Shown in pieces: positions 1 through 64,000 of a stretch of DNA of 64,000 bases. Under the pieces are notes generated by a model, which did not search any database, had not been told where the DNA came from, and was given only the letters and a program-made list of their open reading frames with translations. The stretch spans positions 185,876,001 to 185,940,000 of the forward strand of contig NC_083224.1 of assembly GCF_032191835.1 (NCBI RefSeq), in the 5' to 3' direction. Origin of the DNA: Heteronotia binoei. Lineage: Eukaryota. Position numbers and translations under genes: made by a program. Position 1 is the stretch's first letter. Every line of letters starts with the position of its first letter.

Positions 1-59
1 CTTTTGTCTTTGATTGTTTCTTTGATTGCTTGATTGTTTTAACTCGGTTATTATATGTT

Positions 60-382
60 CAGGGGTGGCCAAACTGTGGCTCGGGAACCACATGTGGCTC
101 TTTCACATATTGTGTGACTCTCAAAGCCCCCACTGCCCTGTTGGCCAGCTTGGAGAAAGCATTTGCCTCTTTAAATCAAGCCAAGCCAACCGGGGGCTTG
201 GAGGACGCATTTAGAGTTAAAGTTGTTTTCTTTCCACCTCTCCCTCCCCCCCTCTATTTTCCTTCCTTCTGTCCTTCCTGCCTGCCTTGTGGCTCTCAAG
301 CACCTGACATTCATGTCTTGCGGCTCTCAAACATCTGTTTATTTTATGTGACTCTTACGTTAAGCAAGTTTGGCCACAACTG
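60..382. mobile_element. hAT-like MITE family (CAGGGGTGGCCAAAC ends); related copies near 31520-31672, 33660-33945, 38223-38850, 40850-40982, 58611-58950
   Basis: Shared TIR and internal GGAGCCACATGTGGCTC motif; the first copy is flanked by TTATATGTT on both sides. Confidence 0.75.
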
Positions 383-1943
383 TTATATGTTATTGTTATT
401 TTATTTATACTTTAATTGCCATGAGCCACCTTGAGCCCATTTTTGGGATGGGGCACAATATAAGCCTAATAAATGAATAAGCCCCCCTGACCTTCGCAAA
501 ACAGGAGATGAGGCTCCTAATCAACGACGGCTGTTTAGACAGCCAAAACTTCTCTTAATGTGACAGTGATGGAAGATCACAAATCCCTTGGCTCTTACTC
601 TTCTGGATGGAAATAGAATTCTTCTACCAGGCAAAGGAGGAGGAAAGGACATCTCACAGCCTGATCCCAACTTTTTTTTTTCTTCTGAGAAACAAATTCT
701 ACTGATTTCACTGGGACTCGCCTCCAAGAAAACAAGAAGTTACAGGCTGCAAGAAGGGGGTTGGAGTATGTTCAATTATGGAACACAAACAAGATGGATT
801 GATGCAAGCCAGTGCCAAGGCCCTAAGCAGGGTTCGTTTTGTAGAAAAATAGTTGGTGGAGCTTATTAGCATACCTCATTAGCATATGCCACCCCCCACA
901 CACACACACACCAGCCAAAAGCAACCCGACGCAATAAAGGAGAGCCCTGGACCAGTGAGGCCTGCTTGGGCTGCTGGAGATCCCACCAGCCCAAGCAGGC
1001 CTCACTCACCTGAGGCTCTCCTTGGCTGCCCCCCCCCAGTCAAAAGGTCAGCATGCCACCTGCCGCCCAAAATCACATAAGTGGAGAAAGGGTGGTGTGA
1101 GCTTCTCCAGGGGTTAATGAGGGCTGAGGGGGGTGGGGAGAATAACTCCTGGTAGCTGACTGGCTGCCCGCTCTCCTAATCCAGGAATTGTTATGCAGCT
1201 GCACCTACTATTCAATGGACAAGGTAGGTGGGGAGGAGGGGGGGCATCGGAAAGGTTCAGGAGCTGTGCTCCTGTGAGCTCCTGCTGAATTCAAGGTCTG
1301 GCCATAAGACCCCCAAAAGACAGCTCCCACACAGTGAACTGGAAAGAAGCTAAGGGGGAGCTGAAGAGCAGCCTGGCGAGTGCAAACAACAGAGGTTCTC
1401 CAGCCAAGAAAATTAAAATCCCGTTTAACTTTGGAAATGGTAGAAAAGAGTAAGAGACCAGTAACACCTTAAAGACTAACAACATTCGCGGTAGGCTCAC
1501 TTCTTCAGATCCTTCAGGTCAGCTGTGATCCTTTAAGGTGCTGCTGGACTCACTCTTTTCTACTGTTTTTTTTTTTTTAACTTTTCTGCTGCTAGACAGA
1601 CAGACTAACACGGCTACCCATCTTGATTCGTAAATGATGTTTAAATCTTTTCAAATAAGTAAGCAGAGGGTTGCCACTACTTTCCTGCAAGCTTTGTATT
1701 AATACTGCAGACACTGGAAGACATAAAGTGCCTCTGAGCATACACAGAATATTGTCCCTTCAGCACAAGAGAAATCATGCCCAGATTCCCAACACTCCAG
1801 GGACTATGGGCAAGTTTTCTGCCAGAAGCCACTCCACTCCCCATTTTAGATGTTCGGCTCTCAGCCTCCGCTGGGGATAGCCCTCACTTCACAGAAACCT
1901 CTTCTTCACCATCCTGTGTGGTTAGTGCATTTTGGTCACTTAC

Positions 1944-2150
1944 CAGATCAGTTAACTCCAGCGTCCTCAGTAGGAAGCCCAAGAGGCAACCGGAGACCAC
2001 TGAAAACAAAGAAAGTGTCAAAAGGCCATTTTTGTTCCAGAACACCTGGAGTGCCTTCCGGACTTTCGAGAAGGCCACAGACAATGGACTCAAGAAAGAT
2101 TCCTTCATGCTGTCCCACATGGTGCCCTTCAGTGTCCCATGACAATCCAT
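1944..2150 (-). CDS. First coding exon of an SLC1A/EAAT glutamate transporter (EAAT5-like, best resembling SLC1A8); remaining exons lie left of the window
   Basis: Translation MDCHGTLKGTMWDSMKESFLSPLSVAFSKVRKALQVFWNKNGLLTLSLFSVVSGCLLGFLLRTLELTDL (69 codons). KNGLLTLS..VVSGCLLGFLLR is the TM1 signature of SLC1A7/SLC1A8-type EAATs. It ends at a phase-0 CTG|GTAAGT donor at the family's exon-1 boundary. The start Met is uncertain (2150, or the M of MWDS or MKES). Paralog identity is not settled, so no symbol is given. Confidence 0.8.
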
Positions 2151-3496
2151 CCTGAACAGGAGAGCACAGTGGCAAGGCTGAAGTTCTGGAGGCCGTTGGG
2201 CTTCATTGAGGGAAATTCCGGTACGGCCGGATCATGCCTCGCTGTGGGATTGGAGCACGTCTGAAGGCAGAAGGCATAGAGACGCTATCTTTCTCTCCCT
2301 AATAATCTCTACCGAGAGGCAAGCCAGCAGCCATCTGAATGCCTTTAAGCTTAATGGGAAATGACATCTCAGATGACGTCATTCAAGCCCAAGGTACGTT
2401 GCTATGAAACCCAATCAAGAATCAGCTTGTGGCACTGTAAAGACTAACAGATTTAGTAGGAAAGCTGATGGGAGCCGGTATATAAACTAGTTGCTTGGAG
2501 AATGAGCTACATGATCTGGGAAGACCCCGGTGGCCTCTGGAAAGTCACAGCTCACCATCTGTAAAACAGTGGTAGTAACACAGAATGGGTCCTCAACGTG
2601 GTACCCGCCAACACCTTTCCTGATGCCCACTAAGGCTGCGATCACACACACTAAATAATGTACTTTCATTCCACTTTCAATGCACGTTCCAACTGGATTT
2701 TACTGTGTGAACTGGCAAAATCCAGTTGGAAAGTACATTGAAAGTGCATTATTTAGCGTGTGCGATCACAGCCTAAGCGTTTTTAGTAAGCAGACAGCCA
2801 GCTAGGGCTCTTGCCCGGCAAGGCTCCTGATGAGCCACTGGAAATCCGACTGTCTGGCCAGATTAAAACAACATTGTTTCAGAGCCATCTGCCACCACTA
2901 TGTTGGTTTTATTATCGGTCAAGGTTTTTAAAAAATCACTTAGAACTCTGATTACAGAACTCTTCATGCATATCTGGTTTGGCCCATAGTGGGGATCTGG
3001 CCTCAGGTTCTTCCTGGTCTAACTCCAACATACTTCCCATTACCACCATCCTGCTATATCAGCTCTCATCTATCCAATGCAAGCAGCCTGTACATCATCA
3101 GAGGTAGCCTCTATGATTGTTTTATGTTGTCTGTAAACAGGCTCCAGAGCTGAAACTGAACCCCAGACAAGAACTTTCATCTCACTGTAAGCCTTCTCAG
3201 TCATTTTTGGCACTCCAACTGTGGTTAACGTGTCAGACTAGGATATGGTGGGATCCAAATTCAAATCTCTGCTCAGCCATAAAGACCCCTGACCTTGGGC
3301 GAGTCACTTCCTCTCACCCTGGCTTCCTCGAAGAGCTGTTGTGAGAACAGCAGGGCGAAGAGGGAAGACCATACATACCCTATTAAGCAAACTGGTGGAA
3401 AGATGGCGGGGAAATAACAGACATTTGATAAACTGCTGGTTCTTATATTTTCAGTTATGTTTCCAAGCTTCCTTTGTCTATCCAGAACACCTAGAG

Positions 3497-4112
3497 CAGG
3501 GGTCCCCAACCCCCCGGGCCGGGGACCAGTACTGGGCCACGGCCTGTTTTCATGGACCGCGCAACCTCGTCGCCCCCCCCACACACAGCAGCTCCTCCTT
3601 TCCCGGTTCCTCCTTCTTCCTTTGCCCCCCCCCCCTCCCACCGATCAGCCGGGGAAAACCACTGCAGCAGCATCGCTTGACGCTGCTGCCGCCCGTCGCC
3701 TGCCCTGGGCTCTGCAGCTGCGGCGTGCCTGCCTCCTCCTCTGTCACCTCCTTCTCTTCCCTTCCTGTCCTCCCCAGGCTTAAAATGTTGAAAAGACGGG
3801 GGAAGAGGTGGCAAGGCTGCACGGGGAGTGAAGGAGGAAAACTGGGGGTGGGGGGGGGTGGGGAGGATAGATCCAGGTGGGCAGCCGTGTTGGTCTGAAG
3901 CAGAACAAAGTAGGAGTCAAGTTGCACCTTTAAGAGGTAGCGAGGCTGCTTGGGGGGGGAGGAGAGAAGAGGAAAATGGGGGAGGAAAACAGGAAGGAGG
4001 CGCCGGGGGGGGCAGGCCGAATTGGGTCCCCCCACCCGGCCAACTCTATGGCTGCGGCTGGCGGGTTGGCCCTGGAGCTGGTCCCCGGGGCCAAAAAGGT
4101 TGGGGACCACTG
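3497..4112. mobile_element. hAT-type MITE
   Basis: TIR CAGGGGTCCCCAAC / GTTGGGGACCACTG; 8 bp TSD ACCTAGAG (3489-3496, 4113-4120). Confidence 0.9.
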
Positions 4113-4129
4113 ACCTAGAGGACATCCAG

Positions 4130-4620
4130 TAGGGTTGCCAAGTCCAGTTCAAAAAATATCTGGGGACTTTGGGGGTGCAGCCAGGAGACATTGGGGTGGA
4201 GCCAGGAGAAAGGTTGTGACAAACATAACTGAACTCCAAAGGGAGTGCTGGCCATCACATTTAAAGGGACCACACACCTTTTAAATGCCTTCCCTCCATT
4301 GAAAATAATGAAGGACGGGGCACTTTTGGGGGCGGTCATAGAATTGGACCCCCTGGCCCAATACTTTTGAAACTTGGAAGGTGTTTTGAGGAGAGCTACC
4401 AGAAGCTGTGCAGCAAATTTGGTGTATCTACCTGAAAAAACATCTCCGTCAGAGCCCCAGATAACAAATCAATTTTCCCTTATACCCTATGGGAATCAGT
4501 CTCCATAGGGAATAAGTGCCCAGCAGACATTACTCCACCCCTCACTTTCTGATGACCCTGAAGCAAGGAGAGGGCCTCTAAACCCGGGATCCCCTGCTCC
4601 CACCTGGGGACTGGCAACCT
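4130..4620. mobile_element. Abundant non-autonomous element with AGGGTTGCCAA...TTGGCAACCCT ends; more copies at ~21072-21604, 22457-22960, 27395-27880, 36590-37215, 43065-43510 and many short derivatives
   Basis: Inverted termini and near-identical internal blocks (GGGGACTTTGGGGGTGGAGCCAGG, TTTCCAATGGAGGGAAGGCATTTAAA) recur throughout the window. Boundaries approximate. Confidence 0.75.
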
Positions 4621-5029
4621 TAACAATCAGACATCAATTCCTGCACCCAAAGTGCACAGTAGCTCTACAAATGAAGGCGGGGGGTGGAGGGAATGTCTCA
4701 AGACCAAAGCCTTTCTTTTCTTCTTTACTTCCTCCCTTTAAACATCCAGCCAATAAAGAGTCTGGAGAACTCAAAAGCTTGCACATTGTCGCCTGTTTAT
4801 TCTGACTTGGCTTAATAAACAGCATGAAATGGTGTCTGCTTTTGCAATTCGGTGTGGACCAGCTCAACAAATAACATGAGTAATTGGATTTTCTTGTTAT
4901 TAAAAGCAATGCTTAGCTTCGTCTGTATCCTAGCATCGTCCAATATCTCCAATTAAGTCGTGTGACAAGAATACTAAATACAAACCCAAACTATCACATA
5001 ATCCACACTGAAAATAAACACTACCGTCC

Positions 5030-5560
5030 CGCTAATTCGCCGTCAACAAAACCTATTTGAGAGCACGTGGAGAACGACCAGGCGTGGCCTCGGAAGAAGG
5101 GCGGGAACTGTCCCTCTGATTGACAGCCGGGCTAACGCGCAGGCGCACTAACAACGGCAGCCCAAGATGGCGGCGATGGCGGGAGCCGACGGAGCGCCGC
5201 CGGTAGCTTCCTCAGCGGCACCGCCGCCGGCGGAGGACCCTGAGTCCTCAGCTCCAACTTCCGCCGCCTTGGCTTCGGCACCTTTGAGCGCGGCCCGGCC
5301 AGCTCGGCTCCCGTTAGCGCGGGTGAAGGCGCTGGTCAAGGCGGACCCCGACGTCACGCTCGCCAGCCAAGAAGCCGTTTTCATCTTGGCGCGCGCCACG
5401 GTGAGAGGGCGGGGCCTGTGACGTAGCCTGCGCTGAGGCTCGCGCTTGTGGCCGATTTAATGGTAGTGGGCGGGGCTACGGAGCCTGGTGATTGGATAGG
5501 ACTCCCGTTTGTTGCGGGGGGGGGGGGGAGACAGCTTTAGGTTGGCGCTCGTGTATTATT
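5030..5560 (+). promoter_or_regulatory. CpG-island housekeeping promoter / exon 1 of POLE4
   Basis: CpG-dense segment in CpG-poor surroundings. E-box CACGTG 5064-5069, NRF1-like GCGCAGGCGCA 5137-5147, YY1 motif CAAGATGGCGGC 5163-5174 overlapping the ATG. Confidence 0.8.
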
Positions 5561-8500
5561 AACGTTAATAAATATGCATTGCTAATCGTTAATAATTTCC
5601 AGCAATAATTATTGTTAAGCATAGTTTATAACAATTAGTAATTGGCATAGTTGTGGTTACCATTATTGCTAATAATAATTAATGCTGCTGGAATTCCAAG
5701 GAAAAATAATTATTAATGCTGCTGGAATTCCAAGGTGGGTTATAAATGAGGTCTGTCTGTTGCGTGATGAACAACAGCCCGGTAGTGGTAAGTTGAAGTA
5801 GCACTGCGTTCCTGGGGACTTAAGTACCCCCTCAGAACTCTTTGGTTAGCCAGTATGGTTGCCAGGTCTGTGTTGGAAAATCCCTGGAGACTTTGGGGGT
5901 GGATCCAGGAGAGGGCGGGGTTTGGGGAGGGGAGGGGCCTCAGCAGGGTAATGTCATAGAGTCCATCGTTCAAAGCAGTCATTTTCTCCAGGGGAGCTGA
6001 TTTTTGCAGCTGGAGTTCAGTTGTAAAAGCAGGAGATCCCCAGGCCCCACCTGGAGGCTGGCAACCCTACTAACCATCCCGAAGGATTTGGTATGACTGG
6101 AGTTCTTCCTGAGCGCTAGATGGGGCTTGGAAGTCATCACCAAACTGATGTTACTGACAAAGTGCCTTTCCCTCTGCTCCCTAATCTCTCCTCCAGGAGT
6201 TGTTTGTGGAAACGATTGCAAAAGATGCCTACATCTATGCCCAGCAAGGAAAAAGGAAAACCCTACAGAGGAAAGATCTAGGTGGGAAGCATATCCTCCT
6301 CATCTGCAGTGCTGTTACAGCTCTGCGCATTGCATCCTTTTTGCAAATAAGTTTTGGCAGATGACTATATTTCCTTGATGACCCCATAGGCTGAAGGCAG
6401 GATCGCCAGGGGACAGTTCTGAGCTGTCGCTGCAATCGGAGTGTATGGAATTCTTACGGCTGCTCATTGAATGCGTCAGCATTAGAAGCAGACATTTTAA
6501 AAAGTAAAAAGGTAGTCCCCTGTGCAAGCACCAGTCGTTTCCAACTCTGTGGTGACGTCGCATCACGGCGTTTTCGTGGCAGACTTCTTTTATGGGGTGG
6601 TTTGCCATTGCCTTCCCCAGTCATCTGCACTTTACCCCTAGCAGAAGAAAAGCTTGCAGCACAGGGGAGGTTGGGTTAGAAGTACAACTAACTAAATAAA
6701 TAAAGTGTAATAAAATAAATGAAATGAAGAAGAAGAAGAAGACCGCCCTTCTCTCTGAACCAGTGGCTCAGAGTGGTTTACAATCTCCTATATCTTATCC
6801 CCCCACAACAGACACCCTGTGAGGTGGGTGGGGCTGAGAGGTCTCTCACAGCAGCTGCCCTTTCAAGAGCAACTCCTATGAGAGTTATGGCTGACCCAAG
6901 GCCATTCCAGCAGCTGTAAGTAGAGGAGTGGGGAATCAAACCCAGGTTCTCCCAGATAAGAGTCCACGCACTTAACCACTACACCAAACTGGCTGTAGTG
7001 GAAGGGTGGGCAAGCTTAGACCTTTGGATGCAGAATAACTGCAGGAGGCATCGCACGTAGAAGAAGAAGAAGAATTGCAGATTTATACCCCGCCCTTCTC
7101 CCTGAATCAGAGACTCAGAGCGGCTTACAATCTCCCATGTCTTCTCTCCCCACAACACAACAGACACCCTGTGAGGGGGGTGGGGCTGAGAGGGCTCTCA
7201 CAGCAGCTGCCCTTTCAAGGACAACTCCTGCGATAGCTATGGCTGAACCAAGGCCATTCCAGCAGCTGCAAGTGGAGGAGTTGGGAATGGTGAGCAGAGA
7301 CTTACAGTGCAATCCTGAGAACACTTTCCTGGGAGTAAGTCCTGCTGAGCAGACTTTAGTAGGATTCTCTGCTTGGAATTGCACTGTTGAAGAAAGGATG
7401 TACGCAGGAGGTAAGGGACGGGGGTAGACAAGGCACAGAGAAGGGGGTCTATAAAAAAAACATATGGTGCCAGATGCTTGAGAGGTTGTGTGCAGTTGCA
7501 AGGCAGTGTAGTGCAGTGTTTAAGAGTGTCGGACTTGTATTTGGGAGACCCAGGTTCGAATCCCCATTTGTGATATGGAAGCTCCCTGGATGACCTTGGG
7601 CCAGTCACACTCCTGCAGCCTAACCTCCCTCACAAGGTTGTTGTGAGGATAAGGATGTAGCAGAGAAGAATTACGTAAGCTGCTTTTGAGTCTCCATTGG
7701 GGAGAAAGATCATAGTCTGACCACCCTTCCACTACATTTCATTCGTTTTATTACACTTTATTTATTTATTTAGTTGGACTTCTAACTCAGCCTCCCCTGT
7801 GCTGCAAGGCGTAGGGGTGGGTTGCAATAAGTTAAATAAAGTAAAAATAAGGGATCTGGTAAAACCGTTGGGTAGGGAGAAGCTGGGTTCAGATTTCAAG
7901 TCGATTTGAACTAGGTGGCTAGAACTTACCTAGCTACGATCTGATTCTCCAGCTAGTACTTAGCCTTAGCTACCTTCGCAGTGTGTCAGGCAGCAGTTCC
8001 CCAGAGAGTACTGAGATCGGAACCCAAAATCTTCTCGCTATCCCCGGGCCAAAAGAAGCCCACCTAAAATCTACTAGGGACAGGGCCTTCTCTGTTATGG
8101 CCCCTGTGTGGTGGAACCAGCTGCCGGAGAAGGTGAGGGCCCTGCGGGACCTTATTCAGTTCTGCAGGGCCTGTAAGACAACCCTCTTCCGGCTAGCTTA
8201 CACCTAACTGACATAGGAAATTAAATGTAGCTCTACCAGATTCTTGCTATACATACTGTTGTAATGCTTAATGTTTTTAAGGTTTTAAATGTTTATATAT
8301 TTAAATACCAATTTAATTTTATGTTTGACTACCTGTTGTGAGCCGCCCTGAGCCACCTTGGTGGAAAGGGCGGGATATAAATCATAAATAAATAAATAAA
8401 TATTTTTTTCCCTTCTCCCTCTCTCCCCTGCTCCTTCTGGTCATTTTTTTTTCTGTTGCAGACAATGCCATCGAAGCAATAGATGAATTTGCCTTTCTGG

Positions 8501-10259
8501 AAGGTACGACACTGGCTAACGTCTATTCGGTATTTTGCATCGGAATAGCCGACTGGAACGGAATCAACTTAGACTTCAGATTAGGGAAGCTGAGGCTGCT
8601 CTTACGGCAAAGGTCTTCGCTTAAGCTAGCGAGACCCGCTTGGGACAGATGTCAAGGGGGCGGGCAGCTTTGCCTCGGGGGATGTGTCCATTTGAAATAT
8701 TAAAAAATAGAGGGCAGCCGCATTGCTGCTGTGATATGGTAGGGATTTGAAATATGATTTTATTGCACGCGTGTATCTGTGTTTACACTGATGCACACCA
8801 CCCTGAGCCCTGCTCTACAGGGACGGGCGGTTTGAAAATCTAAATAAATAAATCACAGTCAGGCTCAAAAAAGCTGCAGAAAGTTGACGTGGGATTTTAT
8901 TCCGTTGAACTATTTCTCTTCCATATTCTCTGGCGTCTTTTAGAAGCAGCTGGAAGTTGGTCTGATTTTTTTTCAAAAAAAAAAAGGCAGTCAGACTCAT
9001 TAAAGTAGCAATCAACAGCATAGGCAGATCCAGTAAGAATGGGTGTGGGGAGGGGGGAAGGTGGTAGACGGCGATCTTAGGAGGCCTCTGATGATTTTGT
9101 TAAACTGCCTGAAGCGGCCTTTTTAAAAGGAAGCAGGCTCTTGAGGGAAGCCGAAGGGGAGGGGCTGTGGCTGAGAGGTAAAGCATCTGTTTGGCATGCA
9201 GGAGGTCCCAGGTTCTATCCCTGGCATCTCCACTTAAAAGGATCAGGTAAGAGATGACGTGAAAGAGCTCTGCCTGACATCCTGGAGAGCAGCTGCTAAT
9301 CTAAGTAGACAATACTGACCTTGGCCAACCAACGGTTTGATTCGCTATAAGGCTGTTTCACTTGGATGCAAATGTGTATACTTGCCTGAGGAAATGCTAG
9401 TTAGTTGCAGGGACTCTGACAGGCATATTTCTTTCCCTGATGTTTGTCTTTTCCTACTTGTTTCCTGCTGCCTCCTGATGTAGGTTTCGCCATGGGAGAA
9501 GAGGCATGGGGGATGTGGGCTCTAATTCAGGCCCTCTCCCAGACATGATCTTACACATATTTGAACTCTGCAATCCCACACACACCAGGCAGAATGAATT
9601 GAAGACCTCATTAGCACTTAGAAGGCTAGTAAACAGTACATTTCTAAGATAGTACAGCAGAGCACTCAGCATTTCAGACTGGGGACAGTGTGTGGCTTTT
9701 TTGGATTCTCCCTCCAAATGGAAAAATGAAGGATAGCAACAACTGGGGGGACTGGAATGCTTCTAATAGAATGAGTTTTCTGATTGCATGGGGTTTTAAA
9801 AATATACTGGAGCTTTCACAAAAGGCAGTTACTACCTGCAGCTGAAGTGGTGCAGTCTGTCAAGCCAGCTCAGAATGCAGCCGTCTCTTCCCACTGTGGA
9901 TAGATCCAAGTGGGCAGCAGTGTTGGTCTGAAGCAGTAGAACAAAGTAGGAGTCAAGTGTCACCTTTAAGACCAACAATGTTTTATTCAGAATGTAAGCT
10001 TTCGTGTGCTCTAAGCACACTTCATCAGATGAGGAGTCAGGTCTGATGGTGTGCTTCGAGCACACAAAAGCTTACACTCTGAATAAAACTTTGTTGGTCT
10101 TAAAGGTGAACCTTGGCTTCTACTTTGTTCTTCCCACTGTGGGCACAGGTCGCATATGCCATAAAACCAAAAGGCTGTGTTGATCCTTTGATTATACTCA
10201 GACCAGCAAATGTGTCTCAAGGTGTGCTTTCTTTCCGGGAGCTAGGTACGCTGGACTGA
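5167..10259 (+). CDS. POLE4: DNA polymerase epsilon subunit 4 (histone fold), 4 exons, 124 aa
   Basis: Exons 5167-5400, 6197-6281, 8462-8503, 10246-10259; all introns GT-AG; 375 nt in frame. Protein contains RLPLARVKALVKADPDVTLASQEAVFILARAT-ELFVETIAKDAYIYAQQGKRKTLQRKDL-DNAIEAIDEFAFLE-GTLD*, matching vertebrate POLE4. Confidence 0.97.
7985..8400 (+). mobile_element. L2-type LINE 3' end; further copies ~29890-30305 and ~42395-42780
   Basis: RAFSVMAPVWWNQLPEKVRAL...FCRACKTTLF resembles the L2 ORF2 C-terminus, followed by GTGAGCCGCCCTGAG and an (AATA)n tail. Confidence 0.7.
9897..10110. mobile_element. Penelope-type terminal repeat in inverted (tail-to-tail) arrangement; related copies ~1430-1620, 3866-3935, 14628-14800, 21000-21070, 21730-21860, 28315-28390
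   Basis: 9961-10029 is near the reverse complement of 10042-10105; contains CTGATGA-stem-GAAA hammerhead-like core and the GAATAAAAC...GGTCTTAAAGGTG tail. Confidence 0.65.
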
Positions 10260-10594
10260 AGAGAGCAAAGGGCAGTCTCTGGAAGGAAAAAGAACCTGGC
10301 TGAGCTGAAGAGTCGGAGGGACGATACCCTTTGAGAAGGCAGAAGATCCGTGTCTGTCTGCCAGCCCACTGGGTCCAAAGTAGTCCTGAAATGGGAAGCT
10401 TTCCCCAGGTTTAAGCATGAAATGGGAAACTTTTCCCCAGTATACTATAGTGGTTTGTACAAAGTTTATGCACTTTCAATACACACATTTTTCCCCCGTT
10501 ACGTTTGTGTTGTATTTTGATTTTGCATCAGAGCTGTCCCCAGTCAGTGGTTCTCCAGGAACAAGAGGGGATAGAGCATCATACAACTGTTGGG

Positions 10595-10785
10595 TAAAGC
10601 CCAGGCTCAGCAAAACTGAGCTATAGAACACCTAAAACAACCCTTCTAGCAATAGCAAGATGCCTACTCATAACAAGCTAACTTGCCTGACCCCTGCTGG
10701 GGGGAAGCTGTAAATACAGCCATCTATTTACACAATAGAATTCCTTCTTCAGTCATAGGAGGTTCCCATAAAATGTTTCAGCGAG
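10595..10785 (+). mobile_element. Ty1/copia integrase C-terminal relic
   Basis: With one frameshift reads QQN*AIEHLKTTLLAIARCLLIQANLPDPCWGEAVNTAIYLHNRIPSS, matching the copia consensus QQNGxAERxNRTLxxxARxML....LP..FWxEAVxTAxYLxNRxPS. Confidence 0.75.
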
Positions 10786-11067
10786 AATCCACGAGCGCTG
10801 TATGGTCCTCTCTCTTGCCTGCTTTGTTTCCTTATCAGTGGGATTGGGTGGTGCCCCCGTTCCCCCCCAGCTTCTCTGCCTATCCAAATTTGCCTTTGTA
10901 TCAGAGCCTGCGAAAAACTATTGCCTAAAAGGAGGGACAGGCTGCTGATTTCAGACAGATTTGGCCTGTGCTTTTTAGGGCATCCCTTCAGAGAAGGCTC
11001 CGAACAGGATAGCAGATTGTCACGCTTTGGAGCAGGTTCTCTCCTGAACAAGTAGGTTCATTTAGAC

Positions 11068-11679
11068 CAGGGGTGTCAAACCTGCAGCCCAGGGGCCAAA
11101 GCAGGCCTCCGAAGAGCTATCAGGCCCCTGAGCAACTGGCTGGTCATCTGCTTCCTTCTCCCCCTCTCTTGGTTCCTTCTGCATAACAACTTGCTTTGCA
11201 AGGCTTGCTCAATAGCACAGGAGCTACAGAGCAAAACTTCTGTTTTATCCATTGGCTGAGGCTCCTCTCAAGGAGGAAGGGGGGGAGGCAGAGCTTGCTT
11301 TTCCAGGTTCTCTCAATCCCATAGCAGAGCTACTGAGCCAAGCCTCTCTTCCCTCTATTGGTTGAGGCTCCTCCCCCTCCTGGTCCCCTGGGGAAGGAAG
11401 AAAAGAGCCAGAGCTTCCTTTGCCCAGTTCCCTGGATCCCATGGAAGAGATGCAAAGAAAGCACCTTTAAGACCAAAGAGTTCTAATGTTTTAAGCATGT
11501 TTTATTGTAGGGATTTTAAAAAATAATAATTGTGTTTGTCTGTGTCCTTTGTAAAGTTGATATCTCTGCTACCTAATCTTAAATAGGTACACGCTTGGCC
11601 TGGCCCAACATGGACTGGCCTGACAAAGTCTCATTTATGTCAGATCCATCCCTCACAACAAATGAGTTTGACACCCCTG
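11068..11679. mobile_element. hAT-type MITE
   Basis: TIR CAGGGGTGTCAAAC / GTTTGACACCCCTG; 8 bp TSD ATTTAGAC (11060-11067, 11680-11687). Confidence 0.9.
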
Positions 11680-11708
11680 ATTTAGACTAAGGCAAAGAGA
11701 TCCCAAGA

Positions 11709-12017
11709 AAGAGCCCTGTGGTACAGGGTGGTAAAGCTGCAGTACTGCAATCTGAGCTTCTCTGCTCACAACGTGAGTTCGATCCTAGCAGAAGCTGGGT
11801 TCAGGTAGCTGGCTGAAGGTTGACTCAGCCTTCCATCCTTCCGAGGTTGGAAAATGAGTACCCAGCTTGCTGGGGGGGAAGTGTAGATGACTGGGAAAGG
11901 CAATGGCAAACCACCCCGTAAAAAGTCTGCCATGAAAACGTTGTGAAAGCAACGTCACCCCAGAGTCGGAAACAACTGATACTTGCACAGGGGACTACCT
12001 TTATCTTTACCTTTTTA
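11709..12017 (+). mobile_element. Sauria SINE
   Basis: tRNA-like head AAGAGCCCTGTGG..GTGGTAAAGCTGCAG, GTTCGATCC B-box, core GTTGACTCAGCCTTCCATCCTTCCGAGG, Bov-B-like tail ending in TTTACCTTT. Confidence 0.85.
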
Positions 12018-13027
12018 CCATTCCACAAGGTAGCCGGTCCTGTTCCTCCCCAGCATATTTACTCAAACTTTTAAAGTATAAGCAGGGGTCATTTTGTAGA
12101 AAAATAGATGGTGGAGCTCATTAGCATATGCCGCCCCCCACCAGCCAAAAGCAACCTGACGCAAGAAAGGAGAACCCCAGGCAAGTGAGACCTGCTTGAG
12201 CTGGCTAGAGATCCAGTCAGCCCAAGCAGGCCTCGCTCACCTGGGGCTCTCCTTGGCCACCCACCCCCTGTCAAAAGGCCAGCAAGCCACCTGCCACCCA
12301 AAATCACATAAGAAGTGGAGAAAAGGTGGTGTGGGCTTCTCCAGGGGATAATGAGGGCTGCTGGGTGTGTGGCAAAGCCCCTGGTGGCTGGCTGGCTGGC
12401 TGCTTTCCTAATCCAGAGATTGTTATGCAGCTGCACCTACTATTCAGTGGACAAGGTAGGTAGATGGGGAGGAGGAGGGGAGCCGTTAGGTTTAGGAGCT
12501 ATGCTTCTGTGAGCTCCTGCTGAATTCAAGAGTATAAGGAAGCAGACAGTACAAAGTAGGTAAGGAAGTCTAATGGCTGGAAGGGAAGATGTAAATGAGG
12601 ATGGAAGGCTAAGTAATTGAGAAAGAAGGTCAAGAACAAAGGAAAAGTAAATGGCATAGAAAGGTATTTTTCTTATCTTCCTTTTTAAGAGACAGCCTGA
12701 CTCCTTATTGAACCAAATAACTTGTTTCCCACATATGTCCAGCTTCACAAGTTAAAATAAACTTTGGGTACGCTTCCCTACACATGGCTTCATTTGTGTC
12801 ATTAATTTAGCACAGAGAAAAGCCCATTTTTAAGTTGCTCCAGTGTTCCCGCTTGCAAGCAATACTCCCTCTAAGGTACAGAGTCTTGTGAGCAAAAATT
12901 TTGCTTTTTGGGCCACGGGCATTAAAGCTGTGAGCTACTGCGTAGATTAGTTTCCTCCGGGGCCATTTTTCCTTGAGCCGAGACAAAAATGTGTGAGCCG
13001 GAGGCTAAAAGACAGTGAGCTAGCTGT

Positions 13028-13334
13028 AAGAGCCCCGTGGCGCAGAGTGGTAAAGCTGCAGTACTGCAGTCAAAGCTCTCTGCTCACAACTTGAGTTCAA
13101 TCCCGGCGGAAGCTGGGTTCAGGTAGCTGGCTGAAGGTTGACTCAGCCTTCCATTCTTCTGAGGTCGGTAAAATGAGTACCCAGCTTGCTGGAGGGAAAG
13201 TGTAGATGACTGGGGAAGGCAACGGCAAACGACCCTGTAAAAAAAGTCTGCCATGAAAACGTCATGATGTGACGGTCATCCCATGGGCCAGTAATGACTT
13301 GGTGCTTGCACAGGGACCAAACCTTTACCTTTTT
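13028..13334 (+). mobile_element. Sauria SINE
   Basis: Same head, core and tail as 11709-12017. Confidence 0.85.
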
Positions 13335-14103
13335 AGCTCACACTAACTCAGCTTAGAGGGAACACTGCTTCTGGGAATTCTGTTGCTCTCTTTGTACTCC
13401 CAGTCCCCAAAACGTTTTATGTGGCACACTTTGACGCCTCTTTACTTGGCAGTAAGTCTCTCTGGTCCTGACCAGGATAGCCCAGGCAAGCCCAATCTCG
13501 TCAGATCTCAGAAGCTAAGCAGGGTTGACCCCGGCTAGTACTTGGATGGGAGACCACCAAGGAATAACAGTGGCTTGAGGCAGATAATGGCCAACCATCT
13601 CTGAATATCCCTTCTCTTGAAAGCCCAAAGGAGTCGCCCTAAGTCAGCTGTCAAAACAAAAAGTCTCTCTTGAGTTCAGCGAGGCTTATTTTCCAAGTAC
13701 GATGGGATGTCTTTCCAGACCCATCAGCTTTCCCCTTGTAATTATTTTTGCCTATCAAAGAGATGCTTTCAGCCTGATAGGGCTTCTGGAGCCAAGCGCA
13801 GTTATCTCACCAGGTTTTGTTTTTTTTAAAGGAAGGGGGCTGGGATGAGGGGCTCAAAGCATTAATGGTCCCCCCCCCTCCCAAATGACCCACTTGAAAG
13901 CAGCTTGTGAACTTAATTAAGCTTCAAGGGTTGGTTAACAAAGCAGAAGAAATGCCCCCTCCCTGACACACAGACGCTTGGATCCTCTAAAGAAGGCTTT
14001 GAAGATCAGAATGGCCCCTCCATCCAGACAAGGTGCCGCTGGAGCAGACCACTTGGCAGTAACATGCAAAGGCCATTTGGCTACTTGGCAAGCTGCTTTG
14101 GGG

Positions 14104-14110
14104 TATAAAT
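14104..14110 (+). promoter_or_regulatory. TATA box of Pinhead
   Basis: TATAAAT about 45 nt upstream of the ATG (14154) of a signal-peptide exon that splices in phase to Pinhead exon 2. Confidence 0.7.
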
Positions 14111-14153
14111 AGCAAAGCGGTGCCTCTGAATTGGCAGCAACGAAGCTCCAGGT

Positions 14154-17100
14154 ATGGTGTTGATGATGATGATGTTCCTCTGGCTTTTCTGGATCTCCAC
14201 TTTTCCTGGTGAGGTTTCTTGCCTTGAACCGTGGGCAGTTAAGGGCTTCACAAACCATTAGCAGGCCACTGAGGTCACTGGATTTGACACAGGGTGGAGG
14301 AGAAAAGTTAAAATGGGAAGTTCCTTCTGCTCAACTCAGGTTTGGAATGTAACAAGATAGAATTAGATAAAGTCACCTATAATTTGGATGGGAGGAGGTA
14401 TTTAAAACAGAGGTCTAATGTTTGAGGGTTAGGGTTTTGGTTCAAATAAGCAATGCATGCCGGTTTGGCATTAGTTTGTGTTACTTGATTACTGTTTGTA
14501 ATCTGGGTTTCTTTAGGGGGGGGTTTCTTTTGGTGACTGGGTGGGTTTGATCTTGCCTGTATTCTGTATATGATTCTGTGTGTATCTCTGCATTTTGAAG
14601 TAAACTTGTTTGAATTACCATGTAAGAATTAGATCCAGGTGGGCAGCCGTGTTGGTCAGAAGCAATAGAACATGGTGGGAGTCCAGCAGCACCTTTAAGA
14701 CCAAGAAAGTTTTATTCAGAATGTAGGCTTTCGTATGCATGCACACTTCATCAGACAAAGGAACGGGGTACAGTGAGCAGTGCTACATATAGCTGGTGGG
14801 CAGTAGTTAAGCATGCAAAAAAGAACTACGTAACAATAAATTAAATTGAATATTTACTGTATATGTGCATTTACTAAATAAAGTGCTGAAATAGCTTAGT
14901 ATCTAAATTGCAATAATAACAATATAAATATCTATGTACCATTCTAATAATGAAGATTTAAAATGGGAGGGGGGGTTTACCTGTAGTGACGATTAATTTA
15001 AGAGGGACTCTCTAAATAAATTTGGAATGCTGTGGTCTATATAACATTGTTTTATGTCCTCCTCTGGATACCAATTTGATTAAGAGGGGACTTTAATGTT
15101 TGTATTATATTTTTTTAGATGGACTTACTTCTATGATTGATTGTTATTATTATTAGAATGATTATTAGAATGATTCTGTGCTTTTAAGAGCTGCCTCAAA
15201 GGCAGAGATTCAACAGGTTAAGTTTTCACTGTTCATCCTTCAGGTGTTTGCCGGGAAACAATGGAGCAATTGTTTTGACTTGCTGACCTAGCAAGTTGGA
15301 TGTTTTCATGCCAATTTGCATGCAAGAGGGTATTTTTTAAAGTTATTATTAATTCCCTGATGGTAGTAGAAACCAGTGTTCCCTCTAAGCAGAGTTAGTG
15401 TGAGTTAGCTCACAGTTTTTAGCCTCCAGCTCCCACATTTTTGTCTTAGCTCAGGAAAATATGGCCCCAGAGCAAGCTAATTCATGCAGTAACTCACAGC
15501 TTTAATGCCAGTGGCTCACAAAACAGAATTTTTGCTCACAAGATTCTACAGCTTAGAGGGAATATTGATAGAAACTACTGTCAAGTAAAGAGCCCTGTGG
15601 CACAGAGTGGTAAACTTGCAGTACTGCAGTCCTAAGCTCTGCTCACAACTAGGGATGTGCAAAAAAAAAAAATCAGAAGTACATGGATTCGGAAGTATAT
15701 GGGGGGAGGGAATACTACGGAATCCTATATATTTCTGAAATCCGTAGTCAGAATAGCCTCATATACGTTAGATGCACGGAGAGCCAGTTTGGTGTAGTGG
15801 TTAAGTGTGCGGATTCTTATCTGGGAGAACCGGGTTTGATTCCCCACTGCTCCACTTGCACCTGCTAGCATGGCCTTGGGTCAGCCATAGCTCTGGCAGA
15901 GGTTGTCCTTGAAAGGGCAGCTGCTGTGAGAGCCCTCTCCAGCCCCACCCACCTCACAGGGTGTCTGTTGTGGGGGAGGAAGGTAAAGGAGATTGTGAGC
16001 CGCTCTGAGACTCTTCGGAGTGGAGGGTGGGATATAAATCCAATATCTTCTATTTCCAAATATACGGCCCCATTATACCCTATGGGCCATTGAAATCAAT
16101 GGCAAATAGGGTATATTTGAAGCCGCCTGGAGGGGAGGGAGTTTGAGGGAGAGCCCCCAAATTTGCAGGGGACTCTCCCCTACAAACCCCCCAAGTCCCA
16201 AAAAGATTGGCCCAGGGGATCCCATTCCAGGGGCACCCAAAGAGGATGCCCCTATTCCACCATTATACCCTATGGGCCACTGAAATCAACGGCAACAGGG
16301 CATTATTAGAGGCTACTGGGGGGGCAGGGGGTTTGAGGGAGAGCCCCAAAAACTGCAGGGAACCCGCAGGGGACTCTCCCCTACAAAACCCCCAAGTCCC
16401 AAAAAGATTAGGCCAGGGGATCCCTGTCTTTGGGTTCCCCAAAAGGTCCATTGCCAACAATGATGGGGAAAGCCCAATTAGCCACTTCCTCCACTACAAT
16501 TGCTGTGGGGAAAGTGGCTCTGGCCAGAGGGGAGTTTGAGGGAGAGGCCCCAGAACTGCAGGGCAGCTTCAGAGGACTCCCCAGCATGAAACCCCCCAGG
16601 CCCAAAAAGACTGCACCCATCAGCGGGCACCCCAAAAGGAACATTGCTCCCAATGGTGAGAAAAAAACAATTAGAGCCACTTTCTCACTGTAATTGTCGT
16701 GGGAAGAGTGGCTCTGGGGAGCAAGAGGTTTTGAGGAGAGCCCCTCACACTGCTGTGCAGCTTCAGGGCACTGTCCCACACAAAACCCACAAGGCCAAAA
16801 AAAAAAATTGGACCAGGGGTTCCAATTCCTGGGGCACCCAAAGCCAAACCTAACTTCACACCAGAGAATCTCTATAGGACCCAAATGCACTACATCCCTC
16901 TATCTACTCTATGAACCCTGCAGGCCTGGAACCAATATAAACCCAGTTGCCAACATCACTGCCACACAAAACACAATCTGCTCAAGGTCTGCTCTGCAGA
17001 CAAGGCTGTAGCAAACCCAGATGCCAGCTCTCCAGCCCTGCCCCAAACAACATGGGGAGAGCTGGCCAACCACAACAAGCATGCCGGTTCTGGGTTTCTC

Positions 17101-20100
17101 ACCCAGGTGCCAGCTTCCCTGCCACAGAACACACAATCTACAGATGCCAGCTCTCCAGCCCTGCCCCAAACAACACGGGGAGAGCTGGCCAAGCACAACA
17201 AGCATGCTGGCTCTGGGTCTCTCACCCAGGTGCCAGCTTCCCTGCCACAGAACACACAATCTACAGATGCCAGCTCTCCAGCCCTGCCCCAAACAACACA
17301 ACTCTCAAACAAGACAAGTGGTGGACCACCACACCTAGCTCCACATCATTCTGTATCTGACACAAAGCAAGAAGCATTTTGACTTACCTTGAGTGATGGA
17401 TGGTTGGCTGGTCCAGGCTCTTTTGCGTTACCCAGGGTGCACCACGAGGAGGCGAGCCAGAATTGCACCCCAAATGAGGAAGATCACTGGGAGGGCCTCA
17501 GATTGTGTGAGAGGAAGGCAACCATTCCTTCTCTTTCAGCTCAGCAACACACCAGCATCACTGTCCCATCAGAGGGACCTCAGCATTGGCATGGCTGCTG
17601 GCTGCCTGTCGTCATCACTGGCACTTCCTTCTTTCTTCCTCCTTCCCCTGAAAAAAAAACCTGGGTTATCCGGGCTGGGCCTGTGGGTGCTGTCAGTTTC
17701 AGTTGGGGGCTGCAATGGCCCTTTCAGTATTATTAGGTGTGACGGAACCGGCCCGATTCTGCCTTCAGACCCGGTCCCGTCTGCTCCCTATGGAGTCGCC
17801 AACTCCTGGAGGGAGCTATTTCTCCTCCTGCCCCTTGGGCTCGCTGCCACCACCTGCTCAGTCTAGGGGTTCAGATTGAGAGGAACAGGACTCCCAATCC
17901 CCCTCTCCAGCTATGAGGCCAGGCCTCAAGGTCCTCTGCCACCCTGCACTTGGGTTTCACAGAGACCTCAGCACTTCTTTGGTGCACCCCTGGAGGATTG
18001 GCACCTTATCCAACTGCATGCCTTCCCCCTTCCCTGGGGTCCCCTTCTTAACACAGCGTGTTTATTTAAAAGAGAAAAAGAAAGGGAAAGAAAAAAAATA
18101 CAAAAACAGTTGCATTTAAAAAATTAGCACAGCACAGCACCCGTGCAGCAAACAGCATGACAAACAAAATGTGGTTTTAAACGCGTCCTGCTGTCCCTGA
18201 TCTAAACACGCCCTGCCTTTTTGGATGACTTACTTGGTCTTACTGCCTGGAGGCCTCATTTTCTTGAATAGGCCGCATGCACAGGCAGGAGCTCCCACAC
18301 TGGCAACCTCTTCCTTCGAGCTGCAGCTGAGAACTGAAAACTCCTCCTCCTAGCACATGCCAAGAACAAAAGAACTTCCTGCCTCTCTAGGAGACTTTCC
18401 CCCTAGTGTTGTTGGTTTGGCTCTGGAAGGGAGGGGGGAGTGAGGGGAAGGCTAGGCCGAAGCCTGCTTCGCAGTTTCATGTTCCTTCCCAAAGAAGCAC
18501 CAACATTGACTAAAATGGCGTTTCTCCACATTAGGCATGTGTGGATGGGGGACTGGGGAAATTTGGATCGGTTTGCAGTTTTTAAACCAGCATTCACTTT
18601 TGGTTTGGGGAGGGATGAGGGGTGGGGTGGGGGGATGCACTGCCAATCAGTTTGTGAGTGAGTTTTTGGGCTGTCTTTGGACTCTAGACTATTTTTAGTG
18701 GAGGAGCGTTTTACAACCACCTTCCAAGCACGGGCCAAGAGAGGATACATGCACAAGTAGGTGCTCATTTCATTCACTCTCAAAGTCTACATTCGGGGAG
18801 CCGAACAGAGGCAAGTTGACCTTCAGGAAGACCAACTGCTCAACTGTCCAGGGTTGCAGGTGATTGCGATGTGGGCAGACAATGTTGCCCATATGTGAAA
18901 AGACGCGCTCACTCTGCACGCTCGTCGGTGGGCATGAGAGGAATGCCTTGGCCACGGAGGAGAGGGCCGGCCAGATCTCCTCCTTCGTGACCCAGTAGTC
19001 CAAAGGAGTCGCTTCCTGCGGCTCGAGGGGCTCCAAAAGATAGTCCCTCACCATCGCAGCACCCGTCTTCGCTCTCGGTGCCCTACCGCTCCTAGAGGGG
19101 CCAATGACCCCCCCCCGATGAGTGTCACCTCAGGACTCTTCGTGGCGTGAGTCTGGTGGGAAACACTGCCTAGCTGGGGAGGTTGGGGTTGAACAACAGC
19201 AGTGGAAGTGGCAGATGAGCTGCTTCCACCCCCCTCCTCCTCAACTACCGGCACTGGGCCTGCCCTGACTCTGGAACACTCGACCTTCTGGGAGAGCTTG
19301 TCTTGCCAGCGATTGAGCTCGTTGGCCCGTTCGGCGACTGTGCCCTTAAGGCGCGGGTCTAACATGGTTGCCATCATGTAGACCTTATCCTGGGTGAAAG
19401 TCTGAAAGCGGGCCTCAAGCCCTTCCTGCAGCCTAACAACCAGGGTGCGCACTGCTGGAAGAACATCTGCACAGCCTTGACCTGGCACTAGAAATGAGGC
19501 CAGGTCCTCACGGGCCATCTGGACCAGGGGACGACCAGTGCGATGCTCACCGTGTCAGATGAGAGCATTTCTGTGTGGGTCTTGAAGGGCCCAAGAACCT
19601 CCACAGTCTGAGAAATGACCACCCAATCCTCTTGGGTGAGATGGTTCTCATCCCGAAAGACCCTCATCTCAGAGACAAAGGCATCCAGGGCTGCTCTCTG
19701 CTCCACCATGCGCTCCAGCATGGCACAGGTGGAGTTCCAGCGTGTGCTGACGTCACCGATCAGGCAAAACCTGCAGCAATAGAGAATAGATTCAAACAGA
19801 AGGCCAACACAAACTCAACTGTTAAAAAAGTGGCCATTTAAACAATGACAATTAGGCCAAACAGCACCCCCACCACCCCAAGAATCAGAACTAGAAGAGA
19901 AAAGGAACAACAGCAGCACAACACAGCAGCAACAAATCAAACACAGAATCTTTTTAAAACAGTAAAAAACTTTTAACAATACAGGAACTTTTCCAACCCC
20001 TCCCCCGCAAAAACCCCCCCCTATTCCGTATACAGGGGTGATTCGGCGGTTGATTCGGTTCGGCTAAACCGAATGCACATCCCTACTCACAACCTGAGTT

Positions 20101-23100
20101 CAATCCCGGCGGAAGCTGGGTTCAGGTAGCCAGCTCGAGGTTGACTCAGCCTTTCATCCTTCCAAGGTCGGTAAAATGAGTACCCAGCTTGCTGGAGGGA
20201 AAGCGTAGATGACTGGGGAAGGCAATAGCAAACCACCCCGTAAAAAAAGTCTGCTGTGAAAATGTTGTGAAAGCAACATCACCCCAGAATCAGAAACGAC
20301 TGGTGCTTGCACAGGGGGACTACCTTTACCTTTTTATTGTCAAGTAACAGCTGATTTGCGGTGACCCTGTGGGGTTTTTAAGGCAAGACATTTTCAGAGA
20401 TGGTTTGCCATTGCCTACCTCTGTAGATTTCCTTGGTGATCTCCCATCCCAGTCCTTAACCGGGACTGACCTTGCTTAACTTCCCAGATCGGAGGAGATG
20501 AAAACTAGCCTGGGCTATCCCAGCCAGGTCTATTATTATTCCCTCCCTGCTTCAAAAATAGAGCTAGAAGAGTCTTTCAAATTCCTAAGAGGCACAGAAT
20601 GTTTTTGCAGCCAGTGTCAATTCATAAAAAGAACCCTACAGGATCCAACCAAGGATTCATATGGTCCCGTGTCCTGTTTGTAATCTGCCAGCCAGGATGA
20701 TGGGAACGCCTCCCTTTTGGAATAAACTGGTACTTAAAGGTATGCTGCCTCTGAATGTGGAAGTTCCATTTGGCCGTCGTAATCACTAATAGGCCTCCTC
20801 CATGAGTTTATCTCTGAAAGTCACCCGTGCTGATAGCCACTGCGGCATCTTGTGTCAGAGAGTTCCGTAAGGAAATGACATCTTGTGTGAACAAGTGTTT
20901 TGTTTTGTCTCTTCTGCCAATCCCTTGCATTGGCTGACCCTGAATTCTAGTCACGCAGGGGAAACAAACAATTTCTCACCATAGAACAAAGTTGGAGTCC
21001 AGTGGCATCTAGACCGACGATGTTTTATGTAAGGTATGAGCTTTTGTGTGCACGCACACTTCCTCAGATATAGGGTTGCCAATCCCCAGGTGGGGGCAGG
21101 GGTTCCCCTGGTTTGGAGACCCTCCCCCCGCTTCAGGATCATCAGAAAGTGGGGCGGGGGTGGAGGGAAATGTCTGCTGGGCATTCCGTTATTCTCTAAG
21201 GAGACCGATTCCTAAAGGGTATAATGGAGAATTGATCCAGGGGTATCTGGAGCTCTGGGGGGGGGGGCTGTTCCTTGAGGTAGAGGCATCACATTTTCAG
21301 TATAGCATCCAATGCCTCTCCTCAAAACAGCCTCCAAGTTTCAAAAGGATTGGACCAGGGGGTCCAATTCTATGAGCCCCCAAAGAAGATGCCCCTATCC
21401 TTCATTATTTCCAATGGAGGGAAGGCATTTAAGAGGTGTGCTGTCCCTTTAAATGGGATGGCCAGTACTCCCTTTGGAGTTCAGTTATGCGTATCACACC
21501 CTTGCTCCTGGCTCCATCCCAGTGTCTCCTGGCTCCACCCCCAAAGTTTCCTGGCTCCACCCCCAAGATCCCAGATACTTCCTGAATTGGACTTGGCAAC
21601 CCTATTCAGATACAATGAAATAGATTAGTTCATGCAATTTGCATCTGTTAAAACATCTTCATTAAGTTGTATGCCAATTTACTGTTCAACCTCTGCCTTA
21701 TGTGTATGGACTGGTCAATTCCATTTTACGGTATCTGAGGAAATGCTCATGTACACGAGAGCTTATCCCTTGAATAAAACCCTGTTGATCTTAAAGGCGC
21801 CCCTGGACTCAAAACTTTGTTCTACTGCTTCAAACCAACACAGCTGCCCACCTGAATCTAATTTCTCACTGTGTTCTCCAACCCGCACTTAATTTTATGA
21901 ACCTCTTACTGTACGCGTACGTCTGTCCCTTTGTCTTTGACATTCTCTGCAATGTACCCGACGCTGCAAGCGCTGAAATCTGTCCCTCTTCCCCCCCCAG
22001 CCGTGGCGTCCGCTGGCCGATCACAAGAAGGGCGGAACCTCTTTGCCCAGCGAGGATGCTGCAAGCGCCAAACAAAGCACGTCTACATCGGACAGGGTGA
22101 GTCAAGACGAGAGGCCAGTTTTGATGTCAAAAGCCTGTGCTGAATTACATTTGCCGTTGCAAGATACACAGAACACGAAATCTCCTTCTGAATCTGGGTG
22201 TGAAGACTGCCTAGTTTGTGCAGCCTCAATATCTGTAGTTTCCTTTCGATTAGAATCGGGAGGAAAATCCTGCCTTGCGCAAGGGACATTCCCGGGGCAT
22301 CCCTTTTTAGATGCTAACGTTACTTCTAAGATAGTCCCATTCCTACCATTTGCCACAAGCTGGACAGCTTCAGAACTCAACAGCCAGTCCTCTGATCGCT
22401 GTGATCCCATTAAATTATTGTGTTGCTAGCTTTTGATTTTTTTAATATTTACTCATAGAGTTGCCAATCCCCTGGTGGGGGCAGGGAATCCCCTGGTTTG
22501 GAGGCCCTCCCCCCCACTTCAGGGTCATCAAAAAGCAAGGGGAAGAGAGGGAAATGTCTGCTGGGAACTCTATGATTCCCTATGGAGACTTATTCCCATA
22601 GGAAATAATGGAGAATTGATCTGTGGGTATCTGGGGCTCTGGATGGGGTTGTATTTTGAGGTAGGGGCATCAAACTTTCAGTATAGCATCTAGTACCTCT
22701 CCCCAAAATACCACCCCCAAGTTTCAAAGTGATTGGACCAGGGGGTCCAAGTTTATGAGCCCCAAAAGTAGGAGCCCCTATCCTTCATTATTTCCTATGG
22801 AAGGAAGGCATTTAAAAAGCTGTGTGGTCCCTTTAAATATGATGGCCCTTTGGAGTTCAGTAATGCTTTTCACACCCTTGATCTTGGCTCCACCCCCAAA
22901 GTCTCCTGGCTCCACTCCCAAAGTCCCCAGATTTTTCTTGAATTGGACTTGGCAACCCTATTTACTCATACGATTGTCAACTCTGGGATGGAAAACACCT
23001 GGAGATTTGTGGGGGTGGAGCTCGGGGAGGGAGGGATCTCAGTGGGTTAAGTCCACCTTCTTGGGTTGCCAACCTCCAGGCTGGTGACAGGAGAAAGCCC

Positions 23101-26100
23101 AAAGGTTCCGTGATAACCAGCCTCCAAAGAAGCAATAATACACTTATATAAACTTACAAAACAAACTTCTATAACATTCAAAACACTCTCAGACAAACCA
23201 TCTTATAAACATATCCTGATATACAGAACACCTAAAGTGAAAACAAAGGAAGGACATAGTCTTTGAAAGTTCATGATAAACAGTCCCACGTAGACGCTAA
23301 CAGGTCCTTCCACATTCAAAGGAATCCTCAGTCCAGTTGCTCCTGAGGAGACCCTGTAGTGTATCTGAATAGTTTCAATGCCAAATGTATTAAGCACACC
23401 GCGACGAGGCAGTACTTTGTATTCCTTTGTTTCGCTAGAAGCTTTGACCAGCTTTCAACAACTTTTATCGGAGCACGGCAAGATTTCAATTCTTTGCGCG
23501 CGGTTAAATTACAATTTCCCCAAAGTCTTGCCTTTGAACGTGGAAGGACTTGTTATCGCCGCCGCCTAGACAGAGGTTGGCAATCATACTGCAAACACCA
23601 GGGAAAAGTCAAATTTCATTCTTAGCTGAGGTGAGAAGAGAGTCATTTTGGCAGCTCTCTGCAAGCGACCTTACCCAGCATGAACTTTTGACGCTGCTGT
23701 GTCCTAGCCTTGCACAAGATCTCTACGCATGACCCCCACCTGGTGCAATGGGAGTCCCCCGCTCATGCTTTTGCGCACACACTCCTCCAAATCGGAATGT
23801 TTGCCTACATGGCTCTCAACAGATCATCTCCGATTTCCTCTTCCCTTCCTAATCTCAACCCCCACCTCTTGTTTCTGCAGGATTGCAGGCAGTCTCACAC
23901 CTTCCCTGGCCACAATGAACCTCCCCATTAAGGGGTGTTTCTGTGTTACTTCCTCAGCTATCCCACTGAAAGATCGGCCACTTCCCCTACTTGTAGGGGG
24001 ATGGTTAAAAATAACGACTAGGAAATCCGGGGGTGGGGGCAAATGCAGCATGTTGAGGCAACATAGCATCAACGCCACCATCATCTTTCAGGGAAGCTCC
24101 CCGCCCCAGCAAAGCAAAAGGCAAACAGCCCTTACCTGTTTGTTCCAACATCTTGCAATCAAAGGTAGACTGTCTTCCAACCTGGAGGTTCCGTTTAGTT
24201 GCAGAGGGCAGTCCGTGGGTCAATTGCGGTTACGAATTCTAAAGCTTTAATGCTGACAGCTGATCTCTAGCAAAGCTTAACTTAAGCCACGGAATGGAAT
24301 CTTGCACTGCGCTTCACCCAGAGTCACTTGTCCTTGCATTCGATGCAGCTTTGCTTGCAAGCTCCATGGGCTTAATTAGTGTTCAGTGAAGTCAACAATG
24401 CATCCTCAGTTTACGCCCTTCCTTTCTTCTCCTGATCTGTAGGGGTCACCTGATTGTTTCCCCAATCTCCTCTCCCTCTGTACATCTCATCCTTTCTGTA
24501 AGAAATACATATAGGAATGAAATTCTTTCTAACCCAAATGATGGTATTTAGGGAAAACTAGGAATCAACGAGGAGGCGATAGTCCCATTAGGTTTAACAT
24601 TTTCCCCGCTTGCAGAGGGAGAGGACTGGGCCTCCAAGAGAAAGTCTGAGTTGAATCCTGAGTGTCTGCCAAGTTCTGCCTCTAGTCTTAAAATGATTGC
24701 AGGGCTTACTTGACATCTGTTTGGTGCAGTGGTTAAGTGTGCGGACTCTTATCTGGGAGAACCGGGTTTGATTCCCCACTCCTCCACTTGCAGCTGCTGG
24801 AATGGCCTCGGGTCAGCCATAACTCTCATAGTTGTCCTTAAAGGGCAGCTGCTGTAAGAACTCTCTCAGCTCCACCCATCACACAGGGTGTCTGTTGTGG
24901 GGGGTGGGGGAGGTAAAAGGAGATTGTGACCACTCTGAGATTCAGAGTATAGGGTGGGAAATAAATTCAATTCTTCTTCTTTTCTCTTTGAGGCCCTAGA
25001 GGAAGCAGGGAGAATGTCATTTTTGACAGCATCTGTGAGCTTTGCTAAAATTACAAAATTGCTTTCTGCATCTGCCCTTCACCCCCCCCCCCCGCCAGAT
25101 GTCTCTGGTAGTCCGGCGAGCATTGATGTTGGCACGTGCCGGACCCATTGTGGGGGTTCCCAGAGGATGACATCCTACATTGCGGGAGTCCTTGGCCTCT
25201 CCAGACCATCCTCTATGCTGGAATTCCTTAAAACTAAGAAGGTAAGGATGACAGGTTCTGTTCACAAACATAGCCCACACGGAATATCATTCTATTGGGG
25301 GTACAGTGGAGAAACATTGATGGTGGGATACAAGAGAGTCAAGTTTTTAATCCCTTCTCTCTGAAACTTCTAACAAGAGAGAGGGCCAGATCCATATCTG
25401 CTTCCTTTTTCAGGTAGGAAACAGATGAGGCATGGGGTGGTAGAACTCTGAAATCACCGTGGATCTACTAAAATTACCTGACGGTAGATTTAGGGCAGAC
25501 ATTGTGGAACTCACTGCTGGAAGAAACAGCAATAATCATTAGTATGAAGAGGAAATACACAAATTCATGGAGGAGGAAGAGAATCCTGTAGCTGTTCCTT
25601 TCCTTTTATCTGCTTAAAGCTCTAGAATACATCGATCTTGAACAGTGAATAGTTGTTATTGGTCATTTATCACCAAATAGACAAAAGGAGTAAAAAAAAG
25701 TGTTTTTGCAGCTGCTAGAGTTCTTTCAGATCCCTGTCAGCAAATAGATATGCAAAAATAGTGAAATATAACACCTGAGATTAGCAAACAAAGGACACTC
25801 CAGAAGGATATCTGCAATTGTGTCAATCTTGCCTAGGGCTTTTTTTGTAGAAAAAACCCAGCAGGAGCTTATTTGCATATTAGGCCCTGACATCACCATT
25901 TTTTACACAGGCCTTTTCCTACCACACACAGAGAGAGAAAGAGAGAGAGAATGCACAGAAACTCAGTTCTGGCTAGCTTGGCATCAGGGGGTGTGGCCTA
26001 ATACGCAAATAAGTTCCTGCTGGGCTTTAACATATCAGGTCACACCCCCTGATGTCCAGCCAGCCGGAACTGAATTCCTCTGCGTTCCTGCTCAAAAGAA

Positions 26101-29100
26101 GCCCTGATCTTACCTAAGGAACAGGGGCAGATTTGTTTTGAATAAAGTAATCATATGAACCTTATAATTGCTGAGGGGGGAGCATTTAGTCTGGCCAGAA
26201 GCTCTTAGCCACAGAACGTCTATGTTCAGAGGCAGTCTACCTCTGAATAGCAGACGCTGGGGGATAAATGAAAGGGGAGGCTGTGGCCTTCATGACTCAC
26301 TTGTTGGCTCCCTGCAAATATCTGGCCAGCATCTGTTGGAAATAAAACGCTGGAATAGATGGGCCCTTCATGTGGTCCTCTAAGACCTGCCCTAGCTTTT
26401 TATCCAGAGAAGCTCTTCTTAAACACCTGGTGTCATAGATGCTAATCTGAGTTTGCCGAATGGCTATATTCTTCCAAGAAAACTGCTGGATCAGACCAGT
26501 GGTCCATCTCGATCAGCCTTCTGTTTCACACAGTGATAAATCAGAACCCCTGGAGGGACAACAAACAGGGCATAGAGACTTGTATAGCCTCTATGCTGTA
26601 TCCTCTCCCCTAGTTTCTGGGTTTTGAAGTTTCGTGGCCACTGGATATGGAGGTTCCCTTTGGGGGGGCGGGTATTGTATTTTTGTATTTGTGTGTGTGC
26701 ACCTGGAAGTCATGGTGACCTCTAGTGACTGACCCCTACGGGAGGCGTGGAGTATATAAAGCCTGCTAAATAAAGCCTGCCCCATCCTCCGGCCTGCTGG
26801 TATTCCAAGGAGGTCTCCCATCCAAGCCCTTGCCAGAGCTGACTCTGGTTAGCTTCCCTGCTGGGCTATCCTGGTCAGGGCAACATGGAGGTTTCCTTTG
26901 CTTAGCATGGCTTCAGCCATTGCTTTACCTATCGTCCATGAGTCTGACCTCAGAAACTCACATTCTCACCTTGTTTCTTCCTCTGTGACTGCATGCAGTT
27001 TCAGGATCGGTTCTTGGAAACGCCGCCGTCTAACAAGGCTGAACGTTCTTGCCCGCTGGACTACCACTGTGAGCCCAGCAGCATCCGGTTGGAGAACGTG
27101 CTTCTTCTCTCTGGCCTCCGGCAAGTGGAGGTGATAGAGGGCTGCCACTGCAGTCCAAGCCCAGCTGAGTGTCTCCGGTTGCCGTCCCTTAAAACCTTCT
27201 TCCCAGACTCCCCGCTGGAGAAGACCATAGATGTCGGCAAGTGCTCCATTCCACCGCATTCTGAAGGTACCCGACCTTGAGGAGACCTGGCTAGGTGGCA
27301 TTTTGTCAAGCACAGGGAAATGTTCATGAGCAAGAGCACAAGGCGGGTGTTGGGATCAGTTTCTCAAACGAATTGGCTTTTTCAGGGTGGGGTTAGGGTT
27401 GCCAAGTCCAGTTCAAGAAATATCTGGGGACTTTGGGGGTGGAGCCAAGAGCAAGGGTGTGACAAGCATGACTGCATGCCGAAGGGTGTTCTGGCCATCC
27501 CGTTTAAAGGGACTGCACATCTTTTAAATGCCTTCACTCCATTGGAAAATAATGAAGGATAGGGGCACCTTATTTTGGGGGCTCATAGAATTGGACGTCC
27601 TGGTCCAATCCTTTTGAAACTTGGAGGGTGTTTGGAGGAGAGGTACTGGAATCTATGCTACAAATTTGGTGCATCTACCTCAAAAAACAGCCCCCTCAGA
27701 GCCCCAGAGATCAGTTCTCCATTATCCCCTATGGGAATCAGTCTCCACAGGGAATCATCGAGTGCCCAGCAGACATTTCCCTCCCCCCCCCCAGCCCCGC
27801 TGCTTTCTGATGACCCTGAAGCGGGGGGGAGGGGGGGCTCCAGACCTGGGGATCCCCTGCCCCCACCTGGGGATTGACACCTCTAGATGGGGGGTCTTTT
27901 GTGGTCATGCGGTTTGCTACCTTTGGACCCTTCTCATTATGCCCTCTTGGTGCCACAGAGATCTTTGCTCCCTTTGGCAAGTGCTCTCTGCAGGGCATTC
28001 CCGGCATTTGGGGCAACAAGGAAGTATTTCTACCCACAAGGAGCCTAATGCCAAGGAGCCTGGCATTAGGGGCAACAAGGAAGTATTTCTACCCACAAGG
28101 TTGCCAGCTCCAAGTAGAGAAATTCCTGAAGATTTGGGGGGGGGGGGGTGGAGCCTGAGGAGGGCAGGATTTTGGGAGGGGCTTCAATAGGGTACAGTGT
28201 CCCACCACACTATAGCAGCCATTTTCTCCTGGTGAACTGATCTTTGTCAGCTGGAAACAGGGGCGCCAGCCTCCAGGTAGGACCTGGGGATCTCCCAGAA
28301 TTACAGCCCATCGACATAGATCCGGACGGGTAGCCGTGTTGATCTGAAGCAACAGAACAAAGTAGGAGTCCAGGGGCACCTTTAAAGGTGCTACAGGGTT
28401 CCTACTTAGCCCATCGAAGAGATCAGTTCCCCTGCCAAAAAAACGGATGCTTTGGAGGGTGGGCCTCTTTGGCATCAGTGTTCCCTTCAAGCTGAGTTAG
28501 TGTGAACTAGCTCTCCAGCTCACACATTTTTGTCTTAGCTCAAGGAAAATGGCCCCAGAGCACACTGATTTATTCAGTAGCTCATAATTTTGATGTCAGT
28601 AGCTCACAAAATAGAATTTTTGCTCACAAGACTCCGCAGCTTAGAGGGAGTATTGTTTGGCACTGTACCCCACTGAGGTCACTGTCCTCCCCAGGCTCCA
28701 TCCTGAAATCTCCAGGAGTTTCCCCAACCTGGAGCTGGCAACCCTACCCACCCCCTGTGCCCTGCCAGTCACTTGCCTAATATGCAAAGGAGTTCCTGCT
28801 ACAAAAGAAGCCCTGGGCAGCCCTACCTAGAACAAGCCAGAACCCCTCATTGCTTGGGATGGTGAGGAAAAAGTCTCCCTGGATGTCTTTTCAGACGGGC
28901 TGGTCTGCGTGCCCACACATTTTGACATGGTTCTGCTGAAGAGTCCCAACGGGAATGACGTGGTCCAAACACTGGAGAGCTGTGAGCTGAGAGAGTCTTG
29001 CTACCGGGTCTCCCATCGGGAATATTACTTTGAAGTCCTGCTCAACTCCGCCGGGGAAAGGCAGGAGCACCTGAAGGTCAGCTCTGGTCACCATCTGCCT

Positions 29101-32100
29101 TTTTTTAACATAAAATTTCACCATAAACAGCAAATATATCACAACTTAACAACAATGAAGGGTGCCAACCTCCTGCTGGTGCCTGGAGGTCACCTGCTGT
29201 TACTGTCGATCTCCAGACAACCAAGATCAGTTCCCCTGGAGAAAATGGCTGCTTTGGAGGGTGGACTCTATGGCGTTATGCTCCGCTGAGGTCCCTCCCC
29301 TCCTCAAAGCACACTCTCCCAAAGCTCCACCCCCCAAATCTCCAACTATTTCCCAACCCAGAGCTGGCAACCCTAACAACCACCACAGCATTCTTTTAAC
29401 ATAATCCTCCTCACTGCTGCCAAAACAAGAAAAATATAACGCAGTGTACATAAGAAATGCCTGAAAATTCCAGGAAAAACAAGGCAAACAGCAATAGAAA
29501 GGAGCTTTGCCTCTCGAAAGCTGATATCCCGAAAATCTTGTGGGTCTGAAAAGTGCTACTGGACTTGAATCTAGCTGTTCTACTGGAGACCAACTAGGGT
29601 TGCCAACTGTGGGTTGAGAAATACCTGGAGATTTGGGGTGGGGGGTGGAGCCCGTGAAGGGAACAAGAAGGTTTGTGGAGAAGACCTCTTTCTAGAGCCC
29701 GTTGTGTTTTCCTTCACAACAGGCCTTATTCCTAGTTGGGGTACAATGCTATATGGACCACCCTCCAAAGCAGCCATTTTCTCCAGGGGACCTAATCTCT
29801 GTTGTTCTAATTCTGGGAGATCTCCAGGCCCTACCTGGAGGGTGGCAATCCCAAGACCAACAAAGCTATCCTCTGAAAGTATACAAACCACTTCCTAAGT
29901 ACATCAACGAGGGAGCAAGCCTTCTCAACAATGGCTCCCCAATGGTGGAATCAACTACCAGAGGAGGTGCGAGCCCTGCGAGACCTAAATCAGTTTCGCA
30001 GGGCTTGCAAAACCGCCCTCTTTCAGCTTGCTTTTAGGATGAAGCCCGGGATATGACAGCTAGCCATCCTATACATACTCTGAATTGTAGCACCTTAATT
30101 GATAAATCACAATGGTTTACTTTGGTATCTAATTTTTAGTTTAACTTATGAATGTAACTTACCGGTAATCTATTTTAACTGTTTATAGTAATGATTGTAT
30201 TTTATTGTAACCATGGTACTTACCATGCCTTGTTAGCCGCCCTGAGCCTGCCTTTGGCGGGGGAGGGCGGGATACAAAAATAAATTTATTATTATTATTA
30301 TTATTACATGCAAACATCTGCTATTGTACAGCACAAATTGGATTTCCTGATTTCATTAACCGATAAAAGGCAACCGGATTTCTGCGCTGACCATGACCGC
30401 ATGCGCTTTATATGTGGTGATCCTATTCGGAATCGTTATCAACCAAATTTGATTCAGCTATTGCCTCAACACCAGAATCATCTGCTGCTTCCCCATTCAG
30501 CTGAAATTATTCTGTCTGCAAAATGCTTGACCAAAACACAGATGGGGGGGGGGATGTTCCTCTGATTTCCAGCTGTCTTGCCCAGTGGGGAACCGCCAGT
30601 CATTCCTTTCCTGCTCTTTGTCTTGCAAATCTTACAGGAAATCGATGTTGGCCGGTGCTTGGGGGGATGCGTCTCAGGGAAACGTTGCCTGCTGAGGTAT
30701 GTACAGCTGCTCTGGCCACATGATGCAGACAGGATAGGGTGGGAGGAGAGTGTAGGATGGGTTGTCACTTTCCTGGTGAGACCTGAAGTTTTCTCAGAAC
30801 CACAACAGATCTCCAGACAACAGAGATCAGTTCCAAGGGTTGCCAGCTCTGGGGTGGGAAAATCCTGGAGATTTTTGGGGTACAGCCTGGAGAGGATGGG
30901 GCTTGTGGAGAGGAGGGGCCTCAACAGGGTCTAATGCCATTGAGTCCACCCTCCAAAGCAGCCATTTTCTCCCAGAGAACTGATTTTGGTTGCCTGGAGA
31001 TCAATTGTAATAGTGGGAGATTTTCAGGTGCCACCTGGAGGTTACAAGAAAAATACAACCAGCATCATAACCCCAAATAACAAAATACAAACTGCAGAAG
31101 TTGTTATTAATATTAATCTCAATGTGCTGTTTATCCAAATGTTCTATATATGTGAAAACAAAGTTACAAATTACATCGTTCCCCTATTATGTATGTGCAT
31201 AAGCCCAAAAGTCTCCATAGCAATACAAACATGAATGCCACCGAAAGGGGGAAAAATCCCAATGTCTAGTTAAGTTCATTCTTCACTTCTTAGGGTGCCA
31301 AGACCCCCTACAAAGAGTATCCTGAACAAGGAGTCAACTGAGAACTTNNNNNNNNNNNNNNNNNNNNNNNNNNNNNNNNNNNNNNNNNNNNNNNNNNNNN
31401 NNNNNNNNNNNNNNNNNNNNNNNNNNNNNNNNNNNNNNNNNNNNNNNNNNNNNNNNNNNNNNNNNNNNNNNNNNNNNNNNNNNNNNNNNNNNNNNNNNNN
31501 NNNNNNNNNNNNNNNNNNNNATGCATTCTCTGAGCTGCTAGCTGGCTTGGCTTGGAGAAGTGATTTAAAGAGAGAAATGCCTCCTCCATGTCAGCCGACA
31601 GGATGGTGGGGGCTTCAAGAACCACACGATATGTATGAAAGAACCACATGAGCCGCAGTTTGGCCACCCTTGGTTTAAGTGGATGCGAAACTAGTTTCAA
31701 AATGCTGGCTGTTAAAGCAGAGAAGGACAGAGAGCTAGGATCTGAGAGACCCCAGTTCAAATCCTCACTGTATCAATGAAACTTGCTGGGCGACCTTGGG
31801 CCAATCGCATTTTTTTGCCTTTTTATAAGATTGCCAGCCTCCCAAGTGGTGGCTGGAGATCCCCCACTATTACAACTGATCTCCAGGAGACAAGAGATCA
31901 GTTCCCCCAGAGAAAATGGCCTCTTTCAAAAGTGGATGCTCTGGGATGGCACCCCACTGACGTCCCTCCCCTCCCTAACACTTGCCGCCCTCAGGCTCCA
32001 CACTCCGAATCTCCAGGTATTTCTCAACTTGGATGTGACACAGCCCTAGTGATTGTTGAGAGAATACAACGAAGGAGAGGAAAACTACATAAGCTGGGGT

Positions 32101-34576
32101 ATAAAATGAAGTGACCCCACCACCACTGTGACCTTTATGGCCCAGACTAGCCTCATAAGATTTATAGTTGGGATTTTTGGCCCCAACATACATTACTTTG
32201 CACTTGGCCATGTTGAACCTCATTTGCCATGTTGCTGCCCACTTGCCCAGCCTCGACAGATCCCTTTGGAGTGCCTCTCTGGTTCTCACCGCCCTGAACA
32301 ATTCAGTGTCATCCACAAACTTAGCCACTTCACAGCTTACTCCCAACTCCAAATAATTAATGAACAAGTTAAAAAAGCATCAGACCCAGTACTGCGCCCT
32401 GTGGTACCCTACTGCTTACCACCCTCCACTGCAAAAATTGCCCATTTATACTCACTCTCCGCTTCCTATTAATTAGCCAGTTTTTGATCCACAAGAGGAC
32501 TTGTCCTTTTACCCCATTAGATCTTGAAAGCTAAGCTGGGTTAACTGTGGTTAGTATTTGGATGGGAGACCATTAAGGAAATCCAGGGTGGCTGTGCAGA
32601 GAAAGGCAACGACAAACCCTCCTCCATTTGTCCCTTGCCTTCAAAACCCTGTGGCTTCAACTTAATGGCACTTTCTGCCATCTTCCTCTGGACAATAAAA
32701 AAGGGTGCACGATTAGATGTAGTTAAAGGTAAAGGAAGTCCCCTGTGCAAGCACCAGTCGTTTTTGACTCTGGGGTGACGTATTTTCATGGCAGACTTTT
32801 TATGGGGTGGTTTGCCATTGCTTTCCCCAGTCATCTAAACTTTCCCCCCAGCAAGCTGGATACTCATTTGACCGACCTCGGAAGGATGGAAGGCTGAGTC
32901 AACCTGGAGCTGGCTACCTGAAAACCCTGCTTCCACTGGGGATCGAACTCAGGTCATGAGCAGAGGGCTCTGACTACAGTACTGCAGCTTTACCACTCTG
33001 CACCATGGGGCTTTTTTAGATGTAGTTAATTAGATGTAGTTATGTATAGAAGACACACAACCACTGCTTCGTGGGCCAAAATGCATTTCCAGTGTATATG
33101 CCAGAAAATTGTATTTTTAGGAGGAAAAGTATGAATGTCGGAGGTCCTGTCCCCACATGCACATGCGCACACACACACACAGAGTAGGAGGATGTTAACA
33201 TCATTCCCCTATTATTTGCAAACGGTTGTGTATTGGGTGTTGATCTTTCTCCCGGTGTCCCTCCTTCTTCCCCACCCCAAGTGACAGACCAGCATAGAAA
33301 AGCCTCAAGTACCTGTGACATTCGAAAATGCACCTGGAGAAAGACTGTGAGAGTTAAGTTCATTCCCAGCCGCTCTGCCCACCTGGTGCCGTAGAGCAGA
33401 TATCCAGTGCTGGATTTATCCCTTTGCCAATATTGGAGGGGCACAAAGCCAGGGATAAAGGAGCTACCGAGGTCTACGCCCTCCCAAGCTGGAGGCATTC
33501 AGAGGTAGACTGCCCCTGAATATGAAGGTTCTGTTTGGTGATGGTGGGATGTAGGTAGGTTTATCCATAAGAATAACCCTGAAGGATCAAACCAAGTTTT
33601 CTTCTCCATGTCTATAGGCAGCGTAACCTCCTGAATGGTGGACCTGCAAGACATAAACATGAACATCAGATGTTTGAGAACATCAGATGTTTGAGAGCTG
33701 CAAGATAGGAAGGAAGGGAGGGAGGGAGGGAGGGAGGAAGGAAAGCAAATAGATGGGGAGAGGTGGAAAGAAAGCAACTTACTTCAAATGCATTCTCCAA
33801 ACTGCCAGCTGGCTTGGCTTGAAGAAGTGATTTAAAGAGAGAAATGCCTTCTCCAAGCCAGCCAACGAGGCAGTGGGGGCTTCAAGAGTCACACAATATG
33901 TGCGAAAGAACCACATGTGGCTCCCGAGCCCCAGTTTGGTCACCCAATTCAGGATTTGCTTGTATGGAGCCTTGTGGGGTAGGCCGGAATTTTTCATTCA
34001 GATGCACACGTTGAGCAGAAAAAAGAATGCCAGTAAAAAAAAAAAACCTCTGCATACATTAGAAGTCACAGGAACACATGAAGCCGCCTGAACGCTACGT
34101 CAAACCATTGCGCCAAACATTTAATTAGCTTTATAGTTCTTACAACAGCTATATAATGTAGGGCGACACACAACAACCCTGTAAAGTAGGACAACACAAC
34201 AACCCAGTAAGGTAGGACAACACAACAACCCAGTAAGGTAGGACAACACAACAACCCAGTAAGGTAGGACAACACAACAACCCAGTAAGGTAGGATGATG
34301 TTATCCCTGTAGTTCAGATGGAAGAAAGCCGCTTGGCAAAACTATTTATTGTATTCATAACTGAGACAAGGATGGGATTAGTTTGCAAGCCAACCAACGC
34401 TGCATTCTCTTCTTTTCCAACTCAGGGATTCCCACGCTCCGGACAAGTGCCTATTTTTGACAGAGGGCGTCTTCACCCGTTGCATCCCACGGCAGTATGA
34501 GACTCATACTTTCCGAAGCCGGAGTGGCCAGCTGCGCACTGTCTTCTCAATCCAGGCCTGCAAGTGCGATGTCTGA
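14154..34576 (+). CDS. pnhd: Pinhead, secreted cystine-knot repeat protein, 7 exons, 317 aa
   Basis: Exons 14154-14208, 22001-22096, 25099-25241, 26999-27266 (alternative in-frame acceptor 27005), 28895-29076, 30638-30696, 34426-34576. All GT-AG with matching phases (1,1,0,1,0,2); 954 nt. Signal peptide MVLMMMMFLWLFWISTFPAVASA, 20 Cys, three IDVGxC repeats (IDVGTC, IDVGKC, IDVGRC), C-terminus RCIPRQYETHTFRSRSGQLRTVFSIQACKCDV*. The architecture and position directly upstream of ADMP match Pinhead. Confidence 0.9.
15781..16052 (+). mobile_element. tRNA-derived SINE (gecko-type family); other copies ~6725-6993(-), 7058-7283(-), 7495-7720(+), 24719-24982(+), 35003-35272(-)
   Basis: Head AGCCAGTTTGGTGTAGTGGTTAAG...GGTTTGATTCCCC, shared body CACCTCACAGGGTGTCTGTTGTGGG, tail of TCT repeats. 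Confidence 0.8.
16068..16830. repeat. ~190 bp subterminal repeats of the hAT element
   Basis: CCATTATACCCTATGGGCCA...GGGACTCTCCCCTACAAA...GATT(G/A)GCC block at ~16070 and ~16258, with more diverged copies to ~16830. Confidence 0.7.
17019..17299. repeat. 123 bp tandem repeat (~2.3 copies) inside the hAT element
   Basis: Unit starts AGATGCCAGCTCTCCAGCCCTGCCCCAAAC at 17019, 17142 and 17265. Confidence 0.9.
18770..19770 (-). pseudogene. C-terminal part of hAT (Ac/ZBED-like) transposase with two frameshifts
   Basis: LIGDVSTRWNSTCAMLERMVEQR, ATMLDPRLKG, and dimerisation domain WPALSSVAKAFLSCPPTSVQSERVFS...VEQLVFLKVN, spread over three frames (19721-19488, 19518-19048, 19054-18770). Confidence 0.9.
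23295..23558. repeat. 28 bp inverted repeat pair in Pinhead intron 2
   Basis: CGCTAACAGGTCCTTCCACATTCAAAGG (23295-23322) vs reverse complement of 23531-23558 (CGATAACAAGTCCTTCCACGTTCAAAGG): 3 mismatches. Confidence 0.8.
31348..31520. other. Assembly gap (N run)
   Basis: 173 N, adjoining a MITE. Confidence 1.
32150..32518 (-). mobile_element. CR1 LINE reverse-transcriptase fragment
   Basis: LFNLFINYLELGVSCEVAKFVDDTEL...LQRDLSRLGKWAATWQMRFNMAKCKVM is a CR1 RT segment (FADDT-like). Confidence 0.85.
32725..33015 (-). mobile_element. Sauria SINE
   Basis: Reverse-complement copy with 12 bp TSD TTAGATGTAGTT (32713-32724, 33016-33027). Confidence 0.88.
34166..34295. repeat. 26 bp minisatellite (~4.5 copies) in Pinhead intron 6
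   Basis: Unit GTAAGGTAGGACAACACAACAACCCA. Confidence 0.9.
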
Positions 34577-34696
34577 AGAGGCATTTTTGTCTTCCCAGAA
34601 ACTGGAATCTTGCAACTGAAACGGGGGTACAGACTGCAAGCCGAGGGAGGGAGCAACGTGTACGATATGTAAATGAGAGACCATGGCGATTGTGTA

Positions 34697-34702
34697 AATA
34701 AA
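34697..34702 (+). terminator. Polyadenylation signal of Pinhead
   Basis: AATAAA about 120 nt after the stop codon at 34574-34576. Confidence 0.65.
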
Positions 34703-35809
34703 AATATATTTTGAAAGAAAGAACTGCACAAATCGGAACTATTTCTTCTCGGAAGAGACATCCAGGGTCCTTCATAGGGTTTCCAGTTTTGGTTTGGGAA
34801 ATATCTGGAAATTTGGGGAGTGGAGACTGGGAAGACCAACGTTTGGGGAGGAGAGGAACTTCAGCAGGGTACAATGCCATAGGGCCCACCCTCCTAAGCA
34901 GCCATTTTCTCCTGGGGAGCTGATCTCTGAAACATGTAAATCAGTTGTAATAGTGGGAGATCTCCAGGTCCTACCTGGAGATTGGCAACCTTAGTCACCA
35001 GTAGAAGAATTGCAGATTTATACCCCACCCTTCTCTCTGAATCAGAGACTCAAAGCAGCTTACAATCTCCTATATCTTCTCCCCCCACAACAGACACCCT
35101 TTGAGGTGGGTGGGGCTGAAAGGCTCTCACAGCAGCTGCCCTTTCAAGGACAACTCCTACAAGAACTCTGGCTGACCCAAGGCCATTCCAGCAGCTGTAT
35201 GTGGAGGAGTGGGGAATCAAACCCGGTTCTCCCAGATAAGAGTCCACACATTTAACCACTACACCAAACTGGTTGCCAACTTCAGGTGGGAACATTCCTG
35301 GAGATTTTGGGGAGGAGCCTGGAAAGGGCAGGGTTTGGGAAGGGAAGAAACTTCAATGGGGTATAATGCTATAGAATCTACACACAGCTCATTTTGTTGC
35401 AAGAACTTTTTTGCATATTAGGCCACACCCCTCTGATGTAGCCAAGTTGGCCCTGTAAGAACAGCCCTTTAAGCTCTTGGAGGATTGGTTACATCAGGGG
35501 GACATGGCCTAATATGCAAAGGAGCTGCTGCTACATAGTGAGCCCTGGGAACTACCTTCCAAGGCAGCCATTTTCTCCAGGGCAGCTGGTCTTTCGAGTC
35601 CAGAGGCCAGTTGTAATTCCAGGGAATCTCCAGCCACTAGTTGGAAATTGGCAGCTCTATTCCCTACCTCTGCCATGTACTAGTTGGGAGACAAACTGCA
35701 GGTGGAGACAAACTTGGAGGTCAGGACAATCCTATATCTCAGGTGTCTCCAGTGTAGTGCCCAATGCCCATGGGCGCCACAGCACCTGCCAAAACTTTTC
35801 CTGGCACCC

Positions 35810-36357
35810 CTGGCACGACTTTTGGCAATGGAAGTCTCCAGCTGTTGCATCGCACACCAGTATGAGACTCATAGGCTGAAATCAGATGTCCAGCTCAGGG
35901 CGGCATCAAGCTGGCCTGGAAGAAAGCCGGCCGGTAATAGAGCACCTGGGAGTGTCCCGGCAGCACTCAGGAGAGGGACGAGCTGCAGGCACCCCAGGGA
36001 GCGTCTGGAGTGCTCACACACTCCACCCGCAGCTCCCCTGGCACTCCCTGAGTGCTTCCTGGCCTTCCAGACGGCTGGGGAGGCGCCCTAGTGAAAAGAC
36101 ACCACTTTGAAAGTGCTGCCTTTTTGAGCCGGCTCCCGGCAAGCCAGAGGCAACTCAGAGAGGGGGCGGGACGGGGACGGCAGACAGATGTGTGCATGTG
36201 GACAACCTTTTTTGATCCACCTGCCTCCTGTCCCCGGGGCAGCTCAAACTGTCCATCTGTTATCATATGCTTTCTAAAGCTGGAGTGGCCATTTGCGCAC
36301 TCTCTTCTCAATCCAGGCTTGCAAGTGTGACATCTGAAGAGGCATTTTAGAAAGTGG
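35810..36357 (+). pseudogene. Degenerate duplicate of Pinhead last exon, split by a ~390 bp insertion
   Basis: 35812-35873 (...GTTGCATCGCACACCAGTATGAGACTCATA) matches 34451-34508. 36269-36357 (TTTCTAAAGCTGGAGTGGCCATTTGCGCACTCTCTTCTCAATCCAGGCTTGCAAGTGTGACATCTGAAGAGGCATTTT) matches 34509-34600. The second part reads AF*SWSGHLRTLFSIQACKCDI*, with CGA>TAA at 36275-36277. Confidence 0.85.
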
Positions 36358-38296
36358 GTAGGGGCAGGTAGGACTTTTACCCAGCAAGGCTTCTGACTTA
36401 CTGCTGGAGATTTGACTGGCTATGAATTTTTTTAAAAAATTGCTTTGGCAGCAGCTGCCATTACTGCATGAGGTAAGCCATGGCAGCCATTTTATCGCTG
36501 GCTGCACCTCCTGCAGCAACCATTTTCTGGCAGCCATTTTGTAGCTGCACTCTCCCGTGTCAGAATTCCAAAGGTGCCTGCAGGCTAAAGTTGCCGGGTC
36601 TGGGTTGGAAAATACCTGGAGACTTTGGGGGTGGATTTAGGATAGGGTGGGGTTTGAGGAGGGGAGGGGCCTTAGCAGGGTACAATGCCCTAGAGTCCAC
36701 CCTTCAAAGCAGCCATTTTTTCCAGGGGAGCTGATCTCTGCCAGCTGGAGATCAGCTGTAAAAGCGGGAGATCTCCAGGCCCTAGGGTTTCCAAGTCCAA
36801 TTCAAGAAATATCTGGGGACTTTGGGGGTGGAGCCAGGAGAAAGGGCAAGAATAATTGACAAGAATAATTGAACTCCAAAGGGAGTTCTGGCCATCACAT
36901 TTAAAGGGACCGCACACCTTTTTAAATATCTTCCATATAAAATAAGGATAGGGGCACCTTCTTTGGGGGCTCAAAGAACTGGGCCCCCTGGTCCAATCTT
37001 TTTGAAACTTGGGGGGTATTCTGGGGAGAGGCACTGGATGCTATACTGCAAATTTGGTGCCTCTACCTCAAAAAACAGCCCCCCCCAGAGCCCCAGAAAC
37101 CCGTGGAGTATCAATTCTCCATTATTCCCTATGGGAATCAGTCTCCATAGGGAATAATGGAGTGCTCAGCAGACATTTCCCTCCCCCTCCCACCCTGCTT
37201 TCTGATAACTCTGAAGCGGGGAGAGAGCCTCCAAACTGCAGGCTCAAAAAAGTGGGAGGGGAACCCCTTTTATATTTAATCAGGTTAGAGCTGCAGAACA
37301 CAGTGGGCTTTACCTCTGGGCCAATGCAGAGAGTTTTGGCAGGGCCAGACTGATGCCAGGGGATCGTGTCCCGCCACCCCACCTGAAACCTCCCCACCTT
37401 GGAAGCTTTTTTTGAAAATCAACTTTTCAGTTGTTTGAATGGAAAGAGCTTGATGTTTGGAATCAGTCTGTCCATTTAAAGCATCTTAATTTTTAAAATG
37501 TACTTCCTTCATTTGTAGCCTACCTTTCAGTCTTAGTGGGGCCCACTTCCATTTTATCCTTGCAACAACCCCATGAGGTAAGGTTAAGCTAAGAGTCACT
37601 TGAAGTCACGCAGCAAGCTTTCATGGCAGCATGGGGATTTGAACCTGAGTTTCTCAGATCTTATTCTTCTACTCCAGCTGTGTCTTGGATTTTTTTTTTT
37701 TCAAATATCAAAAGCTAATCAGGGTCGACCCTGGTCAATATTTGGATGGGAGACCACCAAGGAATACCAGGTCTGTGACGCGAGGCAGGCAATGGCAAAC
37801 CAACTCCGAATGTGTCTTGCCTTGAAAACCCTACAGGGTCACTTTAAGTCAGCTGTGACTTGATGGCTCTTTGCACACAGACACACACTCTCTCTCCATC
37901 ACTCTAGCCACTATACCACACTGGCTGTGGAGGGTTGTTGACATACTCCATCCAAAAGTGCTTCAAACACTCCTCTTGGCTCTGCCTACCCAAGATTTCC
38001 CATGGCTCAGGCTGACATTTTTCAAGATTACAGTCACCTCCTTATCCTTATGGCAAAAGCTCTATTGCCTCAGGTTACACCTCTAGAATCCCTAGAATGC
38101 CTGAAAAACCACTGCTGATTTTTTTTATTGCCTTTTTGGAATGCCTCACTAAAATTTTGTTAGAGCAAAGTCTGAGTCCAATGGCACCTTGAGAACCAAC
38201 ACATTTTATTCCAGGTATAAGTCAGGGATGGCCAAACTTGTTTAACGTAAGAGTCACATAGAATAAATGTAAGAAGTCTGAGAGCAGCAAAACATG

Positions 38297-38667
38297 NNNN
38301 NNNNNNNNNNNNNNNNNNNNNNNNNNNNNNNNNNNNNNNNNNNNNNNNNNNNNNNNNNNNNNNNNNNNNNNNNNNNNNNNNNNNNNNNNNNNNNNNNNNN
38401 NNNNNNNNNNNNNNNNNNNNNNNNNNNNNNNNNNNNNNNNNNNNNNNNNNNNNNNNNNNNNNNNNNNNNNNNNNNNNNNNNNNNNNNNNNNNNNNNNNNN
38501 NNNNNNNNNNNNNNNNNNNNNNNNNNNNNNNNNNNNNNNNNNNNNNNNNNNNNNNNNNNNNNNNNNNNNNNNNNNNNNNNNNNNNNNNNNNNNNNNNNNN
38601 NNNNNNNNNNNNNNNNNNNNNNNNNNNNNNNNNNNNNNNNNNNNNNNNNNNNNNNNNNNNNNNNNNN
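38297..38667. other. Assembly gap (N run) in the pnhd-admp spacer
   Basis: 371 N inside a MITE. Confidence 1.
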
Positions 38668-40358
38668 GGTGGAAAGAAAGCAACTTTAACTTTATCTGCA
38701 TTTTCCAAGCTGCCAGCTGGCTTGGCAAAGTGATTTAAAGAGAGAAATGCCTTCTCTAAGCCAGCCAATGGGGTGGTGAGGGCTTCGAGAGCCATACAAT
38801 GTGTGAAAGAGCCACACGTGGCTTTTGAGCCACAGTTTTGCCACCTCTGGTATAAGCTTTTATGTGCATGCTGTCAGGGATGTTGCTGATATTCTCCTTC
38901 CCTGGAATCTAAATCTTGGAATGGTGGGGTGGGATGAGAGTGGATCGATCTTGTTTCTTGTGCACACACGTATGCATGCAAAGATCCAGCACATCGAACC
39001 CCTGTGCATTTCAGAGGCTGGCAAGGTACCTTTTGAATTTGGGATCGTCAACACCTTCTTAGTTCCTGTTTCCAAAATCAATCAATACCATATATAGCAG
39101 ATAGAACAGAGCTTTCAGTCAGGAGAAAATGGGGGCAGGGAGGCAGACAGTTTGCATTTGTGAAATGTTGGTGGATACGACCAGCCAGCTAGCAACACAC
39201 ACACACTTTTTGTGAAAACATAATGCTCCAATGTGCCCTTGTTCCATCTCAAAAATGAACAAAAATAAGAGTATCTTCATGTTGCTCTAATAAATATCTC
39301 CCATGCAGATATTATGTATTTTTTTTTTTTTTGCTCTTATGCACGTAAGTATTGTCAAGTCACAAGGAATTTATGGCAACCCCAGAAAGGGGCTTTCAAG
39401 GCAACTGATCGCCTTTCTTTGGCGATCTCCCATCCAAGAATAAACCCTGTTTAGCTTCTGAGATATGAAGTGATCCTGCCCCCCTTACCTTTCTGCTCTT
39501 AGTAAGATGTATTGGTGAAAAAAAACCTTTTCCTTTTTTAAAATATATTTGTTATTTGTTTGTCTGTGTGTAACATTGGGTAAACACGTGAAGCGGAGGT
39601 TCATCAGTAGCTATTAGCTACAAGGTATAGGTGGAACACTCGGGGCAGTGACGCTTTGTATTCTTGGCGTTTGCAGGGGGCAACAGTGGGAGGGCTTCTG
39701 GAGTTCTAGCCCCACTGGTGGACCTCCTGATGGCACCTGGGCTTTGGCCACTGTATAGCACGGAGCGTTGGACTGAATGGGACATTGGCCTGATCCAGCA
39801 TGGCATCTCAAGATTACAATAACTCTCCTGCAAAAGAGTTATTGTAATCTTGCAGGATTGAGGGGGCTGGAAGATCAGGAATTTCTGTGGTGTTCTCCTC
39901 CAAAGTACCTGGTGCTCCAGTGGGCTTCTTGGATGTTGATTCCTTGGGGGCTGCCCTGCCTCCTGCCATTTGTCTCAATCCGCTTTATTCGCCCCTGCAA
40001 AAACGTCTCCTGTTTGCCCCATTAGGCCCGCCATTAGAAGCCCGTTAGCCTCCTAAGGAGGGCAAACAGCACTCTTTGCAATCCATTGCCACCGAATAAA
40101 CCTGGCGTATGTCGGAGGGGGCGGACACCTGCCAAATCCCCCTCTCCTTCCTGTCAGCCCCAGGTTCTTCAGTTCTTTGCCATGGGGAGGGGGGGCAGTA
40201 AATACACAAGAGCCCTCCAGCTTGTGGACTGGCCCTAACGGGACCCATTTAGCACCTAGTTAGCGCCACAATTAGCTCTCTTTACCCTTCCTGATTGTTT
40301 CTTGGGGGAGGGGGAGTTAAGGCCTACTTGGTTCCCCTCATTTCAGTGCTGTTTTGGC

Positions 40359-40365
40359 TATAAAT
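40359..40365 (+). promoter_or_regulatory. TATA box of ADMP
   Basis: TATAAAT about 60 nt upstream of the ATG at 40425 (context GCCATGG). Confidence 0.7.
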
Positions 40366-40424
40366 TTAGCTGTCAGGCAGGGAGAGTTGAGTCGGTGTGG
40401 AGGAACCTGAGGGAAACAAGAGCC

Positions 40425-43400
40425 ATGGCCCTTTCTCGACTTCTGCTGTGTTTCCTCCTCGCCTGGGTGCCAGCCTGCTCCGCCCGACCCTCCCAGGCCC
40501 ACCTGGCAGCGGGCAGCTCTGAGGACCAGCGAGCGGAGGCCCTCAAGAGACTCTTGCAAGTCTTCGGCATTATGGACATCCCCCAGTCCCCTCATGGGAT
40601 CAAAGAGCCCCCTCAGTACATGGTGGATCTCTACAACACGGTGGCTGGGGCTGATGGGGTCACCAAAGACCCAGATATCTTGGAAGGGAACACGGTGCGC
40701 AGCTTTTTGGACAAATGTGAGTATCGCCACTCTGGCAGGGACAGCGTAGAGATGAGAGGCTGGTTGCAAATTATGCTTTCTTGGGCAGCCCAAAGGAGGG
40801 GGAAGAGCCTACCAGAGAAAGTCCTCCTTGTTTCATTGATTTTATTTTATTTATTCACCATATTCCACCCCTCGCTCCCTCACGTCCTGCTCTCATACAT
40901 CTTACATTCATATCTTGCGTCTCTCAAACACCTGACATGTATTTTGTGCATCTTTTATATTAAGCAAGTTTGGCCACCCCTGGTTTAGTCTAACAAATGT
41001 ATTGACAAACGGGCACTCTTCGTGAGGTAATGGAATGGTGAATTTCAAATGGTGAATTTCAAATATCTTATTTCCATTGTTGCGAATGCTGCGTCTTGTT
41101 GTTTATATCCCCATATAACTTTTAAATGTAAAAACGAAAAGCGCTCAGTCTTGGGGCTGACTTAAGGGAGATTTGTGACTTGCAATCTAAGAATGAGTCC
41201 GTTATAAATGCATTGCTGGGGGTGGGAAGATTGTTCAGTGGCTAAAAAAACCTGAGCCTCCACATTCAGAGGCAATATATCTCAAACTCTGAAGATCAAT
41301 TCTGTGGGAGGAAGTATGGGAAAGAGCCAATGCTAAACTAAACAAATAACTAAAGAAATATCCTGTTTGGCTTTCCTGGGGGACATGTGGGTTGCTACAG
41401 TCAAAGACAGGATGCTGAGCCTGCTGGATCAGACTTTAGTTTCTGACTCCATAGTGCCTTCCAGTAGCCTCAAGACTCTTAGGGGCTTCAGGCTTGCCAG
41501 CCTCCAGGTGGGGCCTGGAGATCTCCCACTTTTACAACTGATCTCCAGCTGGCAGAGATCAGCTCCCCCGGAGAAAATGGCTGCTTTGAAGGGTGGGCTC
41601 TGTGACATTGTACCGTGCTGAGCCCCTTTCCTCCTCAAACCCGCCCTCTCCCAGATCCACTCCCAATATCTCCAGGTGTTTTCCAACCCAGACCTGGCAA
41701 GTGGCAACCCTATTCAGATCTGATTTCAGGCTGCAATTCTGGACTGCATAAGGAAGCAATCCATTTGAATCCCATTTTCAGTTCTTTCTGCAGGAACATC
41801 TGTGCTGTGTGACCGAGCTAGCCAAAGTTTGTGTAGGCATTTATCTATGCATTTTTAGATATACCATGGTGGGCGGGTGGGTGGATCGATTCAGACATGA
41901 GAATTCCCAGTCTGAGAGCTGCCCTCAGAGCAGTCTAGAAAGCCCTGAGGAATGTTGATTGAGAAGGCTGCCACATATATTAACCTCCTTCCTGGACTGA
42001 CTTTTAAGAGAAGTGCCTTTTCTTTCAAAATCCACAGGCTGTGAAAACGTCTGGGAGGAACAGATTAAGGCTGGGATTGAATGTCCTCCAGTCATTTTAT
42101 CTTATCAGGTGCCAACCTCCTGGTGGAGCCTGGAAATCTCCCACTTTTACAGCCGATCTCCGGACAACAGAGTTGTTAGTCACATTTCTCTCGGAGCTGT
42201 TATCTCAAGAGCAGTTTCTGTCAGAGCTCTCAGCCCCACTTACAGAGTGACTGTTGTGCGGAGGGGAAGGAGATTGTAAACTGCTCTGAGACTCGGAGCG
42301 AAGGGTGTGGTATAAATCCAATCTCCTCCTCTTCTTCTTCCTCTTCTTCCTCCTCCTCCTTCTGGCTAAAGGAATTTGTAGGCCAAAAATTTGTAGTCCT
42401 TTTCAGCCCTGGCCCCTGCCTGGTGGAATGAACTCCCCCTGGAGATCCGGGCCCTGCAGGATTTACTTCAATTCCGCAAGGCCTGTAAAACAGAGCTCTT
42501 TCGCCAGGCTTTCAGCTGAGGCAGCGGACGTCACTTGTTATTGGCCTCCCCCCTTTCATTCCATCTCAGTGCTGTAGAACCTGCTGGACCTGGACAATAG
42601 GTCATGTCTGTGAGACAGAATTTGCCATGTTAGTCTCTATTGTTATTCTGTAATTTGAGATTTTATAAATATTAATTGTTTTTAATTGTTGATTGTTTTT
42701 ACGATGTAACCGGCCCTGAGCCTGTTCTACGGGAAGGGTGGGCTAAAAACTGAATAAACTAAATAAATAAATACAAAAATTAAAAAAGGGCCATGAGAAA
42801 GTACCAGTTCACACCAATAACCACGACTGCTTTGCATTGCAGTCCACAGCAGCCAGATGCATTTCCTGTTCATCCTGTCCAGCGTTGCCAAGAACGAGCA
42901 GGTGCTGACAGCTGAACTGCACCTGTTCAAATTGCGGGGCAGGCCGAGCAATGGGCCCCTCAGCAGGCATCACTTCTGCCAGGTAAAAATGCTCGCCTTC
43001 AGCCTGCCTTCATGAGGTCTAGCCACTTGGGAAAGGGTTCTGTTACGATTTATCCTGTATGAGTAGGGTTGCCAATCCCCAGGTGGGGCAGGGGATCCCC
43101 CGGTTTGGAGGCCCTCCCCCCGCTTCAGGGTCGTCAGAAAGCGGGGGGAGGGGAGGGAAATGTCTGCTGGGGACTCTATTATTCCCTATGGCGATTTATT
43201 CCCATAGAAGATCATGGAGAATTGATCCGTGGGTATCTGGGGCTCTGGGGGGAGCTGTTTTTTGGGGTAGAGGCACCAAATTTTCAGTATAGCATCTAGT
43301 GCCTCTCCCCAAAATATCCACCAAGTTTCAAAAAGATTGGACCCGGGGGTCCAATTCTATGAGCCCCAAAAGAAGGTGCCCCTATCCTTCATTATTTCCT

Positions 43401-46392
43401 ATGGAAGGAAGGCATTGAAAAGGTGTGCCGTCCCTTTAAATGTGATGGCCAGAACTCCCTTTGGAGTTCAATGATGTTTGTCACAGCCTTGATCTTGGCT
43501 CCACCCCTCCTGTCTCCTGGTTCATTAGCACAACTCATTTGCATATGCCACGCACTCCTGACATCACCAGAAGGTGTACTAAATTATATCAACTCAGCAT
43601 CTGCCTTAAAATGCTTCTTGAATTATAATTGTCATCATCAAACCTTACTCCCATCATACTTTTGAAATGACTTTCTTCTGTGTGGCCACAGTGGAATGAT
43701 GAAGATTTCCATCTGCTTTATATGTTTTGATTAATTCCCCCCCCCCCACTTTTATTTTTTTGGACGGAAAAATATTAGAAAGTTTGTCAAATGTTAGAAT
43801 TCAGCAAAATTCTCACAAGGGCTTTGAACAATAGCACTTAGAAGCAAAAAAAAAAAATTGGGGGAGGGGGGGGTTAAGAAAGAAAACACAATAAAATTTA
43901 GAGGTGTAAGCTCCTGCCCAAAATGAGGCCTGAACCTACCCAAGTCATTAATGAGATATTGCAGCCAAAAGCTGTGTATTTACTTGAGCTAATGACTCTG
44001 ACCTCAGATTTTCAAAGTATCACAATCAGTGTTCCCTCTAAGCTTAGTTAGTGTGAGCTAACTCACAGTTTTTTAGTCTCCAGCTCACACATTTTTGTCT
44101 TAGCTCAAGGAAAAATGGCCCCAGAGCAAGCTAATTTATGCAGTAGCTCACAGCTTTAAAGCCAGCAGCTCCCAAAGTAGAATTTTTGCTCACAAGACCC
44201 TACAGCTTAGAGGGAGTATTGATCACAATAATGGTCCATTTGGGATGTTGGTTACTTAGCCCTGGACTCATTCTCTTCTAGGTTAGCGTGTACCAAGTCC
44301 TGGACCAGCAGAACCTGGACTCCCCAGAGGGAAAGAAACTGCTCTCTGCCAGATTACTTGCTGTGCATGGATATGGCTGGGAAGTCTTCAGCATCACACA
44401 AGCGGTGAGTTGATTGATAGCCTGCCTTATAGGGCTGTTGTAAGGACTGCAAAAAGATCATTGAGCCGGTGGTCATTTTTAGGCAAACATCACCAGCTTC
44501 ATGTGGCATTCCAGGTTCGCGACTGGACAGAAGAGGAAAGCAGCAACCACGGCTTGCTGGTGACTGTGCAGGGTCTTGGCGGAGCAGTGCTGGAACCCGG
44601 CGCTGTGCAGTTTGCTTCTGGACGAGATCACCACGAGAGCAAGAAACCAATGCTGGTTTTGTTCACCGATGATGGACGGCGGGGAGCAGCGTTGCCCACA
44701 AGCCCTTTTTCAGGTGAGGGGGGTGTCTTTTGCCATCCGTCTTCAGGTGTAATCCCCTGCCCATTAGCAGCAAAATGGAAGCCACCTGTTTTTAAATCTG
44801 GAGTGAATGGCTACAATCAGGGCTTCTTTTTTGGTGGAAAAAGCCCAGCAGGAACTCATTTGTATATTAGGCCACACTCCCTGGTGCCAAGCCAGCTGGA
44901 ACTGTGTTCCTGTGCATTCCTGCTCAAAAAAGCCCTGGCTACATTACTCTAAAAGCACATAGCAAATAAAAACACTGGGGAGAATGCAGAAAACCAGACG
45001 TTACGTGGAATGTGGGATGAATGTGCATCCTCGCTATGGGCCACAGAGGAAAGGACAGAAGGTTTTCTACTATCAAGGGCACAATCTGAGATTTGTCAAC
45101 ATTTATTGTTTGAGGACAAAGCAGAAATCTTTATTGGCCTTCGGGATTTGGTTGCCGATTCCGACTGGGAAATTCCTGGAAATTTGGGGATGGGGCCTGG
45201 GGAGGACAAGGACCTCAGTGGGGAATAAGGCCACAGAACCCACCCTCCAAAGCAGCCGTTTTCTCCAGGGGAACTGATCTCTGCAATCCTAGGATCAGTT
45301 GTAATTCCTGGAGATCTCTCCCCCTCTCCAGCTAATAATCCTTCCAATGGACTTGCTTACTACGTCATCCTCGGCCCTTTCCAACTCTATGATTCTAGGC
45401 ACCTTTCTCAGACGTAAGTCCTATTTTATTCACTGAGGCTTATTCCTAGGGAAATATTTCTGGAATTGCAAGCTTAAAATGTTCTTAGGGATGGTGTGAA
45501 CAGGGCTCTTTTTCTAGCAGGAGCTCCTCTACATATTAGGCCACGCGCAAAATCCATTCTGTAATATACACTGTCATTTGAGGGGGGTCGAGGCCCAATT
45601 TCCCTCTAAGCTGTGGAGTCTTGTGAGCAGAAATTCTACTTTGTGAGCTGCTAGCATGAAGGTTGTGAGCTGCTGCATAAATTAGTCTGCTCTGGGGCCA
45701 TTCTTCCTTAGCTAAGACAAAAAATGTATGAGCCAGAGGCTAAAAAACTGAACTAGCTCACACTAACTCAGCTTAGAGGGAACACTGGTTGGGGTTTCAA
45801 TACATCTGGGATCTCTACCCTTCTTCTCCACAGAGCTGGCCTCACTTTGGCCTCATGGATACGCCAAAACCACATTTTACAATTACAGTATCTGAGCATT
45901 AACAACTTGCCAGGCTAAAAAAACTCCTTTGCTGGTTCACAATCTTCGCTTTGATTCTAACTCTGATCTTTCCTTTCCTTAGATTTAGCCCTGCAGAACC
46001 CGGCCCTTCCCGTGGAAGTAGGAATCCCTCAAAGCAACAGGACACGGGCCCCACGCTCAGCAGATGAGCAGCGGCTGCCTTGCCAGTTACGCCCGCTTTT
46101 GGTAGACTTTGAGGAGATCGGATGGAACGGCTGGATCATCTCTCCCCGCGGGTACAACGCCTTCCACTGCAGGGGTTCCTGCCCCTTCCCACTGGGGGAG
46201 AACATGCGGCCCACCAACCACGCCACTGTCCAGTCCATCATTAATGCGCTGAAGCTCAGTCAGGACGTCAGTGGGCCCTGCTGTGTGCCCGATAAACTCT
46301 ATTCCATCAATCTGCTCTATTTCGATGACGATGAAAATGTGGTCTTGAAGCAGTACGACGACATGGTGGCTGGGAGCTGTGGCTGTCATTGA
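40425..46392 (+). CDS. admp: Anti-dorsalizing morphogenetic protein (TGF-beta/BMP family), 5 exons, 387 aa
   Basis: Exons 40425-40716, 42843-42982, 44282-44404, 44515-44713, 45983-46392; GT-AG, phases 1,0,0,1; 1164 nt. Signal peptide MALSRLLLCFLLAWVPACSA, prodomain PPQYMVDLY/EGNTVRSF, furin-type RAPR at 46045-46056. The 7-Cys mature domain VDFEEIGWNGWIISPRGYNAFHCRGSCPFPLGENMRPTNHATVQSIINALKL..PCCVPDKLYSINLLYFDDDENVVLKQYDDMVAGSCGCH is ADMP-specific. Confidence 0.95.
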
Positions 46393-46993
46393 ACTCCTTA
46401 GGAGGGGAGACTTCCCTCCTTATCTCCTATCCTACCCTCCCCTCCAAACCCCAAGCCTCAGGGAAGAGGCTGGATGGTGAGTCTCCTAAGAGACCATCAA
46501 TGGCTTTGGATCATTAGACCCTCCATATTGCCCGGTCTATCCAGATCAGGGCTGGGTCCTTATTTTTTGAGGATCCCATATTTTACTACTCATCCCTTGC
46601 CCTTATTCTGCCCTTTGGAGAGAAAATATTATATGTATTCGTTTCGGGCCCAGGTCTCCAGAAACCAGATCCCTGAGTAAGCAGTAGATCTTTCTTCCTT
46701 GATTCTCTTTGATTCCTAAAGCTGCCAGCAACTGACCTTACTTAAAAAAAAAAAAAATACTTTGATTTCCATTTGGTGAGTGAACTCAGTCATCATTGAC
46801 TGAGCTTCAGACCCCTTGCGACCCCTCACAAAGAGCCCCTTCGCTTCTGATTGTACCATACTGTATATATCCAAAGTGCTAATATTTATTTGTTATATCT
46901 GGAACCTCCCTGTACATTGCACTTCCTGTAAATATCTGTATAGTATGAATGTAATCATTTTGCTGTGTATAATCTTGCCAATCGCCTGTCAAT

Positions 46994-46999
46994 ATTAAA
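46994..46999 (+). terminator. Candidate ADMP polyadenylation signal (ATTAAA variant)
   Basis: ATTAAA at the end of an AU-rich stretch about 600 nt after the stop; no AATAAA seen nearby. Confidence 0.4.
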
Positions 47000-48702
47000 T
47001 AGATGAAGCCAGCGTCTTGCCATGTAACGTGTGTGGATTCTCCCCCCCCCCAAAAAAAAAATAGCCTTTGAGGAGGGAAGCAGGAGAGGGGGAGATATCT
47101 GTGTGCCATAGAAGTACAAAAGTGATAGTTCCCAGTGCGTAGGAGGTCTTAGTGTCTATCATTTAAAAAGTACCTCCAAAGTTCACCTTGTGAGACATAG
47201 GATTTGAGTTGAGTATTGTTTCCCTTCTCGCAAGCCAGAGAAAGTGCTTACAGGGTAGCTAGCTTCTAATCCCCTGGATTCAGTGAGCTTTCTACCCCCA
47301 ACTAGCATCAGTGACGGTTAGTTAGGACAGTCCTACAGAACCCCCAGGCACAGAGGCAGTGAACAGGCACATGATTACCTTAATCAGACCATCGGTCCCC
47401 ATCAAGGCCAGTATTGTCTACTTGGACTGGAGTAGCTCTCCAGGTAGGCGAAGGTCTTTCATGTCACTTACTGCGTGGTGCTTTCAACTGGAGAAGCAAG
47501 GGATTGAACCTAGGACAGGGGTGGTCAAACTGTGGCTCAGGAGCCACATGCGGCTCTTTCACACATATTATGTGGCAACTGGAGGTCGAGGAACTTAATG
47601 CAGGCTTATTCTCAAACAAGCAGGCTTAGCATCGGGACCTCAGTCAGTCTCTTAGCACTGACCCACTGAGGGGTGGGGGGTAGTTGGTGAAATAGTTTTC
47701 CTTGTTGCAATGCACTATCCCATGGCTGTGGACTATATTATAGAATTAGTAGGGTATTTTTCTCTTTGACAATGTTTCTGAAAATAATTTGCACTGTTCC
47801 CACGTCTTATGAGATGTTTTGAGATATAATTTAAAAAAATCATTATACAGTTCTATATGCATAGTACTTTTCGTTATTTGGGTTATGATATCTTTTTGGG
47901 ACTGTGTTGCACTTCCCTGTATAATCTTGTAGTTTGGCACCCAGCCTCCAGGTAGTGACTGGAGATCTTCTTGCATTATGACTGATCTCCAGGCAACAGA
48001 GATCAGTTCACATGGGGAAAACGGCCACTCTGGAAGGTGGTCTCAACACTGAAGTCCCTCCCTTCCTCCAGCTGGCAATTCTACCCTGATCAGATGTAGA
48101 TGCGTGTCGCTGCTTTGTGGCATCCTGCTTCCATTTGGATCAAGCGATGGGATGAAATCTATTTGAAACTGATCCGAAAGATTCTGGGCCCAGAGAATTG
48201 GTCCAAAAAGATGGTTGTTTTTTGGCCCTTAGAAGAAAAAAAAACTCTTCCAGTTCAGTTGCATCAGACCTGCCACAGTCCTGTCTGGTCCTCTCCCAAT
48301 TGGCTGTCTCCCACATCTATGCTAAAGAAGGAAACACATGTGCCATATAAATCATTGACCACCATTTGTATCATTATGCATCTCTCTTTGTCTTGGCACC
48401 AAGATTAGTAACCACAGCTCCTATAAGAGCTATGAAACTTAAGGGGATCCTTGCATTGCCCACTTTAATTCAGTCTCTCCTTCCAGTGGCTCTCCTGGCT
48501 CTTGCACTTCCCCCCCCCCCCCACTCTAAGTTTCTGGGCAACCTCTGTAGTGCAAGAGAAGAGCCTACAAGGCTGCCTATTTTCCCCTCCTTCCCCACTT
48601 CACCCATGGTGCTCAAGTCAGCTTTTGTATTTACTCACTTCCGTTTCTATCCCTGCCTTTCCTCCCCAGTGGGGCCCCGAAGCAGCTGATATCGTTCTTC
48701 TT

Positions 48703-49745
48703 CAGTTTTAGCCTCACAACAACCCTAGGAGGTAGGTTAACCTAAGAGCGTGTGATTGGCCCAAGGTCACATAGTGAGCTTCTGTAAATTGTGGGGATTC
48801 AAACCCAGGTCTTCCAGATTCTAGTCTGACACTCTTATACAGTAATATGGGGAAAGGGCTGTGGCTCAGTGGCAGAGCTGCCCAGACCTTTTTTTGTAGA
48901 AAAAGCCCACAGGAACTCATTTGCACATTACAACACACCCCCGATGTCACCATTGTTTCACACAGGGCTTTATCCTACAAAAAAGCCCAGCAGGAACTTA
49001 TTCGCATATTAGACCCCAAGCCAGCTGGAACTGCGTTCCTGCTCAAAAAAAGCCCTGGAGCTGCCTCTGTGAAAGGGCAGGTGGAAATGACTGTGCTGGA
49101 CTAAAAACCCATACCCCCTCACTGCCCCCAGCTGAGTGGTGGGCCGCAGAGAGTCCCTGATTGCTGCCCCCAACAATTACTTGCTCATCGTGTTGGGTTG
49201 CTACTTGTATCCTCAAGGGGAAAGAAAAGGGCTAGATGGAGCAGGAACACGCAGGAACGCAGTTCCAGCTGGCTTGATGTCATGGGGTGTGGCCTAACAT
49301 GCAAATGAGCTCCTGCTGGGCTTTTCCCACCAAAAAAGCCCTGGCTAGATGGAATGCAAAGAGACTGTACAGCTGCCATGGGGTGCCAAACCAGAAGATT
49401 TGTTAGTGAGTGTGATCTCCCTTTGCTGGACTCCATCCCAAACTTGCTGGTTTGGAAAGATCTTTTGGAAAGATTGCAGCCAACAGTCTCCACAAGAACT
49501 TACCTTGCTGCAATAAACCCTCGCATCCTGATCTTAGAAAAACTTCCAGCTCTGGGTACGATGGATTTCTACAAACGTTAACAGAGTTGATGATTTCCTG
49601 GCCAGAGGAAAGAGAAAGCGTGAGATCCTGTCGTCTGGGGAGGGAGAGTTCCCCTGAGGTGCCCCCAAACAGGATGAGAATCTGCAAAGCCCTCCCACTT
49701 GAACCAAAGGCTTTGGTGACCTAACTTGCATTGCCAGTCTCCAAG
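48703..49745. repeat. Segmental duplication, copy A (paired with 61799-63900)
   Basis: Colinear similarity including non-repeat sequence: 49060-49220 vs 62090-62250, 49378-49470 vs 62290-62385, 49481-49745 vs 63626-63900. Roughly 80-85% identity by eye. Confidence 0.85.
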
Positions 49746-49775
49746 TGGTTATAAGTAAACACAACCCTCAGGTTA
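49504..49775 (-). other. Exon-like segment of the unidentified minus-strand gene family (copy 1)
   Basis: Strong CAAG|GTAAGT donor at 49504/49503; frame ...RALQILILFGG...LSLSSGQEIINSVNVCRNPSYPELEVFLRSGCEGLLQQ. Paralogous to 63648-63930. Acceptor unresolved and an in-frame TAG lies upstream. Confidence 0.4.
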
Positions 49776-49929
49776 TAGTGACAAATTAATAATAAATATA
49801 AAAAATAAAAGAAAGGGAGGGGGCGGAGCGTCGCTGGTTCATGGCAGACGTGTTCTGAAGGAGCTCCCGAGCTACCCCCTGTATATCGGTATATTAAACT
49901 CACCAGACTTCGATTTTGAAAACTTTCTG

Positions 49930-50899
49930 ATGGGAATGCAAACCAAAAGCAAAAGGAAATCAACTTCCAAAGGAGGAAAATCTGTCGCTGACTTCTTCAA
50001 GCCAGAATCAACAGAAAAGGTCAGTCCCCCTCAAACTAGATCGGCTGCAAATATGGCTGCCGGCAACCCTCCCTCCCCGAGATCAGGGCATGAAGACGAG
50101 GAAGCCCCCATAAGTAAGAGGGACCTAGAAGACTTAAAATCCGATATACATCGGTTCTTCACTGAGTCCATGGAAAACTTTCTAAAACCCATTCAGTCTC
50201 GAGTGCAAGAGCTCTCTGAGGAACTAACTGTTACCGCCAAACTGGCTGAGCAAGCAGCAGAGGGTGCGCTGGGTTTAAAAGAAGACATTAAAACAATGAA
50301 AAATTATGAGTCCCAACTGGAGAACAGGATTGTCCTACTTGAAAATCGCCACAGGGCTGGCAACCTCAAATTTAGAGGAATTGAAGAGGGGGAGGAAAAA
50401 GACTCAGAATTATCTATTTTTTATTAATAAATGGCTGACCAAAACACTAAAAATGGAGGAGGGTCCCCCAATTGCGATTTCCAAGGCACAAAGGCTTGGT
50501 GCAATGGCAGCGGCAAAGCGTGGTAGACCACGAGACATTCTTGTAAGTTTCGTGTTCCCAAAAACAAGAGACATGATTCTAAGAGAGGTGAGGCTCCACG
50601 GGGCACTTTCCTACAAAGGTAAAACAGTTTTGACTCTCCTGGACCTTCCCCCTGAAGCCTTGGCAAAAAGAAGAAGACTTAAGCCTTTCGTCTCTAAACT
50701 CCATGACACGAATATTAGGTTCAGATGGAGCCCGTCGTCTGATATTCTAGTATTCAAAAATGGCGCCCTGCTTAAGGCTTACAACGTGGAGACCGGGAAA
50801 GAATTACTGAACTCTCTTGCTATCAAGTTGTCTCCAGCAGAAGAGGAAGCCCTGGCTAGGGAAAGCGCTGCCGAAGAAAATCTACCGTTGGGATCCTAG
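49930..50899 (+). pseudogene. L1 ORF1 (coiled coil + RRM/CTD), one +1 frameshift
   Basis: ORFs 49930-50427 and 50306-50899 join into 322 aa if one T is removed from the T-run at 50417-50422. Motifs LENRHRAGNLKFRGIEE, RPRDILVSF, IRFRW are L1 ORF1p-like. Confidence 0.85.
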
Positions 50900-52748
50900 A
50901 TGGTGTTTATTTCCTCCTAAGTGCCTAAAGCATTGTGTTAAATATGTTTGTTCTTGGCGCCACAACAGCTAGCGTTTCATCTGAGGAAGACACCCCAGCG
51001 GCGCCTTTGCCGGACCGCTGGGCTCCTTTTGCGAACTGATATTTCTGCCTGCTTCCACTATGTGCTTTTTTATGGCCGGTTTGTTGTTTTTTGTATGCTG
51101 TTTCCCCGGTGCTGGGTTTGAGAGGTGCGAGAGTGATGTGCTGAAAGAGAGGGGTATCGGAGTGGGTGATGGCGGGAAGTTTAAATGTGCGCGTGTGTGG
51201 GTGGAAGATCTGAGAGCGGTGGGATATAGTGTGTGGTGTGTAGCCCTTTTTGGAGTGGATGGTGTTCGACTGGAGAATCTGCTGACTGAGGTCCGAGAGG
51301 CTTTAACCTTCCCAGAGTCTTTGGAATGTTTTTTGGGTCCATAAATGCGCTTGGCGCCAAGCCCGCTAACGCTCCGTTCAGCAGCGACGTCATAGAATCG
51401 GGAAGGAGAGATCGCGCAGGCCCCCTTGTGGTCTATTATCTATGCAACTGAAATCTAAGAAGGCTTCAATAGTGGTGGGTATGAGTGATGTGTGGATGAC
51501 TGGAGGGGAAAGCGAGACACTAATATGGATGACGTAGGGAGGTTTGAATCTGAGTATGCTTGGCTTAGAGGTTTTAGGGTGATGGATGGGTGCGTGCTAT
51601 GTAGTGCCTTATATGGAATTGATGGAGGCCGGCTAGTCAGAAACAAGACTATCAGTGCCTAAGTAGCCGTGCCAACAGTGCGTTTGTAGGTTCCTTTTCT
51701 TTTTTCTTCTTCTCTTCTAGTATGAATGGGGTAAGTTTGATACAGCAATGGCTGAGATAAATATAGAGAGGGGAGGATGAGTGTTGGTTAGAGGCAGGGA
51801 AAAGGGGAGGGGGGAGTGGATGGTAGACTTGAAGTGTGAGTGTATATGGTAAAGTGACGTAGGCATTGGTTAAAGTTTTAACTAAAAAATATATTAGCTA
51901 AAAAGAAAAGGGAAGAGCTGCCTTACAATGACCAGGGGAAAATGTCATAACGAACAAGTGAATAAGAACTTAACTAATGAACCCCAATTTGTTAAGTTAC
52001 ACTGATGAACCACTTCTGGATATGTAACTAATGAGACATAATGCCAGGTAGCTCACCCTAAGATAGAGGGAGTGTGGGAGAAACTGACTCTACCTAGTTG
52101 AGTGGTGTTATTAGTTCTGTTTTATTAATTACATCTTCTCGTATCTATAACTATATTCCTACCAGTTCAGCACCTATGGAAGTGTATAGGAGTTCTGAAT
52201 GTATATTTTTCTCTGAAAGTACATAATGGTAGTGATGTCATAAGGTTTGCTGTTCCTGCTCATACTAGATAGCTGAAGAAGACTGGTTTGTTATTCTAGT
52301 ATGTGACCACAGGGGGGTGGCGACGGTGTTTCATTTTAACCTGTGTGTTATACATCAATAATATTTATTGCTCCCTTCGTTAAGTTATGTAGTTTCACCC
52401 TGAGGGGGTACATTGTGTATTTCTCCCTTGTGCTCCTTTTATAAGGGGTGGTGAAACCTTTCCCCACTAGTGGGGTAGTTGAGTTTGTTTGTATTATCAA
52501 TTTGCTAAAAAGGCTGGGTAGTGACCCTTATAGTTAATCCCTTTATAGGTTGACCCTAAGTTTAGGGGTCAGAGTGTTGGAACTTAGTAAAGGGGGAGGG
52601 AACAATTTTTGAGACCTTTTCGTTAGTGGTATACAATACACCCCTCCAGAACTGAGAGAGGAGATAGGTTAAGTTAAAAGTTATAGTTATTTATTAATTG
52701 TTATTTAAGATCAGGGCATTTGGTCCCTGTGAATCATAGTAGTGTCAC

Positions 52749-55700
52749 ATGGCCGATCACATCAAAATAGCTACATGGAATTGTAGAGGATTTCATAACC
52801 CCATAAAACGCAAACGCATATCTAATTATTTGGAAAAGAAAAAACTCAATATTGTATGCTTGCAGGAAACCCATATCAAGGAGAAGCACACCAACGTTCT
52901 CAAATCACGGTGGTTTGTCCAGTCATTCCAGGCTCCTGGTACTTCCAAGGCAAGAGGGGTAGCTATCTTAATTTCCAAAAACACTCCTTTCGTCTGCTCT
53001 CAAACAAAAATTGACTCTCAGGGCAGATTCATTTTCATCAAAGGCTCACTAGATGGGAAGCCTACTACAATTGCCTCAATCTATGCCCCTAACTCTGGTC
53101 AGAATGACTTCCTTAAAGAAACGCTCTCAGAGCTGCACACATTTCAGGAAGGCAATGTATTAATTGGCGGAGACCTTAATCAGGTGGTTGACCCTCTCTT
53201 AGACAAATCTAACCAACATAGAGCTATACGGAGCCAGACCTCTCCACCTTCAAATCTGGGCACGATTCTCAATAACTTCAACTTAATGGACACGTGGCGT
53301 ACTTTACATCCAAAAACTAGAGATTACTCTTTCTTTTCTCCGGTACATAACTCCTATTCAAGAATAGACTTTATACTTGTTTCCCAATCTTTAATTAATT
53401 GTATAACAAACGCTGAATACGATATTAGAAACATCTCTGACCATTCGCTATTGGAGTGTGAATTGTCAGCTCAAGACACGGACGGAAAGGGTACTAACTG
53501 GTCTCTAAATAGGCTTTTACTGTCTAGGGAAGACATACGTCTGAAGATAGAACAACAAATTCAGACGTACTTTGAGTTCAACACCAACTGCGGGGCCCCT
53601 CAAACGATCATATGGGACGCTTTCAAAGCAGTCATGAGAGGAAATTTTATTTCTATTGCATCTGCTTGTAATAAGGCTCGTAGGAAAACCATTACAGATT
53701 TAAATGCTCGCATTGCAGAACTCCAAAATAGACATCAAAATTATGGAGGAAATAAAACCCTAAGAAAATTAGATCAAACTAGAAAACAACTGGAAGTACT
53801 AGAATCTTCCTCCATACAGAAGTCTTCTATTTACCTTAAACATAGGTATTTAACAAAAACTTCCAAATCAATTAGATACTTGAAATTCCGTATTGCCCCA
53901 AAAAATCCCACAAACTCCATACATGCCATAAGAGACACTAGGGGAATCCTTCACTCATCCTCTAAGGAAATTTCAAGAGGTTTTTTTTGACTATCATAAG
54001 AAGCTCTATGAATCTGGTAAACCCAATGGTCAGAACATTGAAAACTATCTAAAATCAATTAACTTCAACGCAATCCTCTCAACAGAACATGCAGATTTTT
54101 TAGATAGACCATTCAATTTGACAGAGCTAACCGCGGCTCTCTCCAAAAGCAAGAATAATAAAGCTACTGGTAGGGATGGATTCCCTTCGGAGTTTTATAA
54201 ATTATTTAAAACCTCGTTGTTGACTCCTCTTCTTGAGACCTGTAATACGGTCCTAAAGGACGGTCAGCTACCCCCTAGTTGGCGGGAGTCACGAACAATT
54301 CTGATTCCCAAATTAGGCAAAGACAAGTCTAATCCTGCTTCATATCGCCCTATATCAGTGTTGAATCATGACTTTAAAAATTTTTCTACTATGTTGGCGG
54401 AACGGTTAAAAAGAATCATCACAAGCTATATCCATCCTGACCAAGCAGGCTTCATGCCTGGCCGTTCCATCACGGATAACATCCGTAAATCTTTAAATCT
54501 GATCTATATGGCAAAAAAGTCTCCGGCCCCATCTCTGATTCTTTCGTTAGACGCAGAGAAGGCCTTTGACAAAGTGGAGGTTGTTTACCTAAAGACCCTA
54601 CTCCAATTCATGAATTTTGGCCCAAACTTCCGTAAAGCTATATCGGCGATATATAGTGCCCCATCAACTCAAATTCTTACAAACTCATTTAGGTCAGAGG
54701 AACTTTATTTATATAGAGGTACCAGACAGGGGTGTCCCCTTTCCCCATTATTGTTTGCTCTCTCAGTAGAGCCTTTCGCACACACTACTAGAACTTCACC
54801 TAAAATATCCGGCATTCGAGTGGGTGAATCTGAATTTAAAATAAGCCTATTCGCAGACGACATGGTGTTCTATCTAACCAATCCTCTCTCTTCGTTGACC
54901 CATCTTAAAGCAAACTTAGAAGAATTCGGTAAGCACTCTGGCTTCACCATAAATCTTTCCAAATCAGAAATTTACCCTATTAGGATTCCAGAAAGCCTAC
55001 AGTTACTTATAAAATCATCCCAACCGTTCAAGTGGGTTTCTAAATCTTGGAGACATCTTGGAATCCAGATTCCATTGAAACTCGAGGACTTATTCCAAGC
55101 CAACTACGGTCCTTTGGCCAACTCCATGACCTCTTCTATATCTGCCTGGTCCAAACTTAATTTCTCTCTACTAGAAAAAATTGACCTTCTCAAATCCTTC
55201 TTGCTACCACGCTTACTATTTCTATTTCAAAATCTACCAATTAATGTCCCCAAAAAAGAGCTTACTCGGTGGCAGTCACAGTGGTCATCCTTCTTATGGA
55301 ACCAACGCAAACCTAGAATTGCCCTTTCCTTACTAACCAAACCATGTAACATGGGAGGCCTGGCAGCCCCATTAGTGGACAAATATTTTATAGCTGCACA
55401 ACTGAGAGTCATCGTTTACTATGCATCACCATACGCCCTCCCTGCGTGGGTCCAGATTGAAAAGGCAAACTTGCCCAGCCTACTTCTACACGAATTCATT
55501 TGGTCCTCGAAAGCAGACAGAAAGGAGCTTAAAATATCAAACCCATTTTTAAAATTTACCCTCCAACTCTGGGATCAATGGAGGAATACTATTACACCGG
55601 CTTCATCTCCAGTTATGGCCTTCCTTGGGCAATCTTGGTTCCCCCCGGGAAAAGACAAAACTCAATTTAGAGTCTGGAGGGAGAACAATATTTTTAAGTT

Positions 55701-56592
55701 AACTGATATTACTTTGAATGGTAAATTGTGTTCCCACTCCCAGCTAGAAAGTAAATTTAAGATCACCATCCCATGGTTTCAGTACCTACAAGTACACCAT
55801 GCATTACATCATATAATACCCATTGTAATGCATAACAGGCCACTAAACCCGGTCGAGAAATTAATTAACATAGGTAACTGCACCATAAAAGGAGTTATTT
55901 CTATGATTTATACTCTCCTAAACCAAAAAACATGGAGATGCCCCTCCACCCATCTAAACAATTGGCAGAAAGATTGTGCAATCTCAATTAATGAAGAACA
56001 ATGGAGCCAGCTTTGGACATCGCCTTTATTTAAATCCAAATCCCTTTATTTCCGTCTTCAAAATTATAAGTTATTCGCAAGATGGTATATGACTCCTCTT
56101 AATCTTTTTAAGGCAAAGGTGAAGGCTGACCCCCGATGTTGGAAAGGGTGTGGGCTTCCAGGTTCATTCTTCCACTGCTGGTGGGACTGTCCCAAGGTAA
56201 CTGATTTCTGGAAGTCTATTCTGGAAATAATTTCAAAAATAATAGGGGTTAATGTCCCTTGCACCCCTGTAGTGGTCCTGCTAAATCTATGGCCTGATCA
56301 ATTGCTGTCAACATTAAAACAGGAATTGGTTACTTTACTTTTGCTGGCTGCTAAAATTACTTTGGCATCATACTGGAAACACCCGGATACCCCTCCACTC
56401 CAGAAATGGTGCACTAAAGTGTGGGACGTCTTGATCCAGGACAAGCTAACTACTGCCATATCTATGCTTGATAATATCAAAGCAGGAGACTGGTTTTTAC
56501 AGAAATGGTTCAGCTTCCTTGATTACGTAAATAGCTCCGACACTATATTTGGGAAACTGCCAGCGAAATATGTGAATTTTATGATTTATTAG
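52749..56592 (+). pseudogene. L1 ORF2 (APE endonuclease, reverse transcriptase, CCHC), one +1 frameshift
   Basis: EN motifs IATWNCRGF, CLQETH, GDLN, SRIDF, SDHS; RT motifs QGCPLSP, FADD; C-terminal CWKGCGLPGSFFHCWWDC. Removing one T near 53970-53988 restores ...KEIQEVFFDYHKKLY... and joins the two track ORFs. Confidence 0.92.
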
Positions 56593-56805
56593 TTTTGACC
56601 TGATGCAATCTATAGCTTTTTGAAATCCCGATCTGTATGTATTTCTTGAGAGATCCTTTCTCCTTTGTTAAACTCTGCTGACAATAACGAATGTGACGGT
56701 ACATTTAAGGCAATGTCGTAGACCCCATGTTGGGGCGTGTTGTTGGTTATTGAAATGTTATTTAAACTTCTTTAATAAAATTTTAAATTTAAAAAATAAA
56801 AGAAA

Positions 56806-57290
56806 AGAAATAATAACAATCCTTATGGAAGTCCATCTGTCTCTAGTTCCTGAAAGGGCTAGCAATAGATGTCTTCTTATTTATGCATCCACTGTGCAAT
56901 TTCTCAATTGGAATTAGAATTCCCTGGACAGGTCATTGACTTCTGCTACATCTGGTTGAAAGCCTTTGTCAACGAGGGATCTTCCACAGTTTCAAAAGAG
57001 AATACATATCACATTCTCAAGGCAAAACTCACAGGGACACAAAGTCTCCAACAACGTTCTCTCAAGAACTGCTCAGGCTTGTTGTGAGTGAGCCGTTATT
57101 GAGGGAATGTTGTTGGAGACTTTGTGTCCCTAAGAAGACATCTATTGCTAGTCCTTTCAGGGACAAAAGACAGACAGACTTCCATAAGGACTTTTATTAG
57201 GGACTTGAAGGTTATCATTATATTTCTCACAACTGTTGTAATGTATTAGTTAATTTGTCACTATAACCTGAGGGTTGTGTTTAGTTATAA
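56806..57290. repeat. Fold-back inverted duplication next to the L1 3' end
   Basis: 57035-57075 pairs with 57089-57131 (13 nt loop); 56821-56879 pairs with 57131-57189; 57245-57290 is the reverse complement of 49746-49795 on the far side of the L1. About 90% identity. Confidence 0.85.
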
Positions 57291-57591
57291 GTTCTGGAGT
57301 GACTTCTCTCATGGTTAATCTCCAGGTTGGAGGCGCATGGCAATCTCCTGGAGTTATGACAGAACTCCAGTCCACAAAAATCATTTCCCAGGAGAAAATG
57401 GCTGCTTTGGAGGGTACAATTGATCTGTTTTCCCATCTCTTAGAACTTCCCCTCACAGAATTCCTTAAAGCAAGAATTACATCTCCAAAAGTTTTGGGGG
57501 TTTTTTGAGGGGGGGGGGGTGTTCCTGTCAGCTTGACTTCCACAGAATTTATCCCTAATCCAGTCCCCTTCCAATCAGGTTTCTGGCTCAC

Positions 57592-59270
57592 CATGACAGC
57601 CTTAACATGTTGTTTTGTGATCATTGGAAGATTACTCAGCGTGTTAATTGCGAGCTCATCAAGAAATGTACAGTATCCACAGATGGTCTCCATTTGGTTC
57701 TGAAAGAAGCAAGAGTCAGGCTTAGTTGGGGAGGGATGCTTCTGTCCCTGGCCTGCAAAAGACCGACACCCTTGAATTTATCCATCATGTCAAGGGCAAT
57801 CAGCTAGCATCCCCCAGAACATATCCTGCTACATCCCAGAATGCAGAACCAAGAAGGTGATTCAGGCATTGACTTCATTGATACCTCACTTTTGTTGCCA
57901 AGGGGAGAGCCCACAAGTGGCTTCTGTCCTTCTCTTTGCCTTTATATTTGAACCTGGGGCTCCCAGACCCAAGACCAGGATCCCCAACCTTTTTGAGCCT
58001 TTAGGCACCTTTGACAATCCAACTCTGAATGGTGGGCTCAATCACAAAATGGCCACCGGGGAAGGTAGAGCCAGCCATGACCACAGAGGAAGCCAAAGCT
58101 GAGGGGACAACACTGTAGTGGAAGCTAAGGGCAGCCAATCAGATTTCAATCTAAAGCCCTACTGGGCAGGAAACCACCATACTAGGGCCTCTACCCTAGT
58201 CCAAGATTCTCACTGCTGTTGAACATGGGAGCCCAGGGGGTGCTCTGGTGTCCCATTGGGCAAACCCCTCCAAAGGAAAGGGTCCTGTCAGAGGCACGTT
58301 TACCGCTCTTGCAAATGCAGAAGGCTGAACGGCAGGCACTGCCTCTTCACAGTCGAAAGCTGAAAGGAAAAGAAAGGGCCACTGAGAATGTGGTGAGAGA
58401 AAATACGGAACTCTTTCATAACCTCCCCACCCTTCCTCCCAGGAGATTTTGGCATTCTACTCCTCCTCTTCCATTTTTAGCCACACAACCACACTGTGAG
58501 GTAGGTTAGATAGAGAGCATGTGTGACTGATTTACAGTCACCAGACAGCTTCCATGGGAGAGTGGGGATTTGAACTTGGGTCTTCTGGATGCTAGTCTGA
58601 TGTTGTAGCACAGGAGTGGCCAAATTGTGGGTTGGGAGCCACATGAGGCTCTTTCACACATTATGGTGTGGCTCTTGAAGCCCCCACTGTGCTGTCAGCC
58701 GACTTGGAGAAGGCATTACTCTTTTTAAATCACTTTTATGCATTTAATCTTAACAGTTGCTTTCTTTCCATCCCTGCATCCCTCATTTATTTCCTTCCTT
58801 CCCTTCTCTCTATCTCTCTTCCTCTCTTCCTCCCTCCCTCCCTCTTTTCCGTTAGGCGGAACATCTGACATTCTCATGTCTTGCAGTTCTCAAATGTCTG
58901 ACATTTATTCTAGGTGGCTCTAGGTGGTTAAGCGAGTTTGGCCACCCCTGTTCTAGCTGTCATGACATGCTGGCTCTCAGTGGGGCCTCTCAATGAGGGC
59001 AGAGACAGTGAATACCAGAGGGCAGCCGTGCTGCCCATTGGAATGATCCACCAGTCCCTCCATCCCCACCCGCCTCCATCTCTCTCCTCACCAGCAGGGT
59101 GCACTTGGCGCTTCCTTAAGCGACCCAGGAAGCTCCTCATCTGTGGAAACCTATTTTGTGGCTTTTCCACTGTTTTTATTTCTGCCTTGGCGGCAGTCTC
59201 TACGCCGTCAAAGGATGGCTCCACTTTGTTTTTGACAAAACGCCCCTTGATGTTTTTCAGAAGTCGGAAC
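57592..59270 (-). CDS. Candidate exons of an unidentified minus-strand gene (three exons joining in frame)
   Basis: Exons 59270-59092, 58359-58214, 57699-57592, each with a pyrimidine-rich AG acceptor and GTGAG donor; phases 1 and 0 match; no stop in 433 nt. Reads ...FRLLKNIKGRFVKNKVEPSFDGVETAAKAEIKTVEKPQNRFPQMRSFLGRLRKRQVHPA-AFDCEEAVPAVQPSAFARAVNVPLTGPFPLEGFAQWDTRAPPGLPCSTA-NQMETICGYCTFLDELAINTLSNLPMITKQHVKAVM. Family not recognised. Confidence 0.55.
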
Positions 59271-60627
59271 CTACAATGGGAAGCAGATAAATCAGAGATG
59301 GGATACCCCCTCCTCATTGATGTGCTCTAGCCTGCCTGCTCCCCCTCCAAGGCTCTGCAGAGATTCAGTATCCAGGAAACAGGAGAATCCTTGGGCTGAT
59401 TGCCAGTTCTGGTTCAGGACATATCTAGATTTTTTGGCGGGGAGGGGGGACCTGGAGAAGTAGGGTGGCCAATCCTCTGGTCTGGAGGCCCTCCCCCTCT
59501 TCGAGGTTAACAGAAAGCAGGAAGGGGGATGTATGTCTGCTGGGCATTCCACTATACCCTATGGAGGCCGATCCCTGTAGGGCAGGGGTGTCAAACTCAC
59601 TTGCTATGGGGACCGGATCAGACATAAATGAGACCTTGTAGGGTCAGGCCATTTGCGTCATAAAATGTAATGCCAGGTAGCTTTAAAAACTTTTAATAAA
59701 ACTTGCTTATAATGCAATATTTTGTTTATTTCTGTCTCTGATAACTGATACCTCTTGGTCTGAATTATTGCATTAAAATCTGGAAACCATGTCTGTGCTG
59801 TAGCAATCTTGAGTAGGCTGTTCAAGTGTTCCTCAGGTCTGTGTCTGTGAGTTGCAAACCTACTTTTGATTGACTGACATTCATTACAGGAATCTCATAG
59901 TCAATGCTTTGAGCCTAAGACTCAAGGGAAAAGAAATGGTTGGACATTGCGATCTTTCGCACATAATTGTTTCATGTGCAGGTCAACCAATGGAGAAAAT
60001 AGAGACTGTGCTCTGTAGCTTGACTGAGCAAGCCTGGCAAAGCAAGCTGTGATGCAGAAAGAAACCAGAGAGGGAGACAGAAGCAAGCAACAGTGAGTCG
60101 CTCTCAGGCCTGATAGGAGCCTTCTGGGGGCCTGATCCATCCCACGGGCCACATGTTTAACACCCCTGACCTAGGTTATAAAGGAAAATTGATCTGTGGG
60201 TACCTGGGGCTCTGGAGGGCTGGTTTTTTTTAGGTAGAAGAACTGGGTTAGATTCCCCTCAAAAGCACTACAAGTTTCAAAAAGATTGGACTAGGGGGTC
60301 CAATTTTATGAGTCCCCAAAGAAGGCGCCCCCATTCTCCATTATTTCCAGAGAAGGGAAGATATTTAAAAGAAGCGTAGTCCCTTTAAGTGTGATGTCCA
60401 GAACTCCCTTCATAGTGCAGTCTTGCTTGTCACAAACCTGCTCCTAGCTCTACCCCCAACTTCCCCAGATAATCCCTGAGTTGGACCTGGCAACTCTATG
60501 AGGAGGACAGAGTTTAGAGAGAGGAGGAACCCCATGAGGGTAGAATGACATAGAATTCAATCTATTGGATTTGTATCCCGCCCTTCAGAATCACAGATTG
60601 GCTCACAATATCTTTTACCTTCCTCCC

Positions 60628-60955
60628 TGTAATGTACCAGTCTTGGAGACGAGCGTAGGGCAACATAGTTTATTTACATGGTACAAAACAAGATGGAACC
60701 TGGAAACACGCGGGCCGGGTCCCGCATATATACAGTGCCGGAACTATTCACCCTGCTGGCCGGTCCAATGCCGGCCAGCTATATTTCCCACCACAGGCTG
60801 TGATTGGCGGGTGACCAGCGCTCAGTGCGGAGGCATCTGGGTGTCCCCAGTAGCCTCCGCTGTTTGAGCGGACTAATGCTGTTGCGATGGATCGTTATAA
60901 CGAAATGGTTTCATTATAACGAAATAGTTGCGTTCTGCGAACGCCATATGCTACA
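60628..60955 (-). mobile_element. Solo LTR (328 bp) inserted in a SINE
   Basis: TGTA...TACA termini, 5 bp TSD CTCCC (60623-60627, 60956-60960); on the minus strand CCAAT, then TATATA (~60727-60732), then AATAAA (60669-60674); CpGs retained. Confidence 0.85.
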
Positions 60956-61798
60956 CTCCCCCACAACAGACACCCTGTGAAATAGGTGGGACTGAGAGGG
61001 CTCTGACAGAAGCTGACCTTTCAAGGACAACTCTGTGAGAGCTATGACTGACCCAAGGCCATTCCAGCAGGGGATCTATTTTACATCCCAGCATATTAAA
61101 AGAAGAAGAAAAATCTCAGGTAAAGATCAAACGAAGGGGGGAGGGTTGGCGGGGGGGGGACTTAGTGAGCCAATTTCATCCTCCTCTTTTAGAAAGCTGT
61201 TGTCATCACAGCTGGTGGCTTGAAAAGCAAGACAAGTTTGTGGAAGCAGCAGCAGCCAATTGGAAGTTCTGTATGTTAACTGAACCTGTATAATAATGCA
61301 TATGTGGGAAGGGCATTTTGGAATGTTCTGGAAAGTATGTAAGCCACTGTAAATGCATCAGAACTCTGAACTGCTGGTGTTCCACGCTAGAGTGCCCTTT
61401 GTCCAAATAAATCTCACTCTCGTTTTGTTTATTGGACTTGACTCACCAGAGAACATGAATCCAAGCAGAGCAGTCTGTGTTATTCAATGTCCAAAAATGA
61501 TGAGGTATTTAGCTACTTTTGGGAGACCCCAACTCCTGAACATAGTTTCCTGAAAGGACCAAAAGAACTGGCTAGAATTCCCTCCCCTGTGAGGGAGCTA
61601 GGATTGTAAGAGATGTACTCTGCAAAGATTTCTAGGCAGGTGGAAGGAGGAAAACCAGTGGGACTGAAAAACAGGAAAATCCCCAGCCAGTGGATACCTA
61701 AAGTCAGGCTTTGGATTCAGCGGGAGCTCACAGGAGCACAGCTCCTGAACCTTTCTGAGAGTTCCACCTCCTCATTCCCACCTTGTCCATTGAATAGT

Positions 61799-63900
61799 AG
61801 TTTTAGCTTCACAACAACCCTAGGAGGTAGGTTAGCCTGAGAGTGTGTGATTGGCCCAAGGTCACGTAGTGAGCTTCTGTGAATTCTGGGGATTGAAACT
61901 CGAGTCTTCCATATTCTAGTCTGACACTTTAATACAATAATATGGGGAAGGGGCTGTGGTTCAGTGGTAGAGCTGCACAGGGCTTTTTTTTGTAGAAAAA
62001 GCCCAGCAGCAACTCGTTTGCATATTGGGCCACACCCTTTGACCCCAACCTAGCTGGAACGGTATCTCTGCTCAAGAAAAGCCCTGGAACTGCCTCTGTG
62101 AAGAGGCAGATTGGAATTACTGTACTTGACTAAAACCATACCCCCTCACTGCCCCCCCCGCTGAGTTGTGGGTCAGAGAGAGCCCCTGATTGCTGCCCTC
62201 AACAATTACTTGCTCATGTTGAGTTGCTACTTGTATCCTCAAGGGGGAATAAAAGAGCTAAATGTAATTCAAACATACTTTACAGCTGACATGGGGTGCC
62301 AAACCCAAAGATTTATTAGTGAGTGTGATCTCCCTTTGCTGTGCTCTATCCCAAACTTGCTGGTTTGGAACAATCTTTTGGAAGGATTTTAGCCTTTGAA
62401 CCCTGTATGGATGGGAAGATCAGGGCTGGCTCGCCCACTAGGCAAACTAGGTGGTTGCCTAGGGTGCCAGGAGGAGGGAGTGACAAATTGGGCTGCCCCC
62501 CTCCCGGTGCCCATGACAACTGCCTAGTTTGCTCACCTGCCTACATCCCCTCTGCCGCCCACCCACCTTCCCTAGCACTTTGCCCGCCCCCCCACTCAGT
62601 GCAATCAGAGGAGCGCACTGAGGCTGGGCCCTACCAGCTTCGATGCGACCGGCGCGACATCTAATCCTTTGAAGCACATAAGGGAGAAGGCTTCACTCCC
62701 CCTTACTTCTGGTTCCAGGAAGGAGGTTGGGGAGAAGCCTCTCGCACGTGCTTCAAAGTATTAGATGGCGCACCGCCCACATCGAAACTGGTAGAGTCCA
62801 GCTTTGGCGCGGTGTGCTCTGATGGGGGGGTGCAATGGAGCACGGCACTGCATTGCAGCGCTGTGGAAAGAGAGAGGGAGAGCAGTGGCAGGGGTGGCAG
62901 TGGGAGGGTGGCAGGCAGGGAGCCTGCCTGGGGCGCCAAGAGCCCTAGAGCTAGCGCTGGGGGAATTACACATTTTGCAGGCCTAATCCAGATTGGTTTC
63001 CTTTTCCTTGCATCACCTAGAATAGCCACCATTCCCTCCAAATACATACACCCCCAGAGGATTGGGAGGCGGAGCTTTTTATTTATTTTTTTATACACAT
63101 TTTTATTAATTTTCTGAATTGTCTTATTTCAATAACAACACAAATAATACAAAAGAAAACCTAACTGTACAAATTCTCGCTGACTACTTATTTCCGACAA
63201 TATGTCCATTGGAGATTAAAGTAACCAACTGGCTTTCAAAAAATGAGAAAACTGAAAGTCAGGAATCGCTCAATCACTCTAGGGTTATATCAGTCTATTG
63301 CCACAACCTAGCCGAAACGAAGATAATCTCTAGCCCTTTTTGCTGTCACTGTATTGTTGATTGGATTTGATTGGTGAGCAATCCCCAATGGAAATATAAT
63401 GTAGTCCAACCTTTTTTGCAAGATCCAGGGAGACATCCCTTTTTTGCAAGATCCAGGACAAGCAGATAGAAACGGTGCGCCAGAAGGATTGGCAATGCCA
63501 GCGCTCTTTCTGCCTCTTCCTGCCTTGTTCAGGGCATCCCCAGCAAGACTAAACATATCTCAGCTGTTTCAATAAGGCACCAGGTGGAAGAATCCCAGAA
63601 GCCCAGCAGGTACATTTGACAGAGCAACAGTCTCCACAAGAACTCACCTTGCTGCAATCAGCCCTCGCTCCGGCATCCTGATTTTAAAAAAGCATCCAGA
63701 TCAGGATAGGATGGATTCTCACAAAGGTGAAGGGAGTTGAGAATTTGCTGGCCAGAGGAAAGAGAAAGCATGCGATGATGTGGTTTGAGGAGGGAGAGTT
63801 CACTGAGATGAATCCAGCTGCCCCCAAACAGGATGAGAATCTGCAAAGCCCTCCAATTTGAACCAAAGATTTTGATGACCGAAATTAGGTTGCTAATGTC
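61799..63900. repeat. Segmental duplication, copy B, with ~1.2 kb of extra sequence (62390-63620)
   Basis: Direct-orientation match to 48703-49745; offset about 13.1 kb, or about 6.1 kb without the L1. Confidence 0.85.
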
Positions 63901-63930
63901 CAGGTGGACAGGCAATGAAAGAAACAAACC
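63648..63930 (-). pseudogene. Exon-like segment, copy 2, with in-frame TGA
   Basis: CAAG|GTGAGT donor at 63648/63647; reads GLFLSLPVHLDISNLISVIKIFGSNWRALQILILFGG...NSLHLCENPSYPDLDAFLKSGCRSEG*LQQ. TGA at 63658-63660 corresponds to TTA in copy 1. Confidence 0.4.
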
Positions 63931-64000
63931 CTGTGATTTTTAATAAAGCAATATTTAATAAAACCATTTAAAACCACTTAAAACCTTTGCAAATTATCCT

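What the first reader, a model, noticed from the sequence alone, without database searches (positions are those of the whole stretch)
14104..46392. Intact Pinhead-ADMP tandem cassette in a squamate: a BMP-family ligand and its partner wired in cis
Seen: a complete 7-exon, 317 aa secreted triple cystine-knot gene followed head-to-tail, 5.85 kb from stop to ATG, by a complete 5-exon ADMP. Both have TATA boxes and neither has a stop or frameshift. Established: Pinhead and Admp sit in tandem from arthropods to vertebrates; in Ciona, Pinhead protein antagonises Admp and Pinhead transcription blocks the Admp enhancer in cis; competition for shared regulation was reported in zebrafish, and functional interaction in Xenopus; eutherian mammals lack both genes. 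Inference: the dual protein-level and cis-transcriptional switch may operate in reptile gastrulation, where to my knowledge it is uncharacterised. The 55 nt first exon 7.8 kb upstream is easily missed by annotation, so the gene may be mis-modelled or labelled uncharacterised.
Basis: partly seen in the sequence, partly recalled or inferred. Interest (0 to 1): 0.85.

Follow-up and report, generated by a model that had tools for sequence, protein, structure and literature searches.

The report
Gecko Pinhead–ADMP gene pair, intact
This stretch of a gecko genome carries the intact, already annotated Pinhead and ADMP genes side by side, as in fish, frogs and birds, so it is a correct but ordinary finding.

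Summary
A 7-exon, 317-aa secreted, Cys-rich gene (14154-34576, +) is followed 5,848 nt downstream on the same strand by a 5-exon, 387-aa TGF-beta gene (40425-46392). All splice sites are GT-AG, there is no stop or frameshift, and each gene has a TATA box. Both assembly gaps are non-coding: one in Pinhead intron 6, one in the spacer.

The upstream protein is a one-to-one Pinhead orthologue: 53% identical over its full length to Xenopus pinhead.L, and nested among geckos in the tree. The downstream protein is ADMP: 66% identical to Xenopus admp.S and 62% to zebrafish Admp.

The window is Heteronotia binoei. My ADMP model is 100% identical to its public protein, named "BMP2-like". The same annotation already calls a 317-aa gene ending exactly at 34576. 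So both genes are annotated here, only uninformatively named.

POLE4→Pinhead→ADMP is conserved in three other geckos/lizards, a snake and an alligator. The pair is under purifying selection (dN/dS 0.2 and 0.12). The tandem is published for animals from arthropods to birds.

The proposed cis-transcriptional switch in reptiles stays untested, because no RNA data were obtainable. One small addition: two short ADMP-proximal elements are conserved across sauropsids.

The parts
14009..14113 (+). Pinhead core promoter with TATA box (TATAAA 14104-14109)
   Evidence: About 90% identical over 105 nt to Eublepharis L001 14770-14872. The TATA box and the upstream block are invariant in three geckos.
14154..14208 (+). 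Pinhead exon 1 (55 nt, signal peptide MVLMMMMFLWLFWISTFP, phase 1)
   Evidence: A homologous exon with an ATG and a GT donor is present in Eublepharis and Gekko kuhli. The Gekko kuhli and Paroedura proteins start with it.
22001..22096 (+). Pinhead exon 2
   Evidence: tblastn to L001 and L002.
25099..25241 (+). Pinhead exon 3
26999..27266 (+). Pinhead exon 4 (largest exon; used as search query)
   Evidence: 104 homologues at E<=1e-3.
28895..29076 (+). Pinhead exon 5
30638..30696 (+). Pinhead exon 6 (59 nt, EIDVGRCLGGC motif)
   Evidence: Conserved to alligator and Xenopus.
31348..31520 (.). Assembly gap inside Pinhead intron 6 (non-coding)
   Evidence: Flanked by colinear gecko blocks. The protein alignment is gapless across exons 6 and 7.
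34426..34576 (+). Pinhead exon 7 with stop codon (…ACKCDV*)
   Evidence: The public annotation's 317-aa gene ends at this base.
34697..34702 (+). AATAAA, likely Pinhead poly(A) signal, 121 nt after the stop
   Evidence: It is the only canonical signal within 2 kb.
38297..38667 (.). Assembly gap in the Pinhead-ADMP spacer (non-coding)
   Evidence: Colinear blocks lie on both sides versus Eublepharis.
40042..40054 (+). ADMP-proximal conserved element A (CNGTTAGNCNCCT), -383 from the ATG
   Evidence: Occurs once, at the syntenic place, in all 6 sauropsid loci and is absent from zebrafish and Xenopus.
40252..40263 (+). ADMP-proximal conserved element B (GCACCTNGTTAG), -173 from the ATG
   Evidence: The A-to-B spacing is 197-240 nt in all six loci.
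40359..40364 (+). ADMP TATA box
   Evidence: TATAAATTT is invariant in three geckos.
40425..40716 (+). ADMP exon 1 (signal peptide and start of propeptide)
   Evidence: Pfam TGFb_propeptide.
42843..42982 (+). ADMP exon 2
44282..44404 (+). ADMP exon 3
44515..44713 (+). ADMP exon 4
45983..46392 (+). ADMP exon 5 (RAPR cleavage site, mature TGF-beta domain, stop)
   Evidence: Pfam TGF_beta E 1.4e-34. BMP-2 chains in the PDB match at E 5e-37. The whole model is 100% identical to P0212.

Best explanation
This is the orthologous pnhd-admp locus of Bynoe's gecko (Heteronotia binoei), flanked upstream by POLE4.

Shown here: both genes are intact, under purifying selection, and in the ancestral head-to-tail order.

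Pinhead is a secreted protein built of three homologous cystine-knot-like modules, each with an IDVGxC motif. Its C-terminal module resembles DAN-family BMP antagonists.

ADMP is a standard BMP-type proprotein with a signal peptide, a propeptide, an RXXR site and a 7-Cys mature domain.

Inferred from orthology with Xenopus and Ciona: Pinhead is secreted at gastrulation and binds ADMP, tuning Smad1 signalling along the organiser-to-ventral/posterior axis. ADMP is driven by a proximal promoter-enhancer in the last ~420 bp of the spacer, where two short elements are conserved across sauropsids.

Whether Pinhead transcription also silences ADMP in cis in reptiles is possible but not shown.
For: The gene models are complete with canonical splicing.

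Pinhead is 53% identical over 320 columns to Xenopus laevis pinhead.L (E 1e-121) and 82% to Gekko kuhli. In the tree it sits in geckos (99*), squamates (100*) and then the other vertebrate Pinheads.

ADMP is 100% identical to the H. binoei protein P0212, 66% to Xenopus admp.S and 62% to Danio Admp. Its tree follows the species tree.

The annotation of the same assembly has a 317-aa gene ending at 34576.

POLE4→Pnhd→ADMP lies on one strand in Eublepharis, Gekko kuhli, Pantherophis, Alligator and Lacerta. In zebrafish the last Pinhead exon ends about 2.5 kb before the admp ATG.

dN/dS is 0.19-0.31 for Pinhead and 0.12 for ADMP.

The AF2 model has pLDDT 79. Its best structural matches are Gremlin-1 (Z 6.8) and NBL1 (Z 6.6) on residues 181-313. 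The three modules are homologous to each other (hhalign probabilities 91-93%).

The proximal ADMP elements are conserved to alligator.

Literature: Pnhd binds and inhibits Admp in Xenopus, and the genes are adjacent in lower vertebrates and birds but lost in mammals (PMC8188501). They are in tandem in zebrafish (PMC6989304).
Against: No expression data for this or any gecko could be obtained, so timing, place and the exon 1-2 junction rest on comparative gene models only.

The complex prediction gave no verdict.

The structural Z-scores are middling (below 8). Pinhead matches no Pfam family.

ADMP2 and BMP2/4 were not in the ADMP tree as outgroups.

Zebrafish work describes Pinhead as a BMP-like agonist redundant with Admp rather than an antagonist (PMC6989304, PMC8034876).
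Confidence: 0.9

Rival explanations
1. The Ciona-type cis switch operates here: Pinhead transcription, or its active promoter, blocks the ADMP enhancer on the same chromosome. The tandem would then be kept because of this coupling.
For: The head-to-tail order with a short spacer (2.5-9 kb) is kept in every sauropsid locus examined and in zebrafish. The only non-coding elements conserved beyond geckos lie just downstream of the Pinhead unit, in the ADMP proximal region. From memory of the abstract, which is not held in the library, Imai et al. 2012 proposed that the mechanism is widely conserved.
Against: Nothing in the sequence tests it. POLE4 is conserved in the same block too, so linkage may simply reflect slow rearrangement. 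Within 10 kb, X. laevis pinhead.L has no admp and admp.S has no pinhead. In zebrafish short proximal promoters reproduce each gene's pattern on their own (PMC6989304). In Xenopus, Pnhd raised rather than lowered admp transcription when Chordin was present (PMC8188501).
Confidence: 0.3
2. The tandem is passive conserved synteny. Each gene is run by its own proximal enhancer, and they are coupled only in trans through BMP/Smad feedback (the zebrafish 'seesaw').
For: Zebrafish -633 admp and -431 pinhead promoter fragments suffice for correct expression and bind Smad1 (PMC6989304). In the gecko both promoters carry conserved proximal blocks. The rest of the spacer is not conserved, even between gecko and snake.
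Against: The zebrafish Smad1/5 core GGCGCC is absent from both gecko proximal promoters. Conservation of orientation and closeness over more than 400 million years is more than most neighbouring genes show.
Confidence: 0.5
3. Gecko Pinhead acts as a BMP-like agonist, redundant with ADMP and promoting Chordin degradation, rather than as an ADMP antagonist.
For: This is the zebrafish genetics: the double mutant is strongly dorsalised while single mutants are mild (PMC6989304, PMC8034876). The modules have the growth-factor cystine-knot fold.
Against: Xenopus biochemistry shows binding and inhibition of Admp. Pnhd is not furin-processed and is structurally unlike BMPs (PMC8188501). The best structural matches of the C-terminal module are BMP antagonists, not ligands.
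Confidence: 0.3
4. One or both genes are decaying relics on their way to loss, as happened in mammals.
For: Mammals lost both genes (PMC8188501, PMC3296468). Snake Pinhead sits on a long branch (0.71 changes per site).
Against: The reading frames and all 22 splice sites are intact. All 20 Pinhead Cys and 7 ADMP Cys are kept. dN/dS is 0.12-0.31. TATA promoters are conserved.
Confidence: 0.03

Closest known systems
Xenopus pnhd / admp (Kenwrick 2004; Itoh, Ossipova & Sokol 2021, PMC8188501)
   Same: One-to-one orthologues, at 53% and 66% identity over the full length. They share the length, the signal peptide, the Cys framework and the 5 ADMP coding exons.
   Different: No functional data exist for any reptile. 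In X. laevis the retained homeologues examined (pinhead.L, admp.S) have no partner within 10 kb, whereas the gecko pair is 5.85 kb apart.
Ciona Pinhead-Admp tandem with cis-acting repression (Imai et al. 2012, Science 337:964)
   Same: Head-to-tail tandem of a secreted cystine-knot gene followed by Admp.
   Different: The cis mechanism and the position of the enhancer are unknown in the gecko. The Ciona sequences were not compared here, and the paper is not held in the library.
Zebrafish pinhead-admp 'seesaw' (Yan et al. 2019, PMC6989304)
   Same: Tandem order, confirmed here. The conserved regulatory sequence upstream of admp is proximal.
   Different: The zebrafish Smad1/5 GGCGCC element is not present in the gecko proximal promoters. 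Sauropsid elements A and B are not found in zebrafish.
DAN-family BMP antagonists (Gremlin-1, NBL1) and CTCK domains
   Same: The cystine-knot fold of the C-terminal module (Z 6.6-6.8). They are secreted and act on BMP-type ligands.
   Different: There is no Pfam DAN or Cys_knot hit at E<=1. Pinhead has three tandem modules, and the middle one lacks the C-x-C motif.

Membership tests
Pinhead (pnhd) | Full-length colinear similarity to experimentally named Pinhead proteins | tested here: met
   53% identity with residues 1-317 aligned to 1-319 of X. laevis pinhead.L (E 1e-121). 51% to Latimeria and 50% to Lepisosteus 'Pinhead'.
Pinhead (pnhd) | Clusters with Pinhead orthologues in a tree that follows the species tree | tested here: met
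   geckos 99*, squamates 100*, then archosaurs, amphibians and fishes. Invertebrate pinhead-like proteins fall outside.
Pinhead (pnhd) | Secreted protein with multiple cystine-knot modules and a conserved Cys framework | tested here: met
   The N-terminus is hydrophobic. 16 Cys are invariant and 3 more nearly invariant across 44 orthologues. The three modules are homologous. All top structural matches are cystine-knot folds. Signal-peptide cleavage was not predicted with a dedicated tool.
Pinhead (pnhd) | Lies immediately upstream of admp on the same strand | tested here: met
   (5,848 nt). The same holds in 5 other sauropsids and in zebrafish.
Pinhead (pnhd) | Binds ADMP | tested here: inconclusive
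   The complex prediction gave no verdict, which is evidence neither way.
Pinhead (pnhd) | Zygotic expression at gastrulation, complementary to admp | not testable with these tools
   No RNA run was listed. The laid reads covered only repeats.
ADMP (ADMP1) | TGF-beta propeptide plus mature TGF_beta domain, RXXR site and 7 Cys | tested here: met
   PF00688 E 2.3e-27 and PF00019 E 1.3e-33 on the identical protein P0212. RAPR site and 7 Cys.
ADMP (ADMP1) | Groups with named Admp of Xenopus, zebrafish and coelacanth | tested here: met
   66%, 62% and 70% identity. The tree follows the species tree.
ADMP (ADMP1) | Separated from the paralogues ADMP2, BMP2 and BMP4 in a joint tree | not tested
   No ADMP2 or BMP2/4 full-length sequence was retrieved. 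Assignment to ADMP1 rests on named orthologues and on synteny with Pinhead.
ADMP (ADMP1) | Gene structure shared with admp of other vertebrates | tested here: met
   Five coding blocks with matching boundaries occur in Danio (L008) and X. laevis admp.S (L009).
DAN family (PF03045) | Match to the Pfam DAN or Cys_knot profile | tested here: not met
   No Pfam family at E<=1 for gecko, Xenopus or Saccoglossus Pinhead.
DAN family (PF03045) | DAN-like fold | tested here: inconclusive
   Gremlin-1 Z 6.8 and NBL1 Z 6.6 are the top rows but lie below the Z 8 level the tool regards as clear.
Ciona-type cis-repression module | Head-to-tail tandem on one strand | tested here: met
Ciona-type cis-repression module | The Admp enhancer is disturbed by Pinhead transcription, giving mutually exclusive expression | not testable with these tools
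   This needs embryo expression, nascent-RNA or deletion data.

The most novel reading that the evidence does not exclude
The sauropsid-wide ADMP proximal elements A and B (-383 and -173) form the organiser/node enhancer of ADMP. In amniote embryos they are silenced in cis when the upstream Pinhead unit is transcribed. The arthropod-to-vertebrate tandem would then be held together by transcriptional interference even in amniotes with a blastoderm-type gastrulation.
Probability: 0.2. Interest if true: 0.5.

Novelty: already known. Interest (0 to 1): 0.15.

Why it matters
The finding has little importance as a discovery. The Pinhead-Admp tandem is published from arthropods to birds, and both genes are already called in this genome's public annotation.

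It has some practical value:

- Every sauropsid Pinhead is labelled 'uncharacterized protein', and every sauropsid ADMP is labelled 'BMP2-like', 'BMP2B' or 'BMP4'. Both could be renamed.
- About half of the sauropsid Pinhead models inspected lack the signal-peptide exon, and some bird models are fused to POLE4.
- Intact, selectively constrained Pinhead genes in squamates, crocodilians and birds contradict the remark that no pinhead homologue is found in birds (PMC6989304).
- The two ADMP-proximal elements give a concrete handle for reporter tests in chick or gecko embryos.

Tried and rejected
- RNA evidence. No RNA run holds Pinhead exon 4. For ADMP exon 5, only relatives' runs with 10% or less of the words were listed. 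Laying four of them on 40400-46399 gave depth only over intronic repeats, two or three short contigs over exon 5, and no exon joints. This was uninformative.
- Complex prediction of Gekko kuhli Pinhead (29-313) with ADMP mature domain: score 0.00, no verdict. This is not evidence either way.
- Foldseek against the PDB gave no match at E<=1e-3, although all the better rows are cystine-knot growth factors.
- Pfam found nothing for Pinhead, either as exon pieces or as full-length orthologues. The ESM Atlas gave only 'hypothetical protein' clusters, with DAN/CTCK families at lead level.
- The Smad1/5 core GGCGCC occurs 11 times in the window, but not in either proximal promoter.
- A search for deep non-coding conservation in the spacer and introns found none beyond geckos, apart from the ADMP-proximal region. 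The gecko-only blocks (about 20.5-20.95 kb, 23.76-24.53 kb and 33.2-33.58 kb) are 72-85% identical, against a neutral expectation near 65-72%. I did not treat them as established enhancers.
Imai et al. 2012 is not held in the library.
- The spliced 317-aa protein could not be handed to the search tools by reference. I therefore used exon 4, close orthologues and the Gekko kuhli protein as proxies.
Full report
**Observation.** I rebuilt both genes from the raw sequence.

The upstream gene has seven exons on the + strand: 14154-14208, 22001-22096, 25099-25241, 26999-27266, 28895-29076, 30638-30696 and 34426-34576. They total 954 nt, encoding 317 aa with 20 Cys. Every intron is GT..AG with a polypyrimidine tract.

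The downstream gene has five exons: 40425-40716, 42843-42982, 44282-44404, 44515-44713 and 45983-46392. It encodes 387 aa with a signal peptide, a propeptide, an RAPR furin site and a seven-Cys mature domain. Pinhead's stop and ADMP's ATG are 5,848 nt apart.

TATAAA boxes sit at 14104 and 40359. A single AATAAA lies 121 nt after the Pinhead stop.

**Assembly gaps.** The gap at 31348-31520 falls in Pinhead intron 6, and the gap at 38297-38667 falls in the intergenic spacer. Three things argue against a lost exon or a misjoin:

- The protein aligns without a single gap to Gekko kuhli Pinhead over 312 columns.
- Exons 6 and 7 are each found in other species.
- Orthologous blocks in Eublepharis and Gekko flank both gaps in the same order and orientation.

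**Identity of the upstream gene.** Exon 4 alone found 104 homologues in the representative library. The spliced model aligns end to end with them. Named relatives include:

- Saccoglossus 'pinhead-like protein';
- Xenopus laevis 'pinhead L homeolog';
- Latimeria and Lepisosteus 'Pinhead';
- several fish 'pnhd'.

Identity is 53% over the full length to Xenopus pinhead.L (E 1e-121) and 80-86% to gecko proteins. In a maximum-likelihood tree the model sits inside geckos (99*), inside squamates (100*), next to archosaurs, and then amphibians and fishes. The tree is therefore the species tree of one orthologous gene.

**Identity of the downstream gene.** The last exon carries a TGF_beta domain (E 1.4e-34) and matches BMP-2, -3, -6 and -7 chains in the PDB. 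Searches seeded with a king-cobra fused gene model and with Latimeria ADMP returned the sauropsid proteins together with named Admp of Xenopus, zebrafish and many fishes.

My model is 100% identical over 387/387 residues to P0212, the Heteronotia binoei protein named 'bone morphogenetic protein 2-like'. It is 66% identical to Xenopus admp.S and 62% to zebrafish Admp. Its tree also follows the species tree. The five-exon structure recurs in zebrafish and Xenopus admp.

ADMP2 and BMP2/4 were not available as outgroups. Assignment to ADMP1 therefore rests on the named orthologues and on synteny.

**Source genome and existing annotation.** The window is H. binoei (assembly GCA_032191835.1). In that assembly's gene table a + strand gene with a 317-residue product ends at the base corresponding to window 34576, followed by the 387-aa gene. 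Both genes are thus already annotated with the same models.

The names are what is poor. All sauropsid Pinheads are 'uncharacterized protein LOC…', and all sauropsid ADMPs are 'BMP2-like', 'BMP2B' or 'BMP4'. Pinhead matches no Pfam family, which explains its label.

Eublepharis, Euleptes, Gekko japonicus, Lacerta, Zootoca and Alligator models lack the signal-peptide exon. Yet the homologous exon with an ATG and a donor site is present in Eublepharis DNA. Several bird models are fused to the upstream POLE4.

**Synteny and selection.** POLE4→Pinhead→ADMP lies on one strand in all five other sauropsids examined. The Pinhead-ADMP spacers are:

| Species | Spacer |
|---|---|
| Eublepharis | 3.9 kb |
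| Gekko kuhli | 3.1 kb |
| Pantherophis | 3.7 kb |
| Lacerta | 7.0 kb |
| Alligator | 9.1 kb |

In zebrafish the last Pinhead exon ends about 2.5 kb before the admp ATG. In X. laevis neither pinhead.L nor admp.S has its partner within 10 kb.

dN/dS is 0.19-0.21 for Pinhead against geckos and 0.31 against a snake, where dS is saturated. It is 0.12 for ADMP. Both genes are therefore functional.

**Protein anatomy.** An AlphaFold2 model of the Gekko kuhli orthologue (82% identical to the window's protein) has mean pLDDT 79, with disordered linkers at residues 69-107. Foldseek gave only weak matches, and the better ones were cystine-knot growth factors.

The exhaustive aligner ranked Gremlin-1 (Z 6.8) and NBL1 (Z 6.6) first on residues 181-313. 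TGF-beta2, VEGF-B and Noggin matched residues 107-219. These Z values are middling, but the fold class is consistent.

Profile-profile comparison of three segments shows that they are homologous. B versus C has probability 93%, A versus B 91%, and A versus C E 1e-3 over the full module. Each segment carries an IDVGxC motif. 'Triple cystine-knot' is therefore a fair description, although the middle module lacks the C-x-C.

**Regulatory sequence.** Among geckos both promoters are conserved. Beyond geckos the only non-coding conservation is upstream of ADMP:

- element A, CNGTTAGNCNCCT, at 40042 (-383 from the ATG);
- element B, GCACCTNGTTAG, at 40252 (-173 from the ATG).

Each occurs once, in the same order and 197-240 nt apart, in all six sauropsid loci. 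Neither occurs in zebrafish or Xenopus. This parallels the proximal admp enhancer (-633 to -210) mapped in zebrafish (PMC6989304). However, the zebrafish Smad core GGCGCC is absent from both gecko promoters. The rest of the spacer is repeat-rich and unconserved.

**Mechanism and literature.** Published work says that:

- Pnhd binds and inhibits Admp in Xenopus, and the genes are neighbours in lower vertebrates and birds but lost in mammals (PMC8188501);
- they are in tandem in zebrafish, where they repress each other through BMP/Smad sites in their own enhancers and act redundantly (PMC6989304, PMC8034876);
- ADMP1 and ADMP2 were lost in early mammals (PMC3296468).

Consistent with the mammalian loss, I saw no mammalian protein among the listed hits.

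The Ciona cis-repression paper (Imai 2012) is not held in the library. I know it from its abstract and from the citing papers. By orthology the gecko pair most likely works as in Xenopus. The cis switch is possible but untested, and I found no paper on Pinhead in reptiles.

No RNA evidence could be obtained, and the complex prediction gave no verdict.

**Verdict.** The feature is an ordinary, already annotated instance of a published conserved gene pair.

Noticed in passing
window 5152-9600 (+): POLE4 (histone-fold protein, DNA polymerase epsilon subunit 4) lies just upstream of Pinhead. Exon 1 begins MAAMAGADGAPP…. POLE4→Pinhead→ADMP is conserved in geckos, Lacerta, snake and alligator. Several bird gene models fuse POLE4 to Pinhead and are named 'DNA polymerase epsilon subunit 4'.
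   Followed up: partly
L001 10001 (Eublepharis), homologous to window ~10340: The Eublepharis RefSeq Pinhead model starts 80 bp after the end of POLE4, with a non-signal first exon (MEDPLMPARPTV…). This may reflect POLE4 read-through transcripts spliced into Pinhead exon 2. The homologous window sequence has no matching ORF.
   Followed up: partly
window 14154-14177: An (ATG)n microsatellite inside the signal peptide gives MVLMMMMF. It is a 12-nt insertion relative to Eublepharis and Gekko kuhli.
   Followed up: partly
Pinhead tree, snake clade (P0106, P0121, P0180): Snake Pinhead sits on a long stem branch (0.71 changes per site). It is only about 50% identical to gecko Pinhead, while snake ADMP is about 73% identical to gecko ADMP. 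Pinhead evolution may be accelerated in snakes.
   Followed up: no
L007 and L009 (Xenopus laevis): pinhead.L has no admp within 10 kb downstream, and admp.S has no pinhead within 10 kb upstream. Either the Xenopus spacer is longer, or the homeologues were lost reciprocally.
   Followed up: no
P0198 (Ophiophagus hannah): A king-cobra gene model fuses Pinhead exon 4 with ADMP exons 2-4. This is an annotation artefact of the tandem.
   Followed up: partly
window 17018-17299 and 34168-34295: Tandem repeats: a 123-nt unit x2.3 in Pinhead intron 1, and a 26-nt unit x4.9 just before exon 7. In addition, SINE-like repeats are scattered through the introns and the spacer; these attracted nearly all of the reads laid.
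   Followed up: no
window 57592-61549 (-): Another first-stage note reports an unrecognised minus-strand multi-exon gene converging on ADMP. The public gene table calls nothing between 46392 and 56392. I did not examine the region further.
   Followed up: no
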